Source of the DNA: a bacterium
GTDB lineage: Bacteria > Vulcanimicrobiota > Xenobia > Xenobiales > JADMJV01
Direction of reading: 5' to 3'
NCBI GenBank assembly: GCA_018266105.1
Contig: JAFEBA010000042.1
Location: 22,216-86,215 of the forward strand
DNA: 64,000 bases
In this document: piece by piece, positions 1 through 64,000 of the stretch
Layout: each line of letters starts with the position of its first letter
Position numbering within the stretch: position 1 is the first letter of the stretch
Notes under the pieces: generated by a model
What the model saw: the letters and a program-made list of their open reading frames with translations, nothing else
Database searches by the model: none
Told to the model about the DNA's origin: nothing
Made by a program: the position numbers and the translations under genes

Positions 1-1
1 T

Positions 2-466
2 CAGATTCTGGCCCTGCAGCTACTGGCTCAAAAGCACCCCGAAATCGATCTCGAGCGAATCGGTAGTTGGGGCTGGTCCTTCGGCGGCTACCTCTCCGCG
101 CAGGCCGTGCTCAAGCGTCCTGACTTCTTCAAATGCGCCGTGGCCGGAGCAGCCGTTACGGACTGGGCCGACTACGACACTCATTACACTGAACGATACC
201 TGGGCCTGAAGCCAGAAGCCTACGAACGTTCCTCGCTGATCACTCAGGCCAGCAGCCTCAAGCGTCCGCTGCTGCTGGTGCACGGGAGCGCGGATGACAA
301 TGTCTACTTCCGCCACAGCCTGCGCCTGAGTGACGCCCTTTTGCGCCACAATCAACCCTACGAATTGTTGGTTTTACCCGGCATCACGCACAGCTTCCGC
401 CCAGACGTGACCATCACCGAGCGCCTGTGGTCGCGCAGCGTCCAGTTTTTCAAACAACATTTGTAG
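2..466 (+). CDS. S9 family serine peptidase (prolyl oligopeptidase / DPP-IV type), C-terminal catalytic part; 5' end lies outside the window
   Basis: Frame is open from the window edge. Motifs: GWSFGGY nucleophile elbow (GxSxGG), then LLLVHGSADDNV and GITHSF, giving the Ser-Asp-His order typical of S9 alpha/beta-hydrolase peptidases. Confidence 0.85.
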   Translation, partial: QILALQLLAQKHPEIDLERIGSWGWSFGGYLSAQAVLKRPDFFKCAVAGAAVTDWADYDTHYTERYLGLKPEAYERSSLITQASSLKRPLLLVHGSADDNVYFRHSLRLSDALLRHNQPYELLVLPGITHSFRPDVTITERLWSRSVQFFKQHL

Positions 467-531
467 AAGAAATTATGAACAAGTTGTTGCCGATTAATTA
501 AATTTTAAGGCGCTCGCATTAAGCTTTTCTC

Positions 532-1119
532 ATGGCCACCTGCATCCGCCAACTCACCCAAGAGCGCCCCTGGATCTCGAGGCTGCTCACAGCCTATGGG
601 ATCGATACCAACCGCCCCGGGCCCTTGCCAGAAAATCCGGAACTACATCTCCATCTGCGCCAAATCTGGAACGGGCCGGAGGGCCTGCGCCAACTGACTC
701 CCAACGAACTGCTGGACTACATCGTACACTGCCACCATCGATATCTACGAAAGGTTTTGCCGCAACTGATAGAGCAAGCCAGGACGCTGAATCATCCCGT
801 GCTGAGCGAACTTCAGGCCCTATCCCAGGAAAGCAAGCCGCACATGTTCCGCGAAGAAATGGAAGTTTTCCCGGCGATCCGGGAAATCTATCGAGAGAAC
901 CGTCCCGCCTCCCACCTTCCCCGCTGGATCGCCAGGCTGGATCGAGAACATGAACAAGCATTCCAGAGGTTTCTTCGCATCCGCCAGGCCATGAGCGAGA
1001 CTCCGTCCGCGACCTTTGAACTGAAAGCCGCACTGGAGGCACTGGATGAGGACATGCGCTGGCACATGTTCGCTGAGAACGAACTACTTTTCGCCCGGAT
1101 TTTGCGCAGCGCGTCCTAA
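532..1119 (+). CDS. iron-sulfur cluster repair di-iron protein (RIC / ScdA / YtfE family, hemerythrin-like)
   Basis: Colinear RIC motifs: HCHHRYLRKVLPQL, PHMFREEMEVFPAI (H-M-x-x-E-E...FP), LDREHE, RWHMFAENELLFARI. AT-rich upstream region. Confidence 0.8.
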   Translation: MATCIRQLTQERPWISRLLTAYGIDTNRPGPLPENPELHLHLRQIWNGPEGLRQLTPNELLDYIVHCHHRYLRKVLPQLIEQARTLNHPVLSELQALSQESKPHMFREEMEVFPAIREIYRENRPASHLPRWIARLDREHEQAFQRFLRIRQAMSETPSATFELKAALEALDEDMRWHMFAENELLFARILRSAS

Positions 1120-1153
1120 ATTCTGTAACATCGATCCTCTAAACTAGGCAAGC

Positions 1154-3475
1154 TTGAGACGACGAATACCCAGGTCACTTCGTGCGGTGCTGGTTTTGCT
1201 GTCGGTCTGCCTTTCTATGCTGGCCCTGGACTCGAGCCGCCATTGCCCTCCAACCCAGGAGTTGGCTTACCAGCGCCCGATCCAGGCCTATTTGCGGGCC
1301 ACCTGGCCGGGCTCTCAAGTTCAGATTCTGCAGAGCGCCCCTTTGCGCGTGCTGGTGACTGTGCCGAACGACCCTACTCCGGTACGCGTCGATCTGAACC
1401 AGGTCCTGGCTGAGTTGCCTGAAACAAGCAGATTGGTGATTCAAGGCCAGAGTCCGTGGCGGTCTGAGCCCGAAATGCTCTGGGCGGGCGCCCTGATTGC
1501 CGGCCTCGTCTCCCTGGCCGGGCTGATCAGACTGCCCAAGCCAACTCCCCGACCCCATCAGCAGGCCTTGCGTCAGGCCTGCATCGTTCTCTCTGAGTTT
1601 CCAATTGAATATCGCGACAATTGCCTGAAGTCACTGAAAGCGGCCCAGGCCGGATGGCTGAAAAAGGGCCTTGAGGCCCTTAAGAGCGTCACCGAGGCCG
1701 AACGCCAGCGGGTCAAGGTGGCTTTTCATGTTGAAGTGGCCCACATGCGGCGCCAGTCGGGCACCCCAAAAGACCACTCCCCTCCTGATCACCAGTTGAC
1801 AGCGCGCATTCTGCAACAGAATTATCTGTCAGGTGGCCCGGGCCCCCAGCCAGTAACCAAAGAAAACCCGCTTCGTAGAAGTAGCCGCAGCCGCCGCCGA
1901 ATCTTTGCCTGTGAGGTCTGTGACGAGGTTTTCATCGACGAAGAAGGCCTGCGCCGCCATGAACCGACCCACCTCGGCAAGCCCCTCATTCTCCCACCCC
2001 AGTGGAATCGGGTGCGTGCCGGGATTGGTCTGACGCTGCTGGCCGCCTTCACCTATCTACACCCCTGGCCAGCCCGCCCGACTCAACTGGTCCTGCCTCA
2101 GGCCCGCGACTTGAGCGTTCGTGAGCAAACCCTGGTCGATCAAGCCGAGCAACTTGCGGGGGGCAATCTGGTGGTCTTGCGGACCCAGACTCGCCTGGTG
2201 CTGGCTTGCTCTCCGCTCGACCAGCCCGCGCTGCAATCTCTGGTCGAGCAGTATTCACCCGGAGTCTTGGTGAGGCCGGTGGCTCCGACTCCCTGGCGCT
2301 GGCTGCCCGCCGCCCAATTGGTCTTAGGGCTTGGTTTGCTCTGGGCCGGACGCCCCCGCTCCCGGCCGGTCCTACCGCAGGTTGCCCCAGCTCAACCCTC
2401 CCTCCCGCCCGCAGCGCAGCCAGAGCCAGTTGCCTCAGCCCGGCCGGCTTCTCAACCGGTATTCGAATTGAAACCCCCGCCCGAACTCTCGGTCGAAGTC
2501 AGCCTGAACCTGGCCGAGTTGAAACCAAAGTTTCAGGCTCGAACCGAGGCCATTACGCAACACATGGCCAGCGAGCTTGGACTGGCCCTGGGAGAAATTC
2601 CCTACGAAGTCGGGGTCGGTCTGAACAACCAGGAATACATCCTTCGCTGGCGAGGAATCCCGATGGCCCGAGGCACGATTTTTGTGGATCGTTACCTGAC
2701 CATCGGACCGCTGGAGAAACTTCAATACTTGAGGGGCCTGGAAGCGCAAGATCCGGTCCATAGGATGCCCGGCAAGTGGATTTTCCGAGAACAAATCGGG
2801 GATGCAGAACGGCTCGGTTGCCTGACGATGGACCCGATTTCCGTGCTGGCCATGCACCTGACCGAATTGATTCGTGCACAGGCCGGCAGTTTGTTTTCCC
2901 TGGAGCAGGTCAAGATTTTGCTGGAACACGAGCAGCTTCGAGTTCTGGCCCAAGACCTGGCCGAACGCGGGGTAGACCGTCTGGTCATCTGGAGGAGCTT
3001 ACGCCTGTTGCTGGACGAAGGGGTGAGCATTCTCAACCTGGTGACCATTCTGGAGGCCTTCACCGAGAATCTACACCTCAGCCGGGAACCCATCAGGCTG
3101 GTTGAATTTGCCCGCCAAGCCCTGGCTGACCAGATCTGCCGAGAACACCTCAGTCCTGAAGGGCGTTTGAACGTGATCACGCTCGAGCCCGTCCTTGAAC
3201 AGATGCTTCAGCAAACGGGTTTTGGCGGTCAGGAGGACAGACTGGTCTTTGAACCGGATCTGGGCTACCGACTCCTGGAAGCCTTGAGCGCCCGCGTTGA
3301 CAGCGTCCAGGATCTTGGGTTGGAACCCATCCTGCTTTGTCCACCTGAACTCCGTTCAGGATTGCGCCAGCTCATCCGCCGCAATATCCCGCAACTGGTC
3401 GTGCTGTCCTGGAATGACATCGCCACTTGGGTCGACGTCAATGGAGTGGCTCAAGTCTGCTTGGACCCGACCTGA
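1154..3475 (+). CDS. membrane protein with C-terminal FlhA/SctV-type cytoplasmic domain, no FHIPEP export-gate domain, and an internal C2H2 zinc-finger motif
   Basis: TTG start. Four predicted TM helices (aa ~11-25, 108-126, 287-303, 386-399). C2H2 motif FACEVCDEVFIDEEGLRRHEPTH at nt 1904-1972. The last ~330 aa align colinearly with FlhA C-terminal landmarks: DPVHRMPGKWI, SVLAMHLTELI, SLRLLLDEGVSILNLVTILEAF, LRQLIRRNIPQLVVLSWNDI. Confidence 0.8.
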   Translation: MRRRIPRSLRAVLVLLSVCLSMLALDSSRHCPPTQELAYQRPIQAYLRATWPGSQVQILQSAPLRVLVTVPNDPTPVRVDLNQVLAELPETSRLVIQGQSPWRSEPEMLWAGALIAGLVSLAGLIRLPKPTPRPHQQALRQACIVLSEFPIEYRDNCLKSLKAAQAGWLKKGLEALKSVTEAERQRVKVAFHVEVAHMRRQSGTPKDHSPPDHQLTARILQQNYLSGGPGPQPVTKENPLRRSSRSRRRIFACEVCDEVFIDEEGLRRHEPTHLGKPLILPPQWNRVRAGIGLTLLAAFTYLHPWPARPTQLVLPQARDLSVREQTLVDQAEQLAGGNLVVLRTQTRLVLACSPLDQPALQSLVEQYSPGVLVRPVAPTPWRWLPAAQLVLGLGLLWAGRPRSRPVLPQVAPAQPSLPPAAQPEPVASARPASQPVFELKPPPELSVEVSLNLAELKPKFQARTEAITQHMASELGLALGEIPYEVGVGLNNQEYILRWRGIPMARGTIFVDRYLTIGPLEKLQYLRGLEAQDPVHRMPGKWIFREQIGDAERLGCLTMDPISVLAMHLTELIRAQAGSLFSLEQVKILLEHEQLRVLAQDLAERGVDRLVIWRSLRLLLDEGVSILNLVTILEAFTENLHLSREPIRLVEFARQALADQICREHLSPEGRLNVITLEPVLEQMLQQTGFGGQEDRLVFEPDLGYRLLEALSARVDSVQDLGLEPILLCPPELRSGLRQLIRRNIPQLVVLSWNDIATWVDVNGVAQVCLDPT

Positions 3476-3557
3476 CGGGACGTTAACACCTGGTTTTAAC
3501 CATTCAGGTGTGGGCCGAGCTAAACTGGACCCAGAAAAATTCCTGAAAGACCCGCCC

Positions 3558-4031
3558 ATGATCGCCAGCTTCACATCCTTCCACCACTCCAGTATCACCC
3601 AGCCCTATGAGCAGGCTAGCGCTGGAATTCGCACCCTCAAACAGATCGACGGCACCCCTGGCGACCGCAATCCGGCACCCAACGCCATTTCCATGTCAAC
3701 CTCCCAAGGTCAACTTGACGCAGTCATTCTAACCAACCCCGATCAATCGAATACCGTGGTTCAGAGACTCAGCAAAAAGTCGGGAGAGGTCGTCACATCC
3801 TGGCTGGAAGTTCCACAAAAATCCGACTGGGTTCCCAACATGAGCGGATTTGAAGTCAGCCAGAGTCTGATCGGTCTGCATGGCCTGGCTCTCGGAGTAC
3901 GGGAAGGCTGGACCCCCGGCGGGTTGGGCATTCCCAATCGCAGCTACGAAAACCAGATTATGTCCTCGGCCGAGGCCCAAAACGCCCTGATGCGCGCCGA
4001 GTCGGTGCTGGCCGCCTACCCGATCCTCTAA
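3558..4031 (+). CDS. hypothetical protein (157 aa), no signal peptide, Ser/Thr/Gln-rich N-terminus
   Basis: First ATG of ORF 3297..4031 lying downstream of the preceding gene's stop (3475). No recognisable domain. Confidence 0.5.
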   Translation: MIASFTSFHHSSITQPYEQASAGIRTLKQIDGTPGDRNPAPNAISMSTSQGQLDAVILTNPDQSNTVVQRLSKKSGEVVTSWLEVPQKSDWVPNMSGFEVSQSLIGLHGLALGVREGWTPGGLGIPNRSYENQIMSSAEAQNALMRAESVLAAYPIL

Positions 4032-5149
4032 TACTTCTTCATGCTCGGGTCGACTCGATCGGCCCAGGCCAGAATACCGCCGCGCAGGTTGACCACGCGC
4101 CGGAATCCTGCAGCTTGCATCTCCGCCTGAGCTTTGGCACTGCGCCCGCCCGACTTGCAGTGCACCACAATCTCGGCTTCTGGGTCCAGCTCTCGCCAAT
4201 CCCCGAGCCGCGCCCCAAAGGCAGACAGGTTCACCAGCTCCCATTCCTGCGGGGAGCGCACGTCCAGCAGCAAAGGCCGCCAACCCTCGGCCCAACGTCG
4301 GGCAAAATCTTCTGGCTCAATCTCCTCCCCTAGCCCACAAAATTGCCGATAATCCACCAGTTCGCGTATACTGGCCTGCGGCCCACACAATCGGCAGTCC
4401 GGGGAGCGACCAATCTTCAACTGGTTGAAGCTCATGGCCAGAGCATCAAACAACAGCAAACGTCCCAGCAAAGGCTCTCCAACGCCAAGGATCAGCTTCA
4501 GGGTCTCGGTGGCCTGGAGAGTTCCAATCACCCCGGGCAGGACTCCCAGCACCCCGCCTTCAGCGCAGGAGGGCACCATCCCGGGAGGAGGCGGCTCGGG
4601 ATACAGGCAGCGATAACACGGTGCCCCACGCGCGGGGTCAAAGACCGAAACCTGGCCCTCGAAGCGAAAAATGGAACCATAGACATTGGGCTTGCCCAGC
4701 AGGACACAAGCGTCGTTGACCAGATAGCGAGTGGGAAAATTGTCCGTCCCATCCACAACCACGTCATAGCGGCTCACGATTTCCATGGCGTTGGCCGCCA
4801 CCAAAGCCGTCTCATACGGTTCAACCTGAACAAACGGATTGATATCGTGCAGACGCTCCAGCGCTGAATCGATCTTGGAGCGACCCACGTCCTTGGTCCC
4901 GTGCAGAATCTGACGCTGCAAATTGCTGGCGTCCACCCGATCGAAATCCACAATCCCCAGCCGGCCCAGGCCGGCTGCGGCCAGATAGAGCCCGAGCGGA
5001 GAACCGAGTCCGCCCGTGCCAATCATCAACACCGAGGACTGCTTGAGCCGCTCCTGACCCTGCCGACCCACTTCCGGCAAATTCAAATGGCGGGCGTAGC
5101 GCGCCAATTCTTCAGAGGTCAAGCTGTCGTTCTTCCTTGATCTGGTCAT
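4028..5149 (-). CDS. moeZ: MoeZ/MoeB-type adenylyltransferase/sulfurtransferase (ThiF/E1-like domain plus C-terminal rhodanese)
   Basis: Motifs: RYARHLNLPEVG, GTGGLGSP nucleotide loop, CYRC...SCAEGG and CRLC zinc cysteines, C-terminal rhodanese active-site loop HCKSGGRS. Start set at the internal ATG (MTRSRKND) to limit overlap with the upstream GNAT gene. Confidence 0.85.
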   Translation of the reverse strand: MTRSRKNDSLTSEELARYARHLNLPEVGRQGQERLKQSSVLMIGTGGLGSPLGLYLAAAGLGRLGIVDFDRVDASNLQRQILHGTKDVGRSKIDSALERLHDINPFVQVEPYETALVAANAMEIVSRYDVVVDGTDNFPTRYLVNDACVLLGKPNVYGSIFRFEGQVSVFDPARGAPCYRCLYPEPPPPGMVPSCAEGGVLGVLPGVIGTLQATETLKLILGVGEPLLGRLLLFDALAMSFNQLKIGRSPDCRLCGPQASIRELVDYRQFCGLGEEIEPEDFARRWAEGWRPLLLDVRSPQEWELVNLSAFGARLGDWRELDPEAEIVVHCKSGGRSAKAQAEMQAAGFRRVVNLRGGILAWADRVDPSMKKY

Positions 5150-5612
5150 AGGGCTGCAGACCCAGCTTTTGGTAGAGCGGCAAGGCCGCCGGATGGTCCA
5201 AATCGCAGGTATGCAACCAGACCCTTTTGGGGTCATCGCGCCAGGCCTGATGCAAGGTCCAGCCCAACCACAGGCGGCCCAGCCCCTTGCCCAAAAACTC
5301 CGGCATCAAGCCGAAATACCCCACATTGACTTCACCCGGACTATGGATCAACTCGCAATATCCGGCCGGCGTACCGGCGTGGTAAAGCACCCACAGTTCT
5401 AATTCAGGGCGGCGCAATTCCCGCAGCAGCTGCTGGTCAGGCCAACGGGTTCGATCCAGCCACTTCCAGCTGGCGCCAACCGCTCCATAGAGGTATCGAT
5501 AGAACGAAACGCTCGGCTCCATGCTCTGCAGCACCTGAAGCGGCGAAGGCAAGGGCAAGTTGGGTTGAGTGGGAGGCTTGAACATCTGCAAATAGGTAAT
5601 GGTGACTTCCAT
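5112..5612 (-). CDS. GNAT family N-acetyltransferase
   Basis: 166 aa with an acetyl-CoA binding-type segment FGLMPEFLGKGLGRLWL (Q/RxxGxG/A-like) and the C-terminal PALPLYQKLGL motif typical of GNATs. Confidence 0.8.
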   Translation of the reverse strand: MEVTITYLQMFKPPTQPNLPLPSPLQVLQSMEPSVSFYRYLYGAVGASWKWLDRTRWPDQQLLRELRRPELELWVLYHAGTPAGYCELIHSPGEVNVGYFGLMPEFLGKGLGRLWLGWTLHQAWRDDPKRVWLHTCDLDHPAALPLYQKLGLQPYDQIKEERQLDL

Positions 5613-5665
5613 TCCCAGCGTTTCTTTGCACCAGGGAATTCAGCCTCTTCCAGGAAGCCGGCCGC

Positions 5666-7234
5666 ATGAATATCAAAAGCGCACTTCTCGCCAGTTCTCT
5701 TCTACTGGTCGGTTGCAGTCACAAACCTACCCTGCAGGGAGTCGACGGTATGGCCTCCCAGGTTCCAGCCACTGCCCTGTTTTTCGTTGGAGCTGACGCT
5801 CGCGACAAGATGCCCAAAGATTTTGTCAGCAAGATTGATGACGCCAAGCAACATCCGGAACTGGCCCCCGCAATGGCCAATCTCAAGAGTCAGCTGGGTG
5901 GTATCGACCCGGTCAAAATTGTCAAGGGTTTCGAACCGGCCGGCTGGGCCATACTGCTCGATCCTGGCGGCAAGAAGAATCCAAAGGAGCTGGCGGTGGT
6001 GGGTGCGCTTTGGGTGCGCGATCGCAAAGAAGCCGAAGCCACTCTGGCCGAACTGTCCCACAATGAAGCACCGCAGAAATCCGATCTCCAGGGCAAGAGT
6101 CTGGAAACCTACAAAGCCGGCTTTTCCACCTGCTTTGCCGAGCCTTTCTTGATCGTCTCCAATAGCCCTGAAGGCATCAAAGCCGTCTTGCAACGGTCGG
6201 GCCCCAGCCTGGCCGAAGACGCCAGCTACAAGGCCGCCCACAGCCAGATGTTCCAAAGCCAGTCGATGGTCTTTTGTTATTCGCCCATCAGCAGCGGGCT
6301 TGCGCTGGCTTCGCCCGACGCTCCCAAAAAGGCCGAAGGTGTCAAATATCTGGCAGGCGGCGTGGGCAAAGAAGCTCCCTACCGCCCCCAGGCTTTGCTT
6401 TCTCTGGACCCGGCCGCCGGCAGCGCGCTGGTCAAAAGTCTTCTGAATCCTCCCGCCAGTTCCAATGCGCTGGCGGCGAACATTCCGTCCAGTTGGAATT
6501 TCTATATGATGCTGCAAATGCGCTACCCGCTGCAGGCCATCAGCGGCGTTTCGCCTCAATTTCAGTCTGAGTCGGATAAAGGTCTCAAGCGCGCTGGCAC
6601 CAGTACGGCTCAGATTGACAAGGCATTTGAAGGCGATTTGGCACTGGCTTTTGATCTGGACCAGTATTTCGCCCAAATGCCCGACGGCGTCCCCAATGGT
6701 ATGTTGACCTGGGGCGTGCGCGATGCAGCCGCCTTTGAAGGCTTATGGAAACTTTTCTGCAGCCTCAACCGCGTGCGCAGCACGACCACCAAATACGGCG
6801 ACTACCAGGTCGAACACTTCCCCCAGCTGCCATTCCTGGTGCTGGCCCACCAGAGGAAGGCCAATAGTGCCGCCCTGCTGGTCCTGGGTAAGAACCCGGA
6901 CGAATTGCTGCACACAGTGACCTCTCTCAAGCTTGGCCAGTCCATGAAAGAGAGCCCGGCCCTCAAGAGCGCCAGCAGTGGAGCTCTGATGGCGGTACAG
7001 TATGATTTACGTAACACCACTCAGCAACTCAAAAAGCTCGGCCTGCTGGGAATGAGCCCGGAACTGGCGCCGATTAAGACCGCCATTGACAACTGGTCGC
7101 CGGAAATGTGGCAGGGAGACCTGACCGTCAAAGTGGAGAAAGACGGCATCAAGGCGGAAGGCAACCCGGTCACCATGTTCATTGCAGCAGCATTCCAGGG
7201 TGGCTTCTGGTATGGCTTCTTCGGGGGTCAGTAG
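5666..7234 (+). CDS. lipoprotein of unknown function (DUF3352-like size and architecture)
   Basis: Lipobox in MNIKSALLASSLLLVG|CSH. 522-aa soluble domain with no catalytic motifs. Confidence 0.7.
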   Translation: MNIKSALLASSLLLVGCSHKPTLQGVDGMASQVPATALFFVGADARDKMPKDFVSKIDDAKQHPELAPAMANLKSQLGGIDPVKIVKGFEPAGWAILLDPGGKKNPKELAVVGALWVRDRKEAEATLAELSHNEAPQKSDLQGKSLETYKAGFSTCFAEPFLIVSNSPEGIKAVLQRSGPSLAEDASYKAAHSQMFQSQSMVFCYSPISSGLALASPDAPKKAEGVKYLAGGVGKEAPYRPQALLSLDPAAGSALVKSLLNPPASSNALAANIPSSWNFYMMLQMRYPLQAISGVSPQFQSESDKGLKRAGTSTAQIDKAFEGDLALAFDLDQYFAQMPDGVPNGMLTWGVRDAAAFEGLWKLFCSLNRVRSTTTKYGDYQVEHFPQLPFLVLAHQRKANSAALLVLGKNPDELLHTVTSLKLGQSMKESPALKSASSGALMAVQYDLRNTTQQLKKLGLLGMSPELAPIKTAIDNWSPEMWQGDLTVKVEKDGIKAEGNPVTMFIAAAFQGGFWYGFFGGQ

Positions 7235-7243
7235 GGGCTCACT

Positions 7244-7909
7244 GTGCACGAAGCCTGGCTTGCCACCCTGAATCATTCCGAATGGGCCGAACAACTGCGC
7301 GTGCGATTGCGTGTGGGCCGGACCGATCTGGATGACCTGATCGCCCAGGGCCCGCCTGTGGCGGCATGGCAGCAATGGTTATCCTCGCGTTGCCCGGATC
7401 AAGCCCGGCAAATGCTCACACATGATCACGAACTGCACTGCCAGTGGCAAAACCAACACGCTGCGCGGGGTAACGTTCTCGTGCCTCTGACCCGAATTGA
7501 CGATTACCTTTGGCGTGGCCCTCAACCAGACGAGAGCATCCAGGAAAAGATCCCTGACCTGAAAGCCCTGATCAACCTTCGTCCCGAGGATCGGCGCAGC
7601 CAGGAACTATCGAAACAACTCGGACTGGACTACCTTCACGTTCCAGTTCAGGACATGTCCGTACCCAGCCCCGCCCAGGTTCAGGACTATCTGGCCTACT
7701 GTGCCAGCCTCACCGGTCCGGCCCTGGTCCACTGCTTTGCGGGCCAGGGGCGCACCGGGTTGTTCGTGGCCGCTTACCGCATCTTCCGAGGCCACGACCC
7801 TGAAAGCGCCATCCTCCTGACCAACCAGGAGACCGGGCTCAAGGGGATGCGGCCCTGTCAGGCCCAATGGATCAGAGAGAACGGCCACCTGTGCATCCCT
7901 TCGAAGTAA
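7244..7909 (+). CDS. protein-tyrosine / dual-specificity phosphatase-like protein (CX5R)
   Basis: GTG start. P-loop VHCFAGQGRTGLF (HCxxGxxRT). Upstream DDYLWRGPQP...LINLRPE resembles Siw14/Oca-type tyrosine phosphatase family members. Confidence 0.75.
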   Translation: MHEAWLATLNHSEWAEQLRVRLRVGRTDLDDLIAQGPPVAAWQQWLSSRCPDQARQMLTHDHELHCQWQNQHAARGNVLVPLTRIDDYLWRGPQPDESIQEKIPDLKALINLRPEDRRSQELSKQLGLDYLHVPVQDMSVPSPAQVQDYLAYCASLTGPALVHCFAGQGRTGLFVAAYRIFRGHDPESAILLTNQETGLKGMRPCQAQWIRENGHLCIPSK

Positions 7910-8691
7910 CCTTCGATGGGTTGACGCTGCGTGGCTGGCGTCGCCCCGGCCAGGGTCCTCGCTGCCTGGCGGTGCACGGCTGGCTGGACAACGCCAACAC
8001 CTTTCTGCCTCTGACCGAGTACCTGACCGACTGGGAGATCATCTCGGTCGATCTACCCGGCCACGGCCGTTCGGACCATCTACCCCATCCGGGCTGGTAT
8101 CACTTTATCGATACTGTCCATTGGGTGGTGCGCCTGATTCAGCACTGGCAGCCCGAATGGTTACTGGGCCACTCCCTGGGCGGAGGCCTGATCAGCATGG
8201 CCGCCGCCGTCCAGCCCGTTCAGGGCGCCATCCTCTTGGACGCGCTCGGACCCATCACTTCGCCCGCGGAGGAAGCGCCCCAGATTTTCAGGCGATCGCT
8301 CCAGGCTCAGGAAAAGCCTTTTCGTCGACGCTACTATGCCAGCTATCAGGAAGCACTGGCCCGACTCAGTCATCCACAACTGGCCGAACGGAGTCTGCAA
8401 AACGACGCCAATGGCTACTTTTTTGCCTATGATCCAAGGGTCAAGTACGTATCCCGGTTGAGGATGACCGAAGCTCAAATCCAGGCTTATCTGCGTGAGG
8501 TAAAAAGCCCGGTTCAGGTGCAGAGTTACAGTCGCGGCATATTGCCCCCCTTCGGCCCCCTGCAAGAACGCCTGGCATGCCTGGCGAAGGTTCAACTGGT
8601 GGAGATCGAAGGCGGCCATCATCATCATCTGGATGACCCGGCCCAGGTAGCCGAACATATCCTCGCCTTCCAAAAGGAGAACCATGGATAA
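7867..8691 (+). CDS. alpha/beta hydrolase
   Basis: HGWLDNANTF oxyanion region, GHSLGGG nucleophile elbow, C-terminal EGGHHHHLD His region. Overlaps the phosphatase gene by 43 nt, so the start is uncertain. Confidence 0.8.
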   Translation: MDQRERPPVHPFEVTFDGLTLRGWRRPGQGPRCLAVHGWLDNANTFLPLTEYLTDWEIISVDLPGHGRSDHLPHPGWYHFIDTVHWVVRLIQHWQPEWLLGHSLGGGLISMAAAVQPVQGAILLDALGPITSPAEEAPQIFRRSLQAQEKPFRRRYYASYQEALARLSHPQLAERSLQNDANGYFFAYDPRVKYVSRLRMTEAQIQAYLREVKSPVQVQSYSRGILPPFGPLQERLACLAKVQLVEIEGGHHHHLDDPAQVAEHILAFQKENHG

Positions 8692-9091
8692 CGACCTGCA
8701 GGCCATCCACCAACTCGTACGCCAGCTCTATCTGGCCATCAGTTTCAACAGCCAGTCCGGTCCGGATTGGGAAGTCCTGCGTGGCCACTTTTGGGAACGA
8801 GGCCAGCTCGTTCGTTCAGGCCTGGCCGGGATCGAATACTACAGCGTCGAACAGTTTACAGAATGGGTGGACCAGGCACGCGCCAACGGTCTGACTTCCT
8901 TTCAAGAAGAAGAAACGGACGCCAGCACTCATCTCATGGGCAACCTCGCCCATCGCGCCAGCCACTACCGGGCCACCCTGGATGAAGGTCGCGGGGGCAC
9001 CGTGGAAGGCATCAATTCGATGCAGATTCTGAAATCAAACGGGCAATGGAAAGTGGTTTCCCTGCTTTGGGACGTTCCCGCTCCGACCTGA
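8684..9091 (+). CDS. NTF2-like (SnoaL/DUF4440-like) small protein
   Basis: 135 aa. N-terminal helix IHQLVRQLYLAIS and C-terminal NGQWKVVSLLWD are typical of the NTF2-like fold. Overlaps the upstream gene by 8 nt. Confidence 0.55.
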   Translation: MDNDLQAIHQLVRQLYLAISFNSQSGPDWEVLRGHFWERGQLVRSGLAGIEYYSVEQFTEWVDQARANGLTSFQEEETDASTHLMGNLAHRASHYRATLDEGRGGTVEGINSMQILKSNGQWKVVSLLWDVPAPT

Positions 9092-9103
9092 AGTCGCGGG
9101 CCC

Positions 9104-18033: not shown

Positions 18034-19812
18034 ATGAATTTGAAAGTCACCCCAGCCAAAGCAGTTTGGTTTGCCGTCCGGTTGACCGCAGTCATTGTCG
18101 CCAGCTTTCTGCTCAGCAGCAAAATCGCTCCGCTATGGAACCACTGGGTCGGAATCAGTGGCCGGGCAGCTGGTCTGGGGAGCGGCCTTGTGCTGATCAT
18201 GGTGGTGGTACTGGCGATCCCGGCATGGCTGGCCGGTTTCCTGCGGCGGCGCCTAACAAAGCTCTCCAGCCTCACCTGGATTGCCGTCTGGAATCTGGCC
18301 CTCAGCATCCTCCTGCTTCGAACTGGAAGCAACTTGCACAGCCACGGGAGCTGGCTGCTAGGCCAGACGCTGGGAACTGGACATCCGTTGGTGCTCGCCT
18401 TTCAGAATTGGCTGGGCTGGGGCGCTGGCGAATCCGAGCCCGGCCCGATTCCCCTGGCTGCTCCTTCAACCCCAACGCCATCGCACACCCCAGTCTGGAG
18501 AGAAACTCCCCAACCCAAGCCATCCCCCGCTCCCGACAGCCAACCGCCCCTTCGTCCGGCCGGCCCTCTGGAGCTGAAGGGTGGTCTGGTGCTGGTACCT
18601 GCCGAAACCACATCCACGCCGACCCCTGAACCTGCAGGGAAATCAGCCAACCACGCCTGGCGACTGGGAATCGTTACATCCTCAGAGTCTTCCCTTCGCA
18701 ATGGTTTCCCAGCCTCGACGGAGGAGGTCGAATTGATCTGTAACTTGGATGGATTCGCCGAACCGGATTCGGCCCGCCTGGAAGTGACCTGGTCCAACCA
18801 GCAAGGATTCAACCACCGAGAGCAGGTCGTGGCCTCCAGGACCAGAGTGGAACTGAAGCTACGGCGTCCAGACGGAGGCTGGGTCAGCGACATTCCCTAC
18901 GGCGTGGAAGTCAAAGTGGACGGTCGTCATGCTGCAAGCTACCGTTTTAGCTTCCCCTCTCAAGAGCGAGACCAGGTCGTCTTTTCCTTCTTCGCCGCCA
19001 TCCGCCGCGGAGACCGTTCTGCAGTCAGGCTCAGTCTGAAGCGGGACCCGAGCCTGGCAAACGCTGTGGGTCCGAACAATGTCGGCGCGACCGAACTGTC
19101 GGAATGCCAGGCCCGGGGAGACTACGTCAGCCCGCTCAACCTGGCCATTTCGAATGGTCAGGGCGAAATCGCTCGTATTCTCATCTCGGCCGGGGCCGAC
19201 GTGAATCAGCCTGCCGGGATCCACGCCATGACTCCACTCCTGGAGGCCGCTTCCAAGTCCGACTCGGAACTGCTGGGAGCCCTGCTGGAGGCCGGTGCAT
19301 CCCCCCAAGCGCAAGAAGCTCTGCAGTTGAGAAGCGCTTTGGACTATGCCGCCGAGAGCGGGCAGGTTGAGAACGTTCGCAAACTGCTGAAAGCGGGGGC
19401 GGACCCAAACTGGTTCATGATCCCGAGCAAAGACCGGCTCAATCCAGCCCGGGTCGCCGCGCTCGTCAAGAACCGTGAAATGGCGGAGTCCAAACATCTG
19501 GAATGTCTCAAACTACTGCTAGATGCCGGATCGGAGCCTCCACCCCTGGCCCCCTATTGCGAGGAGTGGGGGTCCAGCAAGATATTGAAGGAACTGCTCG
19601 CGCGAGGAGCCGACCTGGAAGCGGGCAAAACCGATGGCGACAAGGCCCTTTGGAGGGCAGTCTACCTGGGGCGGGCCGATCAGGTGGAATTGCTGTTGGC
19701 AGCGGGGGCAAAAACCTCCCTCGTCGTGGATGGCAAGCCTCTGCAGGAATGGGCACGCCAATCCAAGATCGATTCCCAGAAGAAGCTGGCCTTATTGGAG
19801 CAAAAAGGATAG
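18034..19812 (+). CDS. membrane-anchored ankyrin-repeat protein
   Basis: ATG preceded by GGGAG. About 4 N-terminal TM helices, a Pro-rich linker, and C-terminal ANK repeats (SPLNLAISNGQGEIARILISAGADVN; TPLLEAASKSDSELLGALLEAGASP; ALDYAAESGQVENVRKLLKAGADPN). Confidence 0.8.
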   Translation: MNLKVTPAKAVWFAVRLTAVIVASFLLSSKIAPLWNHWVGISGRAAGLGSGLVLIMVVVLAIPAWLAGFLRRRLTKLSSLTWIAVWNLALSILLLRTGSNLHSHGSWLLGQTLGTGHPLVLAFQNWLGWGAGESEPGPIPLAAPSTPTPSHTPVWRETPQPKPSPAPDSQPPLRPAGPLELKGGLVLVPAETTSTPTPEPAGKSANHAWRLGIVTSSESSLRNGFPASTEEVELICNLDGFAEPDSARLEVTWSNQQGFNHREQVVASRTRVELKLRRPDGGWVSDIPYGVEVKVDGRHAASYRFSFPSQERDQVVFSFFAAIRRGDRSAVRLSLKRDPSLANAVGPNNVGATELSECQARGDYVSPLNLAISNGQGEIARILISAGADVNQPAGIHAMTPLLEAASKSDSELLGALLEAGASPQAQEALQLRSALDYAAESGQVENVRKLLKAGADPNWFMIPSKDRLNPARVAALVKNREMAESKHLECLKLLLDAGSEPPPLAPYCEEWGSSKILKELLARGADLEAGKTDGDKALWRAVYLGRADQVELLLAAGAKTSLVVDGKPLQEWARQSKIDSQKKLALLEQKG

Positions 19813-19835
19813 CCGCTGGGAAGGGGTGCATTTAT

Positions 19836-21368
19836 TTGGATCTATTCGTAGCAATAGAAAGCAACAATGTTTCGGAAGTGGATCGTCTACTCCAGGCCGG
19901 CCTTGACGCGAACACACGCAGGGGTCAGATGACTGCGCTCATGCAAGCTGCCTCTCAGGGGCGAATGGAAATCCTAGAAACTCTGCTGCGCTGCGGAGCT
20001 GATCCACAAGCAACCGACTCGGACGTCGCGCGCGTTGGCCTCAAACGAATGGCCCAATTTGGTGGCAAAGATTGCCTCAGAGACGAGGCCCTCGGGCATT
20101 GCGCTCTGTTTGTTGCCGCCCGCCACGGTCAGGCCGCGGTGATTTCCCGCTTAATTCAGGCGGGGGCCGACCCGAATCGACGAGACTTCTTGGACGAAAC
20201 CCCGTTGATCTGGGCCGCCGAGGGGGGTCATCAAGAGGCTATCGCCGCGTTGCTGCTGGGCGGCGCCCGGCCCGATTCCAGAACTTTGATGGCTGCACTG
20301 GAAAAAAAACATCCAGAGTGTGCACTCGATTTGCTTCAGGCCGGAGTCTCACCCGATCAGAAGGCCCTGGTCCAGGCTGCCGATCTGGCCGATGCCCGCC
20401 TGCTGGAGAAGATGCTTGCACTCCAGCCCAAGCTGAAGACAGGCAAAGCCCTGGCACCGATCGCCTACGCTACTCGCACGGTCCCAGCGGCGGAGGCCCC
20501 ACCTGGCCGCTGGCCGACGCTATTGAATCAGAGCGGCTGGTTTAAACGAGTGCCGGAGCCCGAAGAGAAAATTCTTGAGGCTGTGGAAGTGCTTCTGAGG
20601 GCGGGCGCTCCCGTGAATGAAATCAGCTCAGTCGGTCCGGCCCTGTACGTCGCCGCTCAACAGGGCCTGACTTGCCTGGTGCGGCGGCTGCTCGAGGCCG
20701 GAGCCGACCCGCGTCTGGCCTACCGAGATCGTACCCCGCTCGAGGTCGCTCGGCTTCTAGGTCACGAGGAGATCGCGCGGCTATTAGGCGACGACGCTGC
20801 AGTTCCACCGCAGCCAGCCCTCCCGACCGCCCGCACACCGGGGACTGGCAAAGAACTGCAGCAGCCTTGCTTCCCAGAGTTCCCCGAAATTCCGGAACTC
20901 GAGGCGATCTGTGGCTCGCTCAGCTCCCAGCCGGACTACCTGAGGGGAGGGCGCGAAATCCGTTTGTCCAGGCCGGTTGACCTGCTGGCTCTACAACGCC
21001 ATTGGCGAACACAGGGCATCTACCTTTTCCACCCGGGCGACGAGACTTTACTGGCAGCCATCCCCGCTGACCATTGGCGAGTGGCCGTTGCCCTGATGCA
21101 GACCAACGGCGCGAACTGGGACCTGAACCCGAGCGACGTGGTGAGCTGGCTCGAGAAGCTTGAGAAAAAGCAGCCGTTCGAATTGTCAAACATCACTCGC
21201 GACCGGCTTGAAGGCGCCTTCCAGACACCCATCGCCGAACCCGAACGTCTGGCTCAAAGCATGTATCAATTTTGTCCCGACATCGTAGACCAGGGATGCG
21301 GCTCCCTGGAAGTGCTGGTTCAGGAGCTGAAAAAGGCTCCTGCAACTCTTTTCCTCTGGTGGGACTGA
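19836..21368 (+). CDS. ankyrin-repeat protein with DUF4253-like C-terminal domain
   Basis: Probable TTG start after the upstream stop; the ORF is open from 19503. ANK repeats (TALMQAASQGRMEILETLLRCGADP; ALFVAARHGQAAVISRLIQAGADPN; TPLIWAAEGGHQEAIAALLLGGARP). The C-terminus ends ...CPDIVDQGCGSLEVLVQELKK..TLFLWWD, which I recall as typical of DUF4253. Confidence 0.7.
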   Translation: MDLFVAIESNNVSEVDRLLQAGLDANTRRGQMTALMQAASQGRMEILETLLRCGADPQATDSDVARVGLKRMAQFGGKDCLRDEALGHCALFVAARHGQAAVISRLIQAGADPNRRDFLDETPLIWAAEGGHQEAIAALLLGGARPDSRTLMAALEKKHPECALDLLQAGVSPDQKALVQAADLADARLLEKMLALQPKLKTGKALAPIAYATRTVPAAEAPPGRWPTLLNQSGWFKRVPEPEEKILEAVEVLLRAGAPVNEISSVGPALYVAAQQGLTCLVRRLLEAGADPRLAYRDRTPLEVARLLGHEEIARLLGDDAAVPPQPALPTARTPGTGKELQQPCFPEFPEIPELEAICGSLSSQPDYLRGGREIRLSRPVDLLALQRHWRTQGIYLFHPGDETLLAAIPADHWRVAVALMQTNGANWDLNPSDVVSWLEKLEKKQPFELSNITRDRLEGAFQTPIAEPERLAQSMYQFCPDIVDQGCGSLEVLVQELKKAPATLFLWWD

Positions 21369-21400
21369 CCAACTCGAAAGTCAGGCTGCGCGTCTCGGTC

Positions 21401-21916
21401 TCAAGCCAAAAGCTCCCCACGATCCAGGTCCAATCTGAAGTCCCGCCAACCTCCAGGTGGGTCCCACTCCCCCTGACCTTCGATCACACCGTGGTCAACA
21501 TGGCTGACCAGCACACCATCCAGGCCCAGCTCGGGACTGACCCAAATCAAATTGCCCGGTGGGTCCAGGCGCATGATTCGAGTTGCTGAGCAAACCAGTA
21601 GGTCCTGTTCCAAAGGAAAGAAGCTCCCGAAATACCAGTCCAACTGGAACTCTCGCATTTCAAGGGTTGCCAATGCAATCCTGAGCGCTCGACTGCCCAC
21701 ACCCACCCAGAGTGCTCCCTGCCAATACAGGCAATCCTCAAAAGCGTGGCTTTCGTCGTCTTGCAAATGGAGACAGATCCTGAGCCAGGGCCGCTCGTGA
21801 CGGCTGACCAGCAAATACCGCCAGGGAGTTCCCGGGTTGCTTGGTGCAAACTCCAGGGTCTTACAGACGGACCACTCCGGTTTATCACTGAGGGTGAAAA
21901 TCCAACTGAACTCCAC
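21401..21916 (-). CDS. hypothetical protein
   Basis: 171-aa ATG ORF, Trp-rich, no motif. Sits 14 nt downstream of the next hypothetical gene on the same strand. Confidence 0.5.
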   Translation of the reverse strand: MEFSWIFTLSDKPEWSVCKTLEFAPSNPGTPWRYLLVSRHERPWLRICLHLQDDESHAFEDCLYWQGALWVGVGSRALRIALATLEMREFQLDWYFGSFFPLEQDLLVCSATRIMRLDPPGNLIWVSPELGLDGVLVSHVDHGVIEGQGEWDPPGGWRDFRLDLDRGELLA

Positions 21917-21929
21917 GAACCCGGACCGG

Positions 21930-22379
21930 TTAACCCACTCGATCCAAGGGACCCTCGGGAGCCTTTAGCTTGGAGACCAACTTGTCGTGGGGGCCATTCA
22001 TGCAACCTCCGCATCCCTTTCGGCAGCAGTCGCCCGCCAGCGAGGTCGTGCCCATGGCCGAGCCGATGATGGCCAACTCACCAAACTGGTCGCCCAGCAC
22101 CTCCGCGAAATGGTCCTGCAAGCTCTGCTGGTTACCGTCCGCCCATCCATCCGCGACCTTACGGGTTTTGAAATGGTCTTCGTCATTGTTGCCGGTCGAG
22201 TCAACCCAAATCTGCAGCCAGTTGGGCCACATCTCAACTTTCCAAACGAATCCGCCCATGGCCTCCAACCGCGACTGAATGTCGCTGCGCAACACCGCCG
22301 CCTTGGCGTGAGCGGTGGCCACTTTTCGAGAGCCCCCAAACTTCTGCAATATTTGTTGGCGGGCGTTGATTCGATCCAT
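21930..22379 (-). CDS. hypothetical protein with C-terminal cysteine cluster
   Basis: 149 aa with a DCCRKGCGGCMNGPH cluster (CC-x3-C-x2-C) near the C-terminus. Divergent from the methyltransferase/GT cluster. Confidence 0.5.
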   Translation of the reverse strand: MDRINARQQILQKFGGSRKVATAHAKAAVLRSDIQSRLEAMGGFVWKVEMWPNWLQIWVDSTGNNDEDHFKTRKVADGWADGNQQSLQDHFAEVLGDQFGELAIIGSAMGTTSLAGDCCRKGCGGCMNGPHDKLVSKLKAPEGPLDRVG

Positions 22380-22573
22380 TCTTGACTTCCATTTGTTTAG
22401 GTGAGCACGACTTTTTCTTTAGGCAAACACAATCCTTCTTGAAAGAGTATCCATCCAAGACGTGGACCGGGCAGCAACACCAAGGCCGGACTCTTCAGGC
22501 AAGCCGAAAGAGAAAACTCCAACCGCGCTGGGCAAACGAAGGTAAACTGCGAATATACAGCGTAAAGGCTACA

Positions 22574-23419
22574 GTGTCTGTCGCAGAACCCGCTGATCAA
22601 TCGACCGCCGACTCGTTTGCCAATTCTTGGAACAACCTGAGTCAGGGCTCAGTCTATACCTTTGCTCAGTTTCTAGATTGGATGGATCCCTTGACTCCTG
22701 AGAGCTTCGCGGGCTCTGAGGTGCTTGAATTGGGCTTCGGAAACGGCTCACTTCTCTTCCACGTTGGCGGATGCCGTCCCAAGCGGCTGGTCGGCATCGA
22801 CCTGGGCGACACTATCGATACGGCCCGAAAAAATCTTTCCAAGTTCGATCCCCTGCCGATCGAATTACATCGAGGCGATCTGACTCAGGCCCAGCTCGGA
22901 GAATTCGACCTGGTCTACTGTATTGGAGTTCTCCATCATCTCTCCGAACCACGAGCCGGCTTTGAGTCTGTCCTACGCCATACCCGACCGGGCGGACGCT
23001 TCCACTGTTGGGTCTACGGCTGGGAGGGCAACGCGCTGATCCGCCTGCTGGTGGAACCCATCCGAAGGCGCGCCTGCAAGCTGCCGTGGTGGATCAACAA
23101 ATACCTGGTGGCGCTGCCCCTGTCCATCCCGTTTTTCCTCTACTGCAAAGCGATCGGTTGGCTCAATCGACTGGCTCCAATTCGAGGCTTGCTTAAGCTG
23201 CTGCCGCTCCGGGACTATGCCGTTTGGATCTCAAAACGAGAGTGGGGATTTTTTCATCATGTGGCTTTTGACCAGTTGGTCACTCCCCAAACGGTCTATT
23301 TGAGACGCGAGGAACTGGCGGACTGGCTCAACGATCCCAGAATTCAACAGGGTAGCACTTACATCCAAATGAGGAATGGCAACTCGTGGAAATTCGGCGG
23401 CCTGCGCAGTTATGAGTGA
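22574..23419 (+). CDS. class I SAM-dependent methyltransferase
   Basis: Motif I VLELGFGNGS, followed by DLVYCIGVLHHL and RPGGRF. GTG start chosen downstream of the AT-rich intergenic region; the ORF is open from 22382. Confidence 0.7.
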   Translation: MSVAEPADQSTADSFANSWNNLSQGSVYTFAQFLDWMDPLTPESFAGSEVLELGFGNGSLLFHVGGCRPKRLVGIDLGDTIDTARKNLSKFDPLPIELHRGDLTQAQLGEFDLVYCIGVLHHLSEPRAGFESVLRHTRPGGRFHCWVYGWEGNALIRLLVEPIRRRACKLPWWINKYLVALPLSIPFFLYCKAIGWLNRLAPIRGLLKLLPLRDYAVWISKREWGFFHHVAFDQLVTPQTVYLRREELADWLNDPRIQQGSTYIQMRNGNSWKFGGLRSYE

Positions 23420-24413
23420 AGCCTCAAGCGTTCAGCTCTCGATTTTGATTCCGGTCTACAATGAGCTGGAGAACCTTGAGCTTTTGCATCAGAAACTGAC
23501 TGCCAGTCTCGAGGCAATCAACCAGACTTACGAAGTGATTTTGACTGACGACGGAAGCACTGACGGTAGCACCGAACTCATTCGCGAGATCTGCAAGAAA
23601 GATGCTCGCTTTGCCCTTGTGAGACTCAACCGGAACTTTGGACAGACTGCGGCCATGGCGGCTGGTATCGATCACGCTCGAGGCAAGATCCTGGTCACCA
23701 TGGATGCGGATTTGCAAAACGATCCGGCCGACATCGTGAGGCTGCTGGAACGCTTCAACGAAGGCTATGACTTGGTCAGCGGTTGGCGCCGGAAACGCAA
23801 AGATGCCTGGATCAACCGGACACTCCCTTCCAAGCTGGCCAACGTTATGATTTCACGCATCACGGGCGTTTGGCTGCACGACTACGGGTGCACCCTCAAG
23901 GCCTATCGAGCCGACCTCTTAAAACAGATCAATCTATACGGAGAAATGCATCGGTTTCTTCCAGCCCTCTTGTCTCACTTGGGAGCAAGAATCACGGAAA
24001 TCGAAGTGACTCACCATCCTCGTCACGCCGGTAAAACCAAATACGGCATCGGACGAACGGGCAAGGTGCTGCTGGACCTCCTGACCGTGAAGTTCCTGGG
24101 CACCTTTGCCACAAAACCCATCTATCTGTTTGGTTGGTGCGCCATCTTCTGTTTTGTGGCCGGCGCTCTCTCACTGACCGCAATGCTCTATCTGAAGTAT
24201 CTCGGTTTTTCCATGATTCTAACGCCTTTGCCTATGATGACGGCCATGCTGGAGATCCTGGGAGTGCAGTTCCTGGGCATGGGCCTGCTGGCCGAGCTGG
24301 TAATCCGGACTTATCACGAGTCTCAACACAAGAAGATTTACGTGCTCAGAGAATTCATTGGACCCGGATCTTCCTGTCCCCAGCTCGAGCCGCAAGCGGA
24401 GCAAGACGACTAG
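23412..24413 (+). CDS. family 2 glycosyltransferase, polyprenyl-phosphate sugar transferase type (DPM1/ArnC/GtrB-like)
   Basis: Motifs LSILIPVYNE, TDDGSTDGS, MDADLQNDP, plus two C-terminal TM helices. The ATG overlaps the upstream stop. Confidence 0.9.
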   Translation: MSEASSVQLSILIPVYNELENLELLHQKLTASLEAINQTYEVILTDDGSTDGSTELIREICKKDARFALVRLNRNFGQTAAMAAGIDHARGKILVTMDADLQNDPADIVRLLERFNEGYDLVSGWRRKRKDAWINRTLPSKLANVMISRITGVWLHDYGCTLKAYRADLLKQINLYGEMHRFLPALLSHLGARITEIEVTHHPRHAGKTKYGIGRTGKVLLDLLTVKFLGTFATKPIYLFGWCAIFCFVAGALSLTAMLYLKYLGFSMILTPLPMMTAMLEILGVQFLGMGLLAELVIRTYHESQHKKIYVLREFIGPGSSCPQLEPQAEQDD

Positions 24414-24414
24414 A

Positions 24415-26289
24415 ATGTGCGGTATTTGCGGCTTCTGGGGGGAATCGCCAGAAGACAATCTGCATCCCATGGCTGACGCCATCCTTCACCGAGGTCCCGA
24501 CGAGGCCGGCTACTACTGGGATCCGCAGGTCGGCCTGGCCATACGAAGGCTCTCGGTGATTGACATCGGAGGCGGCGGTCAACCTCTGCGCAACGAGGAC
24601 GGAAGCCTGGTTCTGGTCTATAACGGCGAGATCTACAACTACAGGGAGCTTCGGGCTGACCTTCAGTCCCGAGGGCATGTCTTCCGAACCCAGAGTGACG
24701 GCGAGGTTATCCTTCATCTCTATGAGGAACTCGGCGTGGAATGTTTAGGTCCATTGAACGGGATGTTCGCCCTGGCTCTGTGGGACCGAGTCACCCGGCG
24801 TTTGTTGCTGGCCCGTGATCGCCTGGGAATCAAGCCCCTCTACTACCAGCAACGGCCGGGCCAGCTTTTGTTCGGATCCGAATTGAAAGCGATCTTGCGA
24901 CATCCTGATGCTCAGCGTGAACTGGATCAGGTGGCCCTGGATCAATACTTCACCTTTGACTACGTGCCCGCTCCACGCAGCATCTTCAGGGGCATCCAGA
25001 AGCTCTTACCGGCGCACTACCTGCTCTGCCAACCCGGTCAGATTCAGCAGTTCCGCTACTGGCAGAGCCGCTATCAACCGGAAGTTCCGCCCCGCTCCCT
25101 GAACGAGTGGACCGAAGAATTTGACACTCGACTGAGAAAGTCGATCCATTCCCAGATGGTCAGCGATGTTCCACTGGGTGCATTTCTAAGTGGGGGTCTG
25201 GATTCCAGCACCATCGTGGCCTACATGGCCGAGGCCTCCAGCCGAAAGCTCAGCACTTTCTCTATCGGCTTCCACGAGCCGGCTTTTGACGAGTCCGCCT
25301 ACGCCCGAACGGTAGCCGAAACCTACGGAACCGACCACCATCAACACACCCTGGGAGCGGATGAAATCATGGAGGTGGTGCCTGAAGTGACCGCCCTTCT
25401 GGACGAACCGCTGGCCGACCCGTCCGTACTGCCGACCTTCATTCTCTCCAGATTCGCCCGACGCCACGTGACCGTGGTGCTCTCGGGAGACGGGGGAGAC
25501 GAGTTATTGGCCGGCTACCCCACCTACTCGGCCGCTCCCTATGCTGACCTGGCCCGTCACATACCGAAATTCTTGACTCAGCGACTGCTCAGGTATTTGG
25601 ACTGGTGGCCAGCATCCTTCGGAAATTGGAGCCTGGACTTCAAGGTCAAGCGATTTCTGTCCAGACTCTATTACCCGCCCGAAGAACGCAATGTCCTCTG
25701 GATTGGCTCTTGCTCTCCAGAGGACAAACTTAAAATGTACGGTCCGGCCATGCTCCAACATTCCAACACCACCTTTGAGCCCTTCTCCATCGGCTCAAGG
25801 ATCGACCGCCATCTGGACGCTTTGAACCGCCTGCTATTTCTGGACCTCAACTTCTATCTGGCTGATGATCTGCTGGTCAAGTTGGACCGAGCCTCGATGT
25901 CGGTCTCACTGGAGGGGCGAGTGCCTTTCCTGGACCACGAATTGGTGGAGTTTCTTTCGGCCGCCCCGACCCGATACAAGCTCAATGGCTGGAAAAGCAA
26001 GGTCTTGCTCAAGGAGCTGGGCAAACGCAAACTGCCGGCCTCCATCTTAAACCGACCCAAGAAAGGATTCGGCATCCCCGTGGCGCGCTGGCTCCAGGGA
26101 CCTCTGCGAAGCTGGCTGTGCGACCTGCTTCAACGATCTGAACTGGAAAGAGACGGGCTCTTCAATCACATCGGGGTGCACCAGATGCTGAATGAACATT
26201 TTAGCGGGCGACGAGACTGGCGCAAGCAGTTGTGGTCGCTGGCGTGCTTTATCAGTTGGAGACGAGGCTGGTTCCATGGAAAACAATAA
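24415..26289 (+). CDS. asnB: asparagine synthase (glutamine-hydrolysing) family amidotransferase
   Basis: N-terminal MCGICG (Cys2 Ntn nucleophile), GEIYNY, PP-loop FLSGGLDSS. Confidence 0.9.
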   Translation: MCGICGFWGESPEDNLHPMADAILHRGPDEAGYYWDPQVGLAIRRLSVIDIGGGGQPLRNEDGSLVLVYNGEIYNYRELRADLQSRGHVFRTQSDGEVILHLYEELGVECLGPLNGMFALALWDRVTRRLLLARDRLGIKPLYYQQRPGQLLFGSELKAILRHPDAQRELDQVALDQYFTFDYVPAPRSIFRGIQKLLPAHYLLCQPGQIQQFRYWQSRYQPEVPPRSLNEWTEEFDTRLRKSIHSQMVSDVPLGAFLSGGLDSSTIVAYMAEASSRKLSTFSIGFHEPAFDESAYARTVAETYGTDHHQHTLGADEIMEVVPEVTALLDEPLADPSVLPTFILSRFARRHVTVVLSGDGGDELLAGYPTYSAAPYADLARHIPKFLTQRLLRYLDWWPASFGNWSLDFKVKRFLSRLYYPPEERNVLWIGSCSPEDKLKMYGPAMLQHSNTTFEPFSIGSRIDRHLDALNRLLFLDLNFYLADDLLVKLDRASMSVSLEGRVPFLDHELVEFLSAAPTRYKLNGWKSKVLLKELGKRKLPASILNRPKKGFGIPVARWLQGPLRSWLCDLLQRSELERDGLFNHIGVHQMLNEHFSGRRDWRKQLWSLACFISWRRGWFHGKQ

Positions 26290-27046
26290 GCAATCCGCGG
26301 CCCGCTTGAACCTGGAGTTCTATGGGCAACCCAGATCAGGTACCACCGACTACTGGCGAAAGATGGCGGCCCCCCGCTTCCGCAGAGCCACCATAAAAAG
26401 ACTCCTTTCCCGGGTTCCGATGGGACCGCTGGTCGACCTCGGCTGTGGAGGTGGACAATTCCTGAGCGAGCTGATGAATTCACCGCGCCGCTCGTTGCTC
26501 ACCGGAATAGACCTTTCAGAGCCGCAACTGGAGCAAAATCGAGTTCAGATGCCCCATATCCAGTGGCAGTGCGCCGACCTTTGTTCGGGCGAGCCGGTTG
26601 CTCCCCACCTGCGAGACCATTTTACAGCCGTGATCGCCATGGAGTTAATTGAGCATGTTCAGGACCCGGGCCTGCTGCTGCGCAACGCACTCGCTCTGGC
26701 CAGGCCGGGCCAGGGTCACCTGCTCCTTTCAACTCAAAGCGGCCCCATTCGTCCCACCGAGGTCAGGGTCGGACATATCCAGCACTTTACAGCTCGTCAA
26801 ATGGACAGTCTGCTCCGTCAGTCAGGATGGGAACCGATCCAGGTTTGGAATGCCGGCTTCCCATTCCACGACCTGTCCAAGTGGTATGCGAACCGCAATC
26901 CACAGGCTTCGCTGCAGCAATTCGGAGACAAACCCTATGGCTTCTATGAAAATCTGGTGTGCTACATCCTGCGCTGGCTGTTTCAATTCAATTCGAACCG
27001 CTTTGGAGCCCAACTTTTTGCCCTGGCCAAACGTCCCGAAGTTTGA
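26276..27046 (+). CDS. class I SAM-dependent methyltransferase
   Basis: Motif I LVDLGCGGGQF, then AVIAMELIEHV and RPGQGHLLLST. Overlaps the asnB 3' end by 14 nt. Confidence 0.8.
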   Translation: MENNKQSAARLNLEFYGQPRSGTTDYWRKMAAPRFRRATIKRLLSRVPMGPLVDLGCGGGQFLSELMNSPRRSLLTGIDLSEPQLEQNRVQMPHIQWQCADLCSGEPVAPHLRDHFTAVIAMELIEHVQDPGLLLRNALALARPGQGHLLLSTQSGPIRPTEVRVGHIQHFTARQMDSLLRQSGWEPIQVWNAGFPFHDLSKWYANRNPQASLQQFGDKPYGFYENLVCYILRWLFQFNSNRFGAQLFALAKRPEV

Positions 27047-27217
27047 TCTACATCAAGGTATGCGCGTCGCGCAGCCCTTTATAATGTGGACACCGGAAGG
27101 AAAGCAGAAACGATCAAAACCTGACGCTAAATTGGCCGGGAGTCCGCGGGTTGGTCCCCGAGGCCTCGACCTAAACTAATCCAAGCCGTCGATTTTCTAG
27201 CCTTCTTTTACGGACTA

Positions 27218-27255
27218 CGACCCCCGCAGGTCTAACCGCGGGGGTCGCCGCTTTT
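27218..27255. terminator. GC-rich hairpin between convergent genes, with a T-run on the plus strand
   Basis: CGACCCCCGC-(10 nt loop)-GCGGGGGTCG followed by CCGCTTTT. Lies 6 nt from the stop of the minus-strand gene 27261..27827. Confidence 0.6.
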
Positions 27256-27260
27256 ACCGG

Positions 27261-27827
27261 CTAAAATCCAAAGAGGCGTTTGATTTTACCCTTGAAGCTG
27301 GTTTGGTAGCGTTTGAACTCGAGCTTGAAAAGCTGATCCTCGGCGACCTCCAGGGAGCAGCCAAAAACCTCGCTGAGGAAAGTGAAGACAGCCTGCTCGC
27401 CGTCAAACTCCTCTTCCACCGAATCTTCCCAAGCAAAGGCCGGACCATGTTGCCAGATCAGACCTTCATCGGCCGCGCCAACCCGACCTCGGATTAACTC
27501 TCCGCCCTGAAAGAGGGCGAATCCGTAAAGGTTGGTCACGCTATGCAAGGTGGCGACGAGCACGCGATGCGGGCCTAGAAGCTGCAGAGTGGCTCGGGCG
27601 CTGGCGGAAGGTTGAGGCGAATGAAGCAATGGCTCAACCAGGGAAGAAGAAAGAACGATCAGATGATGGTTCCAGAAGGCCAGGGCGACTCCCGGTGCCG
27701 GGTGAAGTGCCCGCTCAAGCAGGATCTGCTCACAGGGCTGGCCATCAAAACCCAGGCAACGCGCAATTGCCTCAAGGTCATCACCGGGCTGCTGAGGCCT
27801 GGCCAGAATGTTGAGTTTCCACCCCAT
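27261..27827 (-). CDS. hypothetical protein
   Basis: 188-aa ATG ORF with no signal peptide and no recognisable motif. Confidence 0.55.
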   Translation of the reverse strand: MGWKLNILARPQQPGDDLEAIARCLGFDGQPCEQILLERALHPAPGVALAFWNHHLIVLSSSLVEPLLHSPQPSASARATLQLLGPHRVLVATLHSVTNLYGFALFQGGELIRGRVGAADEGLIWQHGPAFAWEDSVEEEFDGEQAVFTFLSEVFGCSLEVAEDQLFKLEFKRYQTSFKGKIKRLFGF

Positions 27828-27867
27828 CCGCGCCGTTTTCGGGTATCCAAACGCAGACCCTGCCGAT

Positions 27868-29139
27868 CTACGGTCGCGGGCTTCGACGTAGTGCCACCAG
27901 CGTGACCAGCAAGAAAACTAGAATCAGAAGCATCTGGAAAAAGACGCCGTTGATCAATAAATAAATGGAATGGAGCAGGGACACCCAACGGCGGCAGACC
28001 ACCTCCCCATCCAACCACCATAGAGCCGTAATCAGCGTGAGGGTTACCCAACTGGCATTGGTGACGTCGCGGTCCCGGCCATCCAAGGCGAGCGAACAAA
28101 CGGCCAGGAAAGGGATGAAGAAAATAAGATGATGGTGAGGCAGACTCCAGGCTGCAAACAGACTGCTAAAGACCAAATATATGCTGAATTCCACCAGCTC
28201 CGAGGCCAGTTTCGGGTGGGCGGGGTGGACCGGTTTGCGCCAGCAATAGTAGCGCACGGCCAGGGAAAAGATCACGGCAGCAGCGACATTGATCAAGACG
28301 AGGGCACCCATGTGCTGGCCTTCCGTAAAACGCAGCACAACCCCGAGCAAGGATTGATTGGTGGGCTCGTAGTGGATGCCACCGCTGCGCAATCGTGCCA
28401 GCCAATCAGGATAAATAAAGAATCCGTAGACCGACCCGGTCAGAACCGCCAGGCCGATGAACGAGACGACCGCGCTCAAGGCGACCTTATATCGCCGGGG
28501 GTCAAGAAAGTGAGTAAACACCAGGCCGGGCCAAATTTTGGCCAGAATTGGGAACAACCCGACCAGCCCGGCCGATACAGGGTGATTTTGAAACAGCACC
28601 AGGTAAACCAGGGCCGCAGCGGTCAGGAAAGAGCTCTGACCCAGCATCATCGTATCCTGCCCCACGCCGCAATGCGGGATCAACAGGGCCAACAGCAGCG
28701 AAAAAGCGGCCGCGAACCGAGGCCCCATCAAGCGACGCGCCAACAACCAGAACATCAAGGTAAAAACCAGAGGGCTCAGCACACTATAGATGAAGCAAGC
28801 GTCAAAATAGCGGAAATGGGCCAGAGGCGCGTGAAGCAAATAATAGGGTGGGACGGCTACAGCGTGCATCGGCACAGGGAAGTAATGGTCAAATCGCTGG
28901 GTCAGACTTTGCTGGTAGCCGGCAGCAAAAACGTTCATGCCTTTCAGATTGAGATCGACGGTTGGAATGTAGATGCAGTGAAAGTCATATCCCAAGGGAA
29001 AGCCACGCAGATCGGTCACTCGCACCCACATCTGTCCCCAGCCGAGAAAGGAGTAGATCCCAAACAGGACGGTCAAGGCCAGGCCCCAGAGAATGGGCCT
29101 GGCCTTCGTCAGTGATGGATTGGTTTCGCTCTCAAACAC
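27868..29139 (-). CDS. polytopic membrane protein, GT-C-type glycosyltransferase-like (DUF2029/GT87-like)
   Basis: 423 aa with about 11 hydrophobic helices. First loop contains GYDFHCIYIP (DxxxY-type acidic loop). Encoded next to a polyprenyl-phosphate GT2. Confidence 0.65.
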   Translation of the reverse strand: MFESETNPSLTKARPILWGLALTVLFGIYSFLGWGQMWVRVTDLRGFPLGYDFHCIYIPTVDLNLKGMNVFAAGYQQSLTQRFDHYFPVPMHAVAVPPYYLLHAPLAHFRYFDACFIYSVLSPLVFTLMFWLLARRLMGPRFAAAFSLLLALLIPHCGVGQDTMMLGQSSFLTAAALVYLVLFQNHPVSAGLVGLFPILAKIWPGLVFTHFLDPRRYKVALSAVVSFIGLAVLTGSVYGFFIYPDWLARLRSGGIHYEPTNQSLLGVVLRFTEGQHMGALVLINVAAAVIFSLAVRYYCWRKPVHPAHPKLASELVEFSIYLVFSSLFAAWSLPHHHLIFFIPFLAVCSLALDGRDRDVTNASWVTLTLITALWWLDGEVVCRRWVSLLHSIYLLINGVFFQMLLILVFLLVTLVALRRSPRP

Positions 29140-29222
29140 CCCTCAGCGCCGGCCCGTGCATGGGGCACGCTTCGCAATCGGAGGCAGGGACACCTGTCCT
29201 GTTGCGTTGCCGGGCTGGTCGG

Positions 29223-30011
29223 TCAGTTCTGCAATTCCGGCGGGCGGGCCCCGCAAATAAATGCATTCCAGTCAATGGGTTCAACCTTGGCGCGTTCCTT
29301 GGGACTGTCGGTCCCCATGGTCTTACCGTTACCCAGGTAGATCTCCACGTGACTGGCCTGTCCACGAGGAATTCCACGATTGTTGGGGTACCATAAGAAA
29401 ACCAGGTCACCAGGACGTAACTCGTTTCTGGAAATCTTGTGGCCAGCATAATGAGCCTGCAGACCTCGGGCGGTGGTTCGCCCGACCTTGGAACCTGCCT
29501 GACGTAAAGCCCAAGAAACCAGACCGGAGCAGTCGAACTGGTTTGGTCCTGAGGCGCCGAAAACGTACGGAGTTCCCTGCTTGGAAAGAGCCGCATCGAT
29601 CAGCTTTTGGACCTTGGGACTGGAGACCTTGGGGCCATTGGTAACACTGGCCTGACTCCCCACTGAACCGGCCGAACTGCCTGAACCGCCAGACGCCCCT
29701 GACCCGCCCTTGTGGTGGGTTCCTCTGCTCACATGGCCCAAATCCTGGCTCACGGGTGGCCCCTGAAAACCACCAAACCCAGTGTTTTCCATAAGTTGCA
29801 TCAACATGCCCATCATATTCAAAAGCAACTGATTGGTTTGCAGGCTGAGAGCCAACATCTGTACCTGAGCATCACAGGCCGGGGCTGTCAAGGTTGCGCC
29901 AGGCAGACGCCCCAGACTGACACCGGCGAGATCGGGGAGGAGCGGGGCGGTGGGACTGGCCAGGCCAGCTAAAGCACTAGATGCATTGAGGGGTTGTTGA
30001 ATAGCGAACAT
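29223..30011 (-). CDS. NlpC/P60 (C40) cysteine peptidase without signal peptide
   Basis: GTPYVFGASGPNQFDCSGLVSWAL (catalytic Cys) and ASHVEIYLG (His). N-terminal Gln/Leu/Met-rich region and a Gly/Ser linker. Confidence 0.85.
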   Translation of the reverse strand: MFAIQQPLNASSALAGLASPTAPLLPDLAGVSLGRLPGATLTAPACDAQVQMLALSLQTNQLLLNMMGMLMQLMENTGFGGFQGPPVSQDLGHVSRGTHHKGGSGASGGSGSSAGSVGSQASVTNGPKVSSPKVQKLIDAALSKQGTPYVFGASGPNQFDCSGLVSWALRQAGSKVGRTTARGLQAHYAGHKISRNELRPGDLVFLWYPNNRGIPRGQASHVEIYLGNGKTMGTDSPKERAKVEPIDWNAFICGARPPELQN

Positions 30012-30087
30012 AGCCCGACTTTAGGCGTCCGAACATAAACACGAATAAAACAACTCGACCCCGTATGAACAAACGTCGAAGATCTAG

Positions 30088-30801
30088 TTAGCCGCTGGTT
30101 ACCATTCGCTCACAAAAATCCACCAACAAAATGTCACGGTGGCCTTCGCTCTGACTGCTCAACGGAGTCACTCCGTGCCACAAGTCCCCGCGAAAGAAAA
30201 GCGTGTCCCACGGCTCCGTCTGAAGCCAGTGGAAAACCGGTTCGTGGGCCTCGTTGTAGGCGGTAAAGACTCCCCCCTGCACGTTCTGCCGGGCCAGCAC
30301 GTGCTGGACGGTAAAGTCTTCGGAGTCTCGGTGAATGCCCTCCGGCGCCGGTTGACCTTTCTGCAGGGTGGTGGCGTGAATGCGCACACAGTGCAGTCCG
30401 ACCTCCCACTGCTTATCCGGGCTGAGGTTCAAGAAGGCGGCGTCCTGCAAAACCAGGGCAGACAGAAAGGGCGTAGCCAGAACCTCAGGCAGGATCGGCT
30501 CGAAGGTCCTCTCCACGCCGCCGTTCAGAGGGTTATCCTCCAAGGTCTGAAAGATGCTGTTGCCGTCTAGACTGGACAGTTCACCACGGCTCAGCAGCAA
30601 GCGGCTGTAGCGCCGGAAGCGATAGGTCCCACCGTCGGCCATGTGGCGGTCCTGACTCAGCCCCCCGTAGCTGGCAAGAAACTCCGCTTGTCCCGGCTGG
30701 CTGGGGCGGGACCAGGTGGCCGCCGGCAAGGGGCAGTATCCGTCGCGCGCAAGTTTCTCAGCGACACTCAGCGCACTCTGAGCATCGTCGGGGGTATTCA
30801 T
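30088..30801 (-). CDS. 2OG-Fe(II) dioxygenase family protein (2OG-Fe_Oxy_2 / BsmA-type)
   Basis: GIHRDSEDFTVQHVL (HxD iron ligands) and LWHGVTPL. Start set at MNTPDD; ATG 30870 is an alternative. A longer ORF would overlap the divergent acyltransferase gene. Confidence 0.7.
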   Translation of the reverse strand: MNTPDDAQSALSVAEKLARDGYCPLPAATWSRPSQPGQAEFLASYGGLSQDRHMADGGTYRFRRYSRLLLSRGELSSLDGNSIFQTLEDNPLNGGVERTFEPILPEVLATPFLSALVLQDAAFLNLSPDKQWEVGLHCVRIHATTLQKGQPAPEGIHRDSEDFTVQHVLARQNVQGGVFTAYNEAHEPVFHWLQTEPWDTLFFRGDLWHGVTPLSSQSEGHRDILLVDFCERMVTSG

Positions 30802-30987
30802 CTCAATCTTCACAACAGGGTCTCTTTCTATGCCGCTCAGGTCGGCAACATGAACCCCTTGGACACACATCCCGAAAGCCCCTACAGATCCTGGTTGCGA
30901 GGGAAGATTGGCGTTCGAGTTCAGGCTCAGAGGAATGGAAAGAAGAGCATCCAAGTGCCAGTCCACTGAAAGGAAACGGGCGATTGA

Positions 30988-32139
30988 ATGCAGCCGAAAC
31001 AACAATCGGCATCCATAGAACCCCTCAACGACCAACGAGAGGCTAAGTTCTCCCCTGCCACTGCCCAGCGCTCGGTTGGCCTCGATCTGGTCAGAACGTT
31101 TGCCATTCTCCTGGTCGTTGTACGCCACATGAGACTATCCGACTGCTTTTCCCATAACCCGTTCGTACGAGCCTTTGAAAAACTCTGCCAGACATGCAAT
31201 GCCGTCGGCTGGATCGGTGTCGACCTGTTTTTCGTTTTGAGCGGATTTCTTGTATCCGGATTGATGTTCAGAGAATATGAAAGAGCCAAAAAGGTTGATG
31301 TGGGTCGATTCTTGATCCGTCGAGGATTCAAGATCTACCCTACATTCTGGGCATTTTTAATCGCCGTCTTCTTCCTCGGGTCCCCAGACGGCCACAGGCC
31401 GGCGCCCGTAGTCTTCCTCCACGATTTTTTCTTTCTCCAGAACTATCTCGAGGGGGTGGCGATTCATCCTTGGAGTCTGGCGGTCGAAGAGCACTTCTAT
31501 CTTCTTCTGTCGCTGTTGGTTTTCGCATTCTGTCGTTCTCGACTGGCTGACCCGATGAAGATGCTTCTGAGGTTTAGCTTTGGTATATGCTTTGGCGTCC
31601 TTGCCCTTCGCTGCTACAGTTTTTTTGCCCTGGGCTCTGATTGGGGGACCCTGAACTTCCGCACCCATTATCGAGTCGATGGCCTCTTTTGGGGCGTCAT
31701 CCTCTCATACGCCTTTCACTACGGACGCTCTTTTCCGGCAAAGGCGCGTCCAATCAGGCCGCTGCTTTTGCTGCTTGGACTGTTGCTGTGGACCCCGCCC
31801 TTTCTCTGCAAAGACAATGTCAACCTGACGGTGGGACCCACCCTCTTTTCCTGGGGGGCAATCTGCTTCACCCTGGTGGGAGCTGCCAGCAACCTTAGGC
31901 CCAGCCTGATGCTGTCCCCTCTAGTAGCCATCGGAGTGCACTCTTATTCCATTTACCTGTGGCACCCGCTCTACCAGGAGCCTCTCACGAACTGGATTTT
32001 TAACCAACTCCCGAACCAAGACCTCGCCTTCGCGGCCTCCGTTGCGGCGGTGTGCGCGATTGGAATCTTGCTTTCCAAGCTGATCGAGCAACCCTTTCTC
32101 CGCTTGAGAGAAAGGCTCGTGCCGGCTGATCGGCGCTAG
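30988..32139 (+). CDS. acyltransferase family 3 (membrane O-acyltransferase)
   Basis: N-terminal GLDLVRTFAILLVVVRH and about 10 TM helices, with the size and layout of Acyl_transf_3. Confidence 0.85.
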   Translation: MQPKQQSASIEPLNDQREAKFSPATAQRSVGLDLVRTFAILLVVVRHMRLSDCFSHNPFVRAFEKLCQTCNAVGWIGVDLFFVLSGFLVSGLMFREYERAKKVDVGRFLIRRGFKIYPTFWAFLIAVFFLGSPDGHRPAPVVFLHDFFFLQNYLEGVAIHPWSLAVEEHFYLLLSLLVFAFCRSRLADPMKMLLRFSFGICFGVLALRCYSFFALGSDWGTLNFRTHYRVDGLFWGVILSYAFHYGRSFPAKARPIRPLLLLLGLLLWTPPFLCKDNVNLTVGPTLFSWGAICFTLVGAASNLRPSLMLSPLVAIGVHSYSIYLWHPLYQEPLTNWIFNQLPNQDLAFAASVAAVCAIGILLSKLIEQPFLRLRERLVPADRR

Positions 32140-32240
32140 AAAGACCCGACCGTCACCAACGAGAGGGACGTTCAAGCTCTGGTAACATTCGAGACTCTGG
32201 ATTTAACCCTGGTTTTTGCCTGCACTCATAACATGCCCTT

Positions 32241-32930
32241 ATGCATATCCCGCATCACCCTGGGCATCGACTCAAAGCCGCCATCGGTCTGGCCGCTGCC
32301 CCCCTGGCGCTGGCGGCCTGCCACAGTCCCGAGCCCGCTCCCCCCGCTCCGCCCACCGACGCGGTCGTGGTGACTCCCAGCTCCACCTCAACAACAATGA
32401 CGCCAAGCACAACCACCGTGATCACCTCTGCTCCTCCTGGACTGCCATCCATCAGCTTGCAAGTTCCCGAGAGCACGGCTCCACCGGAGACCGCGCCGCC
32501 CCCTGAGACCGCACCTCCTGCACCTGCCCTGCCAGAAAAGGTCAGTCGACTTCTAGAAGTCTCTCTGGCTCAAGAAGGGAAGCCCTACGTGTTTGGCGCG
32601 GAAGGTCCTGATGAATTCGATTGCTCCGGGTTAGTCTGGTATTCTCTGGACCAGGCCGGAGTCCAACTGCCACGTTTGACGGCCGAAGGCGACCGCCAGC
32701 TCTACCGCAAATTTCAAGTATCCAAAGACGAGCTGCAACCGGGAGATCTGGTCTTCTACTGGTCCCCCAATACCCGTGGTATCCCTCAAGGTCAGGCCAC
32801 CCATGTCGAGATTTATGTAGGCTTCGGGATGGCGATGGGCACCGACAATGAAAAAGAAGGCGCGCGTCTTGAACCGGTCGGCTGGAAGTCCTTCATTGGG
32901 GCCGAGCGAATTCCGGATCTCTACAGCTGA
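32241..32930 (+). CDS. NlpC/P60 (C40) peptidase lipoprotein
   Basis: Lipobox PLALAA|CHS, a Pro/Thr/Ala-rich linker, then GKPYVFGAEGPDEFDCSGLVWYSL and ATHVEIYVG. The catalytic domain is a close paralog of 29223..30011. Confidence 0.85.
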   Translation: MHIPHHPGHRLKAAIGLAAAPLALAACHSPEPAPPAPPTDAVVVTPSSTSTTMTPSTTTVITSAPPGLPSISLQVPESTAPPETAPPPETAPPAPALPEKVSRLLEVSLAQEGKPYVFGAEGPDEFDCSGLVWYSLDQAGVQLPRLTAEGDRQLYRKFQVSKDELQPGDLVFYWSPNTRGIPQGQATHVEIYVGFGMAMGTDNEKEGARLEPVGWKSFIGAERIPDLYS

Positions 32931-32989
32931 GGCGGAAGATTTTCTGGCCGAGAGCGACCCTAGGGGGCATTCAAGGGGAGGTATGAAGC

Positions 32990-34813
32990 TTGAGGTCTTT
33001 GGCAATTGCGTTGTGCCTGTCGCTTGTGGCCCTGGCCCAGCCCACCCCCTACTCCAGTCAACGCCCGGGCGGGGCCAATAGCGATCCGCTGGAGCAGCCT
33101 CGCGACCTGACCGGGCGTTCGGTCAAGACCCCTCGCCTGCGCGTCATCCACGCACGAGAACTACCCGGGAGCAGCGGCTGGCTGATGGAGCACGATCCCT
33201 GGTTGGCCTATCAGATGGGTCGGGATCTTGGACTGCGCGAGTTCTCTCGCCAGGAAGGCGCCTTTGGCGACGCCGGCCGACTCGGGGGAAAAGTTCTCGA
33301 CGACCAGTGTACGCCCATAATGAGTCGCGACCACATCAACAGCTGTGTGGCCTGCCACAATGTTCCCTGGCGTGACATGGGAGCCGGCATCACGATTCAA
33401 AAGAACGCCAGCACCGGCCGAAACACTCCCCACGGGTTCGGAGGCGGAATCGTTGAAATGATCGGCCAGGAAGTCCGGCGGCAGTTGCTCGAGCAGGCCG
33501 ACAAGAATCACAACGGCTGGATCGAACTCAGCGAAGCCCAGGGTGCCGCGACCGTTCGTCCCACACCTGACGAGACTCTGGATTACGGGCGATTTGATGA
33601 TCAGGATGGGGATGGCCGTCCCGACCTCAACCGCATTCTTTACGTTTGCTACCTCGATCAGCATGGTCAGCGGATTCCCTGGGCTCGCAGCCTGAAGGAT
33701 CGAGGCGTGGCCGGATACAACCTGGAAGTCCAGGTGTTTGGCCACGGCCAGCGCGATCGCGTCGGTCACGGCGGCCTCAGTTCCACCCTGCGGGCAGTCA
33801 GTTCCAACGCCTGGGATATGCACTCCGGCCTGCAGGCTTATGATCCAACCGCCTCGCGCGAATCCGCGGCCGGCCTGACCCAGCGCAGTCTGGCCGGGTG
33901 CTGGCAGTTCTTTACCGGTATGACTCGTGATGCCGGCACCCGTCTCAGTCCTTCCGGCGTGAGTCTGGATGACCCTGACCGGGACGGAATTTACAGCGAG
34001 ATTACGGAGGGCGACCTGGATCTACTGGAGTTCAGCCTGCTCAATCACCCGGCTCCAGCCGAGAAAACCGACGGGGTCTTCGAACAAGGGCGCCAGGCCT
34101 TCCAGGCGGTGGGCTGCACCGACTGCCACCGGAGCCGCTGGAACATCCAGGAGGACCGACGTTTTTTTGAACTCAAGACCCGCTACCGCGATGGTCGACT
34201 GAGCGCCAGCCTGCAGCGCCTCCATGGCGGTCCGGCTCAGTTCGCCGGAATCTACAGCGACTTCCGTCGGCACGATCTCGGTCCTGAGTTCCACGAAATT
34301 CAATATGACGGTTCACGCAACCGCAGTTTCCGAACCGCGCCGTTGTGGGGAGTTGGAAGCACTGCGCCCTATGGCCACGACGGCGCCAGCCTGAGCCTGG
34401 AAGAGGTGATCTCTCGACACGGGGGGGAGGCCGAGAAAAGCCGCCAGGCCTATGAGCAACTGAGTCCCGTCGAGCAGGCCGAGCTGCTGCATTTCCTGCG
34501 CGGATTGACACTTTACAGCACCGAAACGATCCCCTGCGACCTGGACGGAGACGGACAGATCTCCGAGCACTTCCTGGTCTCGGGTCACGACACGGGTCGG
34601 GAGTGCTTCAATCCTGAGTGGCTCTTTCGTCACCCGGGACAGGTAGAAGGCCTTGTTCGAGTCGAGGAAAACGGTCCACCCCTGCTCAGTCGGGCCCTGA
34701 CCAATCTGCGTCAAGCCTATCAGCTGGAACTGCCCGGGCTGCAAGATCGAGACCAAGACGGATTTCCGGACATTCTTAAAATGAGTCAATGGACCACCAG
34801 GAGGAATCGATGA
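32990..34813 (+). CDS. di-haem cytochrome c oxidoreductase/peroxidase-like protein (DUF1111 family)
   Basis: TTG start with signal peptide MRSLAIALCLSLVALAQP. Two CxxCH motifs (CVACH, CTDCH). RTAPLWGVGSTAPYGHDG is characteristic of DUF1111. Confidence 0.85.
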   Translation: MRSLAIALCLSLVALAQPTPYSSQRPGGANSDPLEQPRDLTGRSVKTPRLRVIHARELPGSSGWLMEHDPWLAYQMGRDLGLREFSRQEGAFGDAGRLGGKVLDDQCTPIMSRDHINSCVACHNVPWRDMGAGITIQKNASTGRNTPHGFGGGIVEMIGQEVRRQLLEQADKNHNGWIELSEAQGAATVRPTPDETLDYGRFDDQDGDGRPDLNRILYVCYLDQHGQRIPWARSLKDRGVAGYNLEVQVFGHGQRDRVGHGGLSSTLRAVSSNAWDMHSGLQAYDPTASRESAAGLTQRSLAGCWQFFTGMTRDAGTRLSPSGVSLDDPDRDGIYSEITEGDLDLLEFSLLNHPAPAEKTDGVFEQGRQAFQAVGCTDCHRSRWNIQEDRRFFELKTRYRDGRLSASLQRLHGGPAQFAGIYSDFRRHDLGPEFHEIQYDGSRNRSFRTAPLWGVGSTAPYGHDGASLSLEEVISRHGGEAEKSRQAYEQLSPVEQAELLHFLRGLTLYSTETIPCDLDGDGQISEHFLVSGHDTGRECFNPEWLFRHPGQVEGLVRVEENGPPLLSRALTNLRQAYQLELPGLQDRDQDGFPDILKMSQWTTRRNR

Positions 34814-35943
34814 AGAAAACTCTACTCACGGCGCTGACCCTCAGCGGGATGGCTTCGGCCGCCTGCTGCTACTTCGCGGCTGTCGGCAAGGACGTCAACC
34901 AGCCCGGCCAAAGAGCTTTCATTAGCTGGGATGAACAGGAACAGGTTGAAGCCTTTACGGTCCAGCCTCAGTTCAAGGGCAATGCCGACCAGTTCGGCAT
35001 GGTCATTCCAACGCCCAGCCAGCCAAAACTCCAGGAGATGCCCAAGGACTTCTTTAGAGCTCTGGCCGTCTTCACCATTCTCGAACCCATGGATATGGCC
35101 AAGTATAAGACCATGATGTACTCGACCAGTAGCCGCGCCGAAGGGGGCTCCATGAACAAGGCCGCTCCTCCCCGCCCCGCGGTTCGCATTCTGGAACATG
35201 GCATCGTGGGCAACCTGGACTACAAAATCTTAGAGGCGGACAAACCCGACGCCCTTTACGTCTGGCTCAAAAACAATAAATATAACTATGGGGGGGATCA
35301 GGCCACGCTGGACTATTACGTCAAGCAAAAGTGGAACTTTACGGTCATGAAGATCGACCCTCGCCAGATGAAGCGCGACGCCAGCGGGACCTTTCTGGGC
35401 GTGATCACCCCCACCCGCTTCACCTTTAAAACCAGCAAACCCATCTACCCGCTGCGCATCACCCAGATCAGCGTCAAGGACCAGACGGATGTGCTGCTCT
35501 ACGTGATGGCTCGGAAGAAAATGGACATGGACGGCAACTGGTCCTACGAACCCAATTTTCTCTCCATGTGGAACACGGCCATTTCCTTCGCGGTACCGGA
35601 CAAGCTGACCCCACAGGAAAAGAGCTGGCAGAAGAACCTGGCTGGCAAGCCCCTCAATCCCAACCAGGCCGGCGCTCAGTTAGAATGGGCGGGCAAACTG
35701 ACCCAGGCCCGCCTGGACGTGCTCAGCGGCGACGCGCCCTATAACCGGGACGCCCCCAAGGAAGAGGTGGCCCGGCTGAAAATCTTGCGCGGCCACCTCA
35801 AGAAGGACTGGTATCTAACCAAATTCCGCAAAAGCTTCGCCAGAGCAGAAATGACTCACGACATTGGGTTGGTCCCGGCTCGATACCAGGGTACGCCTGA
35901 AGACCTGGAATATGTCTCCATCCTTCCGACCTCTCCCCCCTAA
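34810..35943 (+). CDS. DUF2330-like secreted protein
   Basis: The ATG overlaps the upstream stop (ATGA). Signal peptide MKKTLLTALTLSGMASAA followed by CCYF. The family assignment is from memory of the N-terminal pattern. Confidence 0.65.
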   Translation: MKKTLLTALTLSGMASAACCYFAAVGKDVNQPGQRAFISWDEQEQVEAFTVQPQFKGNADQFGMVIPTPSQPKLQEMPKDFFRALAVFTILEPMDMAKYKTMMYSTSSRAEGGSMNKAAPPRPAVRILEHGIVGNLDYKILEADKPDALYVWLKNNKYNYGGDQATLDYYVKQKWNFTVMKIDPRQMKRDASGTFLGVITPTRFTFKTSKPIYPLRITQISVKDQTDVLLYVMARKKMDMDGNWSYEPNFLSMWNTAISFAVPDKLTPQEKSWQKNLAGKPLNPNQAGAQLEWAGKLTQARLDVLSGDAPYNRDAPKEEVARLKILRGHLKKDWYLTKFRKSFARAEMTHDIGLVPARYQGTPEDLEYVSILPTSPP

Positions 35944-36095
35944 GTTGCTCCATTTCGCCTGCGGCCAATGCCCTGGCCAGCGTGGTAATGCGCGAACTGG
36001 GTGGTCAGGTCCTGGAAAGAGCTTTGGAGCCTGTGGTTGGAGCTCTGGGGGCGAGCCTGGTCCGTCAGGCCGTGCTTTGAGCACCCTCACCCCCC

Positions 36096-36824
36096 CTAGG
36101 GTGCATCAAACTCGTTCCAGTCCTCATTCAGGTCAATGTCCATGGTCTGTCCCGACTGGCTTAGTTCAAAGACGCCGACCAGTTCCACACGATGAACCAC
36201 CATCGTGTGCCGGTCCTCATAGTAAGGCTTCGACTCGGTGGTCACTTCGCCGTCCGACCACCATATCTCCCGAACATCCTCGCCCACTTTCTCGCGCCAA
36301 TGCTCACTGCGACCGACCATAAAGGTGGGTGACTGCAGGTAGTAGCGGCCGGGCTTAAGCCGGTCAAATTGAAAATTTCCCCGAGCATCGGTCTGGGCTT
36401 TGCGCCAAATTTTTGGAAACACGGGATCCACTTCGACCCTCTTGAGGGGAAGGAACTCAGGAAAATTGATGCCCATGAGCCGGCCTCGGGCCTCCAAGAT
36501 CAATTCATCGACAGACTTCTCAACGGGCGGAACGGAGTTCTCCTTGAGGAGCTTGACCACGTCCTGGCAGTAGGCGGTGTAAGGAAACAGGTAAATGGTC
36601 GAGTTTGCCGGGATCACCCGGCCCGGTTTCTCATAGGCGCGCCCCCTCAGGCGACAGTCCCCGGGAGCCAGGGCCGCCTTGGCCTCTTCAGCGTTGACCG
36701 GGCGGCTGGGATAGACCGGCTGCTGCTCATCCACACTCAGAACGTAGTCTTTGCCGGCCCAGGCCAGGTTCGGTAGCAATAGCAACAGAAATATCCGGCC
36801 CAGCGCAATGGAAATGCGTTTCAC
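36096..36824 (-). CDS. secreted protein with carboxypeptidase-regulatory-like (CarboxypepD_reg) segment
   Basis: GTG start 8 nt after GGAGG. Signal peptide VKRISIALGRIFLLLLLPNLAWA. DARGNFQFDRLKPGRYYL resembles the CarboxypepD_reg fold. Confidence 0.6.
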   Translation of the reverse strand: MKRISIALGRIFLLLLLPNLAWAGKDYVLSVDEQQPVYPSRPVNAEEAKAALAPGDCRLRGRAYEKPGRVIPANSTIYLFPYTAYCQDVVKLLKENSVPPVEKSVDELILEARGRLMGINFPEFLPLKRVEVDPVFPKIWRKAQTDARGNFQFDRLKPGRYYLQSPTFMVGRSEHWREKVGEDVREIWWSDGEVTTESKPYYEDRHTMVVHRVELVGVFELSQSGQTMDIDLNEDWNEFDAP

Positions 36825-36954
36825 GAAAATGCCTCCTCCAGAGAAGATTTCGACAGAGGTCGAAAAGATCGGCAAGGATCTTCCAGACCTGGAGTGGGAA
36901 GATCTTCGCCGGCCTGGCGTCAACCAGAGCAACCTGAACTTTGCTGGAGATTGA

Positions 36955-37464
36955 ATGTTCCACTACCTGACCAGACTGCTGCTGGCAACCTGTCTGACCA
37001 CCGCGGTCTGGGCCCAACAAACGGTCGACTTCCCATTTTTTCCAAACCAACCGCCGCTAAAGATTGATTTGCCTGAAGGCTACTCTCTACGCTCGATTGA
37101 AGGGATCAAAGAAGATGTGTACATCTTCTGTCCTTGGAACGAGTATTTTTCGATTCACCCTTTTCGCTACAAACGCGAACGGAAAACACCGGTCACCGAT
37201 GAGGCGGCCATGACAGTCGAGCTGGAAGACTTTTCCAAAGCCAATCCGACCATCGGATTTGGGAAACCCAAAGTCTGGATGACCCCCCAGGGTCCGCGCG
37301 GCTCGATGGAAACCTCAGTGGGCGAAAAGGCTGAGCAGATTGTAGGAGTCTACCTTTTCGTGCCCCGGGGCGACGAACTTTCGGTGCTGACCACCATGGG
37401 TGCCGCCACTTCCCTCAATGACCAGAGACTGGTCCACCAGATATTCCTCAAAGCCATCAAGTAA
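36955..37464 (+). CDS. secreted hypothetical protein
   Basis: Signal peptide MFHYLTRLLLATCLTTAVWAQQ. 169 aa, no motif. Confidence 0.55.
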   Translation: MFHYLTRLLLATCLTTAVWAQQTVDFPFFPNQPPLKIDLPEGYSLRSIEGIKEDVYIFCPWNEYFSIHPFRYKRERKTPVTDEAAMTVELEDFSKANPTIGFGKPKVWMTPQGPRGSMETSVGEKAEQIVGVYLFVPRGDELSVLTTMGAATSLNDQRLVHQIFLKAIK

Positions 37465-37473
37465 GGCTCGAGG

Positions 37474-38139
37474 TCAGGAGGTTTGGCTGGCGGCGCGACC
37501 CTGCTCGCCCCGAACCAGCGGCGTCAGGCGAACAATCGGGTTGGAGTGAACCTCGAGCCGACGCAAATGCGCAAATGCATCCGCAGAACGAAGATTTTGA
37601 AAAGCCAATGTGCACAGCGGACAAAGCGTATGCGAAACCACGCTGGGACTGAAGATGAGCATTCCCGCCAGTTGCTCGGCCTCCTCGGAATAGAGCCAGC
37701 GCAGCCTGGCCCCATCCATGACCCCGTTACACCAGGAACAGAGCTGAACCGGACGAGCCAGAGGCGCGCATTTGCGATTCTTCGAGAGCCTTGGGCAGCT
37801 TTCGACCTGAGTGTAGGTAACCCACAGGCCCGTGTCCTCGCTGTGTGCCTCGACCTCCCAAAATCGAAGCTCGCGCGGCGAGTCGCAACGATAAGGCAAC
37901 CGGCCCGGGAGGGCACGCGAACCCTCCAGAAAGTCAGCCAGGAATCCCTTTAGGGCTTCCCCTTGAACAAAACTCAGGAGCGGGCGGCCCAGCACTTCGC
38001 CACCATTCAACCGTCCGCCGTTGGCAAAGGCAAAGGGCTTATAGGTATCGCTGACTGCGATGATGACCCCGTCCGGGTCCAGGCAGTGGCTCAGACTTGT
38101 CAGTTCCACCTTCAATTTATCGACAATCCGGCCCAACAC
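37474..38139 (-). CDS. hypothetical protein, PAS-like N-terminal half and Cys-rich C-terminal half
   Basis: LDPDGVIIAVSDTYKPFAFANGG...GRPLLSFV resembles a PAS core. CSWCNG ... CPLC forms a CxxC...CxxC pair. Divergent from the hybrid kinase gene. Confidence 0.5.
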   Translation of the reverse strand: MLGRIVDKLKVELTSLSHCLDPDGVIIAVSDTYKPFAFANGGRLNGGEVLGRPLLSFVQGEALKGFLADFLEGSRALPGRLPYRCDSPRELRFWEVEAHSEDTGLWVTYTQVESCPRLSKNRKCAPLARPVQLCSWCNGVMDGARLRWLYSEEAEQLAGMLIFSPSVVSHTLCPLCTLAFQNLRSADAFAHLRRLEVHSNPIVRLTPLVRGEQGRAASQTS

Positions 38140-38191
38140 TTAAGCTCTGGCCGCGACAGGCTTTCTGGCCCCTTTTGACGCATGAATCGGT

Positions 38192-40078
38192 ATGTCCATG
38201 CCTCTTCCCTCCAGAAAGTTCCTGCGGGGATTCCTGGCCATCGCCGCCTTCTTCTGGGGCTCGTTTGCGCTCCTCAATAGCTGGTCTGGCTCCAGCATCG
38301 GAGCCTACCAATTCATTGCAAGTCTTCTGACAGGACTGATCTGGTTGGCACAACCCCATATTTCGATTAATCGGTCGGCCCATCTGGCGCTGCTTTCGCA
38401 GTTTTTGTTCGTTATTCTGAATGCCGCAGTCACCGGAGCAACACGCTCGGCCATCGTGTGGGTCCTGGTGCTTTTTCCCCATCTTGGCGGCTTATTGCTG
38501 GGGCGGCGTGGCTCACAGTCATACGCTGCCCTCAGCTTGCTGGGAGTTTGGGTCCTCTTTTTCATCCGCGGTCAACACATTCCCCAGTTGCTGGCTCCCA
38601 ATGACCTGCGCTTTGTTCTCAACCAGACGGTTCTCTTGTTGCTGCTCTGGTATCTAACCGGGGCCCAAACCAGTGCTCTGGCCAGTCAGATCGCCCCTTT
38701 TCACCAACGCGAGCAAGAGCTCAGCAAGGCGCGCGATGAGGCGGTCGTCGCCATGCAAGCGAAATCTCGCTTTCTGGCCACCATGAGTCACGAAATTCGC
38801 ACCCCGCTGAACGGGATTGTGGCCTTGCCAAAGATGCTCCTGCGGGCCGGGGAGGGCAAGGAAAAGCAGGAACTGCTGGAAATCCTGGAGTCCAGTTCGC
38901 TCCACCTGCTGGGCATCGTCAACGACATTCTAGACTTCTCTCGGTTGGAGTCAGGCGCCCTACCGGTGAGAAAAGACCCGGTGGATTTGGTCGAGCTGGT
39001 CGAGTCGGTCTTGCAGTCAAGCTCCTCTCTCCCGGGAGCGAGCGGCCTGGAATTGACCGCCAGTTTCGAGCTCGGCAGCCCCCGACGCGTTTGCGCGGAT
39101 GCCCAGAAGCTGGAGCAAATTCTGCGCAACCTGGTCAGCAATGCCGTCAAGTTCTCGGCGCAAGGTCGAGTCGTGATCCGCTGCTGTCCGGGTGAGACGG
39201 ATGAGTTGTTGCTCCAGGTCGAAGATAGCGGGCCCGGGATCGCCACGGAAAACCGTGAGCGGGTCTTTGAACCCTTCGAACAGCTGGCCGACCCGGTTCG
39301 GCGCGAAATGGGAGGCACAGGCCTGGGACTGGCGATCTGCCAGGGCCTGGCCGGAGCCATGGGCGGAGAAGTCACCCTCGAGAGTGCTCTCGGGGTTGGC
39401 TCCACCTTCAGCCTACGTTTACCGGCTCAAGTTCTGGAACGCCAGCCCGAAGTAACGGCTCCCATTGAAGGGATGGTGGGAATTCAGGCCATCGGCTTCC
39501 CCCCAGACTCCTTCCGCCGTCTGCAACAACTGGCGGGAGAGAAAGGCTGGACGGTTCAGACCCAGCCTGGGATCCGCCCCATCCATTATCGTCCCGGCCA
39601 CGACAGTTCCTTGAGGCTACCCGTGACGCGACGCAACTTCCTGCGCTGGTTGGGAGACGAGACCCCCTCATTGACTCAGGACAAGTTGCGGAAACTGGGT
39701 CGTAGCCTGAAAGTTCTGGTCGTGGATGACAACTTCATCAACCGTCAGGTCACCCAGAGTCTGCTGGTGGCCCAGGGCTGCCAGGTTGAACTGGCCTGCA
39801 ACGGCGAAGAAGCTCTCGATCGAATCGAACAAACCGAATACCAGCTGATTCTAATGGACCTTCATATGCCGGTGATGGACGGATTGGCCGCCACCCGCGA
39901 AATTCGTCAGCGCGGCCTGACCCTACCGGTGGTGGCCTTTACCGCCGATATCTTCCCGGAAGCTCGAGAGGAAGCTTTGCAAGCGGGGGCCAGCGAGTTA
40001 CTTTACAAGCCGCTGCAGGCAAAACACCTGGCCGATCTGTTAGAACGACTCTGCTCCAATCCCGAGACAAAAAAATAG
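38192..40078 (+). CDS. hybrid sensor histidine kinase / response regulator
   Basis: About 6 N-terminal TM helices. H-box [11 protein letters not shown]. ATPase boxes [25 protein letters not shown]-terminal receiver [11 protein letters not shown]...[13 protein letters not shown]. Confidence 0.9.
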
Positions 40079-40099
40079 GCCCCGCAAAGCTTGCGGGGC
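40079..40099. terminator. hairpin directly after the kinase stop, flanked by an A-run (a T-run on the minus strand)
   Basis: AAAAAATAG-GCCCCGCAA-agc-TTGCGGGGC. Read on the minus strand it is followed by TATTTTTTT. Confidence 0.6.
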
Positions 40100-40221
40100 T
40101 CTCTGAGTCGCTCCATTGAATACCGGATGTCTGATTCTTAGTTTAAGGGCGGCAGGTGATGAAAAGGTGGTAAGTGGAGCGGAACTGTAACCGGGGTGTA
40201 AACAATCTGTGCCGGTTGGTC

Positions 40222-41316
40222 CTAGCCAGAGACGCGCTTCTTTCGCGACAACTGCCGCTTGCGCCACCACAAATAAGCACCACTGAGCGCCAGCAGCGGA
40301 AAAGCCAGACCCGATAAGCACGCCAGAATCCTGCCCGGCTCTCCCAGTAAACTCCCGTTGTGCAGGGGAAACACGTGAGCCAGCATCAGGTCACCAGAAC
40401 TGCCGCGCGCAGGCGATTTCTCCTGGACCACCTGCATCGTCCAGGGATCGACCCACAACTGAGTGACACCGCCCACAGTGCCGTGATAACTGGCAGGACG
40501 CATGGCCACTCGCCAGGTGTTCAGTTTGGGAGTCGGGAGACCCAGTACCAGCGGAACGTCATCCGGACGATAGATCCGCGCCGCCTCCAAAATAGCGTCC
40601 GGATCCTCGGCCGGCGCCGGCAGATCGTGCTGGCAGGACATGGGCTTCACTTCGGCCTGGCACAAAGGCCCGAGGCAAGTGCGCGTCGCCTTCGGGAAGA
40701 CGAGAGCTGTGCCGCTGACGGCCAGGCTGAACAGCACCAGACAGACCCAGAAACCAACGGCATTGTGGGTATCCCAGGTGGTACGAAACAGATTCTGGCC
40801 TCGGCGGATGCTCAGAGCCTTGCGCGGAAACCATAACCAGAGTCCGGAAAGAGCGCTCAGGGCCAGAGCGATTCCGACCACGCCAACCAGTTCCTCTCCC
40901 CAATAAGGTTTCAGCAGAAGGTCCTGATGCAGCCTGTAGAGGGTCGGCATCAGGGCATTGGTCTGGTCCCGTTGCCCAAGAATCTGACCGGTCACCGGGT
41001 CGACTGAAGTCCTGAAGACGAGCTTGCCATGACGTTGGTGGACCAGCACCACCGGCCAGTAGGAGTCCGGCAGGATGATGGAGATGACCGGGCTGTTGTC
41101 AAACTGGCGGACCCTGTCCAGGATCACCTTCAACGGCAAGGGTTGGCCAGAGGGACTCAGAGGCTTAAAAAACTGGGGGTTGAGGAATCTGTCGATTTCA
41201 CGGTGGTAAACGTTGAGGCTGCCGGTTAGTCCAATGGGAATCGAGAAGACCAGCAAAAAGAGGCCCAGATAACGATGCAGCTTCAGCCACCATTGACGAA
41301 GTTTCTGGCGTGACAC
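40222..41316 (-). CDS. PepSY-associated TM helix domain protein (PiuB-like)
   Basis: LRQWWLKLHRYLGLFLLVF start typical of PepSY_TM proteins. Four TM helices and a C-terminal LHNGSLLG...LSGAYLWWRKR. Confidence 0.8.
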   Translation of the reverse strand: MSRQKLRQWWLKLHRYLGLFLLVFSIPIGLTGSLNVYHREIDRFLNPQFFKPLSPSGQPLPLKVILDRVRQFDNSPVISIILPDSYWPVVLVHQRHGKLVFRTSVDPVTGQILGQRDQTNALMPTLYRLHQDLLLKPYWGEELVGVVGIALALSALSGLWLWFPRKALSIRRGQNLFRTTWDTHNAVGFWVCLVLFSLAVSGTALVFPKATRTCLGPLCQAEVKPMSCQHDLPAPAEDPDAILEAARIYRPDDVPLVLGLPTPKLNTWRVAMRPASYHGTVGGVTQLWVDPWTMQVVQEKSPARGSSGDLMLAHVFPLHNGSLLGEPGRILACLSGLAFPLLALSGAYLWWRKRQLSRKKRVSG

Positions 41317-41490
41317 TTCCTGGCCTTGTATACCGAAACCCCGTCATGGTCAAGAGCCGCAGCGTCGATGCAAGTTGCTCTGAGCGTACCGGACGAAGCG
41401 GACCTCCGTCCCTTTCCGAACCGACAGCTCCGAAGTTAACCTTGGAAAAATCGGCTACCAGGACGGTAGCCAGGAAGAGAGGATTCTCTG

Positions 41491-41775
41491 ATGCCGACAT
41501 CCTGGTGGAACGATGAATACGATAGCTCCTGGGAACGGGCCAAAGACGACTTTCGACATGACTGGCAACAGACCAAACACGATCTTGGGGGCGACCAGGG
41601 AGCCTTCGATCTCAACGAGTCCGCCCTGCGCTTCGGCCACGGAGCACGGCTCCATTACGGGACTCGCAAATGGGATGATGCTTTTGCCCAGGAAGTATCC
41701 AAGGAGTACGAGGGGGATTGGGAGCGCGATCAGGCCCTGGTCAAATACTCCTACGACCGCACCACCCGCGAGTAG
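41491..41775 (+). CDS. small Trp/Asp/Glu-rich hypothetical protein (94 aa)
   Basis: ATG ORF followed by a strong terminator. Sequence WWNDEYDSSWERAKDDFRHDWQQTKHDL. Confidence 0.5.
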   Translation: MPTSWWNDEYDSSWERAKDDFRHDWQQTKHDLGGDQGAFDLNESALRFGHGARLHYGTRKWDDAFAQEVSKEYEGDWERDQALVKYSYDRTTRE

Positions 41776-41842
41776 AAGCCTGGCCGAGTAGCCGGCACCT
41801 CTGCGGGGGAGTTTCCGGCCAGGCTCCTGGATCCCTCGAAGA

Positions 41843-41880
41843 AACAAGCGGCGCCAGCTGGTCAGCTGGCGCCGCTTGTT
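41843..41880. terminator. bidirectional rho-independent terminator
   Basis: Perfect long hairpin AACAAGCGGCGCCAGC-(loop)-GCTGGCGCCGCTTGTT, flanked by GAAGAAA upstream and TGTTT downstream, between convergent genes. Confidence 0.8.
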
Positions 41881-41892
41881 TGTTTCCTGCGG

Positions 41893-42195
41893 TCAGGCCT
41901 GGAGCGACTGCGCTTTTTCCAGGCGTGCCCGTGCAAAGCCATACTCGATGGCCATTCGAATATTGTAGTAAACAAAAGGATACTCACCCTTCCAGTGAGC
42001 CTTACAATATTCACCGAGCTCAGGCAGATTGGTGGGGTTGAAATGCGGGTTCTCGGCCAGCTCCATTCCAAACAAGTAAGCGGGCAGAAAGTCTTCGAAA
42101 CGAGTTCCTTCCCAAAGCGGGCCCATGAAGCGCTCCCGGGCATCATTGCGCAAATCGGTTTCCACCTTGGGGTTGAGTAGTTGACTGCTTTCCAT
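41893..42195 (-). CDS. small hypothetical protein (100 aa)
   Basis: Start set at MESSQLLNP within ORF 41893..42267. Followed by the shared terminator. Confidence 0.5.
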   Translation of the reverse strand: MESSQLLNPKVETDLRNDARERFMGPLWEGTRFEDFLPAYLFGMELAENPHFNPTNLPELGEYCKAHWKGEYPFVYYNIRMAIEYGFARARLEKAQSLQA

Positions 42196-42349
42196 CGAGC
42201 CAGTGCTCCTTCGTACAAAATGACCCTTGAAGCTTATCTCGCCAGGCCTCGCCAGTGTGCCCCGCAATGTCCTTGACCGGCGGGATCTGCATACCTCGGG
42301 ATCGGGGTCACTTGGGATAAAGGCTGGCGCACTTTAGTCTGAGAACAGG

Positions 42350-43531
42350 ATGATTTTCCTCTCCCAACTTCTCTACCGCAAGCTCCCCGGTGGTGGCAAA
42401 ATTCAGGACTTTGCCTACGACCCGCTGGACGAAGATGACTATCCGAAGGTGCAGCGCGTCTTGCTCAACGATGGACAGTCGTATGGGTGGAACGGCCTGA
42501 ACACAGTCCCATCGGTCTGCTCTCACCCCCTTCCTGAAGACTGGGTCCTGCTGAGGCGCGATGTGCAGGACGGGATGATTCTGGACCTGAAAAATCGTTC
42601 CGGCACCCGAGCCAACGACCTTCTGCTGAACAATGACGGAGAAACATGGCGTATCGCGGGGGTCGACACCGGCCTGCGGGCACTCCTGAGGCGCCTGACG
42701 CGAGGCAGATTTGGTCGAGGCGGCTCGCGCAAGCACTGTCTGGACTGGAAATACGTCGAATTTCTGCGCGGGCTTCCGCAGCTGGTGCCCGAAGAGCCGG
42801 CTTACCAGGGTAAAATCAGGCGCCTTCCGGCGGGAGATATCGCCGCCCTAACAGACGTGGTGTCATATCTGCATGCAGCCGAACTGCTCATGCTGCTGGA
42901 TGAATGCACGGCCACCTCGGTCTTTCAGAGTCTGCAGCCTCAGCGCCAGGTACAAATCCTGGGCGAACTCAGTTCGCGACGCCAGGGCGCTATCCTGAAC
43001 CTGATGTCACCGGACCTGGCCTGCGAGCTCCTGTCCCGATTGGGCGTCCAGGAGAGCGAACGGCTGCTCCCGGGGGTAGAATCTGAGCAGCGGGAACGGC
43101 TACTCGAGCTACTCCGCTACCCAGCCCACCTGGCCTCGGGACGCATGACCAACGACCTGCTCACCCTGCCTTGCGACGCAACCGTAGCCCAGGCCCGCCA
43201 GGCTTTCGCCCAACGAACGCCCCGATTCAATCATTACGTTTACCTGGTCAACCAGAGAGGCGAGCTGACCGGCATGCTGACCAGCGCCCAACTGATTGGG
43301 GCGGAGAAAATGGACCAACCTCTCAACGAACTGGCCACGAGCTATGTCAACGCCATCCCAGCCGACCAGTCAGCCCGCCTGGCTGCCTACGAGGTGCTTC
43401 GCAGCCAACTGCCAGCCCTGCCGGTGGTGGGCAACAAGGGAGAACTGCTGGGAGCGCTGACCGTAGACCTGGCCATGGACACGGTCCTGCCTCCTGCACT
43501 CGGCAGCCAGATGCCCAGGATCTTCGCCTGA
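42350..43531 (+). CDS. soluble MgtE-N-like plus CBS-pair protein (no transporter domain)
   Basis: LHAAELLMLLDECTATSVFQSLQPQRQVQILGELS...LMSPDLACELLSRL resembles the MgtE N-domain. Then a CBS pair (MTNDLLTLPCDATVAQA...YVYLVNQRGELTGMLT; LPALPVVGNKGELLGALT). No TM helices. Confidence 0.7.
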   Translation: MIFLSQLLYRKLPGGGKIQDFAYDPLDEDDYPKVQRVLLNDGQSYGWNGLNTVPSVCSHPLPEDWVLLRRDVQDGMILDLKNRSGTRANDLLLNNDGETWRIAGVDTGLRALLRRLTRGRFGRGGSRKHCLDWKYVEFLRGLPQLVPEEPAYQGKIRRLPAGDIAALTDVVSYLHAAELLMLLDECTATSVFQSLQPQRQVQILGELSSRRQGAILNLMSPDLACELLSRLGVQESERLLPGVESEQRERLLELLRYPAHLASGRMTNDLLTLPCDATVAQARQAFAQRTPRFNHYVYLVNQRGELTGMLTSAQLIGAEKMDQPLNELATSYVNAIPADQSARLAAYEVLRSQLPALPVVGNKGELLGALTVDLAMDTVLPPALGSQMPRIFA

Positions 43532-43583
43532 AACAAAATCCTTAGTGAGGAATCATCTCTTATCCAGGTTGTCCGACCCGCCC

Positions 43584-44615
43584 TTATGGCTTATAAAGCT
43601 GATATTTTTCCTGAGCCAATCGACCCAACCCCGCCAGTCGATCCAGCCAGGCCGGCATCTGACCGGCCAGCTGGCTGCCTTCGATGCTGGCGTTGGGTCC
43701 GGGGGGAGCTCCAGGAAGTTGAGAGTTCACGATAGCCAACAGCTGATTCACCAGCCCGGGCATCAGTTCGTGAGCTCGCGCCGCCAGGCGTGCGCCGACC
43801 GTCAGTCGGGCTTCGGCCCGATCGGCGGCCAGCGCCCATAGCAACTGGCGCGCCGCCCGGCGCGCGCTCATGGCCAGGCCGGGCAAATTGTCGGAAAGGG
43901 TGAACCAGGCGTATTCCTCAGCCTGATGACCCCGAAAGAGAGCATTGTCAAATGAGCCCGTCCTCATCAAACCAGGGACCGCAGTCAGAACGCGGATGTT
44001 TCGACCTCGGGTTTCCTGTCGAACCCCTTCGGAAAATGCCACCGCCGCTGCCTTGGCACAACAGTAAGGCAGCAGGTGGGGCACCGTGATGCGCCCCCCG
44101 ATCGAGGTCACGTTGAGAATGCTCCCACCGCGCTCGAGCATGTCCGGCAATGCCCCCAGTACGGTATAGACGTGCGCATAGAACATCGACTCCATGCAGC
44201 GAGTAAAATCCCCGACCTGCATAGACATCAACGGTCCCACAACAATCGTACCAGCATTGTTGATCAAAATATCGATGGGGCCAAAGTGGTCACGCGCGCT
44301 GCGCAGCATCGCTTCGACTTCTTCCTGACGGGAAACATCGCAGACCACGGGAAGCACCGGGACGCCGAACTCTCTGAGCTCAGCGGCCGCGCCCTCCAGT
44401 TCTTCAACCTCTCGGGCGCACAGAATCAGCTTACAGCCTGCCTGAGCCAGCTCCCGCGCCAGCGCCAGGCCCAGACCGCGGGTAGCGCCCGTGATCAAGG
44501 CCGTTTTTGAGCGCAACACGGCGGGCAGAGCCTGACGCGACCGCCAACGGTCCAAGCCCCAAATCATAGCGGCCAGCCCGGTCGCCGCGCACAGAGCCTT
44601 GCTTGCCGATGTCAT
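43584..44615 (-). CDS. SDR family oxidoreductase with N-terminal membrane anchor
   Basis: TGATRGLG (TGxxxGxG), NNAG, YCCAK (YxxxK). Confidence 0.9.
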   Translation of the reverse strand: MTSASKALCAATGLAAMIWGLDRWRSRQALPAVLRSKTALITGATRGLGLALARELAQAGCKLILCAREVEELEGAAAELREFGVPVLPVVCDVSRQEEVEAMLRSARDHFGPIDILINNAGTIVVGPLMSMQVGDFTRCMESMFYAHVYTVLGALPDMLERGGSILNVTSIGGRITVPHLLPYCCAKAAAVAFSEGVRQETRGRNIRVLTAVPGLMRTGSFDNALFRGHQAEEYAWFTLSDNLPGLAMSARRAARQLLWALAADRAEARLTVGARLAARAHELMPGLVNQLLAIVNSQLPGAPPGPNASIEGSQLAGQMPAWLDRLAGLGRLAQEKYQLYKP

Positions 44616-44800
44616 CGTTGCCGGCCCTGCCTGGGCTTCTCCTGGTCAGAGGTGGAGCCCATATCCAGCTGCTGATTGCTGGCCCCGCGGACCTCCAGAG
44701 CCTCCCGGTTCAGGTCATCGCTGGTATGAGGAATCCGATCCTCGGGGCGCTCGTAGTTCACCTCCGGCGGACGCCGGAACACATCTTGATCCATGACCAA
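44612..44800 (-). CDS. possible small ORF (62 aa) coupled to the SDR gene
   Basis: Its stop overlaps the SDR ATG (ATGA). Acidic/polar, no motif. It could be non-coding leader sequence. Confidence 0.3.
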   Translation of the reverse strand: MVMDQDVFRRPPEVNYERPEDRIPHTSDDLNREALEVRGASNQQLDMGSTSDQEKPRQGRQR

Positions 44801-44868
44801 ATTCTCCTCTGCGTGTACCTTCCAGGCTCAAATCGACCCTGGTCGTGTTTAGAACAACTTGAACATAG

Positions 44869-44896
44869 AGCGGGAGGCGTTGTCCGGCCTCCCGCT
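44869..44896 (-). terminator. hairpin downstream of the MASE1/CHASE kinase gene
   Basis: AGCGGGAGGC-(8 nt)-GCCTCCCGCT, about 55 nt after the stop at 44951. Confidence 0.55.
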
Positions 44897-44950
44897 GGCG
44901 TCATCAGGTTTTAGGACTCCAGTCCTGAACGCGACGGAGGCCTGTGTGGC

Positions 44951-47719
44951 TCAGGAGGCGTTGGCCAACCAGCTGACCAGAGTTTGACGCAAAGCCTCGT
45001 TGGAGATCGGTTTGCTGAGATAGTCGTTCATTCCGGCCTCCAAACAGTTCTGACGCTCACCCTTCATCGCGTGAGCGGTTAAAGCGATAATTGGAACCGT
45101 GGGGTTCTGACTCCGGATGCGGCGGGTGGCCTCATAGCCGTCCATTTCGGGCATCTGGCAGTCCATCAGAATGACGTCGTAGTGTAGATGATTCGCCATC
45201 TCCAGAGCCTCGCGTCCATTCGCGACGACGTCTACCTGCGCACCCATTTTCTTAAGCAAGTGAGTGGCCACCTTCTGATTAACCACGTTATCTTCAGCCA
45301 GAAGTACACGAAAGCCAGCGCAAGGGAGTTCGCCGCCGGCCTCGGGCAACTGAACCGAAGCGGGCCGGGCAGTCAGATGCAAAGGCACCTGAAACCAGAA
45401 GGTTGAACCTGCACCGATCTCGCTTTCCACACCGATGGTGCCCTTCATCATTTCCACCAGACTCTTGCAAATTGCCAATCCCAGTCCGGTTCCGCCAAAG
45501 ATGCGCGTGGTGGAGCTGTCCTCTTGAGAGAACTTCTCAAAGAGCAGGGGCACTTTGTCGGCAGCAATTCCCTTACCGGTGTCGTGCACCTCAAAGCGGA
45601 CCAGCCGGGTGTGTTCGAAGGTCTGCACGACTGTCGTGGTCAGCTCTACCCGCCCGCGCTCGGTAAACTTGAAGGCGTTGGTCAACAGATTGAGCAGGAT
45701 CTGACGGAGCCTTCCGGGGTCTCCTTCGACCCAAGCAGGCAACTGAGGATCCAGTCGCATCTCAAACTTCAAGTCGCTCTGGCGGGCGCGGAAGCCCACC
45801 AACTCCGCCAGCTCGCCTAAAGCCCGGGGCAAGTCATAGGGAATCAGCTCGAACTCCAATTTGCCAGCTTCGATCTTGGACAGATCGAGAATGTCATTGA
45901 GCACCACCAGTAAGGATTCGGCGGATTTTTGCACGGTCTGAGCGTATTCGCGTTGAGCCGGACTGAGTTCCGTCTCTAACAAAAGCTGATTCATACCCAG
46001 AACACCGTTGAGAGGAGTGCGAATCTCATGGCTGGTGTTGGCCAAGAACTCGGATTTCAATCGAGAGGCCGTCAGGGCGTGCTGGCGGGCCTGCTCCAGC
46101 TCAAGGTTCTGGTGGTAGAGTTTGTCATTGCTTTCGCGCAGGGCCCGAGTGGCCGAATGAGCCACATCCAGGGCCTTGTAGCGCGTGCTGACCAGACTGG
46201 CCAGAAGGGCGCCCAGCAGGCTGGTGAGAGCCAATCCGAAAAAGAGTAGCAGGCTGGCCTGGTAGGCAAAGGGGCTGGAATGAAAGCCTGCAGTGGCGGC
46301 ATAAACGATGATCCAGCGCCGGCCTCCAAAGAGAAGTTCGTCCTGACGCTGAAGCTTGGGACCGTTCAGAATTCCATCCCGGGATGAGGAGTAAATCAGT
46401 TGTTTTGAGTTCAGGCCCTGGTCATAAACCGAGAAGCCGATCTCAGCCGTATCCGAGGGTAGAATATCCGAAAGCAGGGATCGTCCCACGAAGGGTGAGT
46501 AGACCCAACCTGTGAACTCCCCCGTGCTTTGATCCCAGACGGGCACCAGCAAGAGAAATCCGCTTCCCTGGAGGCGATCCTGCACCAGGCGGAGGATTCC
46601 GGTGACTCTAGAGGATCCAGAATCTCGAGCCGACTCGGCGGCAGACCGGCGCTCGGGTTCGGAGCCGATATCCAGCCCCAAGGCCTGACGATTCTGAGCC
46701 AGGGGTTCGATCAAACGCACCACGTAGGCCCCACGAACCGGGTCCGGCGGACCCAGACGGCGAATCTCGAATTCGGGAGCCACCGAACGGCGAGCCTCGG
46801 CCACAAACGAAGCTTCCTGTTCCGGCCTGACCCGAACGATTAGACCCAGTCCCCGCATTCCGGTGTAACGGCTTTCCACTCTGGCCGTGCGCATATAGTC
46901 GAGCCATTTTTGACGAGTCAGCCTGGGATTAATGCTCACCAGCCCGGCCGCTCCGTAGAGAGCGGCATCATAGCTTTGCAGACGAGCCTTAATCCTTCTC
47001 CCAGCTTCGTCCGCCAACTGGTTAAAGTGCCGGCTGTCATCGCCCCTGGTCTGGGCCCGCAGGATGGTCCAGCCCCAGACCGTTCCGACCAGGGACAGCA
47101 GCAACACGCCGAATGAGAAAGCGTGCCAGAGGTAGTCAGAGGAGAGTTCGGAATCGAGTTGGCCCCGCTGGCGGAACTGCATATAGGCGGTCAAGATGGT
47201 GCCGCCGATGACCAGCACGCCGCAGGAATCTCCAAACCACCAGGTCACCCAGAGGTTCAGGAAGTCCTGTGCGGGCGCCAGACCAACCAGGCAAAGCGAG
47301 CCTGCGCCAAAGCTTGCGGCCAGAACGCAAGCCAACGGACCGGCCTCGGTCAAGCCTTGCAGAAACTCGATCAACCGGAAAGGCTGATGGGGGAAGCCGG
47401 TCTTCTTACGGAAGGCTCGGGCTCCCAGCCAGGCTTGTAGAGATGAACCGGAGGCGATACAGGCGGAACAAAGGACTGAACCGACCTCAAGATCGCCCTG
47501 GCTACTATTGAAGAAATGCAGGTTGAAAGCGAATGACGCAGTCCAGATCGCTGGCCAGAATCGTTCGCCCAGGATGAGCAGGGCCGCCAGTCCGATACCG
47601 GCTGGAGGCCAGACCGGGGTCACGTTGCCGGGTGGAATGGCCATAGCCCGACTCAGGCCTGCGGCAAGCAAGTTGGTGACCAGAATCAGGACAAAGACCA
47701 GAATATCGCGTCGATTCAT
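44951..47719 (-). CDS. hybrid sensor histidine kinase (MASE1-like membrane domain, CHASE-like extracytoplasmic domain, HisKA-HATPase, receiver)
   Basis: [24 protein letters not shown] (MASE1-like). H-box [35 protein letters not shown]. Receiver [11 protein letters not shown]...[13 protein letters not shown]. Confidence 0.9.
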
Positions 47720-47894
47720 CTCTCCCTGGTACTATCGTCTGATCAATCCCCAAGTTAAGTGTCTGCACCAAGCGGGTCGGGCAGCCAGGCCACCTCGAAC
47801 CAGGCGGTAAGCTGGACTTCCCTGAATACAAGCAAACATCGCGGTTTGGAGGTGATTTCAGAGTCTGTTCAGCCACTGAACCTAATCTCAGATC

Positions 47895-48548
47895 ATGAAC
47901 TTCGGCACCATCAACATCTCAGGCGGCGTTTTCAATGGGAACGGCGCCTTCGGCGGCAACCAGGTTCGCGGCAGCGGCAAAGTCGTCGAGGAGCAGCGTG
48001 AAATCGCCGAGCACTTCGACCAGGTAGCCCTGAATGGCTCGGTGGATGTGGAAGTGGTGGCCGGAAAGTCGACCACCGGGGTCAAGGTCCAGGCGGATGA
48101 CAACATTCTGGCACTGGTCAAAACCCGGGTCGAAGATGGTGTTCTCCACGTTAATACAGAAGGGTCCTACAGCACCCAGAACGGACCCAAAGTCCTGGTC
48201 GAGCTCGATCACTCTCTGGTTGGGGCCGCCCTGAACGGCTCGGGTGACCTTAAAATCAGCGGGCAGATTGGCGATCGCTTCGCCGCCAGCCTGATGGGCT
48301 CAGGCGATCTGAGCATGAGTGGCCATGTGGCCAGCCTGGAACTCAGTTCCATGGGTTCAGGAGACTTCAACGGCCGCGGCCTGGTGGCCGATCAGGCCAG
48401 CTTACGCTGCATGGGTAGCGGCGATGCAACCGTTCACGCCGATCGCAGCCTCAATGTCCAGCTGATGGGCTCGGGCGACTGCTATTACTCGGGCAGCCCC
48501 CGAGTGACCAAGTCCATTCTGGGCAGCGGCGAACTCGAGCAGCTCTAG
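47895..48548 (+). CDS. DUF2807 / head GIN domain-like beta-helical protein
   Basis: Five GSGD repeats (GSGDLKISG, GSGDLSMSG, GSGDFNGRG, GSGDATVHA, GSGDCYYSG). No signal peptide. Confidence 0.7.
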   Translation: MNFGTINISGGVFNGNGAFGGNQVRGSGKVVEEQREIAEHFDQVALNGSVDVEVVAGKSTTGVKVQADDNILALVKTRVEDGVLHVNTEGSYSTQNGPKVLVELDHSLVGAALNGSGDLKISGQIGDRFAASLMGSGDLSMSGHVASLELSSMGSGDFNGRGLVADQASLRCMGSGDATVHADRSLNVQLMGSGDCYYSGSPRVTKSILGSGELEQL

Positions 48549-48782
48549 TTCGGCCGCCTTTAGCGCGGATACAGCCGCAGCGACCCGCCTGGAAAAACAC
48601 GATCACTCTTCCCTTTCCGTCAGGAACCGCGTAATCCGAGAAGACCTCGCCAGCCTGAGCATTCCTCCCCTCCCTTTTGACGCAGCTTTGACGCTAAATG
48701 AGCGTGACCATGCTAATTTCAGAATTCGTTCAGGCCCGTCGAATAAATCTCGGCACACACATACAGACAAAGAGGGAAGATC

Positions 48783-49829
48783 GTGAACATCCAATCCACA
48801 CAAAACCGCTTTCAGCCCCCAGCTCCAAAACCGGCGACTCCCGAGCCGGACAAAATACCACCTCTGGACGTGGTCGCTATCGGCGCTCTGGACACCGGAA
48901 CGGGATGGACCGGAATCAATAAGCCCATCCGCGTGACCGACCCCAAGGATCCGAACTCGGCTTACGTAGCCAAGAATAATACCGACGGTGCATTCATCAG
49001 CCTTCATCCCCACCACGATACACGCAAAGACAATATCACCGAAATTGTGATGTCGCACATCGTGGCTGACGAATTTAAAATGCCCTCGCTCACCTTTCGT
49101 GAAGGCAACCTGGTCACACCCGATGGACGCAAATCGCAGGTCGTGCTCAGCCCCTTGCGCACCGACTTCAAAACCCTCGAGCACGTGGCCGTGGAAGAGA
49201 TCAAGGACGGCGACCAGGCCGTGGCCTTAACCGTGCTTCAAGGGGGCCTGCTGGGCGACTGGGACTCCACCTTTAACGACAGCAACCTTTGGGTTCGCAA
49301 CGACGGGGTCGCAATGGGGGCCGATTATGGCTACGCCGGCAAACCGGGCATCAGCTGCCTGGGCGTGCCTTTCGCCAACATCAAAATTATGAAGGCTTTT
49401 GCCAATCGCGAAAACGTCACCAGCATCAGCGACCGCATCAAGAATCTCAGCGATGAAGAGATTCAGGCTATGGTGGAACGCCAGGGCAGCAAGTGGATTC
49501 GGGACTGGAATCCTCAGATCTCCAAAGAACTTTCCGATAACCTCATTTCCAATCGCAACCGGATGCGCCAGCACAACCCGTTTCTAAAATACGTAGAGGG
49601 CTTCCATCCGGGCCTCAAAGGTCCACTGCTGCATTCCAAATATCCAGCTTTCTTCTGGAAATGCAGCCAGGCTGAGGCGCCGCCCTTGAACCGACCGGAC
49701 CAATGGCTGGACGTACTGATTGCCGTGAGCAAATACAAAAAATCCGAGACCATGGCGAAATTCTTCACCTACATGCGGTCCCAGGTGCAGTCGCCTGAAG
49801 AGAAGGCGGCTGAGGCCAAAAAGGGTTAA
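48783..49829 (+). CDS. atypical protein-kinase-fold protein (hypothetical)
   Basis: GTG start 6-7 nt after AGAGGGA. Candidate kinase landmarks in the right order: AYVAKNN (beta3 Lys), EIVMSHIV (alphaC Glu), LLGDWDSTFNDSNLWV (D-x-D...N catalytic loop), GADYGYAG (DFG-like). Confidence 0.6.
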   Translation: MNIQSTQNRFQPPAPKPATPEPDKIPPLDVVAIGALDTGTGWTGINKPIRVTDPKDPNSAYVAKNNTDGAFISLHPHHDTRKDNITEIVMSHIVADEFKMPSLTFREGNLVTPDGRKSQVVLSPLRTDFKTLEHVAVEEIKDGDQAVALTVLQGGLLGDWDSTFNDSNLWVRNDGVAMGADYGYAGKPGISCLGVPFANIKIMKAFANRENVTSISDRIKNLSDEEIQAMVERQGSKWIRDWNPQISKELSDNLISNRNRMRQHNPFLKYVEGFHPGLKGPLLHSKYPAFFWKCSQAEAPPLNRPDQWLDVLIAVSKYKKSETMAKFFTYMRSQVQSPEEKAAEAKKG

Positions 49830-52123
49830 TGCAAATGCACATCACGCGCCTGACCAACCCCAGCCTGCCTCTCCGACGACTGCCCGCGCCCGCTCCCGGG
49901 TCGACCGACAAGGTCGAGCTGGGTGGAAGAACGACTCCCCTCGAACTGATCAAGGCACAGATCCCCTGCCCCAGACAGGATCCCAAAGATCCTCGCTTTG
50001 GCCTGGCCTGCTCAGCTTTCCTTCGCCCCGATCCCTTCTTTAGCGAGACCACCCGGTTGGTGGTGCACGCCGGGCGAACCGGCAACAACCCCAATGGGGT
50101 GATCGAGCTGCCGACTAGCAAACTGAACATGATTGCCACCGATCAGCTTCTCAGCCGAAAGGACCAGGTGCTGCTTGGTTTCGGCAGTCCGCGAGTGAGC
50201 CTGCTCATTCCCGGCCAGAATGGCTACCAGCGTCTCCAATCGTCACCGTTCTTTAGCAAGAAGTCACGTATCATTTCGGGCGAGACCATTCAGTCCGGGG
50301 TCTTCATCCGACCCCGCAACCTGCCAGCCGAGGCATTGCAGGCCTTGACCAAAGCCATGAACGAGCAGGTCGGCCAACGCAGCATCAGCTCGGCCAGGGC
50401 CAATGCCGAAGTGCTCAGCCAGGCGGGGTTCACCTCAGGTGGACGCAAGCTGAGCGGAAAGCTGCTGCCCTTTCGGCTCTTTCGCCAGATCGCGCAAAAG
50501 GGGCTCGAATTTCAGGGCCGGCCGGTTGCCTTCGACATCATCAGCACCAATAATAAAAGCCTGGACGACCACTTCCGCAAGGTCATCGGTCAGGAGCTGC
50601 ATAGTCCCTTTGACCCAAAGGTGGATCCGGAGGTCCCGGCTCCCAACGCGACCAACGCCTACCCAGATCCCTGTCAGCCTTCCGACCCTAACGCCCCTCA
50701 GGTGCGCATCCGCAATTCTCGGCCGGGCCTGGTTGGCAGTAGCCTGCGCTCGCTGCTGGGTGCCCACATCCTGTGGGAAGCTTTGCCCGACCCTAAGCTG
50801 GCTGACATCAACCAGTTTCTTCCTCAAGTGCTCAAGGACAAATTCCACGACGACAAGCCCCTGACGCGCGGAGAGAAGATCAAGTCCATCATCTTCAAAC
50901 CGGCGGTGGTCAGCTTCTTGCGCAAAAACATGGCCAAAGCCTTTGATGATGGGGGTCAGTTCGCCCCCAGACAGCTTGCCTCGATGCTTCGGGTTGCCGG
51001 TGAGGGTGAAGAGGTCCAGGCCGATTCCAAGGGGCGCATCAAATACAACCTGGTGATCTGCGGAGATCAGTCTCCGCGGGGAACGCACATCACCATCGCT
51101 CGCCTGAACGTCAAAAACAACGACTCGAAGGCCGATGATGTGCTCTCCAAACATGTACTGCTGGCCGGCTATGATCCGGATGTTCGCTTTGCCGGCGAAT
51201 GCTGGGCCGAACGCTACTCTCAATCTGACGGCAGCCAGGCCGTGCGCATCCACGTCAACAACAACTCGGGAACCTACCGTCCCAATGGACAGCAGGCGCA
51301 GGCCGCTGGCGAATTTCTGCGCAAGGCTCTACCGGGAGTGGAGATCGTGGTTCATGAGACCACCCCTCCCCCACCCACCGGCAAGCCCGATTACCTGCGC
51401 ACCTATGCGGTCTCGCCAGACCAGGCCACCGCCTTGCGAGGTCTGGCCGGCCAGAAGGTGACGCTCAACGGCGAGGAATACAAAATCCATCAGTTCAAGA
51501 CGGTCGAGTTCGATACCGAATTCTATGACACAGGCGACCGCAAATTGCTTAACGGTGGCGGAATGCTTCGCTCCCGCACCCGCTATAAGCCAGGCACCGA
51601 CCAGGTCAAAACCATCGACATCGAATCCAAACTGCCGCCGGCTCAGCCAGGTCCTTTTCAAGACCGGGCCAAGGGGTTTAGCTTTGACTCCATGGAGGAG
51701 TGGAAGGCCCACCAAACCTGGGTTCTCAGTCCGGAAAGCACGGACGAAGCCGTGGGCTTCGCTCGAACCATGGCGGGTGATGGTCGGCTGGAGGCGGTGG
51801 CTTGCAAGCACTCCATGCGGGAACTGTTCCTGTTAACTCCCAGTCAGCGCTGGTTCGGCTTTTTCAAGCCCCAGTTCATCCTCAGTCTGGACACCAACAG
51901 CATGCGCGCCCCGGGCCTGCCACGCCCTCAGCAGCCGGGAGCGGACACCTACCAAGTGCTCACCCCCCAGGCATTCACAAAACTGCCCTGGACCAAAAAG
52001 GTCGAACCAGAGCGAATCGATCAGCTCAATGACCTGTGTCGGCAGCTCTCACAAAAATTCCAACTCCAGGAGGTGGGCATGTCCCCTTACGCTGAGGGCA
52101 TGGCTCACTGGAAGAAAGGCTAA
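49829..52123 (+). CDS. large hypothetical protein (764 aa) with CYTH-like C-terminal region
   Basis: The ATG overlaps the upstream stop (TAATG). The C-terminal ~230 aa contain VEFDTEFYDTGDRKLLNGGGMLRSRTRYK, resembling the CYTH beta-strand pattern (D.Y.DT....L...g..LR.R). The N-terminal and central regions are unassigned. Confidence 0.65.
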   Translation: MQMHITRLTNPSLPLRRLPAPAPGSTDKVELGGRTTPLELIKAQIPCPRQDPKDPRFGLACSAFLRPDPFFSETTRLVVHAGRTGNNPNGVIELPTSKLNMIATDQLLSRKDQVLLGFGSPRVSLLIPGQNGYQRLQSSPFFSKKSRIISGETIQSGVFIRPRNLPAEALQALTKAMNEQVGQRSISSARANAEVLSQAGFTSGGRKLSGKLLPFRLFRQIAQKGLEFQGRPVAFDIISTNNKSLDDHFRKVIGQELHSPFDPKVDPEVPAPNATNAYPDPCQPSDPNAPQVRIRNSRPGLVGSSLRSLLGAHILWEALPDPKLADINQFLPQVLKDKFHDDKPLTRGEKIKSIIFKPAVVSFLRKNMAKAFDDGGQFAPRQLASMLRVAGEGEEVQADSKGRIKYNLVICGDQSPRGTHITIARLNVKNNDSKADDVLSKHVLLAGYDPDVRFAGECWAERYSQSDGSQAVRIHVNNNSGTYRPNGQQAQAAGEFLRKALPGVEIVVHETTPPPPTGKPDYLRTYAVSPDQATALRGLAGQKVTLNGEEYKIHQFKTVEFDTEFYDTGDRKLLNGGGMLRSRTRYKPGTDQVKTIDIESKLPPAQPGPFQDRAKGFSFDSMEEWKAHQTWVLSPESTDEAVGFARTMAGDGRLEAVACKHSMRELFLLTPSQRWFGFFKPQFILSLDTNSMRAPGLPRPQQPGADTYQVLTPQAFTKLPWTKKVEPERIDQLNDLCRQLSQKFQLQEVGMSPYAEGMAHWKKG

Positions 52124-52127
52124 GACC

Positions 52128-53450
52128 ATGAAGATTCAATCACTGCCGCCTGTCCGGCCACTGCCCCAAATCAGCATCCTGCATTCCCCCCAACCAGTGA
52201 GCTCGGACGAATATCAGCCCGGCCCCCGCGAACGCTGCAAAAGCGCCATTGGCAAACTGGGCGCCGGAATCGGTCTGACCGGGATCGGTGGCCTGGGCTA
52301 CGCAATGGGCGCGGCCATCGGGCACCCACTGGCCGGCAGCCTGGTGGGCGGAGCGCTGGGCACCGTCATCGGAACCCTGGTTGGCCACAAACTGGCCGAC
52401 AAACTGCATCCGGCAGGCAAGCAACCCCTGAAGTCCAGCCAATGGACCGACCCCACCCCGAGCACTTCGGAGAGCGTGGCCGCTATGAAAGCCGGCATCA
52501 GCGAGTTGCAAAATACCCTGCTGGCCTCGGGCCAGATATCCAAACTGGACCGGGGATTCCACCAGAAACAAAACTGGGGAGGCAAAGCCCACATCGAGTT
52601 TAATGCCGACCTGGCCCCTGAACTGCGCTCGGGCTTGCTGGCCAATCTGGCCGGCCAATCTGTGACCAGCGCCGTGCGCTTTTCGAACGGTCAGGGCTGC
52701 CCCTTTCACGACTCCAAGGCCGACGCTCGCGGTATGGCCGTGAAGATGAATGTCGACGGTCAGCAGGCCGATCTGCTGGCTACCGACCACATCACCTTTG
52801 CTCGCAACCCCGTGCAATTTATGAAGTTCGCCAAGGTGGCGGCCCTGATGCAGACCAAAGGGCCGCTGTCCGCTCTGGGTGCGGTCATCCGCAACACCGT
52901 GCACGGTGACTTTAAGGCAGCCGAGGCTCTGAGGATCATGGCGACCCTGATCCGCGACACCAGCGGCGGCATTGAGCATCCGGCCGCCAAGACCTACTGG
53001 ACTCAGGCCCTTCATGTGGGCGACCTGACCGGTCGCTTTGTGTTCAGCCCCGAAAGTGGGGCCAACACAAAGCCTCCCCGCTTCGGCAAAGACCCCAACT
53101 ACTTGCGCAAAAACATGGAGACGGATCTCTCACATGGACCGGTCTCGATGAAGATCGGGTTCGAAGCCTTCACCGAAGACAGTGCCTCCCGCGACGCTTC
53201 GCAGCACGGCCAACACATCACCCTGCCGGTCGGCCGGCTGGTCATCGAGCAGCGCCCGTCGCAAGGACGTGAGGCCGAGGAGCAACTGGTATCGAGGATG
53301 CAGTTCAACCCGGCCAACGGCTTTGATATGGCCGGGCCCTTGAACGAAAGCAACCGAGCTGAAATCTATCGACAGAGCGCGACCAATCGAGGCGCCCTGG
53401 ACTGGTCCGCCCCGGAAGTTCAACAATTTTTTGCAAAGAAGGCCCCATAA
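52128..53450 (+). CDS. catalase-related haemoprotein (mini-catalase) with N-terminal glycine-zipper segment
   Basis: ATG 8-9 nt after GAAAGG. Catalase landmarks in order: RGFHQKQ (distal His), AVRFSNGQG, DARGMAVKM, NRAEIYRQSATNRG (proximal Tyr). N-terminal GAGIGLTGIGGLGYAMGAAIGHPLAGSLVGGALGTVIGTLVG. Confidence 0.8.
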   Translation: MKIQSLPPVRPLPQISILHSPQPVSSDEYQPGPRERCKSAIGKLGAGIGLTGIGGLGYAMGAAIGHPLAGSLVGGALGTVIGTLVGHKLADKLHPAGKQPLKSSQWTDPTPSTSESVAAMKAGISELQNTLLASGQISKLDRGFHQKQNWGGKAHIEFNADLAPELRSGLLANLAGQSVTSAVRFSNGQGCPFHDSKADARGMAVKMNVDGQQADLLATDHITFARNPVQFMKFAKVAALMQTKGPLSALGAVIRNTVHGDFKAAEALRIMATLIRDTSGGIEHPAAKTYWTQALHVGDLTGRFVFSPESGANTKPPRFGKDPNYLRKNMETDLSHGPVSMKIGFEAFTEDSASRDASQHGQHITLPVGRLVIEQRPSQGREAEEQLVSRMQFNPANGFDMAGPLNESNRAEIYRQSATNRGALDWSAPEVQQFFAKKAP

Positions 53451-53451
53451 C

Positions 53452-55788
53452 GTGTTGATCACCACCAGCTCACCCGCCCGTTTGCCCCGGGCCCAGAAAG
53501 CCTTGGAAGAAAACCGCCTGCAAGATGCGGTGGATCTGCTAGAGCAGGCAGGAGCGGACCCCAGTGGTCAGAGTCAGGCCATGCTGGGGACGGCCCTCTT
53601 CCGTCAGGAAAAATATGAGCAAGCCTGTCTCCAGTACCAGGCCGCGCTGAGTAGAGACCCTCACAACGCAATCCTCAAGAACCAGTTGACGCTGGCTGAA
53701 CAGAACCGCCGCTCAAGGGTCGACCAGGATGTGTCCCGCAATGCCGTGCCGGCGCCCAACAAGCCGATCGAGCCCCGCCCAGGTCAAGGCTTCAGCAGAG
53801 TCGGGCAGGCCTTCGTGGAGCCACCCGTGCAAGGCCTCTTGCCCCGGCTGGGTCGGCTGGGCAAGGGTCTGGTCAAGACGGCAGGCTACGCCGCCGGAGC
53901 GGCCATTGGTGGCGTGCTGGGATTAGCCTCGCGGGTCTTCGGGCAACCGGAGAAAGGCGAAATGTGGACCACCTGGTCTCGGAAAAACCAGGTGAAGGGC
54001 CTGATGATGCTGGCCGAGATGCGCCGCAACCTCAACCAGAAGAATCTTTTCCACACCTATCCTGAGGGCGTGCTCACTGGCTTTGCCCGACCTGGCATGG
54101 AAGCTCCCGAATGGACACGATGGGCCCGCACCGCTGACGGCAGCTGGAACAACCCCGCAGACCCCCTGGAGGGGGCGGCTCTGACACGCTTCGGCCGCAA
54201 CATCAACCCAGAGCTGTGCAAAGTGGACGAAGCCAATCTGCTCACCCCCAATCCCCGGGAAATCAGCCGCCTGCTCATGACCCGCGATGAAGGCTTCAAA
54301 GCCGTGCCCTTTCTCAACATGATGGCTGCCGCCTGGATCCAGTTTCAAAACCACGACTGGGTCAGCCACGGCGACAACAATACCAACGAATTCTACGAAA
54401 TCCCGCTGGCACCAGACGATCCCGCACGCCAACGCCTCCATATGACGCACATGTTTGTACCCAAGACCAGTACTGACCCCCTGCGCCAGGCGGGCGAGAA
54501 GATTGCCGCGCCCGTGCACGTCAATGAAGTGACTCACTGGTGGGACGGCTCTCAGATCTATGGCAGCGACCTGGACACCCAGCAGAGTCTGCGTTCGCAC
54601 AAGGACGGTAAACTGACCCTGACCGAGGATGGTCGCCTGCCTGTGGACAGCCAGGGGGTGGAAAAGACCGGATTTCGCCGTAACTGGTGGGTCGGACTCT
54701 CCCTGCTGCACACGCTGTTCAGCCGCGAGCACAACGCCATCTGCGACATGCTCAGACAAAATCACCCGGATTGGGACGATGAAAAGCTTTTCCAAACGGC
54801 CCGGCTGATCAATGCAGCGGTGATGGCCAAGATCCACACGGTGGAATGGACACCAGCGGTGCTCCCAAACAAGACCTTGAACACGGCTATGAACGCGAAC
54901 TGGTACGGTGCCGCCACCAAATGGCTGCGCCACCCCGACCAGCGACAGACGGTGGCCAAATTTGATCTGCACGAAGAGATTTCAGGTGGCCTGGTAGGTG
55001 GACCCCTGGAGAAACACGGAGTTCCCGAATCACGCACCGAGGAGTTCACCTCGGTCTATCGTTTGCACCCGCTTCTTCCAGAGAGCCTGGAATTACGTCG
55101 AATTGGGGCCACCGGTCCGGCCGAACAGGTCCCGCTGGCCCAGACCCGTCAGAAAGCCTCACATGAACTGACCGACAAAGAGAACATGGCCGATCTGCTC
55201 AATAGTTTCGGCATTCAGTCTCCCGGTCAGTTGGTGCTGAACAATTACCCGCAGGCGCTCCAAGATCTGTCCGTCCCCGGTTTTGCCTTTTTTGACCTGG
55301 CGGCCGTGGATATTCTTCGGGACCGTGAAAGAGGCGTTCCGCGCTATAACGAATTCCGTCGACAGCTGCAACTGCAGCCGATCCACAGCTTCGACGATAT
55401 CAGTGACGACCCCAAGGTGGTGGAAAAGCTCAAAGCCGTCTACGGCGAGGATGTGGAGAAGCTGGATCTGCTGGTGGGCACCCTGGCCGAAGGCCATCGC
55501 CCGGAGAACTTTGGTTTTGGTGAGACCCTTTTCCAGGTTTTCATTCTCAACGCCAGCCGACGACTGCAGGACGATCGATTCTACACCACCGACTACAACG
55601 CGGCCACCTATACCCAGGAGGGTCTGGACTGGATCGACCAGGCCAGCATGAAGAGCGTACTGTTGCGCCACCACCCCGACCTGGCCGGCACCGGCCTGAA
55701 GAACGTGACCAATGCCTTTGAACCCTGGGATACGGGCGAGCTGGCCAAGGACCCGGGACGCCACCCACTAAACCAGTACAAGGCTTGA
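53452..55788 (+). CDS. animal-haem-peroxidase superfamily protein of the fatty-acid dioxygenase type (COX / alpha-DOX / LDS-like)
   Basis: GTG start 9 nt after GAAGG; an alternative TTG at 53431 would overlap the upstream gene. AAWIQFQNHDWVSH (distal His), FSREHNAICD, AKIHTVEWTP, TSVYRLHPLLPE (Tyr-x-x-His), RDRERGVPRYNEFR. N-terminal TPR-like helices and a Gly-rich hydrophobic segment. Confidence 0.9.
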   Translation: MLITTSSPARLPRAQKALEENRLQDAVDLLEQAGADPSGQSQAMLGTALFRQEKYEQACLQYQAALSRDPHNAILKNQLTLAEQNRRSRVDQDVSRNAVPAPNKPIEPRPGQGFSRVGQAFVEPPVQGLLPRLGRLGKGLVKTAGYAAGAAIGGVLGLASRVFGQPEKGEMWTTWSRKNQVKGLMMLAEMRRNLNQKNLFHTYPEGVLTGFARPGMEAPEWTRWARTADGSWNNPADPLEGAALTRFGRNINPELCKVDEANLLTPNPREISRLLMTRDEGFKAVPFLNMMAAAWIQFQNHDWVSHGDNNTNEFYEIPLAPDDPARQRLHMTHMFVPKTSTDPLRQAGEKIAAPVHVNEVTHWWDGSQIYGSDLDTQQSLRSHKDGKLTLTEDGRLPVDSQGVEKTGFRRNWWVGLSLLHTLFSREHNAICDMLRQNHPDWDDEKLFQTARLINAAVMAKIHTVEWTPAVLPNKTLNTAMNANWYGAATKWLRHPDQRQTVAKFDLHEEISGGLVGGPLEKHGVPESRTEEFTSVYRLHPLLPESLELRRIGATGPAEQVPLAQTRQKASHELTDKENMADLLNSFGIQSPGQLVLNNYPQALQDLSVPGFAFFDLAAVDILRDRERGVPRYNEFRRQLQLQPIHSFDDISDDPKVVEKLKAVYGEDVEKLDLLVGTLAEGHRPENFGFGETLFQVFILNASRRLQDDRFYTTDYNAATYTQEGLDWIDQASMKSVLLRHHPDLAGTGLKNVTNAFEPWDTGELAKDPGRHPLNQYKA

Positions 55789-56441
55789 ATCCCACACCGG
55801 CAAACGGCCTCAGGCAGGAGCATTCTCCGCAACTGAGAAACTCTTCCTCAAGATCCGCTGAATCCAAGCTTCTTCTCGAGGGCGCCTGGCTTTGCCGAAA
55901 GAGGTGCCCCTTGTCCCACGAAGACCCTTCCTATGCCCCTGGTTCCGTTGTTTATGAGCCGTTCCTAGGCCTTTGTACAGTGGTCAGCTGCAATCTGGAA
56001 ACCATGTTGGGATGCCAACAGCTTTTCTATGAGATCCGGCCCCGTCAGGGAGCGGCCGTGGTCAAGGTTCCCGCCGCACAAATGGCCACCCGAGGCATTC
56101 GGCCCTTAATGTCGGCACAGCAAATCGAAGAGACTCTCAACCGGGCCCAAACCTCTCAGTGGGAGGAAACTGAAGAGAATTACTCACTTCGGCTGCGCCG
56201 CTGGAATCAACTGTTGCGCTCAGAACAGAAGTCCGGGGGCTATGACTTTCTGAGCGAGTGGCATCATCTGGTGGCTCATGGAGTCCGGCTAACCACCCAG
56301 GAGACGGAACTGCACGGAAAGATCCAACGTTCGCTGCTTCAGGAAATAGCCCAGGTCTTGCAAATTTCGCCGAACAAGGCCAGTCTGAGGCTGAGCCGTT
56401 GTTGGGATAACATCAAGAAACCCAAGGAAAAGAAGAAATAA
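55785..56441 (+). CDS. CarD/CdnL family RNA-polymerase-binding transcription regulator-like protein
   Basis: PGSVVYEPFLGLCTVVS...FYEIRP...VKVPAAQMATRGIRPLMS matches the CarD_CdnL_TRCF N-domain pattern. The TTG at 55785 overlaps the upstream TGA (TTGA). An alternative TTG at 55911 is preceded by AAGAGG. Confidence 0.7.
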   Translation: MNPTPANGLRQEHSPQLRNSSSRSAESKLLLEGAWLCRKRCPLSHEDPSYAPGSVVYEPFLGLCTVVSCNLETMLGCQQLFYEIRPRQGAAVVKVPAAQMATRGIRPLMSAQQIEETLNRAQTSQWEETEENYSLRLRRWNQLLRSEQKSGGYDFLSEWHHLVAHGVRLTTQETELHGKIQRSLLQEIAQVLQISPNKASLRLSRCWDNIKKPKEKKK

Positions 56442-56442
56442 A

Positions 56443-56787
56443 ATGCTAAGTATAAAAGCGCCGATGGCTCTTGAGGAGGTCCTTCGCCTCCTCGATATCA
56501 ATCAAAAAGAAGCTGAAGACCTTTTTCGAGAGGCCAAGATCCCCGCCAGTCACGAGCAGTTCTCGGCTCCCGACCTGGCACGGCTGGATATCGCCCTGGA
56601 GCGAGTCTGCCACAAGCTGGCCGGCCGAGATTGGCGACGGGCTGATGGAGCTGACCGCCAGGAGTTCGGTTCCAGCGAAATTTCCGATTACGAACTGTTT
56701 CATCGCAAAACGGGCCAGCGCCAGGTGCTAAAAACCTTCGGTGAGCTTTTACGCTGGGCCGAGGGCGAATACGGATGGAGATCCTAA
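56443..56787 (+). CDS. hypothetical protein (114 aa)
   Basis: ATG 1 nt after the CdnL-like stop. No motif. Confidence 0.5.
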   Translation: MLSIKAPMALEEVLRLLDINQKEAEDLFREAKIPASHEQFSAPDLARLDIALERVCHKLAGRDWRRADGADRQEFGSSEISDYELFHRKTGQRQVLKTFGELLRWAEGEYGWRS

Positions 56788-56790
56788 AAC

Positions 56791-56958
56791 GTGGGAAGTG
56801 CAAACCCTTCGTTCCAGAAGAGAGCGAAAGAACAAAAACGCAAAGAGAAGGCCGAAGCCAAGCGAGCCGTTCGGGATGCGAAAAAGACCGCCAAGACTTC
56901 GGACACTGTGTCTGAGGAAGAATCGCCGACACTCGTTTCCGATGTAAGGGTTGATTGA
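56791..56958 (+). CDS. possible small lysine-rich protein (55 aa), below the ORF-track length cutoff
   Basis: Hand translation from GTG 56791: VGSANPSFQKRAKEQKRKEKAEAKRAVRDAKKTAKTSDTVSEEESPTLVSDVRVD-stop. It starts 4 nt after the upstream stop. Confidence 0.3.
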   Translation: MGSANPSFQKRAKEQKRKEKAEAKRAVRDAKKTAKTSDTVSEEESPTLVSDVRVD

Positions 56959-57053
56959 AACTTCGGGAAGTGTTATGTTCGAGGCTCGTCGCTAGCGGTT
57001 TTTCAACCTTGTAATTCTAAAAGCCTCGAAAATACCTAACTCAAGGAGGCTTC

Positions 57054-57383
57054 ATGGCCTACTCGGATCTCACTCTTCACTGCAGCGACTGCGGTGACTC
57101 CTTTACCTTTACCGCCGGGGAGCAAGAATTTCACGCCCAAAAGGGCTTCAGCAACCGGCCGGGACGCTGCCCGTCCTGCCGCGCCGCCCGCAAAAAGAAC
57201 GCCGGGGACCAGTCCGGTCCGCGCCACGACCGTCAGGGTGGCGGCCAACGCTCGATGCACAGCGCTGTTTGTAGCGGCTGCGGACAGCAGACAGAAGTGC
57301 CCTTCCAGCCCACCCAAGATCGCCCGGTTTACTGCCGCAGCTGCTTTGCCACCCAGGGTGGCAAGCGCACCATGCGTCGTTAA
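57054..57383 (+). CDS. zinc-ribbon domain protein (zf-trcl-like, two CxxC...CxxC modules)
   Basis: ATG after AAGGAGG. LHCSDCGDSFTFTAGEQEFHAQKGFSNRPGRCPSCR and CSGCGQQTEVPFQPTQDRPVYCRSC. Confidence 0.75.
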   Translation: MAYSDLTLHCSDCGDSFTFTAGEQEFHAQKGFSNRPGRCPSCRAARKKNAGDQSGPRHDRQGGGQRSMHSAVCSGCGQQTEVPFQPTQDRPVYCRSCFATQGGKRTMRR

Positions 57384-57404
57384 TCGACTGTCCGACTCTC
57401 AAAT

Positions 57405-57438
57405 GAGAAGACCCTCGGTCAAGTCCGAGGGTCTTCTC
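57405..57438. terminator. bidirectional rho-independent terminator
   Basis: GAGAAGACCCTCGG-tcaagt-CCGAGGGTCTTCTC followed by TTCATTTC, between convergent genes. Confidence 0.8.
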
Positions 57439-57477
57439 TTCATTTCGGGCCCAACAACGGGCTCACTGGCATGCCTG

Positions 57478-57777
57478 CTAGCCTTTGTGAGCCTTTTCAC
57501 GACGGGTTTCCCAGCCCTTCTTGGCTGCCAGGGACCGACTTGCGTGACTCTGGCTGGCGCCCCCCTTGCGGCCCCCCTTGCGGCTTGGCGAAAGATCTTT
57601 GGCATGGCCTCGTCCGGAACCGCTCTGTTTGCCACCACCGTCCTGCTTATTGACGGTGGCCCAGGCGCGCGACTCCGCCTCCTGATGGGAAATCCCTCGG
57701 TCCTCGTATCCTTCGGCGATATGGTCGGCCTGTCGCTTCTGCTTGTCAGTGTACTTGTCTTTGTCTCCTTGGGGCAT
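57478..57777 (-). CDS. small basic stress-protein-like protein (KGG-type motifs)
   Basis: 99 aa, Lys/Gly/Arg-rich. SRKGGRKGG and AAKKGWETRR resemble KGG-repeat general stress proteins. Confidence 0.55.
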   Translation of the reverse strand: MPQGDKDKYTDKQKRQADHIAEGYEDRGISHQEAESRAWATVNKQDGGGKQSGSGRGHAKDLSPSRKGGRKGGASQSHASRSLAAKKGWETRREKAHKG

Positions 57778-57951
57778 GGTAGCGTCTCCCTTTCAGATGA
57801 GTATGGCTCCATTGTATCGAGCCCGCGCTTTACAACATCCCAGCGGCATAACAAGCCAACCGGCACACTGATCCTGGTTGTCCTAGAAGCCTCGTCGTCT
57901 CGGGGCTGAGCTTGTTCACCGCCGGGAAGCGAGCCGACTGGTTGAACGAAG

Positions 57952-59421
57952 CTATGAGTTCTGTCTCAGGGTCAAAATCAGTAAAGCCAACAGTCCTAAC
58001 GCCAGTCCCGCTCGACCGAAGAGGCTCACCACCGAGGCGTAATGATCGCTGAGATTCAACACGCGGGCTGCCCCCAGGATCCTGGACCAGTCGTTGTCGG
58101 CGTGACCCGGCAGCAATAACTTCATCAGTCGAGCGTCGCGGATCAGTGCCGCCTGTCCGGCCAAGTAAGCCCAAAACCAGATCCAGGTCGCGCATGCCGC
58201 CAAAAAGCGCCTTGCAACCACAAAGAGCACACACAGACCGCCGGCCACCGCGGCCGGCAAGAGAATTCCGCCCCAATGTGCCGGCAATTCCCCTCCGAAG
58301 GCTCCGAGCAAGTGGCCGAGAAAATCCAGGGGCAGACTGATAAAGTCAAAGAAACCCAGAGAATTAGGCTGCAAAAAGTAGCTCAAGCTCAAAAACGCCA
58401 GCAGCAGTGCGGCGATGATGCGCAGCGTCTGTGTCACCCCCTTCTCAGCCTGACTGGAACGCAAAATGGTCGAATCGGCCGCCAGCAGGTCTTCAGTCGA
58501 GATGCGCGCGGAGGGGGACTCCGGATACTGAATATCCTCAACCTTGAAATGCGCAATCAGTGGCTCGGATTCGGCCTGGGCTGACTTGTCCACCATCCCC
58601 TGCTCGGCCCTCTCCAGAGCCGCCTCGACCTCGCCAACGCTGCGGTAGCGGGCTTCCTTCTTGAGGGCCAGCATCCGGGTTAGCACCGCTTCCAGGGGCC
58701 GAGAAATCTCGGGATTGTGCTGTCGAGGAGAGGTCAGGGGGGTGCCGCTGCTGATGCGTGTCACCGGGCTTTCGGGAATCTTGCGAGTCAGCATGGCGTA
58801 GAGAGTGGCACCCAGCGCATAGATGTCGGAGCGCTCGTCGGTGCCCCCCTCCTCTCCGTATTGCTCCAGAGGTGCGAAACCGGTCGAGCCCATGCCCTTC
58901 AGAAAGGTGGTGGTCTCTTTGCCTTCTACCAGGAACCGAGCGATCCCAAAATCGATCAGACGCACCTGGAGTTCGCGATCGATCATGATGTTGCTGGGCT
59001 TCAAGTCTCGAAATAGAATCGGTGGCCGATGCGCATGCAAGGTTCCCAGCACCGAACAAAGCTGTCGGGCCCAATTGAGTCCCTGTGCCTGGGAGATTTT
59101 GCGCTTGCTGCGGAGCCAGAAGGCCAGGGTATCGCCCTGAATGTATTCCATGGCGATGTAAAGGCGCTCGTTCCAGGCGAAGGATTCGTAGACCTGAACC
59201 AGGGCGGGGTGTTGCAGTGAGGCCAGAATGGCGGCCTCCCGCTCGAACTGGCGAACGGCCGCCTGATTCCAGGCCGGAATGCTCAATTCTTTGAGCGCCA
59301 CCGGCTGTTCTTGCAAATTCTGAGCCAGGTAAACCGTGCCCATGCCGCCCTGCCCGAGCACGGACATAATCAGATAACGCTCTGCCAGTATGGTGCCTTC
59401 CGCCAGTGTAGGTAAGCTCAT
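57952..59421 (-). CDS. Hanks-type Ser/Thr protein kinase with C-terminal multi-TM region
   Basis: GQGGMGTVY (G-loop), VALKEL (Lys), FRDLKPSNIMI (catalytic loop), IDFGIAR (DFG), GFAPLEQ. Four to five C-terminal hydrophobic helices. Confidence 0.9.
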   Translation of the reverse strand: MSLPTLAEGTILAERYLIMSVLGQGGMGTVYLAQNLQEQPVALKELSIPAWNQAAVRQFEREAAILASLQHPALVQVYESFAWNERLYIAMEYIQGDTLAFWLRSKRKISQAQGLNWARQLCSVLGTLHAHRPPILFRDLKPSNIMIDRELQVRLIDFGIARFLVEGKETTTFLKGMGSTGFAPLEQYGEEGGTDERSDIYALGATLYAMLTRKIPESPVTRISSGTPLTSPRQHNPEISRPLEAVLTRMLALKKEARYRSVGEVEAALERAEQGMVDKSAQAESEPLIAHFKVEDIQYPESPSARISTEDLLAADSTILRSSQAEKGVTQTLRIIAALLLAFLSLSYFLQPNSLGFFDFISLPLDFLGHLLGAFGGELPAHWGGILLPAAVAGGLCVLFVVARRFLAACATWIWFWAYLAGQAALIRDARLMKLLLPGHADNDWSRILGAARVLNLSDHYASVVSLFGRAGLALGLLALLILTLRQNS

Positions 59422-59646
59422 CCATCTCTAGATTCGTCGTACAGGTCTCACAATCCGTCTCATCGAGTACAAGGATACTGAACTGGACGTCATTGCCGAA
59501 CCCGCTGCGGCCGACCTCGCCTACCTTGAGTTCCGGTACCGTCCCGGCTGGCAGGCAGCACTGAGTGTGCCACAAGACTGGAGTTCAGCAACGGACCTGA
59601 GCTGCTCCTTTTCTGGAAGGTGGCGACAGCTTCAATTGCTCATGAA

Positions 59647-59677
59647 GAAAGGGGATAGGCAATGCCTATCCCCTTTC
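59647..59677 (-). terminator. hairpin after the beta-helix lipoprotein gene
   Basis: GAAAGGGGATAGGC-aat-GCCTATCCCCTTTC, about 40 nt after the stop at 59716. Confidence 0.55.
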
Positions 59678-59715
59678 TTGCCAGAGATGCAGTTCCGAGA
59701 GTCGCGCGCCTTGGC

Positions 59716-61149
59716 TTAAAAAGCGAAGGGCGAGGAGGTCAGGAAAGGAGTCGTCTGGATATTGTAGGTCCCCGCTCCATTGGTGTTGACCCGGGGATTG
59801 TTGCCGGCGCTGGCCGGTCCGGTAGCCGAGTTGAAGAAGTTGTTGCGTGCGTCAAGGTTGCCGACATCGCCGGCACCAGCCGTATACACGGTCAGGCTGG
59901 CGGAATTATCGAAGGAATTGCCGCTGGCCACAACCGTATTGCCGGGGTTAAGCAGACCAATCTGCTCGGTGGTTTGATTCCGAAAACCGTTTCCAGTAAT
60001 CTGCAGATCCTGCACATTGTCGCCGGAGATGCCCACCGTGTTTCCGATAAAGGAATTGCCGGTGATCCGGCCGCCCGTATAGGGAGTGGCGGTCGAAGAG
60101 CCCTGCAGGTAAATGCCGGTCGCAAAGCCCTGGAACAGACTGCTCTGCACCATCAGATTGCCGTTGGTGGTTCCGACGGCATTGATAATGCCGCGGAAGT
60201 TTCCGGGTGCTCCGGTGCGAACGAAGCGGTCCTCACTGGCGGTGAAGTTGCTGGCGCCTGAACGCAAATAGACGCCGGCGGCTTCATTGATGCCCGCGTC
60301 CACCCCCTGGGAAATGGTCACACCTCGCAAGGCCACGTTGGGGCTGGCCACGTCCAGACGGTTGAAGACGGCCTCAGCCGCTCGATTGGCCGGAGAAACA
60401 CCGGCCGAGTTGCCAGCATTCGGTCCCACCAGCTGCAGCCCGCTGAGGTCGGGATCATTGACAATGTTGACCGACTCATTGTAGGTGCCGGCGGGGATCA
60501 CGATGCTCGACCCCTGGGCTCCATTGGTGGCCGCAATCTGATCCACGGCCTGCTGAATGGTGGTCACACCGCCCTGGCCGACTGTAATGGAGCGTGCCGC
60601 GACGCCGCCCACGTTCACGATACGGAACACATTCTGAGAATTTAAGCCGGTCCCGTCCGAAAGCGAAACCGTGACCGGAGTGGGACCGAACGCCGAGGTC
60701 CCGTCCGAAGCGAAGGTCACCCCTCGCAGATACTGCTGAATAGCGGCCGGAGTCGCGTTCCCATTAAGAGCCACGGTGAGCGTGCCAGTACCGTTACCGG
60801 TGACAGTTCCGATGCTGGGATTGGCCGGGCCGTTCAGACTGAATCCCTGCCCACTACCAATTCCTGCCCGAATGGTCAGGGTGCCACCGTTCAGAGCCGC
60901 TGTATCGGCGTCGCTAACGGTCGCGCCCGGTGCGAAAGCAGTGGCGGCGGAGGCTCGGGTGGTGGCCAAAATTCCGGTATCCAAAGTTACGACGGGTGCG
61001 GAAGGATTGGAGGGTTGGCCGTTTGGCGAGCTATTGTTGATAATGGGATAATTGTTTGGATTACCCTTGTCAAACTCGTCATTGTCATTACCGCAACCGG
61101 CAATCAGAATCGCCGCGACTAAACTGGCGCCAAAAATCTTAGACTTCAT
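59716..61149 (-). CDS. lipoprotein with right-handed parallel beta-helix repeats
   Basis: ATG after AGGAGG. Lipobox AAILIAG|CGN. Repetitive Gly/Asn/Thr/Val-rich units (GNSFIGNTVGISGDNV, ITGNGFRNQT, ASGNSFDNSA). Confidence 0.75.
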   Translation of the reverse strand: MKSKIFGASLVAAILIAGCGNDNDEFDKGNPNNYPIINNSSPNGQPSNPSAPVVTLDTGILATTRASAATAFAPGATVSDADTAALNGGTLTIRAGIGSGQGFSLNGPANPSIGTVTGNGTGTLTVALNGNATPAAIQQYLRGVTFASDGTSAFGPTPVTVSLSDGTGLNSQNVFRIVNVGGVAARSITVGQGGVTTIQQAVDQIAATNGAQGSSIVIPAGTYNESVNIVNDPDLSGLQLVGPNAGNSAGVSPANRAAEAVFNRLDVASPNVALRGVTISQGVDAGINEAAGVYLRSGASNFTASEDRFVRTGAPGNFRGIINAVGTTNGNLMVQSSLFQGFATGIYLQGSSTATPYTGGRITGNSFIGNTVGISGDNVQDLQITGNGFRNQTTEQIGLLNPGNTVVASGNSFDNSASLTVYTAGAGDVGNLDARNNFFNSATGPASAGNNPRVNTNGAGTYNIQTTPFLTSSPFAF

Positions 61150-61278
61150 AACTGAGCCTCCTAAGGCTGTATAAGGTGGCGCCAACTTATATCTTTTAGG
61201 AGAAAGAAAATATCAATCTACGTATTCTAATTGAACGACGATAGGGGCTTGACAAAATTTAATTAGCCCTCAGTCGCC

Positions 61279-61560
61279 CTAAACGCGCTGACGTTTGTAG
61301 CCCGCGTAAACCATTCCAGCCGAACTGGCCGCAAAGATGGCCAGCCCAATTCCGCCCTGGTGAGCCAGGACCATCGACGCGCCCACCACCTGTCCTCCGA
61401 AGGAAGCCCATTCCAGGCTTCTCCACATCTTCTTTTGAGTAGACCGAATCTGGGCCTGGTCCTGAGGGTCGGGCCCCTGGGGTGGAGGTGAAGGGGGCGT
61501 GGAAGGGCGAGGGCTGGGGGTGCGCCCTGAGGTGGTGGGAGGCAGGTATGAAATTCGCAT
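61279..61560 (-). CDS. small Pro-rich protein with C-terminal TM helices (93 aa)
   Basis: ATG ORF with a Pro-rich N-half, then WASFGGQVVGASMVLAHQGGIGLAIFAASSAGMVYAG. Confidence 0.45.
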   Translation of the reverse strand: MRISYLPPTTSGRTPSPRPSTPPSPPPQGPDPQDQAQIRSTQKKMWRSLEWASFGGQVVGASMVLAHQGGIGLAIFAASSAGMVYAGYKRQRV

Positions 61561-61593
61561 AGCTCAGACTAACGCCGAGTTCGGAAAAAAAGC

Positions 61594-62313
61594 TTAAGCG
61601 TGGAACCACTCCGCGAAGTGCACCAGGCTGGGAAAGATCAGGTCGGGCGAGACCTCCACGTCCTCATCCTCGAATGGCTCATGACGGCAGACCCAGCAAC
61701 CCACCAAACCGGCCTGCTGGGCGCCATAGATATCGCGGAAGGGACTGTCGCCAATGAAGACGGCTTGCTCGGCTGGAACAGAAAGTTGTTCCAGAGCCCG
61801 TTGAAACAGACGCCGATCCGGCTTGCGATAGCCGTAGTCGCTAGAAATAATCCGAACTGGAAAGTAGGTGTCCAAGCCCAGCCGCTTCATCTCGGGCTCC
61901 AACCAGAAGCGCTGAGCGTCCGAAACCAGAGCCAAAGGAATCCCCCGGAGCGCCTCCAGAGCCGGCAGGCTGTCGGGAAAGAGCTGGACCCGGCACATCG
62001 ACAAGGAGCGAAACAGCTGCGCAAGCAAAATCGCCTCTCGACCTGGTCTGCGCCTCCGTTGCGGGCTGAGGAAACTTTGAAAGATGGCAGCCACGTCAAT
62101 TTCAGGATAGATCTCCGCCGACCGAGCCTGCTGCTCCCGCACTTGCTGGCTGAAGGCGGAGTTGAGAGAGCTGGCGTCGGTTAGCACACCGTGGTACGTG
62201 AGATATTGACTCATCTGCTCCCAAACGTAGGGTGCGTGCTCATCCGTTCGGATGTCCACGAGCGTGTTGTAGAGGTCGAAGAGTACGGCTGAAGGTTTGG
62301 TAGGCCTGGCCAT
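61594..62313 (-). CDS. HAD family hydrolase (subfamily IA / dehalogenase-like)
   Basis: Motif I VLFDLYNTLVD, LVSDA, FIGDSPFRDI. The ATG overlaps the upstream stop (TAATG). Confidence 0.8.
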   Translation of the reverse strand: MARPTKPSAVLFDLYNTLVDIRTDEHAPYVWEQMSQYLTYHGVLTDASSLNSAFSQQVREQQARSAEIYPEIDVAAIFQSFLSPQRRRRPGREAILLAQLFRSLSMCRVQLFPDSLPALEALRGIPLALVSDAQRFWLEPEMKRLGLDTYFPVRIISSDYGYRKPDRRLFQRALEQLSVPAEQAVFIGDSPFRDIYGAQQAGLVGCWVCRHEPFEDEDVEVSPDLIFPSLVHFAEWFHA

Positions 62314-64000
62314 TAGAGCAAATCGTCTAACCGAATCGGAAGATGGCGCACGCGCCGACCCGTCGCGTGAAAAACGGCGTTGGCGATCGCCGCTGCCACC
62401 CCGATCACGCCGATCTCCCCTAGCCCTTTAATGCCCAGCGGGTTGACGATTTCGTCCTGCTCTTCCACGAACACAACTTCTAGATGGCGAATATCGGCCT
62501 GCACGGGGATGTGATATTCGGCCAGGTTATGATTTATAAAGCGTCCCAGCTCAAGATCTAGCTCGGACTTTTCATGCAGCGCGCTACTGATGCCCCAGAC
62601 CATTCCGCCCAAGAGCTGATTTCGAGAGGTCTTTGGGTTCAGGATTCTGCCAGCGGCAACCGCCGTAACCATTCGTGTGACTTCAATGGTTCCCAGCTCT
62701 TCATCAACCTGCACCTCGGCAAAAACGGCTGAATGAGTGGCCAGACTATAGCCTCTCTGCTTGAGAAGATTGGGTAAGACCTTGACCTCTTCTTCCAGCA
62801 CCGAGACCCCTTGCTGGCGCAGAATCTGCGCGTAGCTGAGAGCCGCCTCCGGGTGGCCCGGCAAACCCAGGCGTCCATCCCGAAACTCGACCTCGGCCTG
62901 CGAACGAGCATAGAAGGGCGAGTTCGGCATCTTCTGAGCCAGCTTGAAGAGTTGGTCGCGCAGGCCATCGCAGGCGGCCTTAATGGCGCTCCCCACCGAG
63001 GCCACCGTGAACGAGCCCCCCTGCAAGGGAGCTTCGGGCAAGGAGGTATCACCGAGCTTGAACTCCACCGATTCCAGGCTCAAGCCCATTACGTCGGCGG
63101 CGATCTGGGTCATCACCGTGTAAGTTCCGGTGCCGATGTCCGTCGTCGCGCTGGCCACCTCCAGTCGACCGTCCAGATGCAGACGGGCACGGGCACTGGC
63201 CGGCACCTGCATGGCATCCCAGACACCGGTGGCCATACCCCAGCCCACCAACTTGGACCCCTCACGCCGGCCCCGTGGTTCACTCCAGCGCTGCTCCCAG
63301 CCGAAGCGACCGGCAGCCTGCTGGTAGCAGGCTCGCAGTTCCTTGCTGGAATAGGGATGGCCAGTCAGTCCGTCCTTCTCGCCGTAGTTAACCAGCCTCA
63401 ACTGCAGAGGATCCATCCCGAGTTCGTGGGCGAGTTCGTCCATCGCGGACTCAATGGCAAAGAGACCAGTGACCGCCCCCGGAGCACGCATGTCCAGAGG
63501 GGTGTAGACATCCAGAGGAACCACACGGTGATTCAGGCTGTAGTTCGGGCAGGGATAGAGGCGCGCAGACCAGGTCACCACATTCTCAACGTAGCTTTCA
63601 AATTTGGAAGTCTCCGCCACGGCCTCATGGACCAAAGAAACCAGCTTGCCGTCCCGTTCCGCCCCCAGAGCGACATGCTGCCAGGTGTAGGGACGATGGC
63701 CAAACGTAAACATTTGCTGGCGACTCAGCACGACTCGAACCGATCGTTTCAACTCAAGGGCGGCCATGGCCGCCAGCACCAGATGATACTGGGGTCTGAG
63801 GCCAGAACCAAAAGCGCCGCCCACAAACGGAGCGAGCACCCGAACCCGGTCCTTCTTCAAACCCAACACCGCGCTGAGGAATGCCTGTTCCCCCACCGGC
63901 CCCTGAGTCTTAGAGTAGACTGTGAGACTCCCATCTTCCTCATAAAAAACCGTGGCCGCGTGGGGCTCCATGGGGTTGTGATGCTCAGCGCTGACCAGGT
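62313..64000 (-). CDS. xanthine dehydrogenase / aldehyde oxidase family molybdopterin-binding subunit, C-terminal part; 5' end lies outside the window
   Basis: The frame stays open to the window edge (…LVSAEHHNPMEPHA…). GGAFGSG, TTDIGTGTYTVMTQI and GLGEIGVIGVAAAIANAVFHATG are typical of the Mo-binding subunit. Confidence 0.85.
   Translation of the reverse strand, partial: LVSAEHHNPMEPHAATVFYEEDGSLTVYSKTQGPVGEQAFLSAVLGLKKDRVRVLAPFVGGAFGSGLRPQYHLVLAAMAALELKRSVRVVLSRQQMFTFGHRPYTWQHVALGAERDGKLVSLVHEAVAETSKFESYVENVVTWSARLYPCPNYSLNHRVVPLDVYTPLDMRAPGAVTGLFAIESAMDELAHELGMDPLQLRLVNYGEKDGLTGHPYSSKELRACYQQAAGRFGWEQRWSEPRGRREGSKLVGWGMATGVWDAMQVPASARARLHLDGRLEVASATTDIGTGTYTVMTQIAADVMGLSLESVEFKLGDTSLPEAPLQGGSFTVASVGSAIKAACDGLRDQLFKLAQKMPNSPFYARSQAEVEFRDGRLGLPGHPEAALSYAQILRQQGVSVLEEEVKVLPNLLKQRGYSLATHSAVFAEVQVDEELGTIEVTRMVTAVAAGRILNPKTSRNQLLGGMVWGISSALHEKSELDLELGRFINHNLAEYHIPVQADIRHLEVVFVEEQDEIVNPLGIKGLGEIGVIGVAAAIANAVFHATGRRVRHLPIRLDDLL

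What the first reader, a model, noticed from the sequence alone, without database searches (positions are those of the whole stretch)
1154..3475. Orphan FlhA/SctV cytoplasmic domain on a non-FHIPEP scaffold carrying a textbook C2H2 zinc finger
Seen in sequence:
- The C-terminal ~330 aa (nt ~2465-3472) are colinear with the cytoplasmic ring domain of the flagellar/type III export-gate protein FlhA/SctV. The match runs down to the terminal ...PQLVVLS motif.
- The conserved 7-8-helix FHIPEP membrane domain is absent.
- The N-terminal 400 aa instead hold four predicted TM helices.
- Those helices bracket two mutually similar ~80-aa segments (aa ~30-107 and ~304-385), predicted on the side opposite the FlhA-like domain.
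- They also bracket a loop predicted on the same side as the FlhA-like domain. It contains FACEVCDEVFIDEEGLRRHEPTH, a perfect match to the classical consensus F-x-C-x2-C-x3-F-x5-L-x2-H-x3-H.
- No other flagellar or injectisome gene is visible in the 64 kb.

Established knowledge: FlhA_C forms the nonameric docking platform for chaperone-substrate complexes.

Inference: this may be a repurposed substrate-docking ring or sensor, possibly linked to the signal-less effector-like proteins in this region.
Basis: partly seen in the sequence, partly recalled or inferred. Interest (0 to 1): 0.75.

Follow-up and report, generated by a model that had tools for sequence, protein, structure and literature searches.

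The report
FlhA docking domain on new scaffold
This gene is an intact, fast-evolving extra copy of the cytoplasmic docking domain of the flagellar export protein FlhA, moved onto an unrelated four-helix membrane scaffold that also carries a FliG-like domain and a classical zinc finger; it belongs to a small undescribed family in uncultured Vulcanimicrobiota bacteria that also have normal flagellar genes.

Summary
The ORF (1154-3475, +, 773 aa) is real. Its C-terminal ~330 aa form a complete FlhA_C domain (Pfam FHIPEP E=3e-55, profile positions 322-654 only; Foldseek TM 0.91 to Salmonella FlhA_C). The FHIPEP membrane domain is absent.

The N-terminal half has four TM helices, two periplasmic αββαβ units and a C2H2 finger. 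The two units share no detectable sequence similarity.

Five relatives exceed the Pfam cutoff, and the family profile hits only FliG in the PDB (E=6e-8).

About a dozen diverged relatives from independent Vulcanimicrobiota (Eremiobacterota) assemblies share the architecture, so it is neither an artefact nor a pseudogene (ω≈0.3). It evolves much faster than its neighbours: 45% versus 70-89% identity to a syntenic genome.

It is not an orphan. Genomes with family members, including the window's closest relative, carry ordinary flagellar export operons, and the FlhA_C derives from that lineage's own FlhA.

My inferred function is a membrane-anchored docking or sequestering accessory of the flagellar export pathway, not an export gate. 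No link to effector-like genes was found. I rate it a new variant of a known kind.

The parts
1154..3475 (+). Whole gene, 773 aa: a composite FlhA_C fusion protein (TTG start; an alternative GTG start lies at 1187)
   Evidence: ORF list. Public gene calls of 762 and 773 aa. Orthologue alignment.
1172..1237 (+). TM1 (aa 7-28), preceded by an RRR tail on the cytoplasmic side
   Evidence: Hydropathy. AF2 helix. Charge distribution.
1253..1444 (+). Periplasmic unit 1 (aa 34-97), predicted αββαβ; the best-conserved part of the N-terminal scaffold
   Evidence: AF2 secondary structure. Family alignment A6. No PDB or Pfam match.
1469..1525 (+). TM2 (aa 106-124)
1559..1822 (+). Cytoplasmic five-helix bundle (aa 136-223): a diverged FliG N-terminal-like domain ending in the invariant D-x3-L-x3-YL helix
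   Evidence: pLDDT 80-90. Pfam FliG_N above cutoff in relatives P0016, P0020, P0015, P0018 and P0092. The family profile hits only FliG in the PDB, best 5tdy_B at E=6e-8. The window clade against the FliG_N-positive clade gives hhalign probability 97.7%, E=1.6e-12. The window copy alone has no Pfam hit.
1874..1972 (+). Arg-rich run plus a single classical C2H2 zinc finger (aa 241-273; C253, C256, H269, H273)
   Evidence: Pattern read from the sequence. ββα fold in the model. Sub-threshold Pfam C2H2 hits, at threshold in P0087. The same module is 77-79% identical in other Vulcanimicrobiota membrane proteins.
2003..2059 (+). TM3 (aa 284-302)
   Evidence: AF2 helix. Hydropathy is weaker here.
2084..2278 (+). 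Periplasmic unit 2 (aa 311-375), predicted β-αββαβ
   Evidence: Domain-only AF2 model, pLDDT 84. No significant structural neighbour: best E=0.16, weak BON and KH-like hits.
2291..2347 (+). TM4 (aa 380-398)
2348..2485 (+). Pro-rich disordered linker (aa 399-444). It stands where FlhA_L lies in canonical FlhA; the FlhA_L-like sequence is not recognisable in the window clade.
   Evidence: pLDDT below 50. Alignment with canonical FlhAs.
2486..3457 (+). FlhA_C cytoplasmic domain, four subdomains (aa 445-768)
   Evidence: Residues at the Salmonella D456/F459/T490 positions are D533/H536/M567. The glycine of the GYXLI switch motif is replaced by Ser, followed by a 5-aa deletion.
3558..4031 (+). Downstream 157-aa ORF of unknown family. 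It lies immediately after the fusion gene; whether it belongs to the system is unproven.
   Evidence: 87% identical to the gene in the same position in L008. No Pfam hit. Not found next to other family members.

Best explanation
What it is (shown): a member of a small, undescribed protein family restricted to a clade of uncultured Vulcanimicrobiota (Eremiobacterota).

The family arose when the cytoplasmic domain of the lineage's own flagellar FlhA was duplicated and grafted onto a new membrane scaffold. That scaffold has four TM helices bracketing two small periplasmic αββαβ modules. Its cytoplasmic loop carries variable inserts: a FliG_N-like domain and a single C2H2 zinc finger with an Arg-rich lead-in. 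The predicted topology puts FliG_N, the finger and FlhA_C in the cytoplasm.

How it most likely works (inferred): it lacks the FHIPEP ion-conducting membrane domain and has no FliPQR/FlhB partners nearby, so it cannot be an export gate.

I propose it is a membrane-anchored accessory of the resident flagellar type III export system. FlhA_C would dock or sequester the cytosolic clients that normally bind FlhA_C: export chaperone-substrate complexes and/or FliH-FliI-FliJ. This domain's most conserved part is the SD2/SD1 region around the chaperone-binding dimple. Where present, the FliG_N-like insert would bind the C-terminal tail of the MS-ring protein FliF, as FliG_N does.

The net effect would be to tune or gate flagellar assembly, as a decoy, buffer or checkpoint, possibly in response to envelope signals read by the periplasmic modules. 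The role of the zinc finger, in protein or nucleic-acid binding, is open.

The window copy is one of the most derived members. It may dock without the open-close cycling that export requires.
For: - FlhA_C identity and completeness.
- No FHIPEP TM domain.
- Conserved architecture: about a dozen diverged relatives (24-46% identity) from independent Logan, NCBI, JGI and ENA assemblies.
- FliG_N-like insert.
- Origin from the lineage's own FlhA: the family groups with Xenobia-type canonical FlhAs and shares their QRGDAERLGCM and LSWNEI motifs.
- SD2, which holds D456/F459, is the most conserved subdomain: 0.64 identity within the family and 0.71 family-to-canonical, against 0.33 for SD3. Dimple residues are D/Y/T in canonical FlhAs and in most family members. 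The dimple's role in substrate recognition is from PMC9431611.
- Co-residence with ordinary flagellar export operons: ACE_ERE1 and GCA_046327835.1, the syntenic sister genome.
- Purifying selection: ω≈0.3 overall and below 0.55 in every domain, with an intact frame.
- Loss of the Gly of the GYXLI switch in the window/P0011 clade. That switch is needed for export-coupled open-close motion (PMC9431611). This fits a non-exporting docking role.
Against: - No binding, oligomerisation or expression data exist. The mechanism rests on domain homology.
- In the window copy two of the three dimple residues differ (H536, M567). The FlhA_L segment that stabilises the nonamer (PMC8213127) is not recognisable. 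FliG_N is below Pfam detection. Chaperone binding, ring formation and FliF binding are therefore all uncertain for this particular protein.
- The gene evolves 3-5 times faster than its neighbours (dN 0.51 against 0.08-0.22). That could reflect relaxed constraint.
- The gene is never linked to flagellar genes.
- Whether the window's own genome has flagellar genes could not be checked. That genome is not in the genome collection.
- Some members lack FliG_N (P0087, L047) or the finger (P0018, L047), so those inserts are not essential to the core function.
Confidence: 0.4

Rival explanations
1. One reading: an independent substrate-docking ring, or sensor, serving non-flagellar cargo such as the eukaryote-like, signal-less proteins encoded in the region.
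For: The window encodes two ankyrin-repeat proteins, an animal-type haem peroxidase, a DSP phosphatase and a Ser/Thr kinase. A NolX-family gene lies about 8 kb upstream of the orthologue in L008. FlhA_C is a known docking platform.
Against: No export channel, ATPase or chaperone genes lie near any family member, and no neighbour is conserved across subfamilies. The NolX gene is absent from the window's contig at the syntenic place. The FlhA_C is closest to the lineage's flagellar FlhA, and the FliG_N insert points to the flagellar MS ring.
Confidence: 0.1
2. A transmembrane signalling protein or membrane-tethered regulator. The periplasmic modules sense an envelope or external cue, or FlhA_C senses the state of the export-substrate pool. 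The Arg-rich C2H2 finger then binds DNA, RNA or a regulator to change gene expression.
For: The same Arg-rich C2H2 module (77-79% identical) heads other single-pass membrane proteins of the phylum that have an extracytoplasmic C-terminal domain. That layout resembles membrane-tethered regulators. The two periplasmic modules are conserved in all members. Two-component genes lie near some members.
Against: The finger sits only about 10 residues from TM3, which leaves little reach for DNA. It is a single finger. It is absent in P0018 and L047. No output domain is known, and no target was identified.
Confidence: 0.15
3. A 'poison' or modulatory subunit that co-assembles with canonical FlhA_C in mixed rings and alters the specificity or activity of the export gate.
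For: It has the same fold as, and a recent common origin with, the resident FlhA_C. It coexists with that protein in the same genomes.
Against: SD3, the principal ring-contact subdomain as I recall it (not checked in a paper here), is the part least conserved between the family and canonical FlhA (0.33). FlhA_L is lost in the window clade. A foreign 4-TM scaffold with periplasmic domains is unlikely to fit inside the MS ring around FliPQR (inference).
Confidence: 0.08
4. A functionless, decaying by-product of domain shuffling.
For: It has the fastest amino-acid divergence in its neighbourhood (45% against 70-89%). The window copy has lost several canonical FlhA_C hallmarks. It is rare and phylogenetically narrow.
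Against: The 773-codon frame is intact. The architecture is kept across relatives as far apart as 24-30% identity. ω is about 0.3 overall and below 0.55 in every domain. AF2 models the domains with confidence.
Confidence: 0.1

Closest known systems
Flagellar FlhA (FHIPEP family; TIGR01398), specifically the canonical FlhA of Xenobia-type Vulcanimicrobiota
   Same: It has the complete four-subdomain cytoplasmic domain (FlhA_C), at 35-40% identity to the lineage's FlhAs. It shares their lineage-specific motifs and the C-terminal PQLVVLS.
   Different: - It has no FHIPEP 8-TM ion-conducting domain.
- It is not in a fliPQR-flhB-flhA operon.
- The FlhA_L linker and the GYXLI glycine are not conserved in the window clade.
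- Two of the three dimple residues are changed.
- It evolves far faster: canonical FlhAs are 75-99% identical across the lineage, whereas family members are 24-46% identical.
Injectisome SctV (TIGR01399)
   Same: The cytoplasmic domain has the same fold (Foldseek E≈1e-17 to 1e-18 to YscV and CdsV).
   Different: The sequence match is weaker than to FlhA (87 against 188 bits). No injectisome genes are nearby. The membrane-domain differences are the same as for FlhA.
FliG N-terminal domain (PF14842), which binds the FliF C-terminus (PDB 5tdy)
   Same: The family's cytoplasmic loop matches FliG_N positions ~3-62. All top PDB hits are FliG.
   Different: Only the first ~60 positions of the ~104-position profile are matched. 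There are no FliG middle or C-terminal domains. The domain is embedded between TM helices of a membrane protein. The window copy is too diverged for direct detection.
Classical eukaryote-type C2H2 zinc finger (PF00096)
   Same: It has the spacing C-x2-C-x12-H-x3-H with the F/L core, and a predicted ββα fold.
   Different: It is a single finger inside a bacterial polytopic membrane protein, about 10 residues from a TM helix. Its Pfam score is below threshold in the window copy.
BON domains (BonA, DolP, OsmY) and other small periplasmic αββαβ modules, including the ring-building motifs of FliF/SctJ
   Same: They share the αββαβ secondary-structure order and a periplasmic location. BON proteins are among the weak Foldseek hits.
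   Different: There is no significant structural or sequence match (best E=0.16). FliF/SctJ ring-building motifs were not among the top 50 hits.

Membership tests
FlhA/SctV (FHIPEP family export-gate protein) | N-terminal FHIPEP membrane domain (~8 TM helices with conserved charged residues and the FHIPEP loop) | tested here: not met
   The Pfam FHIPEP match covers only profile positions 322-654 of 657. TIGR01398 matches only positions 343-678 and scores 188 bits against a cutoff of 772. The N-terminal half has four unrelated TM helices.
FlhA/SctV (FHIPEP family export-gate protein) | Four-subdomain cytoplasmic domain (FlhA_C/SctV_C) | tested here: met
   E=5.6e-39 to 3mix. Foldseek TM 0.91 and E=1.4e-23 to 6ch2_C, with alignments of ~335-350 columns. 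pLDDT 80-94.
FlhA/SctV (FHIPEP family export-gate protein) | Encoded with the other export-apparatus genes (fliPQR/flhB or sctRSTU) | tested here: not met
   None in the 64-kb window and none next to any family member. Canonical copies in the same lineage are in such operons.
FlhA/SctV (FHIPEP family export-gate protein) | Conserved chaperone-binding dimple (Salmonella D456, F459, T490) | tested here: inconclusive
   The window has D533, H536 and M567. Most family members and all lineage canonical FlhAs have D, Y and T.
FlhA/SctV (FHIPEP family export-gate protein) | GYXLI switch motif with an invariant Gly (Salmonella G368) | tested here: not met
   The lineage's canonical FlhAs have GRGLL. 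The window has SLNLA and P0011 has SPTLT, each followed by a 5-residue deletion. Other family members keep the Gly. The motif's role is from PMC9431611.
FlhA/SctV (FHIPEP family export-gate protein) | Nonameric ring stabilised by FlhA_L binding the neighbouring protomer | not testable with these tools
   No multimer prediction is available. An FlhA_L-like sequence (PES..L.QVD) is kept in P0016, P0018, P0020, P0160 and L047 but is not recognisable in the window, P0011, P0013 or P0014. The role of FlhA_L is from PMC8213127.
FliG N-terminal domain (PF14842) | Profile match above the curated threshold | tested here: inconclusive
   The window copy has no Pfam hit. Relatives are above the 25-bit cutoff: P0020 50.7, P0016 37.6, P0015 31.0, P0092 26.7 and P0018 25.6. 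A family profile that includes the window hits FliG only (E=6e-8). The window clade is homologous to the FliG_N-positive clade (hhalign E=1.6e-12).
FliG N-terminal domain (PF14842) | Binds the C-terminal helices of FliF | not testable with these tools
   This needs biochemistry or complex prediction. My idea that the invariant DPxLxARxLxxxYL helix is an in-cis FliF_C mimic found no support.
Classical C2H2 zinc finger (PF00096) | C-x2-4-C-x12-H-x3-5-H spacing with a conserved hydrophobic core | tested here: met
   F251-x-C253-x2-C256-x3-F260-x5-L266-x2-H269-x3-H273, read from the sequence. C253, C256, F260 and L266 are near-invariant (≥90%) and H269 invariant across the family.
Classical C2H2 zinc finger (PF00096) | Pfam score above the gathering threshold | tested here: not met
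   14.7 bits against 25.2 in the window. P0087 scores exactly 25.2, and the other members score 18.8-22.9.
Classical C2H2 zinc finger (PF00096) | ββα fold coordinating zinc | tested here: inconclusive
   The AF2 model shows E251-252, E259-260 and H263-272, but pLDDT is only about 66. Zinc binding cannot be tested here.
Ring-building motif (FliF/SctJ/SctD RBM) or BON domain | Significant structural similarity of the periplasmic αββαβ units | tested here: not met
   The unit-2 model (pLDDT 84) has no hit below E=0.16. The weak hits are BON proteins and the KH-like domain of ribosomal protein S3, with no FliF or SctJ in the top 50. The unit-1 profile has no PDB or Pfam match.

The most novel reading that the evidence does not exclude
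The family forms its own membrane ring: FlhA_C below the membrane and the periplasmic modules above it. Through its FliG_N-like domain this ring plugs into FliF. It would then act as a previously unknown checkpoint of flagellar assembly, storing or releasing chaperone-substrate complexes in response to envelope signals. The Arg-rich C2H2 finger would tether a regulator or flagellar mRNA at the membrane. That would be a new class of flagellar assembly regulator built from recycled basal-body parts, and the first functional classical C2H2 finger inside a bacterial secretion-related membrane protein.
Probability: 0.1. Interest if true: 0.85.

Novelty: new variant of a known kind. Interest (0 to 1): 0.6.

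Why it matters
FlhA_C/SctV_C is normally found only as the cytoplasmic half of the type III export gate. Here it has been detached from its ion-driven membrane engine and kept under selection on a different scaffold. Next to it sit a domain that normally belongs to the rotor protein FliG and a eukaryote-style zinc finger.

If the docking function is retained, this is a natural separation-of-function experiment: substrate docking without export. It could help dissect how FlhA_C recognises chaperones. It also shows how flagellar parts are exapted into regulators.

The finding further corrects the automatic annotation 'FHIPEP family type III secretion protein', which wrongly implies an export-gate protein.

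The practical reach is limited. The family is rare, confined to uncultured Vulcanimicrobiota, and has no experimental handle yet.

Tried and rejected
(1) Internal duplication of the two periplasmic segments. BLASTP gave no alignment and hhalign of family sub-alignments gave E=0.2. I rejected it as sequence similarity; only the predicted topology is shared.

(2) My hypothesis that the periplasmic units are FliF/SctJ-type ring-building motifs. A domain-only AF2 model plus Foldseek against the PDB gave no significant hit and no RBM proteins. The unit-1 profile had no PDB or Pfam match. Not supported.

(3) My idea that the invariant helix DPxLxARxLxxxYL mimics the FliF C-terminal helix bound by FliG_N. 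A short-profile search of the PDB found no FliF. I dropped it to an untested resemblance recalled from memory.

(4) Chimeric assembly or frameshift artefact. Rejected, because the same architecture occurs in independent Logan, NCBI, JGI and ENA assemblies.

(5) Pseudogene. Rejected.

(6) Searches that underperformed or failed. Word-index homologue searches with the protein and with the N-terminal profile recovered almost nothing beyond the self-hit; the exhaustive search was needed. Exact-protein look-ups for two other window ORFs failed, probably because of start-codon differences.

(7) Literature searches for this architecture, for Eremiobacterota flagella and for prokaryotic membrane C2H2 fingers found no description.
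Full report
**1. The observation**

Window 1154-3475 (+) is a 773-codon ORF with a TTG start. Public gene calls exist for a 762-aa version (GTG at 1187) and for the 773-aa version. The N-terminus of the closest orthologue aligns from the TTG start.

Pfam places one strong domain. FHIPEP scores E=3.1e-55, but only profile positions 322-654 of 657 align, to aa 434-758. NCBIfam FlhA (TIGR01398) aligns positions 343-678 at 188 bits, far below its full-length cutoff of 772. SctV models score lower.

Against solved structures the best match is B. subtilis FlhA_C (3mix, E=5.6e-39). All strong hits are FlhA or SctV cytoplasmic domains.

An AlphaFold2 model built on the family alignment has pLDDT 80-94 over aa 445-768. 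It superposes on Salmonella FlhA_C with TM-score 0.91 and E=1.4e-23. The alignment runs through PQLVVLS, which is identical in Salmonella.

The FlhA_C claim and the absence of the FHIPEP membrane domain are therefore confirmed.

**2. The N-terminal half**

Hydropathy and the model give this domain order:

| Element | Residues | Note |
|---|---|---|
| TM1 | 7-28 | |
| αββαβ unit 1 | 34-97 | periplasmic |
| TM2 | 106-124 | |
| five-helix bundle | 136-223 | pLDDT 80-90 |
| ββα finger | 251-272 | |
| TM3 | 284-302 | |
| αββαβ unit 2 | 322-375 | an extra strand lies at 311-313 |
| TM4 | 380-398 | |
| disordered Pro-rich linker | 400-440 | |
| FlhA_C | 445-768 | |

Basic residues cluster at the N-tail, after TM2 and after TM4. 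This fits an N-in topology with the bundle, finger and FlhA_C in the cytoplasm.

BLASTP gives nothing and profile-profile comparison gives E=0.2. They share only predicted topology.

I suspected they might be FliF/SctJ-like ring-building motifs. A domain-only model of unit 2 (pLDDT 84) has no significant structural neighbour. The best hit is E=0.16, and the weak hits are BON proteins and the KH-like domain of ribosomal protein S3. Unit 1 has no PDB or Pfam match. These modules are new at the sequence level and unassigned at the fold level.

**3. The zinc finger**

F251-x-C-x2-C-x3-F-x5-L-x2-H-x3-H273 fits the classical pattern, preceded by RRSSRSRRR. Pfam C2H2 scores are below threshold in the window (14.7 bits against 25.2). 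They reach threshold or nearly so in relatives.

The exhaustive search drew about 190 multi-finger proteins to aa ~245-276. The cysteines and H269 are invariant or nearly so in the family.

The same Arg-rich finger, 77-79% identical, opens a different ~345-aa single-pass membrane protein in four Vulcanimicrobiota MAGs and one metagenome. It is therefore a mobile cytoplasmic module of membrane proteins in this phylum.

**4.

In relatives the loop before the finger reads like FliG. Pfam FliG_N is above its 25-bit cutoff in five of them:

| Relative | FliG_N score (bits) |
|---|---|
| P0020 | 50.7 |
| P0016 | 37.6 |
| P0015 | 31.0 |
| P0092 | 26.7 |
| P0018 | 25.6 |

(All.)

A profile of this segment that includes the window hits only FliG chains in the PDB. 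The best is 5tdy_B, the FliG_N-FliF_C complex, at E=6.2e-8; Salmonella FliG scores 4e-7.

The window's own segment is too diverged for Pfam. It is nevertheless homologous to the FliG_N-positive members (hhalign probability 97.7%, E=1.6e-12).

The invariant following helix (D212, L220, Y224, L225) reminded me of the FliF C-terminal helix. A profile search did not recover FliF, so I make no such claim.

**5. It is a family, not an artefact**

Word-index searches found only the self-hit plus canonical FlhAs. An exhaustive phmmer of aa 1-437 against 1.84 billion representatives found P0011 (761 aa, 44% identity), P0013, P0014, P0016, P0018, P0020 and P0087, plus fragments. Later searches added P0160, L009, L047, L058 and L059.

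All full-length members have TM1-unit1-TM2-[loop]-TM3-unit2-TM4-linker-FlhA_C. The loop varies:
- P0018 lacks the finger.
- P0087 lacks FliG_N.
- L047 lacks both.
- Some members have two extra TM helices after TM2.

Members come from independent Logan, NCBI, JGI and ENA assemblies. NCBI labels them 'FHIPEP family type III secretion protein [Vulcanimicrobiota / Candidatus Eremiobacteraeota bacterium]'.

No paper describing the architecture was found.

**6. Origin and genomic setting**

A scan of 185,579 species-representative genomes with the family motif returned 42 loci. Nearly all are ordinary ~700-aa, 7-9-TM FlhAs of Vulcanimicrobiota, Xenobia (UBP9) or 'Ca. Bruticola' MAGs, 35-40% identical to the window's FlhA_C.

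In a distance tree the family groups with these canonical FlhAs, apart from outgroup FlhA/SctV, but on long branches. It shares their QRGDAERLGCM and LSWNEI motifs. The FlhA_C was therefore copied from the lineage's own flagellar FlhA.

Two genomes show coexistence with a normal flagellar system:
- MAG ACE_ERE1 holds two family members (L009, L047), a fliM-fliO-fliP-fliR-flhB-flhA operon (L010) and a second full-length FlhA outside a flagellar context (L041).
- GCA_046327835.1 holds P0011 in full synteny with the window. It also has a fliI-fliJ-...-fliK-flgE-fliM-fliN-fliO-fliP-fliQ-fliR-flhB-flhA operon on another contig.

So 'orphan' does not describe the biology, although the window itself and all other family loci contain no flagellar or injectisome genes.

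The only cultured member of the phylum, from a different class, lacks flagella (PMC9758169).

**7. Evolutionary tempo**

Between the window and the syntenic L008, eight neighbouring genes are 70-89% identical in protein. The fusion is 45%.

| Measure | Fusion gene | Neighbouring genes |
|---|---|---|
| Protein identity to L008 | 45% | 70-89% |
| dN (Nei-Gojobori) | 0.51 | 0.08-0.22 |
| ω (dS saturated at ≥1.1, so approximate) | ≈0.31 | 0.06-0.11 |

Every domain of the fusion stays below ω=0.55. Canonical FlhA is 75-99% identical across the lineage, whereas family members are 24-46% identical to one another.

The gene is constrained but evolves several-fold faster than its surroundings.

**8. 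Functional residues**

I used Salmonella T490M (6ai3) as a register check. The substrate-recognition dimple residues D456, F459 and T490 (role from PMC9431611) map to D533, H536 and M567 in the window. The lineage's canonical FlhAs and most family members have D, Y and T.

SD2, which holds the first two dimple residues, is the most conserved subdomain: 0.64 identity within the family and 0.71 family-to-canonical. SD3 is the least conserved against canonical FlhA, at 0.33.

The GYXLI switch reads GRGLL in this lineage. It keeps its Gly in most members but is SLNLA in the window and SPTLT in P0011, each followed by a 5-residue deletion.

The FlhA_L segment stabilises the nonamer (PMC8213127). 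It is recognisable in P0016, P0018, P0020, P0160 and L047 but not in the window clade.

The window copy is therefore among the most derived members.

**9. Interpretation**

Shown:
- domain composition and order;
- family conservation;
- lineage-internal origin of FlhA_C;
- coexistence with ordinary flagellar operons;
- fast but constrained evolution.

Inferred: without the FHIPEP engine and without FliPQR/FlhB partners it cannot export. Its two recognisable cytoplasmic modules both normally act at the cytoplasmic face of the MS ring: FlhA_C binds chaperone-substrate complexes and FliH/I/J, and FliG_N binds FliF_C. The conserved dimple region suggests that ligand binding is what selection preserves.

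I therefore favour a membrane-anchored docking or sequestering accessory of the flagellar export pathway, with confidence 0.4.

The rivals are:
- an independent cargo-docking ring for effector-like proteins (0.1);
- a transmembrane signalling or tethered-regulator role centred on the finger and the periplasmic modules (0.15);
- a modulatory subunit in mixed FlhA rings (0.08);
- a decaying by-product (0.1).

**10. Verdict**

The finding is a real, intact gene with an unusual architecture that is undescribed in the literature I could search. It is best filed as a new variant of a known kind: an exapted FlhA_C. It is not a member of the export-gate family in the functional sense, because it fails the membrane-domain, operon-context and switch-motif tests.

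I score interest at 0.6. A flagellar or T3SS specialist would be surprised by a FliG_N + C2H2 + FlhA_C membrane protein. However, the function is inferred, the family is rare, and it is confined to uncultured bacteria.

Noticed in passing
window 3558-4031 (+); L008 12387-12860: A 157-aa ORF directly downstream of the fusion gene is 87% identical between the two syntenic genomes, far more conserved than the fusion at 45%. It has no Pfam match. The longer ORF call (from 3441) overlaps the fusion's 3' end. It is not found next to other family members.
   Followed up: partly
L002 9986-11029, L004 9980-11017, L057 796-1854 (also L003, L005): The same Arg-rich C2H2 finger (RSRRKIFSCPVCDEVFIDEESLRRHELTH) opens a ~345-aa protein in several Vulcanimicrobiota MAGs. 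That protein has an acidic low-complexity linker, one TM helix and an extracytoplasmic C-terminal domain. It looks like a family of membrane-tethered zinc-finger proteins.
   Followed up: partly
L041 8834-10951; also L042, L043, L050: Several Vulcanimicrobiota MAGs (ACE_ERE1, SCN18_25_8_15_R3_B_62_28, bin.189_sub, SRP329715_co1_2) carry a second full-length ~700-aa FlhA paralogue. In ACE_ERE1 (L041), the one context examined, it lies outside any flagellar operon: its neighbours are DUF1152, a luciferase-like monooxygenase and unknowns.
   Followed up: partly
window 17980-21368, 53431-55788, 7244-7909, 57952-59421: The window encodes several eukaryote-like proteins: two adjacent ankyrin-repeat proteins (one with a C-terminal DUF4253), an animal-type haem peroxidase (E=3e-116), a DSP/PTP phosphatase of the polymorphic-toxin type, and a Ser/Thr kinase. 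This suggests a host- or prey-interacting lifestyle.
   Followed up: no
window 42350-43531 (+): A 393-aa protein has MgtE_N and CBS domains but no detected MgtE channel domain. MgtE_N and FliG domains are, as I recall, structurally related, so this is another free-standing FliG/MgtE_N-type module in the same genome.
   Followed up: no
L008 1131-4020: The syntenic relative has a NolX-family gene (a type III secretion-associated family) and an ATLF/M90-like peptidase gene about 8 kb upstream of the fusion. At the corresponding place the window's contig (L001 4194-5033) has only two small unknown ORFs.
   Followed up: no
L062 12091-12408: In GCA_046327835.1 a second FliQ-like gene (Bac_export_3, 105 aa) directly follows flhA, in addition to the fliQ inside the fliPQR cluster.
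   Followed up: no
P0092 (271 aa, probably from a truncated contig): This is a permuted relative. The C2H2 finger comes first, followed by a TM helix, a periplasmic segment, several TM helices and then the start of a FliG_N domain. The modules have been shuffled more than once.
   Followed up: no
window 48783-53450 and 55785-56441: A run of large ORFs (348, 764, 473 and 218 aa) flanking the haem peroxidase gene has no Pfam match at E≤1e-4.
   Followed up: no

Follow-up and report, generated by a model that had tools for sequence, protein, structure and literature searches.

Does a common N-terminus mark a set of otherwise unrelated proteins without signal peptides for one destination, and if so, by which route? 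The question is raised by a window of 64 kb (the whole stretch of DNA analysed here) from an uncultured bacterium of the order Xenobiales. A sequence-only reading had listed nine of its proteins as lacking Sec or lipoprotein signals, as sharing acid-free N-termini with an early Ile, and as possible substrates of a type III-like route linked to an orphan FlhA_C-domain gene.

Candidate proteins and their start codons

An ORF check of the window found all nine ORFs at the coordinates below (proteins are called by start position); one gene not listed before, 53452, is added.

48783..49829, plus strand: 348-aa protein, GTG start, MNIQSTQNRFQPPAPKPATP; tight tag member that opens a gene triad found conserved in Xenobiales
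49829..52123, plus strand: 764-aa (or 762-aa) protein, start MQMHITRLTNPSLPLRRLPAPAP; tight tag member
52128..53450, plus strand: 440-aa catalase-related haem protein, start MKIQSLPPVRPLPQIS; tight tag member (PDB 3e4w, E 5e-5)
53452..55788, plus strand: 778-aa TPR and animal-haem-peroxidase protein, GTG start, MLITTSSPARLPRAQ (Pfam An_peroxidase, E 3e-116)
29223..30011, minus strand: 262-aa NlpC/P60 (RipC-like) hydrolase, start MFAIQQPLNASS; tight tag member (Pfam and NCBIfam)
47895..48548, plus strand: 217-aa DUF2807 protein (GIN domain, adhesin-head-like), start MNFGTINISGGVFNG; loose member (Pfam, E 8e-30)
10393..11652, minus strand: 419-aa J-domain protein, start MSYISAGYNPILAAAGPS; loose member (DnaJ, E 1e-11)
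13706..15259, minus strand: 517-aa alpha/beta hydrolase, start MSNSISRLVSSGFNLV; loose member (Abhydrolase_6, E 3e-7)
3558..4031, plus strand: 157-aa protein directly downstream of the FlhA_C-like gene, start MIASFTSFHHSSITQP; loose member
16062..17849, minus strand: Peptidase_C11 (clostripain-like), start ATG 17774 or GTG 17849; non-member (Pfam C11, E 2e-11)

Independent gene calls on Logan contigs were used as a check of the start codons, and seven of the nine chosen starts hold. Six of them (11652, 15259, 30011, 47895, 48783, and 52128) are identical in the independent calls, and most of these ORFs offer no second start codon; for 47895 and 48783 the start, which in 48783 is GTG and not ATG, is the only one. 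The gene caller starts 3558 at 3441, but the original start is right, because the orthologue in a syntenic Vulcanimicrobiota relative (L088), 87% identical over 157 aa, begins MIASFTSFHH. For 49829 the gene caller places the start two codons downstream (49835, MHITRL), and orthologues begin MQIQ or MMIQ. The start of 17774 is doubtful, the gene caller preferring GTG 17849; its third residue is Asp and it lacks an early Ile, so that the protease was rejected as a member of the group. The domain labels NlpC/P60, Peptidase_C11, DUF2807, alpha/beta hydrolase, and C-terminal DnaJ were recovered by Pfam; the LysM segment of 11652 stayed below threshold (E 0.013).

Judged by their N-terminal sequences, the clear members of the group are 48783, 49829, 52128, and 30011, together with the peroxidase 53452, which begins in the same style and had been overlooked; 11652, 47895, 15259, and 3558 are probably further, looser members. 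The original claim of nine similar N-termini is therefore narrowed to a tighter tag on four of the listed proteins, with 17774 outside the pattern.

The claim that the nine proteins lack Sec or lipoprotein signals was borne out. N-terminal hydrophobicity scoring found a Sec-type hydrophobic core in none of the nine (the score of 1.79 for 48783 comes from residues of the folded domain, well past the N-terminus) versus 21 of the 51 other proteins of the window, several of which have textbook signal or lipobox sequences. The tag carriers lack a Sec signal, a lipoprotein signal, and a strong transmembrane segment alike, and, to judge from the remaining proteins, the organism clearly uses classical signal peptides elsewhere.

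Form, conservation, and frequency of the tag

The five clear members open with M-x-I-[Q/S/T/N] and continue into a Pro/Gln-rich spacer. In its full form, the tag consists of Met, one to three residues, Ile (sometimes Val), and then Gln, Ser, Thr, or Asn; it is followed by an acid-poor, Pro/Gln/Ser-rich disordered spacer of 20–200 residues and then by the folded enzyme.

Four clear members lie together at 48783–55788, in an operon that is conserved in Xenobiales. The 348-aa protein has no match in Pfam or PDB, and its orthologues begin MIINNKAIPSYPKP and MKLSSIQPKPQPP in two related loci, L082 and L083, respectively. The 764-aa protein has a disordered N-terminus of 46 aa, N-terminal domains without assignment, and a C-terminal CYTH/triphosphate-tunnel fold. 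In its AF2 model, the only reliable one (pLDDT 78.7 overall), residues 1–46 score below 30 and are predicted to be disordered, and a Foldseek search with this model returned CYTH/TTM enzymes (E about 1e-6). An alignment of its 20 full-length orthologues from Eremiobacterota/Xenobia shows a hypervariable N-terminal region of 60–200 aa, and yet the openings M(x)IQ (also MQIQ, MMIQ), MNPIQ/H, NPSIN, TPIN, and QIPINQ recur at the extreme N-terminus. The first residues of the 348-aa, 440-aa, and peroxidase genes in the L082/L083 operon recur in the same way. Orthologues of the 440-aa protein begin MIIQSKPQLPVARQLP and MQISHNPQTPRIP; peroxidase orthologues begin MQIRSAQQS (L082) and MQISSVPQQPTQ (L010), and peroxidase homologues outside Xenobiales lack the neighbouring operon genes. 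As in the pair of Mycobacterium avium MAP_2744c (PDB 3e4w) with a haem peroxidase/dioxygenase, 52128 lies directly upstream of an animal-haem-peroxidase gene. Unlike MAP_2744c, it is extended at the N-terminus by 130 aa that include the tag and a glycine-zipper-like hydrophobic segment (approximately residues 45–90, with one marginal hydrophobic segment at 68–86), and its operon, which is specific to Xenobiales, also encodes two proteins without assigned function.

The fifth clear member, the NlpC/P60 hydrolase, opens with a low-complexity region, continues with a Met-rich helix that is too polar to span a membrane, and ends, behind a Gly/Ser linker, in the catalytic domain; no match to a Rod-binding domain was found. 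The family has more than 50 orthologues in Eremiobacterota/Vulcanimicrobiota, with N-termini such as MFAVQQPT, MFPIQQNP, MAINMNFNLGQ, MALNLNFNFGQ, and MAITSFQQLAPQN. Among the looser members, 11652 combines a Pro-rich N-terminus, the LysM-like segment, Gly/Ala-rich hydrophobic stretches, and the J domain. It has no tblastn match in L088, where its flanking genes adjoin, and this comparison places it in an islet missing from that relative. In 15259, a 230-aa N-terminal region without assigned function precedes the hydrolase domain, and the PDB matches are weak and all fall on the hydrolase core. Neither Pfam nor PDB gave a match for 3558, whose place next to the FlhA_C-like gene is conserved, also in L088.

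Further carriers were found in independently fetched loci of relatives: the ATLF/M90-like protein at 18268 of L083 (MRIQSQLKPQTP), a protein at 6716 of L082 (MIIQKLVRPNVP), two proteins of L089 (MQIQSFRPQSP and MKIQTVRANL), and an ATLF-like protein of L088 (MLNPLSRLTPLTPQ). In four families, orthologues keep the extreme N-terminus while the adjoining linker diverges. The codons for Ile (ATC/ATT) and Gln (CAA/CAG) vary synonymously among orthologues, and the carriers have no extended DNA motif in common upstream. By these comparisons, the tag is a real feature of unrelated families in several genomes and is shown to be under selection at the protein level. The core of the original claim, a common N-terminal feature on unrelated signal-less proteins, thus holds, the tag being retained by orthologues across Eremiobacterota.

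A composite N-terminal criterion is passed by 16 of 107 called genes versus 0.8% of internal windows, and by 18.5% of ORFs in the window and 16% in L082/L083 versus 3.9% in Eremiobacterota housekeeping loci and 5.1% of 450 ORFs from other bacteria. The pattern ^M.IQ occurs at 9 of 223 ORF starts compared with 3 of 488 in controls (p = 0.002), these criteria having been framed after the data were seen and orthologues being non-independent observations. The tag is accordingly not as common in housekeeping loci as here, yet at least one carrier, beginning MQISTQLP (L001, 6253–7167), is a cytidine deaminase of the E. coli type, a housekeeping enzyme of the cytoplasm.

Within the window, Ile at positions 2–6 is found in eight of the nine candidates and in 18 of the 51 other proteins, a comparison that is circular because the candidates were chosen by early Ile. 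In an unpicked count, 10 of 39 signal-less proteins combine early Ile with the absence of Asp and Glu from the first 12 residues, against an expectation of about 2–4 (p about 0.006 in a binomial test with a generous rate). The acid-free run on its own is close to chance, the first Asp or Glu standing at position 19 or later in 8–9 of the 39 proteins versus 5.4 expected.

Does the tag sort proteins?

The reading that we place first, tentatively and at somewhat less than even confidence, is that the tag, specific to this lineage, serves as an N-terminal leader for targeting or export independent of Sec. It would act as the recognition element of such a route in Eremiobacterota, with recognition starting at the unfolded N-terminus in the manner of type III-type export. 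Carriers whose relatives are normally extracytoplasmic, such as the NlpC/P60 hydrolase, the DUF2807 protein, and the ATLF-like metalloproteases found in related genomes, would then leave the cytoplasm without a signal peptide. We infer both the sorting role and the export of the carriers. The carriers tend to occupy variable islets between syntenic genes that are 70–90% identical to those of L088, a location typical of accessory effector or toxin genes.

A somewhat less probable but serious alternative, since the cytoplasmic-type cytidine deaminase has the same start, is that the tag has no sorting function. The N-termini would be ordinary disordered low-complexity tails, common in the lineage, on proteins that remain cytoplasmic or at the membrane; the Met-x-Ile-polar start would reflect constraints imposed by early translation, by protein stability, or by the need to keep the N-terminal Met, and enzymes of the NlpC/P60 type would act on cytoplasmic substrates or be freed by lysis. 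In line with this, the loose two-feature rule (early Ile and no acids) also admits a flavodoxin-like reductase, N-termini of the window are generally Ile-enriched (the 18 of 51 other proteins make 35% versus 18% expected from composition), and the haem enzymes and the proteins with a J or a CYTH domain could plausibly work in the cytoplasm or at the inner face of the membrane. Moreover, no secretion machinery was found in the window, and approximately 150 kb of related loci hold no hints of any beyond pseudopilin and T2SS-F genes and a YukD/FHA pair. Ordinary tails do not readily account for the several-fold lower frequency of the tag in housekeeping loci and other bacteria, for its presence in unrelated families whose genes cluster in operons and variable islets, or for amino acids that are kept while codons change. 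In addition, no Sec signal peptide was present in any of the 51 NlpC/P60 orthologues that were read, which is hard to square with a peptidoglycan substrate.

The FlhA_C-like gene and known export systems

The sequence-only reading took the proteins for type III substrates; in this form, a true flagellar or injectisome system would lie elsewhere in the genome, with the FlhA_C-like protein as a part or derivative of the route. We regard this as unlikely. The gene concerned is the following.

1187..3475, plus strand: 762-aa membrane protein, FlhA_C-like (Pfam FHIPEP profile positions 322–654 only)

The form of the tag does resemble flagellar substrates (FlgM, FlgL, FlgD, flagellin) and Yersinia Yop or P. 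syringae Hop effectors. Like those signals, which stay uncleaved, it sits at the disordered extreme N-terminus of unrelated enzymes, and has an aliphatic residue (here Ile) at positions 3–5, polar uncharged residues (here Gln, Ser, Thr, or Asn) after it, few acids, and no hydrophobic core. It differs in that its first 4–6 residues are more motif-like (M-x-I-Q) and the tail behind it is Pro/Gln-rich rather than Ser-rich. As serine stays below 10% in most, only 2 of 38 signal-less proteins of the window pass all three P. syringae rules; the likeness to those rules stands in form and fails in the strict version.

Residues 423–747 of the 1187–3475 protein match the C-terminal cytoplasmic domain of FlhA/SctV (E 3e-55), which in type III systems docks chaperone-substrate complexes, and the protein is nearer to flagellar FlhA (TIGR01398, 188 bits) than to hrcV (87 bits). 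Unlike FlhA/SctV, it has a few transmembrane segments and a C2H2 zinc-finger-like motif (residues 240–262) in place of the FHIPEP export-gate membrane domain, which Pfam did not find, and flhB and fliPQR are not near its gene. It was rejected as a functional FlhA/SctV member, and by its domain content it cannot serve alone as an export gate. Nor is the gene an orphan, since an exhaustive search found full-length relatives (35–47% identity) in Vulcanimicrobiota/Eremiobacterota; in L088 its synteny is kept at 45% identity versus 70–90% for the neighbours. In relatives, FlhA_C is fused to FliG_N, to TPR/UBA/HEAT repeats, or to CTP synthase. On this evidence, the gene represents a conserved Eremiobacterota family that joins a C2H2 zinc finger to FlhA_C, and its link to export does not stand in the form first proposed.

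The FliG_N domains of these relatives are among the points in favour of a type III system, as are the Ile-early N-termini of the genes directly flanking the FlhA_C-like gene in three genomes and, in a close relative, a NolX/HrpF-repeat protein (PF05819, E 2e-9) beside an ATLF-like protease, the corresponding site of the present genome being empty. We know of no injectisome described in the phylum. Flagellar genes have been reported in some Eremiobacterota (PMC4192840, PMC10284905), whereas flagella are absent from the only member of the phylum in culture (PMC9758169). A flagellar operon reached through FlhA homology belongs to another organism (73% G+C) and was set aside. No gene for FliPQR, FlhB, FliI/SctN, or a secretin was found in the window or the related loci, and none for FliF/SctJ in the Eremiobacterota sequences examined, so that the search for a type III core came out negative.

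Disordered leaders common to unrelated enzymatic cargo are also known from extracellular contractile injection systems of the PVC/Afp type, where they serve in packaging, and from the N-terminal trafficking domains of polymorphic toxins; these are tens of residues long, and their cargo, too, is encoded in variable islets. Unlike in those systems, no sheath, tube, baseplate, Rhs, VgrG, or PAAR genes were seen in the loci examined, and to our knowledge an M-x-I-Q opening has not been reported for such leaders.

Least probable of all is that the pattern is mostly a selection by eye from some 60 proteins, with 15259, 47895, 11652, 3558, and 17774 alike by chance only: the use of Ile in choosing the set, the near-chance acid-free run, the misfit of 17774, and the clearly unrelated proteins caught by the loose rule speak for it, and against it stand the N-termini conserved in four families, the recurrence of the tag in a locus fetched for other reasons (L089), and the enrichment over internal windows and control loci.

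On the preferred reading of a Sec-independent leader, the tag may represent an undescribed export or targeting signal of Eremiobacterota (Xenobiales-like) proteins.

The candidate proteins and their N-termini

All nine open reading frames that the sequence-only reading had proposed as substrates of a common export route are present in the window, which has a G+C content of 59% and about 60 genes. They are listed here together with a peroxidase that had been overlooked; the clearest carriers begin with Met-x-Ile-Gln/Ser/Thr followed by prolines, and for these the opening is given.

Candidate proteins of the window (gene start; protein; opening of the clearest carriers)
3558; 157-aa protein
11652; J-domain protein
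15259; hydrolase
17774; C11 protease
30011; NlpC/P60 protein (29223-30011); MFAIQQPLNASS
47895; signal-less protein
48783; 348-aa protein; MNIQSTQNRFQPPAP
49829; 764-aa protein; MQMHITRLTNPSLP
52128; 440-aa catalase-related haem protein (match PDB 3e4w); MKIQSLPPVRPLPQ
53452; peroxidase; MLITTSSPARLP

Independent gene calling on Logan contigs from this organism agrees with six of the proposed starts (11652, 15259, 30011, 47895, 52128 and 48783, the last a GTG), and most of these are the sole start codon present in the ORF. For the 157-aa protein the caller starts at 3441; the start at 3558 is retained because an 87% identical orthologue, also of 157 aa, in a syntenic Vulcanimicrobiota contig (L088) begins MIASFTSFHH. 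The start of the 764-aa protein was placed two codons away from that of the caller (49829 vs. 49835), and an exact database look-up with the former gave no match. That of the C11 protease is ambiguous: the caller chooses a GTG at 17849, and the N-terminus is off-pattern. Pfam upheld the domain labels NlpC/P60, Peptidase_C11, DUF2807, alpha/beta hydrolase and C-terminal J domain, but LysM was matched only below threshold. The C-terminus of the 764-aa protein is a CYTH/triphosphate-tunnel domain. Searches of the PDB with the 764-aa, 348-aa, 157-aa and NolX-like proteins gave no informative match, and a single-sequence AF2 model of the 348-aa protein was unusable (pLDDT 35.6).

None of the nine candidates has an N-terminal hydrophobic core, so that on hydropathy the claimed absence of Sec and lipoprotein signals holds. 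In eight of them the maximal Kyte-Doolittle mean over 12 residues stays below 1.3, and in the protein at 48783 the maximum (1.79) is located in the folded domain; no membrane span is convincing, and the haem protein at 52128 has a marginal one. Elsewhere the organism does use ordinary signals. A hydrophobic N-terminus, at a threshold of 1.6 for the same mean, is seen in 21 of the 51 other window proteins, and in several of these the signal-peptidase or lipobox site is of textbook form. A second NlpC/P60 gene (32241-32930) has a long ORF with a lipobox-like LAAC and a lipoprotein-like N-terminus (…LAAAPLALAACHSP); the automatic call shortens it to 113 aa, with a start at 32589.

The N-termini had been described as acid-free and Ser/Pro/Gln-rich with an early Ile, and likened to the rules for type III substrates of Pseudomonas syringae. 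Asp and Glu are absent from the first 12 residues of eight of the nine candidates, compared with 6/30 other signal-less proteins. A first acidic residue at position 19 or later was found in 8–9 of 39 signal-less proteins, against 5.4 expected at 10.4% Asp+Glu, and the length of the acid-free run is by itself near chance. Early Ile is frequent here in general, occurring in 18/51 N-termini of other window proteins (18% expected). What stands is the combination of early Ile with an acid-free start of 12 residues, seen in 10/39 signal-less proteins in an unselected count, where two to four are expected. Eight signal-less window proteins combine an acid-free first 12 with the P. syringae rule for position 3 or 4 (aliphatic or Pro), namely, the listed candidates at 11652, 30011, 49829/49835, and 52128, the peroxidase, and three unrelated proteins. 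Serine mostly falls short of the third rule (at least 10% Ser within the first 50 residues), since the tails are rich in Pro and Gln instead, and the proteins at 11652 and 52128 are the only ones to which all three rules apply.

The tag in the window and in related loci

By a composite N-terminal criterion, 16 of 107 called genes score as positive, compared with 0.8% of internal windows; the share among ORFs is 16–18% in these loci, as opposed to 3.9% for housekeeping loci of Eremiobacterota and 5.1% for other bacteria (450 ORFs). The opening Met-x-Ile-Gln (^M.IQ) occurs at 9/223 Eremiobacterota ORF starts and 3/488 control starts (p = 0.002), the p-values being indicative only since the criteria were set post hoc and orthologues are not independent.

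The operon encoding the 348-, 764-, and 440-aa proteins is kept in two further Xenobiales contigs, L082 and L083, and in L082 the peroxidase gene again comes next. The operon products begin MIINNKAIPSYP, MQIQSLNQPTGLP, MIIQSKPQLP, and MQIRSAQQS in L082, and MKLSSIQPKPQPP, MMIQKFPNHSP, and MQISHNPQTP in L083. When the 764-aa protein is compared across 20 orthologues, the opening recurs and the following 60–200 residues are hypervariable. Codons for the Ile-Gln pair vary synonymously among genes, and there is no common upstream DNA motif; it is therefore the peptide that is under selection. A common 5' DNA cassette or a leaderless mRNA behind these N-termini was rejected, as all that the regions upstream have in common is purine runs of Shine-Dalgarno type; three of the genes begin 0–4 bases downstream of the end of the preceding gene.

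This operon is Xenobiales-specific (window 48783-55788; L082 8964-16088; L083 8916-13825) and comprises the 348-aa protein, the CYTH protein, and the catalase-related haem protein, with an animal-haem-peroxidase gene next in the window and in L082. The pair of haem proteins suggests fatty-acid hydroperoxide (oxylipin-type) chemistry. Scanning metagenomes for the peroxidase yielded 72 loci; beyond Xenobiales, its neighboring genes are not conserved. The 348-aa protein contains, by eye only, a kinase-like GDWD...N...DYG pattern.

The NlpC/P60 protein has many orthologues in Eremiobacterota/Vulcanimicrobiota, and none of the 51 that were read has a signal peptide; their openings include MFAVQQPT, MFPIQQNP, MAINMNFNLGQ, and MALNLNFNFGQ. 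The family (29223-30011 and P0055-P0174) has a conserved, very Met-rich helix, e.g., QMMNMFAMSMMAMMTQLMQML, flanked on one side by a low-complexity region rich in Gly, Met, Pro, and Gln and on the other by a Gly/Ser linker. The helix and other segments are too weakly hydrophobic for a signal anchor, and a FlgJ-type rod-cap function was likewise rejected, the Rod-binding domain (PF10135) being found in 0/37 members at E up to 1. Unrelated carriers turned up in loci that had been fetched for other reasons: an ATLF/M90-like metalloprotease in L083 beginning MRIQSQLKPQTP, a protein in L082 beginning MIIQKLVRPNVP, and two in GCA_019637395.1 (L089) beginning MQIQSFRPQSP and MKIQTVRANL.

Some of the candidates lie in variable regions. 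Genes flanking these regions are 70–90% identical between the window and L088, and the window has two insertions relative to it, a ThiF/rhodanese gene (4028-5122) and a block of four genes.

Genes of the inserted block (9104-11652)
173-aa secreted protein
170-aa zinc-ribbon protein
65-aa acidic protein
J-domain candidate

Nothing in L088 matches this block, including the J-domain candidate, and the hydrolase and C11 candidates are also without a counterpart there because the genes of L088 differ beyond 13236. Conversely, L088 (GCA_046327835.1) carries at 1131-4020 two extra genes, inserted at a point where the flanking genes directly adjoin each other in this organism (L001, left of the window). 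One encodes a NolX/HrpF-repeat protein (PF05819, E 2e-9) that has Cys/His in its C-terminal part, and the other an ATLF-like metalloprotease that resembles anthrax lethal factor/M90 proteases; the N-termini of the two are polar. Accessory effector and toxin genes usually occupy such variable islets between conserved flanks. Many other eukaryote-like or effector-like genes are without the tag (7244-7909, 17980-21368, 57952-59421): a dual-specificity phosphatase, a Ser/Thr kinase, and two ankyrin-repeat proteins, one with N-terminal transmembrane segments and the other fused to DUF4253.

The FlhA_C-like protein and the search for export machinery

The gene at 1187-3475 had been taken as candidate export machinery. 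Its product matches FHIPEP at profile positions 322-654 only (E 3e-55) and scores 188 bits to TIGR01398, where the cut-off is 772; the N-terminal polytopic membrane domain (profile about 1-320) is absent. It thus shares the cytoplasmic ring domain with the FlhA/SctV export gate but does not have the gate-forming membrane domain, and contains one clear transmembrane segment (residues 98-116). No flhB/fliPQR or sct operon lies beside the gene; its neighbors, a hemerythrin-like gene and that of the 157-aa protein, are kept in L088. In contrast, the true flagellar operon in locus L084 has flhB/fliPQR-type neighbors.

The gene is not an orphan. That status came from a word-indexed, k-mer-limited search and was overturned by an exhaustive one, which retrieved full-length relatives at 35–47% identity from Vulcanimicrobiota/Eremiobacterota. 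The protein is 45% identical to its syntenic orthologue in L088 (10001-12286), compared with 70–90% for neighboring genes, and on these identities it evolves much faster than its surroundings. Non-canonical architectures among the relatives (P0175-P0213) combine FlhA_C with FliG_N and a C2H2 zinc finger, with TPR, UBA-like and HEAT domains, or with CTP synthase, or contain two FlhA_C copies and HEAT; the papers searched contain no description of non-flagellar FlhA_C architectures.

Residues 228-262 carry the motif RRKIF(A/S)C(E/P)VCDEVFIDEE(G/S)LRRHE(P/L)TH. It looks like a C2H2 zinc-finger-like module held in common with a conserved Vulcanimicrobiota membrane protein of 339–347 aa (L002-L005), which it opens at 77–79% identity. 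A scan of a genome collection with the FlhA_C-like protein matched only this 35-aa motif, in Vulcanimicrobiota MAGs.

No type III export genes (SctRSTUV/FliPQR-FlhBA, ATPase) were found in the 64-kb window or in related loci L001-L009, L082, L083, L085, and L087-L089, nor any FliPQR, FlhB, ATPase, or secretin genes in the Eremiobacterota sequences reached (the window and related loci). A full-length FlhA match, P0004, was rejected as Eremiobacterota: its contig, a true flagellar operon, belongs to another organism given its G+C content of 73%. None of the nearest canonical FlhA proteins is labelled Eremiobacterota by name. At 5-2205 of L089, 8–10 kb upstream of its FlhA_C-like gene, a YukD-like ubiquitin-fold gene (PF08817) precedes that of a 611-aa FHA-domain protein, a faint hint of a possible type VII-like system in a diderm phylum. 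Flagellar genes have been reported in some Eremiobacterota (PMC4192840, PMC10284905), and the only isolate of the phylum is without them (PMC9758169). A literature search on the class Xenobia found nothing on secretion systems or flagella.

Possible roles of the tag

What the sequence-only reading had noticed is real, but its definition was too loose and the gene to which it was linked was the wrong one. We tentatively favor the explanation that the tag is an N-terminal leader, specific to this lineage and independent of Sec, that resembles type III signals in form.

A serious rival is a disordered tail without any sorting function, which is possible though we consider it the less probable of the two. 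A cytidine deaminase of the E. coli type, encoded immediately left of the window, begins MQISTQLP, a flavodoxin-like reductase passes the loose rule, and a cytoplasmic role is feasible for the J-domain, CYTH, and haem carriers; against this rival stand the sharing of the opening by unrelated families and the conservation of its residues as their codons change. That the candidates are true type III substrates, as the partial fit to the P. syringae rules might suggest, is unlikely: the link to the FlhA_C gene does not stand in the form proposed, that gene having neither the gate membrane domain nor type III genes nearby. Still less likely is a pattern produced mostly by chance, which would account for the acid-free runs and not for the excess of Met-x-Ile-Gln starts.

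It is conceivable, at long odds, that an undescribed Eremiobacterota export or targeting pathway reads the M-x-I-Q-type leader with the fast-evolving (FliG_N)-zinc-finger-FlhA_C membrane family as a substrate-docking platform, descended from the flagellar type III sorting apparatus and separated from the canonical gate.

Metagenomes with sequence near-identical to the window come from activated sludge, sludge, and biofilm, and partly from soil and moss. Database labels of the homologues of two candidates read Candidatus Eremiobacterota, Candidatus Xenobia, or Vulcanimicrobiota, and an ENA contig syntenic with the window is labelled Xenobiales_JADMJV01, which makes the organism an uncultured member of the Eremiobacterota, probably of Xenobiales. 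Soils, sludge, and host-associated sites are rich in Eremiobacterota (WPS-2), of whose cell biology almost nothing has, to our knowledge, been learned. If hydrolases, proteases, haem enzymes, and eukaryote-like proteins do have such a leader in common, it would define the non-classical secretome or targeted proteome of the phylum, provide a simple sequence handle for predicting Eremiobacterota effectors, and indicate machinery so far undescribed there. The presence of the FlhA cytoplasmic domain in many non-flagellar architectures bears on the evolutionary reuse of type III components. If the tag is instead a translational or stability feature, it warns against applying type III signal rules in distant phyla.

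What the first reader, a model, noticed from the sequence alone, without database searches (positions are those of the whole stretch)
48783..56441. Coupled operon joining an atypical kinase-fold protein, a CYTH-like giant protein, a mini-catalase, a COX-type haem dioxygenase and a CdnL-like regulator
Seen in sequence:
- Five to seven same-strand genes run with essentially no intergenic space.
- Junctions are TAATG at 49829, a 4-nt gap at 52124-52127, a 1-nt gap or overlap at 53450/53452, a TTGA overlap at 55785, and a 1-nt gap at 56442.
- A 235-nt AT-richer promoter region precedes the first gene.
- No strong hairpin appears until after 57383.

Established knowledge: a catalase-related haemoprotein next to a COX-like dioxygenase is a known two-enzyme oxylipin module in cyanobacteria.

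Inference: I know of no description of that pair being co-transcribed with a kinase-fold protein, a 764-aa CYTH-like protein and a CarD/CdnL-type RNA-polymerase binder. The first three proteins also share unusual acid-free N-termini (MNIQSTQNRF, MQMHITRLTN, MKIQSLPPVR). The unit could be a lipid-peroxide-based signalling or host/prey-directed effector system rather than simple fatty-acid metabolism.
Basis: partly seen in the sequence, partly recalled or inferred. Interest (0 to 1): 0.85.

Follow-up and report, generated by a model that had tools for sequence, protein, structure and literature searches.

The report
Kinase-like/CYTH genes joined to fatty-acid dioxygenase
In an uncultured soil-type bacterium (Xenobia, phylum Eremiobacterota) four tightly packed genes join two previously undescribed signalling-type proteins to a haem enzyme pair that oxidises fatty acids; the neighbouring transcription-factor gene is a separate unit that only happens to lie next door.

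Summary
The packing is real for four genes, A to D (48783-55788): junctions of -1, 4 and 1 nt.

- A has a kinase-like fold (AlphaFold2 pLDDT 83; the 50 best Foldseek hits listed are all kinases).
- B ends in a CYTH/triphosphate-tunnel domain (top 37 PDB hits), but lacks the ExExK hallmark.
- C is a catalase-related haemoprotein (only PDB hit 3e4w, E=8e-9).
- D is a fatty-acid alpha-dioxygenase with all catalytic residues (E=5e-116 to rice alpha-DOX).

The fifth call, E, is CarD/CdnL-like but not in the operon. Its likely start is TTG 55911, 122 nt after D. In relatives E-F-G occurs without A-D.

In relatives the conserved core is A-B-C (five loci). D is adjacent, divergent, 7.5 kb away or absent.

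New findings:
- B's first 460 residues belong to an uncharacterised family (790 cluster representatives), fused to CYTH in two domain orders.
- The A-linked B clade has lost five residues that most of the family keeps.
- A conserved box, TTTCAG-N6-TTCAG, precedes A in five loci.
- A to D share M-x-I, acid-free N-termini.

Function is inferred: membrane fatty-acid oxygenation coupled to a phospho-ligand/kinase pair. A secreted-effector reading is not excluded.

The parts
48717..48733 (+). Conserved upstream box TTTCAGAATTCGTTCAG (TTTCAG-N6-TTCAG), followed about 10 nt later by TAAATC. It lies 49 nt before the start of A and is the probable promoter or operator of the unit.
   Evidence: It is the only alignable element in the A-upstream spacers of five loci. 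There are exact matches before A homologs in L001, L002, L007 and L008. All 9 exact matches in 606 kb are intergenic and 22-67 nt upstream of a same-strand gene start.
48783..49829 (+). Gene A, 348 aa: an atypical protein-kinase-like / PI3K-like fold protein with a disordered 20-residue leader (MNIQSTQNRF...).
   Evidence: No Pfam, NCBIfam or PDB sequence hit. AlphaFold2 gives pLDDT 82.8 and pTM 0.80. The 50 best Foldseek PDB hits listed are all kinases (PI3K p110, H. pylori CtkA, MAPKs, PknA), E about 2e-4. Invariant residues are K64, E87, D161, N165, N168 and D181-Y-G. The word-index search found only 14 relatives, all 49% identical or more.
49829..52123 (+). Gene B, 764 aa. It has a disordered leader (residues 1-47), an uncharacterised enzyme-like 'N-core' (about residues 48-510; nt 49970-51358) and a non-canonical CYTH/triphosphate-tunnel domain (about residues 515-764; nt 51371-52120).
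   Evidence: No Pfam hit for this protein. AlphaFold2 gives pLDDT 87.8. The top 37 Foldseek PDB hits are all CYTH/TTM proteins, best E=5e-7, and none covers the N-core. BFVD gives the same picture. Pfam CYTH matches weakly in 10 of 44 relatives. The N-core family has 790 cluster representatives.
52128..53450 (+). Gene C, 440 aa: a catalase-related ('mini-catalase') haemoprotein behind a Pro-rich leader and a glycine-zipper hydrophobic segment.
   Evidence: PDB 3e4w (M. avium catalase-related protein) scores E=5e-5 with the single sequence and 7.7e-9 with a profile, and is the only hit. Pfam Catalase E=6e-3 and Gly-zipper_Omp E=0.05. The motifs RGFHQK, VRFSNGQG, RGMAVK and NESNRxxIYxQS are invariant in five orthologs.
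53452..55788 (+). Gene D, 778 aa from GTG 53452: an N-terminal TPR, a hydrophobic Gly/Ala segment and a fatty-acid alpha-dioxygenase domain (animal haem peroxidase / COX superfamily).
   Evidence: Pfam An_peroxidase E=3e-116 plus TPR. The best PDB hits are rice and Arabidopsis alpha-DOX, E=5e-116 and 5e-110. The equivalents of OsDOX H157, H311, W315, T316, Y379, H382 and R559 are all conserved in that alignment; residue roles are taken from PMC8720084.
55911..56441 (+). Gene E, 176 aa: a divergent CarD/CdnL-family RNA-polymerase-binding protein. It is a neighbour, not part of the A-D unit.
   Evidence: The top nine PDB sequence hits are all CarD/CdnL, best E=0.004. Relatives are named CarD/CdnL by JGI, and two of them carry a precomputed Pfam hit PF21095 (which I take, from memory, to be the CarD C-terminal domain). 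Relatives sit in E-small ORF-zf_Tbcl or E-F arrays without A-D.
56443..56787 (+). Gene F, 114 aa, of unknown function. It is the conserved partner of E.
   Evidence: It is 42% identical to the gene that follows the E homolog in L012/L013. A 1-nt gap separates it from E.
57054..57383 (+). Gene G, 109 aa: a double treble-clef zinc-finger protein (zf_Tbcl + zf_Tbcl_2), conserved downstream of E.
   Evidence: Pfam E=2e-20 and 2e-19. It is 71% identical to the gene downstream of the E homolog in L010/L011.
57405..57438 (+). Intrinsic-terminator-like hairpin (14-bp stem, 9 G-C pairs, T-rich tail) that ends the E-F-G stretch.
   Evidence: sequence shown.
47856..48548 (+). A second copy of the box (47856-47872, TTTCAGAGTCTGTTCAG), 22 nt before a DUF2807/GIN-domain gene (47895-48548). 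This gene is probably co-regulated with A-D but is not conserved next to A elsewhere.
   Evidence: box; DUF2807, E=8e-30. The upstream neighbours differ in L001, L002, L005 and L007.

Best explanation
A to D form one lineage-restricted transcription unit of Xenobia (Eremiobacterota/Vulcanimicrobiota). It starts at a conserved TTTCAG-N6-TTCAG box before A.

The four genes:
- D is a membrane-tethered fatty-acid alpha-dioxygenase. It should abstract the C2 hydrogen of a free fatty acid through its tyrosyl radical and make a 2-hydroperoxy fatty acid.
- C is a membrane-tethered catalase-related haemoprotein. It most likely converts a fatty-acid hydroperoxide, as catalase-related partners of cyanobacterial dioxygenases and lipoxygenases do.
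- A is a soluble atypical kinase-fold protein.
- B is a soluble two-domain protein. Its N-core is an uncharacterised, widespread, enzyme-like domain. Its CYTH tunnel keeps the basic residues but has lost the metal-binding ExExK and ExE motifs.

The CYTH tunnel probably binds, rather than hydrolyses, a tri- or polyphosphate or nucleotide ligand.

I infer that A and B form a sensing or phosphotransfer pair that acts on, or controls, the lipid-oxidising step carried out by C and, where present, D.

The CarD/CdnL-like gene E, together with F and G, is an independent neighbouring module.

Shown: gene packing, folds, family assignments, catalytic-residue conservation in D, and synteny patterns. Inferred: co-transcription, all substrates and products, and any A-B-C interplay.
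For: Packing: junctions of -1, 4 and 1 nt.

Synteny:
- A-B-C is kept in the same order in the window, L001, L002, L005 and L007 at only 50-77% protein identity. In L007 the genes overlap by 4 nt.
- D is adjacent in the window and L001. In L005 it sits in a divergent MFS-D pair that shares A's upstream spacer. In the P0004 locus it is 7.5 kb away.

Promoter box: it occurs only before A, not before B, C, D or E.

Folds and families:
- A.
- B.
- C.
- D: with residue roles from PMC8720084.

Membrane segments: C and D both carry Gly-rich hydrophobic segments after their leaders.

A lipid link for the N-core: one family member (P0119) fuses it to an Aas-like acyltransferase plus AMP-binding module.

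CYTH and N-core coupling: the two domains are fused in both orders, N-core-CYTH here and CYTH-N-core in P0080 and Acidimicrobiia.

[quoted passage not shown] 2014, as cited in PMC9579011.

E as a separate unit.
Against: - There are no transcript data, so co-transcription rests on spacing and synteny only.
- D is missing within 10 kb in L002 and L007, so C may not need D and may use another substrate such as H2O2 or other peroxides.
- The functions of A and of B's N-core are unknown.
- In A, the residue aligned with the kinase catalytic Asp is Thr163 in a weak hhalign match, so A may be a pseudokinase.
- B's clade has lost five residues that most of its family keeps (N122, R143, C188, R262, W437), so its N-core may be partly inactive.
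- All synteny evidence comes from one narrow clade of metagenome contigs, so shared ancestry inflates the apparent conservation.
Confidence: 0.5

Rival explanations
1. A to D are exported effectors or toxins of a Xenobia regulon aimed at another cell (a eukaryotic host or prey). A shared promoter box switches them on. A shared N-terminal leader (M-x-I, acid-free, Pro/Gln/Ser-rich, disordered) targets them for export. A would then be a PI-kinase-like lipid or protein kinase, and D and C would make oxylipins from target-cell lipids.
For: - The M-x-I, acid-free N-terminus occurs in 4 of 4 cluster genes against 2 of 46 other window ORFs.
- It occurs in 19 of 160 called genes in the loci analysed, and 11 of those are A-D homologs.
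- Ile3 is invariant in all five C orthologs although the rest of the leader drifts.
- The leaders are disordered in the models: A residues 1-20 and B residues 1-47.
- The same box precedes other genes with such N-termini: L002 18268 MRIQSQ..., L006 MKIQNT..., L014 MIIVGN....
- A's closest folds include PI3K and the H. pylori kinase CtkA, which I recall as being secreted.
- The window also encodes ankyrin-repeat proteins, a clostripain-like peptidase and a polymorphic-toxin-type DSP phosphatase.
- N-core relatives occur in Saccharimonadia, other CPR lineages, Bdellovibrionales and Obscuribacterales.
- From my own knowledge, an aliphatic residue at position 3 or 4 and no acidic residue in the first 12 are two of the three classic P. 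syringae type III export rules.
Against: - No secretion machinery was found.
- The only FHIPEP hit in the window is an orphan FlhA C-terminal domain on an unrelated N-terminus.
- The leaders of A and B are Pro-rich, not Ser-rich, so they fail the third rule (direct count from the translations: 1 and 2 Ser in the first 50 residues).
- C and D carry membrane-anchor-like segments, which suits resident membrane enzymes.
- A/U-rich second and third codons could equally be a translation-initiation feature.
- The sample of box-bearing genes is small.
Confidence: 0.2
2. The cluster is a chance or historical juxtaposition of two unrelated units: an A-B pair of unknown function, and a conventional oxylipin pair C-D like the cyanobacterial dioxygenase plus catalase-related tandem. 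There is no functional coupling between the two.
For: - D moves independently: it is absent in L002 and L007, on the opposite strand in L005, and 7.5 kb away in the P0004 locus.
- Long-form and short-form B relatives stand alone, without A, C or D.
- A in L008 sits beside an unrelated 479-aa protein.
Against: - C stays glued to B, not to D. B-C junctions are 4 to 96 nt or overlapping in five loci, including the two that lack D.
- The P0004 locus keeps A-B and D but has no C within about 7 kb downstream.
- The box occurs only before A.
- All four proteins share the N-terminal signature.
Confidence: 0.15
3. The unit is a peroxide or oxidative-stress defence module. C acts as a small catalase or peroxidase, D as a peroxidase, and A and B as stress-sensing regulators.
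For: - C belongs to the catalase superfamily and D to the haem peroxidase superfamily.
- Ferritin lies directly upstream of A in L007, and hemerythrin lies nearby in the P0004 locus.
Against: - D keeps the full alpha-DOX fatty-acid site (catalytic Tyr and the carboxylate-binding His and Arg) and is far closer to alpha-DOX (E=5e-116) than to true peroxidases (E about 1e-31).
- From my own knowledge, characterised catalase-related mini-proteins act on fatty-acid hydroperoxides and have little catalase activity.
- The iron-protein neighbours are not conserved across loci.
Confidence: 0.1

Closest known systems
[quoted passage not shown] 2014 J Biol Chem 289:13101, cited in PMC9579011)
   Same: An animal-haem-peroxidase/COX-superfamily fatty-acid dioxygenase is encoded next to a small catalase-related haemoprotein. 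In the window and in L001, C sits directly upstream of D.
   Different: - D here is of the alpha-dioxygenase type (about 40% identical to plant alpha-DOX, with all alpha-DOX residues), not a 10S-DOX.
- Both proteins carry long leaders and Gly-rich hydrophobic segments, and D also has a TPR.
- C is linked more tightly to A-B than to D.
- No activity has been tested.
Plant and cyanobacterial fatty-acid alpha-dioxygenases (rice 4KVJ, Arabidopsis 4HHR; CalDOX and LepDOX, PMC8720084)
   Same: The catalytic domain aligns over about 540 residues (E=5e-116). The distal and proximal His, the catalytic Tyr, and the carboxylate-binding His, Arg and Thr are all conserved.
   Different: - D has an N-terminal extension of about 230 residues with a TPR and a hydrophobic segment.
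- It sits in an operon with kinase-like, CYTH and mini-catalase genes.
- Eremiobacterota is not among the five bacterial phyla that PMC8720084 lists for alpha-DOX.
CYTH / triphosphate tunnel metalloenzymes (ThTPase, YgiF, class IV adenylate cyclase, VTC4; PMC8233210)
   Same: The predicted fold of B residues about 515-764 matches 37 CYTH structures. The LRxR motif and several tunnel Lys and Arg residues are invariant.
   Different: - The hallmark N-terminal ExExK is absent: the sequence is PDYLRTY, and only the Asp is invariant.
- The C-terminal ExE is T/E-P-Q.
- In this it resembles the AtTTM1/2-type cluster that lacks both motifs (PMC8233210).
- The domain is fused to a 460-residue domain of unknown fold.
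Atypical kinase-fold proteins (PI3K/PI4K catalytic domains; H. pylori CtkA, PDB 3AKK)
   Same: The predicted bilobal kinase-like fold and the conserved Lys, Glu, Asn and D-Y-G residues lie where kinases have VAIK, the alphaC Glu, the catalytic-loop Asn and DFG.
   Different: - No sequence-level membership in any kinase family.
- TM-scores are only 0.28-0.41.
- The catalytic-loop spacing is non-canonical (GDWDSTFNDSN).
- The word-index search found only 14 relatives.
CarD/CdnL RNA-polymerase-binding regulators (M. tuberculosis CarD, Myxococcus CdnL)
   Same: Gene E aligns with the RNAP-interacting domain and part of the C-terminal domain of CarD structures. Relatives are annotated as CarD/CdnL.
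   Different: - E is very divergent: it falls below Pfam and NCBIfam thresholds.
- It forms its own E-F-G module in Eremiobacterota.
- It is not part of the A-D unit.

Membership tests
Protein-kinase-like superfamily (gene A) | Bilobal kinase fold | tested here: met
   The AlphaFold2 model has pLDDT 82.8 and pTM 0.80. The 50 best Foldseek PDB hits listed are all kinases, with probability mostly 0.94-1.0 (one at 0.85), E about 2e-4 to 1e-3 and TM 0.25-0.41. This is a prediction, not a solved structure.
Protein-kinase-like superfamily (gene A) | Canonical catalytic residues: ATP-binding Lys, catalytic-loop Asp and Asn, and the DFG Asp | tested here: inconclusive
   K64, E87, N168 and D181-Y-G are invariant. 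N168 and DYG align with the kinase catalytic-loop Asn and DFG. The position of the catalytic Asp aligns with Thr163 in weak alignments (E=0.12). D161 or D166 might substitute.
CYTH / triphosphate tunnel metalloenzyme (gene B, C-terminal domain) | Eight-stranded beta-barrel tunnel fold | tested here: met
   The top 37 Foldseek PDB hits are all CYTH/TTM proteins (E=5e-7 to 5e-4, TM to target up to 0.74). BFVD hits are VTC-like, SPX-domain, CYTH and mRNA 5'-phosphatase or capping-enzyme proteins. Pfam CYTH matches weakly in 10 of 44 relatives.
CYTH / triphosphate tunnel metalloenzyme (gene B, C-terminal domain) | N-terminal ExExK hallmark motif for metal and substrate binding (PMC8233210) | tested here: not met
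   The first strand reads PDYLRTY, or DHQKTF in relatives. Only the Asp is invariant (alignment A3).
CYTH / triphosphate tunnel metalloenzyme (gene B, C-terminal domain) | Basic tunnel residues (xRxR and Lys/Arg) and the acidic ExE motif | tested here: inconclusive
   LRxR (R71, R73), K84, K91, R103, K150 and R154 are invariant. The place of ExE is T-P-Q in the window's clade and E-P-Q in long-form relatives.
Catalase-related ('mini-catalase') haemoproteins (gene C) | Sequence homology to the catalase core or to a solved mini-catalase | tested here: met
   3e4w (M. avium subsp. paratuberculosis catalase-related protein) scores E=5.4e-5 with the single sequence and 7.7e-9 with a profile, and is the sole hit. 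Pfam Catalase E=6e-3 is below the family cut-off.
Catalase-related ('mini-catalase') haemoproteins (gene C) | Distal His and proximal Tyr (with Arg) haem ligands | tested here: inconclusive
   RGFH145QK and R410-x3-Y414 are invariant in five orthologs. They sit where catalases have the distal His and the RxxxY proximal motif, but the PDB alignments cover only residues 172-383, so the assignment is by motif reading.
Fatty-acid alpha-dioxygenase (gene D) | Catalytic Tyr, distal and proximal His, and carboxylate-binding His, Arg and Thr (OsDOX Y379, H157, H382, H311, R559, T316; PMC8720084) | tested here: met
   All are conserved in the HMMER alignment to 4kvj: IQFQNHDW, KIHTVEWT, TSVYRLH and ASRRL. 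Numbering was mapped with the 3-residue offset of the PDB chain.
Dioxygenase plus catalase-related tandem (oxylipin module) | The two genes are adjacent and conserved together | tested here: inconclusive
   They are adjacent in the window and L001. In L005 they are on opposite strands about 5 kb apart, flanking A-B. In the P0004 locus D lies 7.5 kb from B and no C-sized gene lies near B. D is absent within 10 kb in L002 and L007, where C persists.
Dioxygenase plus catalase-related tandem (oxylipin module) | The catalase-related protein converts the dioxygenase's hydroperoxide product | not testable with these tools
   Needs recombinant enzymes and LC-MS.
CarD/CdnL family (gene E) | Homology to the CarD RNAP-interacting domain and C-terminal domain | tested here: met
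   The top nine PDB hits are all CarD/CdnL (best 2lt1, E=0.004; residues 50-142 of the long ORF). Two relatives carry a precomputed Pfam hit PF21095, and JGI names relatives CarD/CdnL/TRCF. E is below threshold in Pfam and NCBIfam.
   A 122-nt gap separates D from the likely start at 55911. E homologs in L010-L013 have no A-D nearby and keep F and/or G instead.
Type III-secreted effector (N-terminal export rules, recalled from the P. syringae literature) | Aliphatic residue or Pro at position 3 or 4; no acidic residue in the first 12; more than 10% Ser in the first 50; a secretion system present | tested here: inconclusive
   The first two rules are met by A, B, C and D. The Ser rule fails for A and B (1 and 2 Ser in 50) and is met by C (6 in 50), by direct count from the translations. 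No injectisome genes were seen; there is only an orphan FlhA C-terminal domain.

The most novel reading that the evidence does not exclude
Xenobia possess a previously unrecognised regulon of exported proteins. It is marked by a TTTCAG-N6-TTCAG promoter box and an M-x-I, acid-free, disordered N-terminal leader. A to D would be a co-delivered lipid-attack or lipid-signalling kit for use on another cell: a PI-kinase-like kinase, a CYTH-bearing enzyme, and a haem pair that makes oxylipins or aldehydes from fatty acids.
Probability: 0.15. Interest if true: 0.85.

Novelty: new variant of a known kind. Interest (0 to 1): 0.6.

Why it matters
- **Oxylipin biology.** Bacterial oxylipin pathways are known mostly as isolated enzyme pairs. 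Here the haem pair is genetically subordinate to two proteins of signalling-type folds. One of these folds has a sparse relative set (14 relatives found), apparently confined to Eremiobacterota-type bacteria. The other carries a widespread domain of unknown function. This gives a concrete handle on that roughly 800-cluster family: fusions to CYTH in both domain orders and to an Aas-like acyl-activating module point to phosphate-ligand and lipid chemistry.
- **Enzymology.** It offers a testable alpha-dioxygenase from a phylum with almost no cultured members.
- **Regulation and targeting.** The shared promoter box and N-terminal signature, if they hold genome-wide, would define a regulon and possibly a targeting signal in Eremiobacterota.

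Tried and rejected
- Pfam, NCBIfam and PADLOC scans of A, B, E and F gave nothing usable. There was no defence-system match.
- Sequence and profile searches of PDB with A, B and the isolated CYTH-like domain gave no significant hit. The residue-level CYTH register therefore had to be read by eye.
- A genome-contig scan with A alone found no relative.
- Foldseek against PDB and BFVD found no fold match for B's N-core.
- L008's 479-aa neighbour of A is not a B relative.
- The tetrad-lost short clade (P0042) has no A-like neighbour. Loss of the Cys site is therefore not tied to gaining A.
- No Rfam family occurs in 47000-58500. The A leader folds somewhat better than shuffles (z=-3.1), but its sequence is not conserved apart from the box.
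- The FHIPEP hit that first looked like type III secretion machinery is only an orphan FlhA C-terminal domain.
- The sigma-70 consensus scan found no promoter before A.
- Brash et al. 2014 could not be read and is cited second-hand.
- My first box search used the wrong spacer, N7. This was corrected to N6.

Full report
**What is in the sequence**

On the + strand the window carries seven co-directional ORFs between 48783 and 57383.
- Four are essentially abutting. A (48783-49829) ends in TAA, whose last base begins B's ATG (TAATG). B (49829-52123) is followed after 4 nt by C (ATG 52128-53450). C is followed after 1 nt by D (GTG 53452-55788).
The TTG at 55785 is merely the first in-frame start.
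- The publicly called product is 176 aa (P0059) and its 17 relatives are 160-196 aa. TTG 55911 has an AAGAGG ribosome-binding site 7 nt upstream. About 122 nt therefore separate D from E.
- E and F are 1 nt apart. F and G are 266 nt apart. A strong hairpin with a T-tail at 57405-57438 follows G.
- Relatives are named, by their sources, Candidatus Xenobia, Eremiobacterota or Vulcanimicrobiota.

**Gene A**

- It has no Pfam, NCBIfam or PDB sequence match. The word-index search found only 14 relatives, all 49% identical or more. That search has limited sensitivity, so remoter relatives may exist.
- An AlphaFold2 model built on that alignment is confident (pLDDT 82.8, pTM 0.80; residues 1-20 disordered).
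- The 50 best Foldseek PDB matches listed are all kinases: PI3K p110 catalytic domains, H. pylori CtkA, MAPKs, PknA and PKA. Probability is mostly 0.94-1.0, E about 2e-4 to 1e-3, but TM is only 0.25-0.41.
- Invariant K64, E87, N168 and D181-Y-G lie where kinases have the ATP lysine, the alphaC Glu, the catalytic-loop Asn and DFG. Two weak alignments map SN168xW...D181YG onto kinase SNI...DFG, but they put Thr163 at the catalytic-Asp position.
- The fold assignment stands. Catalytic competence is open.

**Gene B**

- The model is confident (pLDDT 87.8; residues 1-47 disordered).
- Its C-terminal domain, about residues 515-764, matches 37 CYTH/triphosphate-tunnel structures and nothing else. These include ThTPase, YgiF, class IV cyclases, VTC4, AtTTM3 and SaTTM, best E=5e-7. 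BFVD gives the same picture.
- Ten of 44 relatives touch Pfam CYTH weakly.
- The hallmark ExExK of CYTH enzymes (PMC8233210) is absent. The first strand is PDYLRTY, or DHQKTF in relatives. The later ExE is T/E-P-Q.
- LRxR and six further tunnel Lys and Arg residues are invariant. PMC8233210 describes a CYTH cluster (AtTTM1/2) that likewise lacks both acidic motifs.
- I therefore read this domain as a phosphate-ligand binder with doubtful canonical catalysis. This is an inference, and the register was assigned by eye.

**B's N-core**

- Residues about 48-510 have no fold match in PDB or BFVD and no Pfam family.
- They do define a sizeable family. A profile search of 1.84 billion representatives found 790 at E<=1e-3 and 167 at E<=1e-30, mostly stand-alone proteins of 440-560 aa.
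- A genome scan places members in Acidimicrobiia, Chloroflexota, Bdellovibrionales, Obscuribacterales and several CPR lineages. The word-index search added one labelled deltaproteobacterial (locus L009).
- Across 131 members, K352, K441 and H442 are invariant, and S480 and E457 are 98-99% conserved.
- A second set (N122, R143, C188, R262, W437) is conserved in about 86-88% of members. It is replaced in exactly the clade that sits next to A (window, P0002-P0008, P0021), and in one unrelated short clade.
- Cys188, which is Ser in the window, caps the N-terminus of a predicted helix.
- Two fusions are informative. P0119 is Acyltransferase + AMP-binding + N-core, an Aas-like lipid-handling architecture. 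P0080 and four Acidimicrobiia loci carry CYTH before the N-core, the reverse of the order here.
- Two domain orders argue for a functional link between CYTH and the N-core.

**Genes C and D**

- C hits only the M. avium catalase-related protein 3e4w (E=5e-5 with the single sequence, 7.7e-9 with a profile).
- It keeps catalase-like RGFHQK, VRFSNGQG, RGMAVK and NESNRxxIYxQS motifs in all five orthologs.
- A Pro-rich leader and a glycine-zipper hydrophobic stretch precede the catalytic part.
- D has a TPR, a Gly/Ala hydrophobic segment and an An_peroxidase domain (E=3e-116).
- Its best solved relatives are rice and Arabidopsis alpha-dioxygenases (E=5e-116 and 5e-110). These are far ahead of peroxidases (1e-31) and cyclooxygenases (1e-22).
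- Every residue that PMC8720084 lists as functional in OsDOX is conserved: H157, H311, W315, T316, Y379, H382 and R559.
- D is therefore very probably a fatty-acid alpha-dioxygenase.
- A COX-like dioxygenase working with a catalase-related protein is a described cyanobacterial tandem (Brash et al. 2014, cited in PMC9579011; I could not read the original).

**Gene E and its neighbours**

- E's top nine PDB sequence hits are all CarD/CdnL proteins, best E=0.004. JGI names relatives accordingly, and two relatives carry a precomputed Pfam hit PF21095.
- In L010/L011 the E homolog (59% identical) is followed by a 49-aa ORF and a G homolog (71% identical). In L012/L013 it is followed by an F homolog (42% identical).
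- No A, B, C or D relative lies within about 7-8 kb upstream of E in those loci.
- E-F-G is thus an independent conserved module that merely abuts D here.

**Synteny of A to D**

| Locus | Arrangement |
|---|---|
| window | A-B-C-D |
| L001 (B 66% identical) | A-B-C-D, then the contig ends |
| L002 (54%) | A-B-C, then an AI-2E transporter |
| L005 (50%) | D and an MFS gene divergent from A-B-C, sharing the spacer |
| L007 (54%) | A-B-C with 4-nt overlaps; no D within 10 kb |
| P0004 locus | A-B; D 7.5 kb away on the other strand |
| Long-form B (about 880-900 aa) | Stands alone |
| Short-form B | Stands alone |

The most divergent A (L008) sits beside an unrelated protein.

The conserved core is therefore A-B-C, with D facultative. 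All of this comes from one narrow clade, so phylogenetic inertia contributes.

**Two further shared features**

First, a conserved box upstream of A.
- The spacers upstream of A are unalignable except for a box, TTTCAG-N6-TTCAG(G), followed about 10 nt later by TAnnnT.
- Exact copies precede A in the window (48717-48733), L001, L002, L007 and L008. L005 has a variant.
- All nine exact matches in 606 kb of held sequence are intergenic and lie 22-67 nt upstream of a same-strand gene. One precedes the window's DUF2807 gene (47856-47872).
- None precedes B, C, D or E. This fits a unit that begins at A.

Second, a shared N-terminal signature.
- A, B, C and D all begin M-x-I, with no acidic residue in the first 12 positions and a disordered Pro/Gln/Ser-rich leader.
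- This holds for 4 of 4 cluster genes here against 2 of 46 other window ORFs.
- It holds for 19 of 160 called genes in the loci analysed, 11 of them A-D homologs.
- Ile3 is invariant in all five C orthologs.
- Several other box-bearing genes share it: MRIQSQ..., MKIQNT... and MIIVGN....
- The meaning is unknown. It could be a targeting or export signal, or a translation-initiation preference for A/U-rich early codons.

**Interpretation**

- The best-supported reading is a lineage-specific four-gene unit. A membrane-tethered alpha-dioxygenase and a catalase-related haemoprotein oxidise and convert fatty acids. A kinase-fold protein and an N-core/CYTH protein supply a phosphate-ligand-linked catalytic or regulatory function.
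- The chemistry of D is well grounded. That of C is grounded by family precedent. That of A and B is inference.
- The effector reading gains circumstantial support from the box, the leaders, the PI3K/CtkA-like fold, and eukaryote-type neighbours: ankyrin proteins, a C11 peptidase and a DSP phosphatase.
- It lacks any identified export machinery. The FHIPEP hit is an orphan FlhA C-terminal domain.
- No defence-system model matches, and no known RNA family lies in the region.

**Novelty**

- The D+C pairing is a known kind.
- Its subordination to two undescribed protein families, the two-order CYTH/N-core fusion, the clade-specific loss of a conserved site in B, and the shared box and leader are new observations.
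- I rate it a new variant of a known kind, of moderate to high interest, with a less likely but much more interesting effector-regulon reading left open.

Noticed in passing
window 47856-47872 and 48717-48733; L001 8902-8918; L002 8850-8866 and 18228-18244; L007 9936-9952; L008 9871-9887; L012 7014-7030 (-): A conserved box, TTTCAG-N6-TTCAG(G), is followed about 10 nt later by TAnnnT. All nine exact copies in 606 kb lie 22-67 nt upstream of same-strand gene starts. It looks like a lineage-specific promoter or operator that defines a small regulon.
   Followed up: partly
window 48783, 49829/49835, 52128, 53452; orthologs in L001, L002, L005, L007; also L002 18268, L006 12950 and 19870, L008 11011, L010 11537, L012 7061: The N-termini read M-x-I-[QSNT] with no Asp or Glu in the first 12 residues and a disordered Pro/Gln/Ser-rich leader. 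Four unrelated proteins of the cluster share this, as do a few other genes, some of which also carry the upstream box.
   Followed up: partly
window 49829-52123 (B residues 122, 143, 188, 262, 437): The A-linked clade of B has replaced five residues (N, R, C, R, W) that are conserved in about 86-88% of 131 family members. It keeps a second conserved set (K352, K441, H442, E457, S480). This suggests partial loss or change of one site.
   Followed up: yes
L016-L019 (Acidimicrobiia MAGs), about 10001-11980; protein P0080; protein P0119: The CYTH-like domain precedes the N-core in Acidimicrobiia and in P0080, the reverse of the order here. P0119 fuses the N-core to an Acyltransferase + AMP-binding (Aas-like) module.
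   Followed up: partly
window 1154-3475 (+): This 773-aa ORF has a C-terminal 330 residues that match the FlhA/SctV cytoplasmic domain (FHIPEP, E=3e-55). Its N-terminal 430 residues are unrelated: there is no export-gate membrane domain, and the region contains a C2H2-like CxxC...HxxxH motif.
   Followed up: partly
window 7244-7909, 16062-17849 (-), 17980-21368: The window also encodes eukaryote-interaction-type proteins: a polymorphic-toxin-type DSP/PTP phosphatase, a clostripain-like C11 peptidase, and two ankyrin-repeat proteins (one with DUF4253). L006, which carries a long-form B, also has Ank and C11 genes.
   Followed up: no
window 55911-57383; L010 8001-9155; L012 8001-8818: A divergent CarD/CdnL-like gene is conserved with a small ORF (F) and/or a double treble-clef zinc-finger gene (G) across the relatives examined. 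It may be a lineage-specific transcription module.
   Followed up: partly
L008 10001-12450: The most divergent A homolog also has the box upstream. It is followed by an unrelated 479-aa protein (faint PAD_porph hit, N-terminus MRIAPSS...), and a gene with a faint NolX hit lies 5 kb downstream.
   Followed up: no
window 48549-48800: The 5' leader region of A folds more stably than shuffled controls (-71.9 kcal/mol, z=-3.1). It has no Rfam match, and outside the box it is not conserved in relatives.
   Followed up: partly
L005 135-467 and 9863-11209: A 110-aa glycine-zipper protein (MQITRTG...) lies convergent to D, and a 448-aa unknown protein follows C. Both are additional genes of unknown function in one relative of the cluster.
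   Followed up: no

Follow-up and report, generated by a model that had tools for sequence, protein, structure and literature searches.

The window analyzed here is a 64,000-nucleotide stretch of DNA from a Candidatus Xenobia (Eremiobacterota) genome, which belongs to a little-known bacterial lineage. Four genes, all on the + strand, form a conserved operon, here in the order u1-u2-catalase-DOX. The first two encode conserved proteins with no detectable family, u1 (348 aa, 48783..49829) and u2 (764 aa, 49829..52123); the u1 stop and the u2 start overlap by 1 base (TAATG). The third gene (52128..53450, ATG start) encodes a catalase-related haemoprotein of 440 aa, referred to below as mini-catalase, and the fourth (53452..55788, GTG start) a 778-aa TPR-fatty-acid alpha-dioxygenase-type haem dioxygenase (DOX). 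The gap between these two genes is 1 base (TAA stop at 53448-53450, GTG at 53452). Both start codons are backed by homologue N-termini (MKIQS or MIIQS for mini-catalase, MLITT or MQITN for DOX). An unusual N-terminal signature is common to all four operon proteins.

The match of mini-catalase to catalases is weak by sequence and firm by predicted structure. It scored 16.3 bits against Pfam Catalase, under the 25-bit cut-off, and E 5.4e-5 against PDB 3e4w. With the AlphaFold model (pLDDT 88.8), Foldseek ranked 3e4y (MAP_2744c) best at E 3.8e-15 and TM 0.73 (target-normalised), followed by catalases and coral AOS (1u5u, E 1.2e-11). The model shows a catalase fold in which Tyr ligates the haem and a His is distal, in agreement with a preliminary description of this locus that had called the gene a catalase-related haemoprotein with a mini-catalase-size core of about 340 aa. 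The core runs from about residue 106 to residue 440 (52443..53447), ∼335 aa. The motifs named in that description are all in this gene: RGFHQKQ at residues 142-148, RFS at 184-186, the RGxAxK strand as RGMAVK at 201-206, and the proximal Tyr motif RAEIYRQSATNR at 410-421, with Arg410 and Tyr414 (Tyr codon 53367-53369). Arg184, Ser186, Arg201, Phe393, Arg410, and Tyr414 are invariant in 50 relatives, and His145 (codon 52560-52562) is kept in at least 90%.

The distal haem pair of mini-catalase is Phe144-His145, not Thr-His or Val-His. Among 125 relatives with a recognisable motif, the residue before the distal His is Phe in 76, Leu in 22, Gln in 15, and Val in 2, and Thr in none (0/125). A Thr-His distal pair is reportedly the concern of a study by Mashhadi et al., to judge from its title. 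In addition, Asp220 (52785-52787) replaces the distal Asn, which is kept in 10/10 close homologues. The lack of Thr and the Asp substitution both count against the reading that we prefer below. Mini-catalase is rare and divergent: only 12 close homologues turned up, and the nearest relatives from outside Xenobia (P0134 and P0135, 38-40% identity) form the C-terminal part of fusions with GMC oxidoreductases and not with a DOX, which also counts against that reading.

Ahead of the core lies a glycine-zipper-like helix-turn-helix hairpin (residues 33-93, 52224..52406), predicted by AlphaFold. Its helices (33-64 and 67-93) flank a His65-Pro66 turn at pLDDT 75-84, and the Gly-rich stretch GAGIGLTGIGGLGYAMGAAIG occupies residues 45-65. 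The Kyte-Doolittle peaks are 1.34 and 1.65 (19-residue window). A hydropathy of 1.3-1.65 for the Gly-rich helices is at or under the usual transmembrane threshold of 1.6, which counts against a membrane role. The hairpin resembles glycine-zipper families (Gly-zipper_Omp PF13488, Gly-zipper_YMGG, and 'glycine zipper 2TM' PF05433) in composition, GxxxG periodicity, and two-helix layout. It differs from them in being joined to an enzyme and in scoring under every cut-off (at best 18.7 vs. 25 bits, E 0.0017, for Gly-zipper_Omp), and "glycine zipper" is used here descriptively. No signal peptide or lipobox was seen by eye ahead of the hairpin.

DOX belongs to the plant/cyanobacterial alpha-dioxygenase branch of the peroxidase-cyclooxygenase superfamily. 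It matched Pfam An_peroxidase at E 2.9e-116, the rice alpha-DOX structure at 4.6e-116, Arabidopsis alpha-DOX at 5e-110, and COX-2 at ∼1e-22; identity to rice alpha-DOX is 42.5% across 518 aligned columns. The catalytic domain covers 53950..55785. It was mapped residue by residue onto the rice enzyme, with the list and roles of key residues taken from PMC8720084. Fourteen of 15 catalytic or substrate-channel positions are the same in DOX and rice alpha-DOX (rice His157, His311, Trp315, Thr316, Ala331, Phe375, Tyr379, His382, Phe549, Phe552, Ile553, Ala556, Arg558, and Arg559), the exception being rice Met325, which is Leu476 in DOX. The mapped residues are invariant or near-invariant among 42 DOX family members.

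From this mapping, the distal His301 (54352-54354), the proximal His539 (55066-55068), the catalytic Tyr536 (55057-55059), and the carboxylate-binding His/Arg clamp (rice His311/Arg559) are all intact in DOX; further mapped sites are His462/Trp466/Thr467, Phe532, and Arg703/Arg704 (55558-55563). The assignment of this gene to the COX/alpha-DOX family in the preliminary description is thus confirmed by the Pfam, rice, and Arabidopsis matches. Its motif strings were also found in place: WIQFQNHDW..H at residues 295-306 (His301 and His306), REHN at 425-428, and VYRLH at 535-539. The Tyr of VYRLH, proposed there to be the catalytic Tyr, aligns with rice Tyr379, which differs between 4kvj (wild-type) and 4kvl (Y379F), and rice His382 corresponds to His539. 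The Foldseek top matches of the DOX model were 4hhr and 4kvl (E ∼1e-26, TM 0.72-0.76, target-normalised), with ∼645 aligned columns spanning the whole alpha-DOX chains. The model itself is of moderate confidence (pLDDT 67.8, and <50 around residues 510-535), which counts against the preferred reading.

The N-terminal extension of DOX has three parts. A TPR-like helical domain (residues 10-88, 53479..53715) was modeled as five confident helices (pLDDT 84-95), so the TPR-like helices of the preliminary description are real; the Pfam TPR_2 match is sub-threshold (E 3e-4), and precomputed TPR matches exist for many homologues. The domain is kept across phyla in the ∼790-aa DOX family. A variable linker follows (residues 89-128, 53716..53835), predicted to be disordered (pLDDT <50 at residues 94-130) and poorly conserved in the alignment. 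The third part is a Gly-rich hydrophobic helix (residues 129-166, 53836..53949; helix 129-163 in the model, hydropathy peak 1.34) that contains the stretch GYAAGAAIGGVLGLASRVFG at residues 145-164 and two family-invariant glycines, Gly149 and Gly164. In the Xenobia clade it carries 7-9 Gly and 3-4 GxxxG, and elsewhere 4-7 Gly and usually 2 GxxxG. When a profile of the helix region is aligned with rice alpha-DOX, the match begins only at Trp175 (position 44 of the rice chain).

A TPR head plus a Gly-containing helix is common to hundreds of listed homologues (98-100% coverage) and was also found at >570 genome loci in many phyla. The hairpin of mini-catalase is present in 6/6 u1-u2-linked catalases and missing from P0006, P0007, P0009, P0010, and P0133. 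The earlier view that both N-terminal extensions are unusual therefore holds in part: the catalase hairpin is confined to a small clade of Xenobia, whereas the TPR domain, linker, and helix of DOX are conserved over a very large bacterial family.

We compared u1-u2-catalase loci in the window and in L081, L082/83, L087, L090, and L093 (n = 6). The u1 orthologues (54-77% identity over aligned sequences) lie directly 5' of u2 and the zipper catalase, the u2 orthologues (50-67% over aligned sequences) hold the same position in all 6 loci, and the zipper catalase directly follows u1-u2 in 6/6. No match was found for u1 in Pfam, NCBIfam, PADLOC, or PDB, nor for u2 with either a single sequence or a profile. 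A by-eye likeness of u1 to protein kinases was not supported (JNK1 E 0.91, hhalign probability 0.2%). Of the 43 members of the u2 family, most come from Xenobia/Eremiobacterota, and a Pfam domain is present in none (0/43); more distant u2 homologues were found without catalase. DOX adjoins u1-u2-catalase in 4/6 loci in three arrangements, namely downstream (window and L081), upstream (L090), and divergent with an intervening MFS gene (L093). No DOX was found within 8 kb in the other two loci, a further count against the preferred reading. The zipper catalase is thus tied more tightly to u1-u2 than to DOX, a point missed by the preliminary description. Genes of the AhpC/Redoxin family and ferritin/rubrerythrin-like genes adjoin the cluster in L082. 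The P0009 contig has an adjacent hemerythrin gene; its catalase is followed by genes for 344-aa and 833-aa proteins and no DOX. The 833-aa protein is probably the u2 homologue P0288, whose contig is equal in length.

Outside this clade, catalase relatives adjoin TPR-DOX genes in Ideonella, Burkholderiaceae, Deltaproteobacteria, and Tepidiformaceae loci. An adjacent catalase relative was present in only ∼6/80 TPR-DOX loci, which also counts against the preferred reading. Fusions occur in both orders (P0096, TPR-DOX-catalase; L007, catalase-TPR-DOX). Among 19 longer representatives scanned from 150 listed catalase relatives, 14 are catalase-An_peroxidase fusions. The four fusions inspected (P0164, P0182, P0158, and P0186) carry the alpha-DOX-type motifs AKIHTVEWTP and YRMH or YRLH; the SRRL/TRRL arginine motif is kept in three, and P0186, with its degenerate C-terminus, lacks it. 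The fusions P0181 and P0182 have clear transmembrane segments, with a hydropathy of 1.9-2.7. Adjacency and fusions together back the general theme of a dioxygenase with a catalase-related partner, as first suggested for this locus.

The closest known systems each share part of this design. Plant alpha-DOXs (rice 4KVJ/4KVL and Arabidopsis alpha-DOX1 4HHR), grouped here with the characterised cyanobacterial CalDOX and LepDOX (PMC8720084), resemble DOX in catalytic domain and fold, with the Phe pair stacking on Tyr, the carboxylate clamp, the positioning residue Thr316, and a hydrophobic helix ahead of the conserved W-x-[KR] motif. Unlike them, DOX has ∼128 extra N-terminal residues (TPR domain and disordered linker), its helix in place of the plant N-terminal helices is Gly-rich with GxxxG repeats, and it is encoded beside a catalase relative, or fused to one in other bacteria. 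MAP_2744c, a 33-kDa protein of Mycobacterium avium subsp. paratuberculosis (3E4W/3E4Y), is the best sequence and structure match of mini-catalase and has a similar core size, with a structural-alignment identity of only 20%; judging from lengths and aligned ranges, its chains (∼300-320 residues) would hold nothing like the ∼105-residue extension and hairpin. Coral/cyanobacterial AOS/HPL enzymes (Plexaura cAOS 1U5U/3DY5; Capnella cHPL, PMC5617202) share the catalase fold, the Tyr-ligated haem, and, in the lipoxygenase fusions, physical coupling to a fatty-acid dioxygenase. Their partner is a lipoxygenase and here it is a haem DOX, and their distal Thr66-His67 and Asn137 contrast with Phe144-His145 and Asp220 of mini-catalase. 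Nostoc punctiforme has a linoleate 10S-DOX and a catalase-related 10S-hydroperoxide lyase (Brash et al., 2014, as summarised in PMC13049297), likewise a COX-superfamily tyrosyl-radical dioxygenase encoded beside a small hydroperoxide-consuming catalase-fold haemoprotein. In contrast to that pair as described, the dioxygenase of the window is of the alpha-DOX type, which points to C2 and not C10 chemistry, the catalase is of the Phe-His clade with a Gly-zipper hairpin, and the operon has four genes including two proteins without detectable family.

In the reading that we prefer, for which we judge the case to be evenly poised, mini-catalase and DOX of the four-gene operon would act as a two-haem module at the membrane, devoted to the chemistry of fatty-acid hydroperoxides. 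Peroxide would oxidise the DOX haem to give a Tyr536 radical, which would take hydrogen from C2 of a fatty acid bound carboxylate-in, and O2 addition would yield a 2-hydroperoxy fatty acid. Mini-catalase may then reduce, dehydrate, or cleave this 2-hydroperoxide to a 2-hydroxy acid, a 2-oxo acid, or a chain-shortened aldehyde and CO2, and would so provide the peroxide-handling half-reaction missing from alpha-DOX. The catalase hairpin and the Gly-rich helix of DOX, which may pack against one another, would keep the enzymes at the membrane surface close to their lipid substrate, and the TPR head is probably a docking site for a protein partner. Plant alpha-DOXs are seen as monotopic membrane proteins whose N-terminal amphipathic helices associate with the membrane (PMC8720084).

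Mini-catalase could instead guard or tune peroxide (H2O2 or organic peroxides), or set a DOX-activating 'peroxide tone', with no product conversion; it would protect membrane and enzyme and be equally suited to a place beside other oxidases. We regard this as unlikely, though it deserves serious attention: P0134 and P0135 are fused to GMC oxidoreductases, many of which make H2O2, the catalase clade lacks the Thr-His pair, and MAP_2744c, the closest solved structure, is termed a catalase-related protein by its depositors and, from the title of the study, reportedly has peroxidase activity. The ferritin/rubrerythrin-like, AhpC/Redoxin, and hemerythrin neighbours in L082 and on the P0009 contig also fit, and the 4kvj title 'alpha-dioxygenase with hydrogen peroxide' accords with H2O2 activation of alpha-DOX. 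However, the catalase-type Val precedes the distal His in only 2/125 relatives, one would expect Asp220 to lower catalase activity, and the mini-catalases so far characterised break down H2O2 poorly. General protection also accounts less well than substrate hand-over for the repeated fusions to alpha-DOX-type domains, which come in both orders. More doubtful is a Xenobia-specific functional unit of u1-u2-mini-catalase, with DOX an optional accessory or frequent neighbour. The invariable u1-u2 linkage, the two loci without nearby DOX, and the P0009 contig argue for it, and the shared N-terminal signature may mean that the four proteins are simply co-targeted. Yet the presence of DOX in 4/6 loci in three arrangements points to selection on proximity, catalase-DOX adjacency and fusions arise independently in phyla without a close u1 or u2 homologue, and distant u2 homologues exist without catalase.

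We consider it very improbable that the pair works as in Nostoc, where a linoleate 10S-dioxygenase and a hydroperoxide lyase turn unsaturated fatty acids into C8 volatiles and oxo-acids. The pairing is of the same kind (PMC13049297) and DOX has the Tyr-x-x-His motif, but its similarity is to alpha-DOX (∼1e-116) and far less to COX-like enzymes (∼1e-22), the His311/Arg559 clamp and Thr316, by which C2 is set beside the Tyr, are unchanged in DOX and invariant in its family, and the catalase clade is without Thr-His, the Nostoc pair being compared by its description. The analogy drawn in the preliminary description therefore stands as a theme, and not as the closest relative. We find it hard to credit a role in oxidative-stress defence alone, in which a generic haem peroxidase would act with a small catalase and fatty acids would not be involved. 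The names 'Animal haem peroxidase' (Pfam) and 'peroxidase family protein' (databases) and the catalase fold of mini-catalase are compatible with it, but DOX retains the full fatty-acid channel of alpha-DOX together with the catalytic Tyr, peroxidase activity is very low in alpha-DOXs, mini-catalase scores under the Pfam threshold for catalases, and the Val-His pair of catalases is absent.

In the literature searched we found no characterised member of the TPR-bearing bacterial DOX subfamily and no description of an alpha-DOX paired with a zipper mini-catalase. The pairing of an alpha-DOX with a catalase relative recurs in other bacteria, both as neighbouring genes and as fused proteins.

Four closely packed genes lie on the plus strand of the window. 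The cluster opens with u1 (48783..49829, +), whose stop is overlapped by one base by the start of u2 (49829..52123, +); a four-base gap separates u2 from the mini-catalase gene (52128..53450, +), and a one-base gap separates the latter from the dioxygenase (DOX) gene (53452..55788, +), which has a GTG start. The start codons of the mini-catalase and DOX genes are backed by the N-termini of their homologues. When the sequences of both genes were re-read, every motif quoted in the preliminary description was found at its position. When the stretch 47.6-57.2 kb was scanned for promoters and terminators, the counts were at or below the shuffled expectation.

The stop codon of DOX is overlapped by four bases by an ORF of 218 aa with a TTG start (55785..56441, +). 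It had no convincing family match, and tblastn of the related Xenobia loci returned no counterpart; the ORF may lie outside the module. Upstream of the operon are an ORF of 922 aa (44951..47719, -) with sequence features suggestive of a hybrid sensor histidine kinase and a DUF2807 protein (47895..48548, +; Pfam E 7.9e-30). Downstream, the ORF at 57952..59421 (-) resembles, again in its sequence features, a Ser/Thr protein kinase with a membrane anchor.

An N-terminal signature, M-[QKNI]-I-[QSNI]-[ST] with a Pro-rich stretch after it, is common to the four operon proteins and is also found in most of their Xenobia orthologues. Examples are MNIQS, MQMHIT, MKIQS and MLITT in the window and MQIQS, MIISG and MQINS in the related Xenobia loci L081, L082, L087, L090 and L093. 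The DOX orthologues of other phyla do not have the M-x-I-x-S/T plus Pro-rich N-terminus. The shared signature could serve as a targeting tag specific to this lineage, or it could reflect a bias in translation starts. Since two further window ORFs start similarly, one with MSYISAGYNP and then a Pro-rich stretch (10393..11652, -) and the other with MFAIQQPLNAS (29223..30011, -), it may identify a broader class of proteins in this genome.

DOX residues 226-744 match the Pfam An_peroxidase family (PF03098, E 2.9e-116). In comparisons with solved structures, the plant alpha-dioxygenases (alpha-DOX) of rice (4kvj, E 4.6e-116) and Arabidopsis (4hhr, E 5e-110) are much nearer to DOX than COX-2 (E about 3e-22) or the true peroxidases myeloperoxidase and lactoperoxidase (E 1e-9 to 1e-12) are. 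The closest characterised kind is thus alpha-DOX and not the COX-like 10S-dioxygenase mentioned in the preliminary description. Foldseek with the AlphaFold model of DOX placed four alpha-DOX entries on top (E about 1e-26, TM 0.72-0.76, ~645 aligned columns); the model is of moderate confidence (pLDDT 67.8) and weak around the active site.

The active-site residues were compared in rice numbering, mapped from the HMMER alignment (42.5% identity over 518 columns), with the register fixed by the single difference between 4kvj and 4kvl (Y379F). Tyr536, His539 and His301 of DOX align exactly with rice Tyr379, the proximal His382 and the distal His157, so that the catalytic Tyr stands three residues ahead of the proximal His in both enzymes. 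The Tyr of the VYRLH motif is therefore homologous to the catalytic Tyr, as had been proposed, and non-homology, which had been named as grounds for dropping the proposal, was not found. Identical in DOX and rice are His157, His311, Trp315, Thr316, Ala331, Phe375, Tyr379, His382, Phe549, Phe552, Ile553, Ala556, Arg558 and Arg559; the only listed change is Met325 to Leu in DOX. These positions cover the haem ligands, the catalytic Tyr with its stacking Phe pair, the substrate channel and the His311/Arg559 carboxylate clamp (PMC8720084). The carboxylate-in substrate site is complete in DOX (His311, Arg559 with Arg558, Thr316, Trp315, and Phe549/Phe552/Ile553/Ala556), and the key alpha-DOX residues are invariant or nearly so in 42 homologues. 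By predicted fold and aligned residues, DOX is placed in the alpha-DOX branch of the peroxidase-cyclooxygenase superfamily. A defining property of alpha-DOX enzymes is that they turn fatty acids into their 2(R)-hydroperoxy derivatives and Cn-1 aldehydes.

The N-terminal extension of DOX had been described as unusual, but it turned out to be a family trait. The database search gave >7,700 DOX relatives, hundreds of which have 52-54% identity, 98-100% query coverage and a length of about 790 aa, and 571 TPR-DOX loci were confirmed when one genome per species was scanned. The hosts are Chloroflexota, Bacteroidota, Actinomycetota (including Mycobacterium MAGs), Burkholderiales, Myxococcota and others, among them the cultured isolate Segetibacter aerophilus. 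Common to the family are a TPR head, a variable linker, a hydrophobic helix with invariant Gly149 and Gly164, and the motif EVWTNWYRR; cyanobacteria and Pseudomonas have shorter DOX forms without TPR. Because a profile of DOX residues 120-300 aligns to rice alpha-DOX only from Trp175 (rice chain position 44) on, the Gly-rich helix takes the place of the first ~40 plant residues, and only the TPR and linker (residues 1-128) are truly additional to plant alpha-DOX. The N-terminal amphipathic helices of the plant enzyme are membrane-associating (PMC8720084). We rejected the Gly-rich helix as a novel transmembrane anchor, as Gly149 and Gly164 are invariant across phyla and its site is that of the plant N-terminal helices. 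In the Xenobia clade this helix has 7-9 Gly and 3-4 GxxxG motifs, whereas outside the clade it has 4-7 Gly and, as a rule, 2 GxxxG; judging from these counts, the clade has made it more zipper-like.

Several kinds of neighbours recur beside TPR-DOX genes in other genomes. A di-haem cytochrome c with two CxxCH motifs (Pfam RoxA-like_Cyt-c, E 1.5e-13) is found near the gene in seven loci (L014, L015, L021, L024, L029, L068 and L074; about 1.6 kb downstream in L015) and may serve as a different partner that handles peroxide or oxygen. An adenylate/guanylate cyclase-AAA_16 protein of ~1,090 aa lies beside DOX in L037 (4445..7711, -) and 12 other actinobacterial or proteobacterial loci, and an AAA-LuxR (GerE) protein of ~880 aa in L053 (5295..7925, +) and 11 other gammaproteobacterial or cyanobacterial loci. 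The recurrence of these large regulators suggests that those lineages have transcriptional or signalling control dedicated to DOX.

The mini-catalase scored 16.3 bits against Pfam Catalase, below the cut-off of 25, and matched 3e4w, a structure of MAP_2744c, in the PDB sequence search (E 5.4e-5). With its AlphaFold model (pLDDT 88.8), Foldseek returned MAP_2744c (3e4y) first (E 3.8e-15, TM 0.73), followed by catalases, coral allene oxide synthase (cAOS; 1u5u, E 1.2e-11) and chanoclavine synthase. The catalase core measured ~335 aa, in agreement with the mini-catalase size suggested earlier and within the range of that class (about 300-370 residues, lacking the C-terminal and NADPH-binding portions of true catalases). 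The mini-catalase signature is present as the proximal Tyr414 with Arg410 four residues upstream, the distal His145, and Arg184 and Ser186 of the RFS motif. Arg184, Ser186, Arg201, Phe393, Arg410 and Tyr414 are invariant in 50 relatives, of which at least 90% retain His145. The protein does not qualify as a true catalase, given the Pfam score below cut-off, a Phe-His rather than Val-His distal pair, and a core of this size versus at least about 480 aa.

Mashhadi and colleagues are said to have described in 2016 a 'Thr-His connection', a Thr directly before the distal His, in hydroperoxide-converting relatives of catalase. The distal pair is Thr66-His67 in cAOS but Phe144-His145 in the window protein. 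In a set of 125 relatives, the position ahead of the distal His is occupied by Phe in 76, Leu in 22, Gln in 15, Ala in 5, Ile in 3, Val in 2, and Met and Cys in one each; Thr occurs in none, so this is a clade without Thr-His and, with two exceptions, without Val-His. The clade is rare: a word-indexed search gave 12 matches, and 308 cluster representatives were found at E ≤0.001 among 1.84 billion. A metagenome scan with the catalase alignment yielded only three distant loci.

The N-terminal extension of the mini-catalase is predicted by AlphaFold to form a helix-turn-helix hairpin (residues 33-64 and 67-93) with GxxxG repeats and hydropathies of 1.34 and 1.65, which straddle the transmembrane threshold. 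The glycine-zipper label of the preliminary description is descriptive, and no family model exceeded its cut-off (best PF13488, 18.7 bits vs. 25, E 0.0017; PF13441 and PF05433, E ≥0.15). The hairpin is present in 5 of 11 aligned close homologues and in the L093 orthologue; the remaining close homologues carry Pro/Ala-rich extensions with a Cys-Pro-Phe/Val motif instead. This motif, which resembles the haem-regulatory 'CP' motif, occurs in the N-terminal extensions of P0006-P0010, P0012 and P0133 and at the very C-terminus of two DOX-adjacent partners (L042, 10615..11892; L001, 3481..4728). The window protein has a conserved Cys37 (52236..52238) ahead of the zipper, and Cys191 of its GQGCP motif (52698..52700) is invariant. 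A 'GYAxGAAIG' string common to DOX and the mini-catalase was considered as pairing evidence and set aside: the L081 and L093 pairs share only the general GxxxG pattern, and since composition alone can explain the string we keep it as a hypothesis only.

Orthologues of u1 and u2 directly precede the zipper catalase in all six loci compared, and because this linkage is tight the catalase-DOX pair belongs to a larger unit. Coupling to a fatty-acid dioxygenase, as expected of a hydroperoxide converter, is seen in the window, where DOX is directly downstream of the catalase, and in L081, where it is also downstream; in L090 it lies nearby, upstream of u1, and in L093 it is upstream and divergent, with an MFS transporter gene between. 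L082/L083 and L087 have no DOX within 8 kb. The MFS gene of L093 (3379..4626, -) stands between DOX and u1, and in L087 an AI-2E-family transporter gene (9381..10613, +) follows the catalase; these transporter genes hint at small-molecule import or export.

Adjacency was counted in the best 80 loci and a handful of Xenobia contigs, and outside Xenobia a catalase relative is beside TPR-DOX in about 6 of those 80. The two proteins are also fused, in both orders (TPR-DOX-catalase in P0096, catalase-linker-TPR-DOX in L007). Catalase-An_peroxidase fusions made up 14 of 19 longer representatives scanned from the 150 catalase relatives listed; alpha-DOX-type motifs were present in all four inspected, and two of the fusions have clear transmembrane segments.

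Searches with u1 and u2 found nothing in Pfam, NCBIfam, PADLOC or PDB. Most of the 43 members of the u2 family come from Xenobia/Eremiobacterota, and the more distant members stand alone; a metagenome scan with the u2 alignment gave no match. The idea that u1 might be a kinase acting on proteins or lipids came from GDWDSTFNDSN and ADYG, which by eye recall the catalytic loop and DFG motif of kinases. It was not supported: a PDB profile search gave only JNK1 (E 0.91), and the hhalign probability was 0.2% when u1 was compared with the Ser/Thr kinase domain encoded in the window itself. The C-terminus of u2 looked CYTH-like or patatin-like by eye, and neither was found in Pfam (E ≤10), NCBIfam, PADLOC or PDB with single sequence or profile. 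An anti-phage defence system was likewise dismissed, with a PADLOC match for none of five proteins. As conserved proteins with no detectable family, u1 and u2 are candidate new components.

On balance, the evidence supports a two-haem module of an alpha-DOX-type enzyme and a catalase-fold partner. The former would form a fatty-acid hydroperoxide, most likely at C2 as judged from its residues, and the latter would deal with a peroxide, either the DOX product or H2O2. The repeated fusion of catalase relatives to DOX favours product hand-over and speaks against a mini-catalase that acts as a scavenger or sets the peroxide tone. The scavenger or peroxide-tone role is nevertheless kept alive by the lack of a Thr-His pair in the clade and by the nearest two non-Xenobia relatives, P0134 (1142 aa) and P0135 (1179 aa), in which the catalase is the C-terminal domain of GMC-oxidoreductase fusions. 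A further point on its side is Asp220 (codon GAC, 52785..52787), which occupies the place of the distal Asn (Asn148 in catalase, Asn137 in cAOS); Asn is found here in 10 of 10 close homologues, and Asp220 may reflect a change in function or a variant in the sequence.

Membrane association of the two-haem module through the Gly-rich helices appears plausible by analogy, given the plant precedent and the fusions with transmembrane segments. A further-reaching proposal, which we regard as rather unlikely though worth stating, is that the Phe-His mini-catalases are a new functional class partnering alpha-DOX-type enzymes in an unrecognised bacterial alpha-oxidation or 2-oxygenated-lipid pathway, built in Xenobia into a four-protein membrane assembly. 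The catalase relative would then control the fate of an otherwise unstable 2-hydroperoxy acid. The Xenobia assembly would consist of u1, u2, the zipper catalase and TPR-DOX, held by GxxxG helix packing and TPR docking, and the four proteins might be co-targeted by their shared N-termini.

The logic of a dioxygenase plus a catalase relative is already known, with the Nostoc 10S-DOX/lyase pair as precedent (PMC13049297). What is new is the dioxygenase class, the distal-haem signature, the predicted membrane hairpin and the presence of two additional genes. Full-text literature searches found no paper tying catalase-related proteins to alpha-dioxygenases, and reviews mention both separately. Alpha-dioxygenases have been described in plants and a small number of cyanobacteria, and the 2-hydroperoxide that they form is commonly assumed to decompose by itself. 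The present analysis delimits a very large TPR-alpha-DOX family spanning many phyla and a 'Phe-His' clade of catalase relatives. If the proposal is true, a dedicated haem partner, encoded next to the dioxygenase or fused to it in many bacterial lineages, would steer the chemistry to a defined product, possibly a 2-hydroxy acid, a 2-oxo acid or an aldehyde, with a bearing on bacterial membrane-lipid modification, signalling and biocatalytic fatty-aldehyde production.
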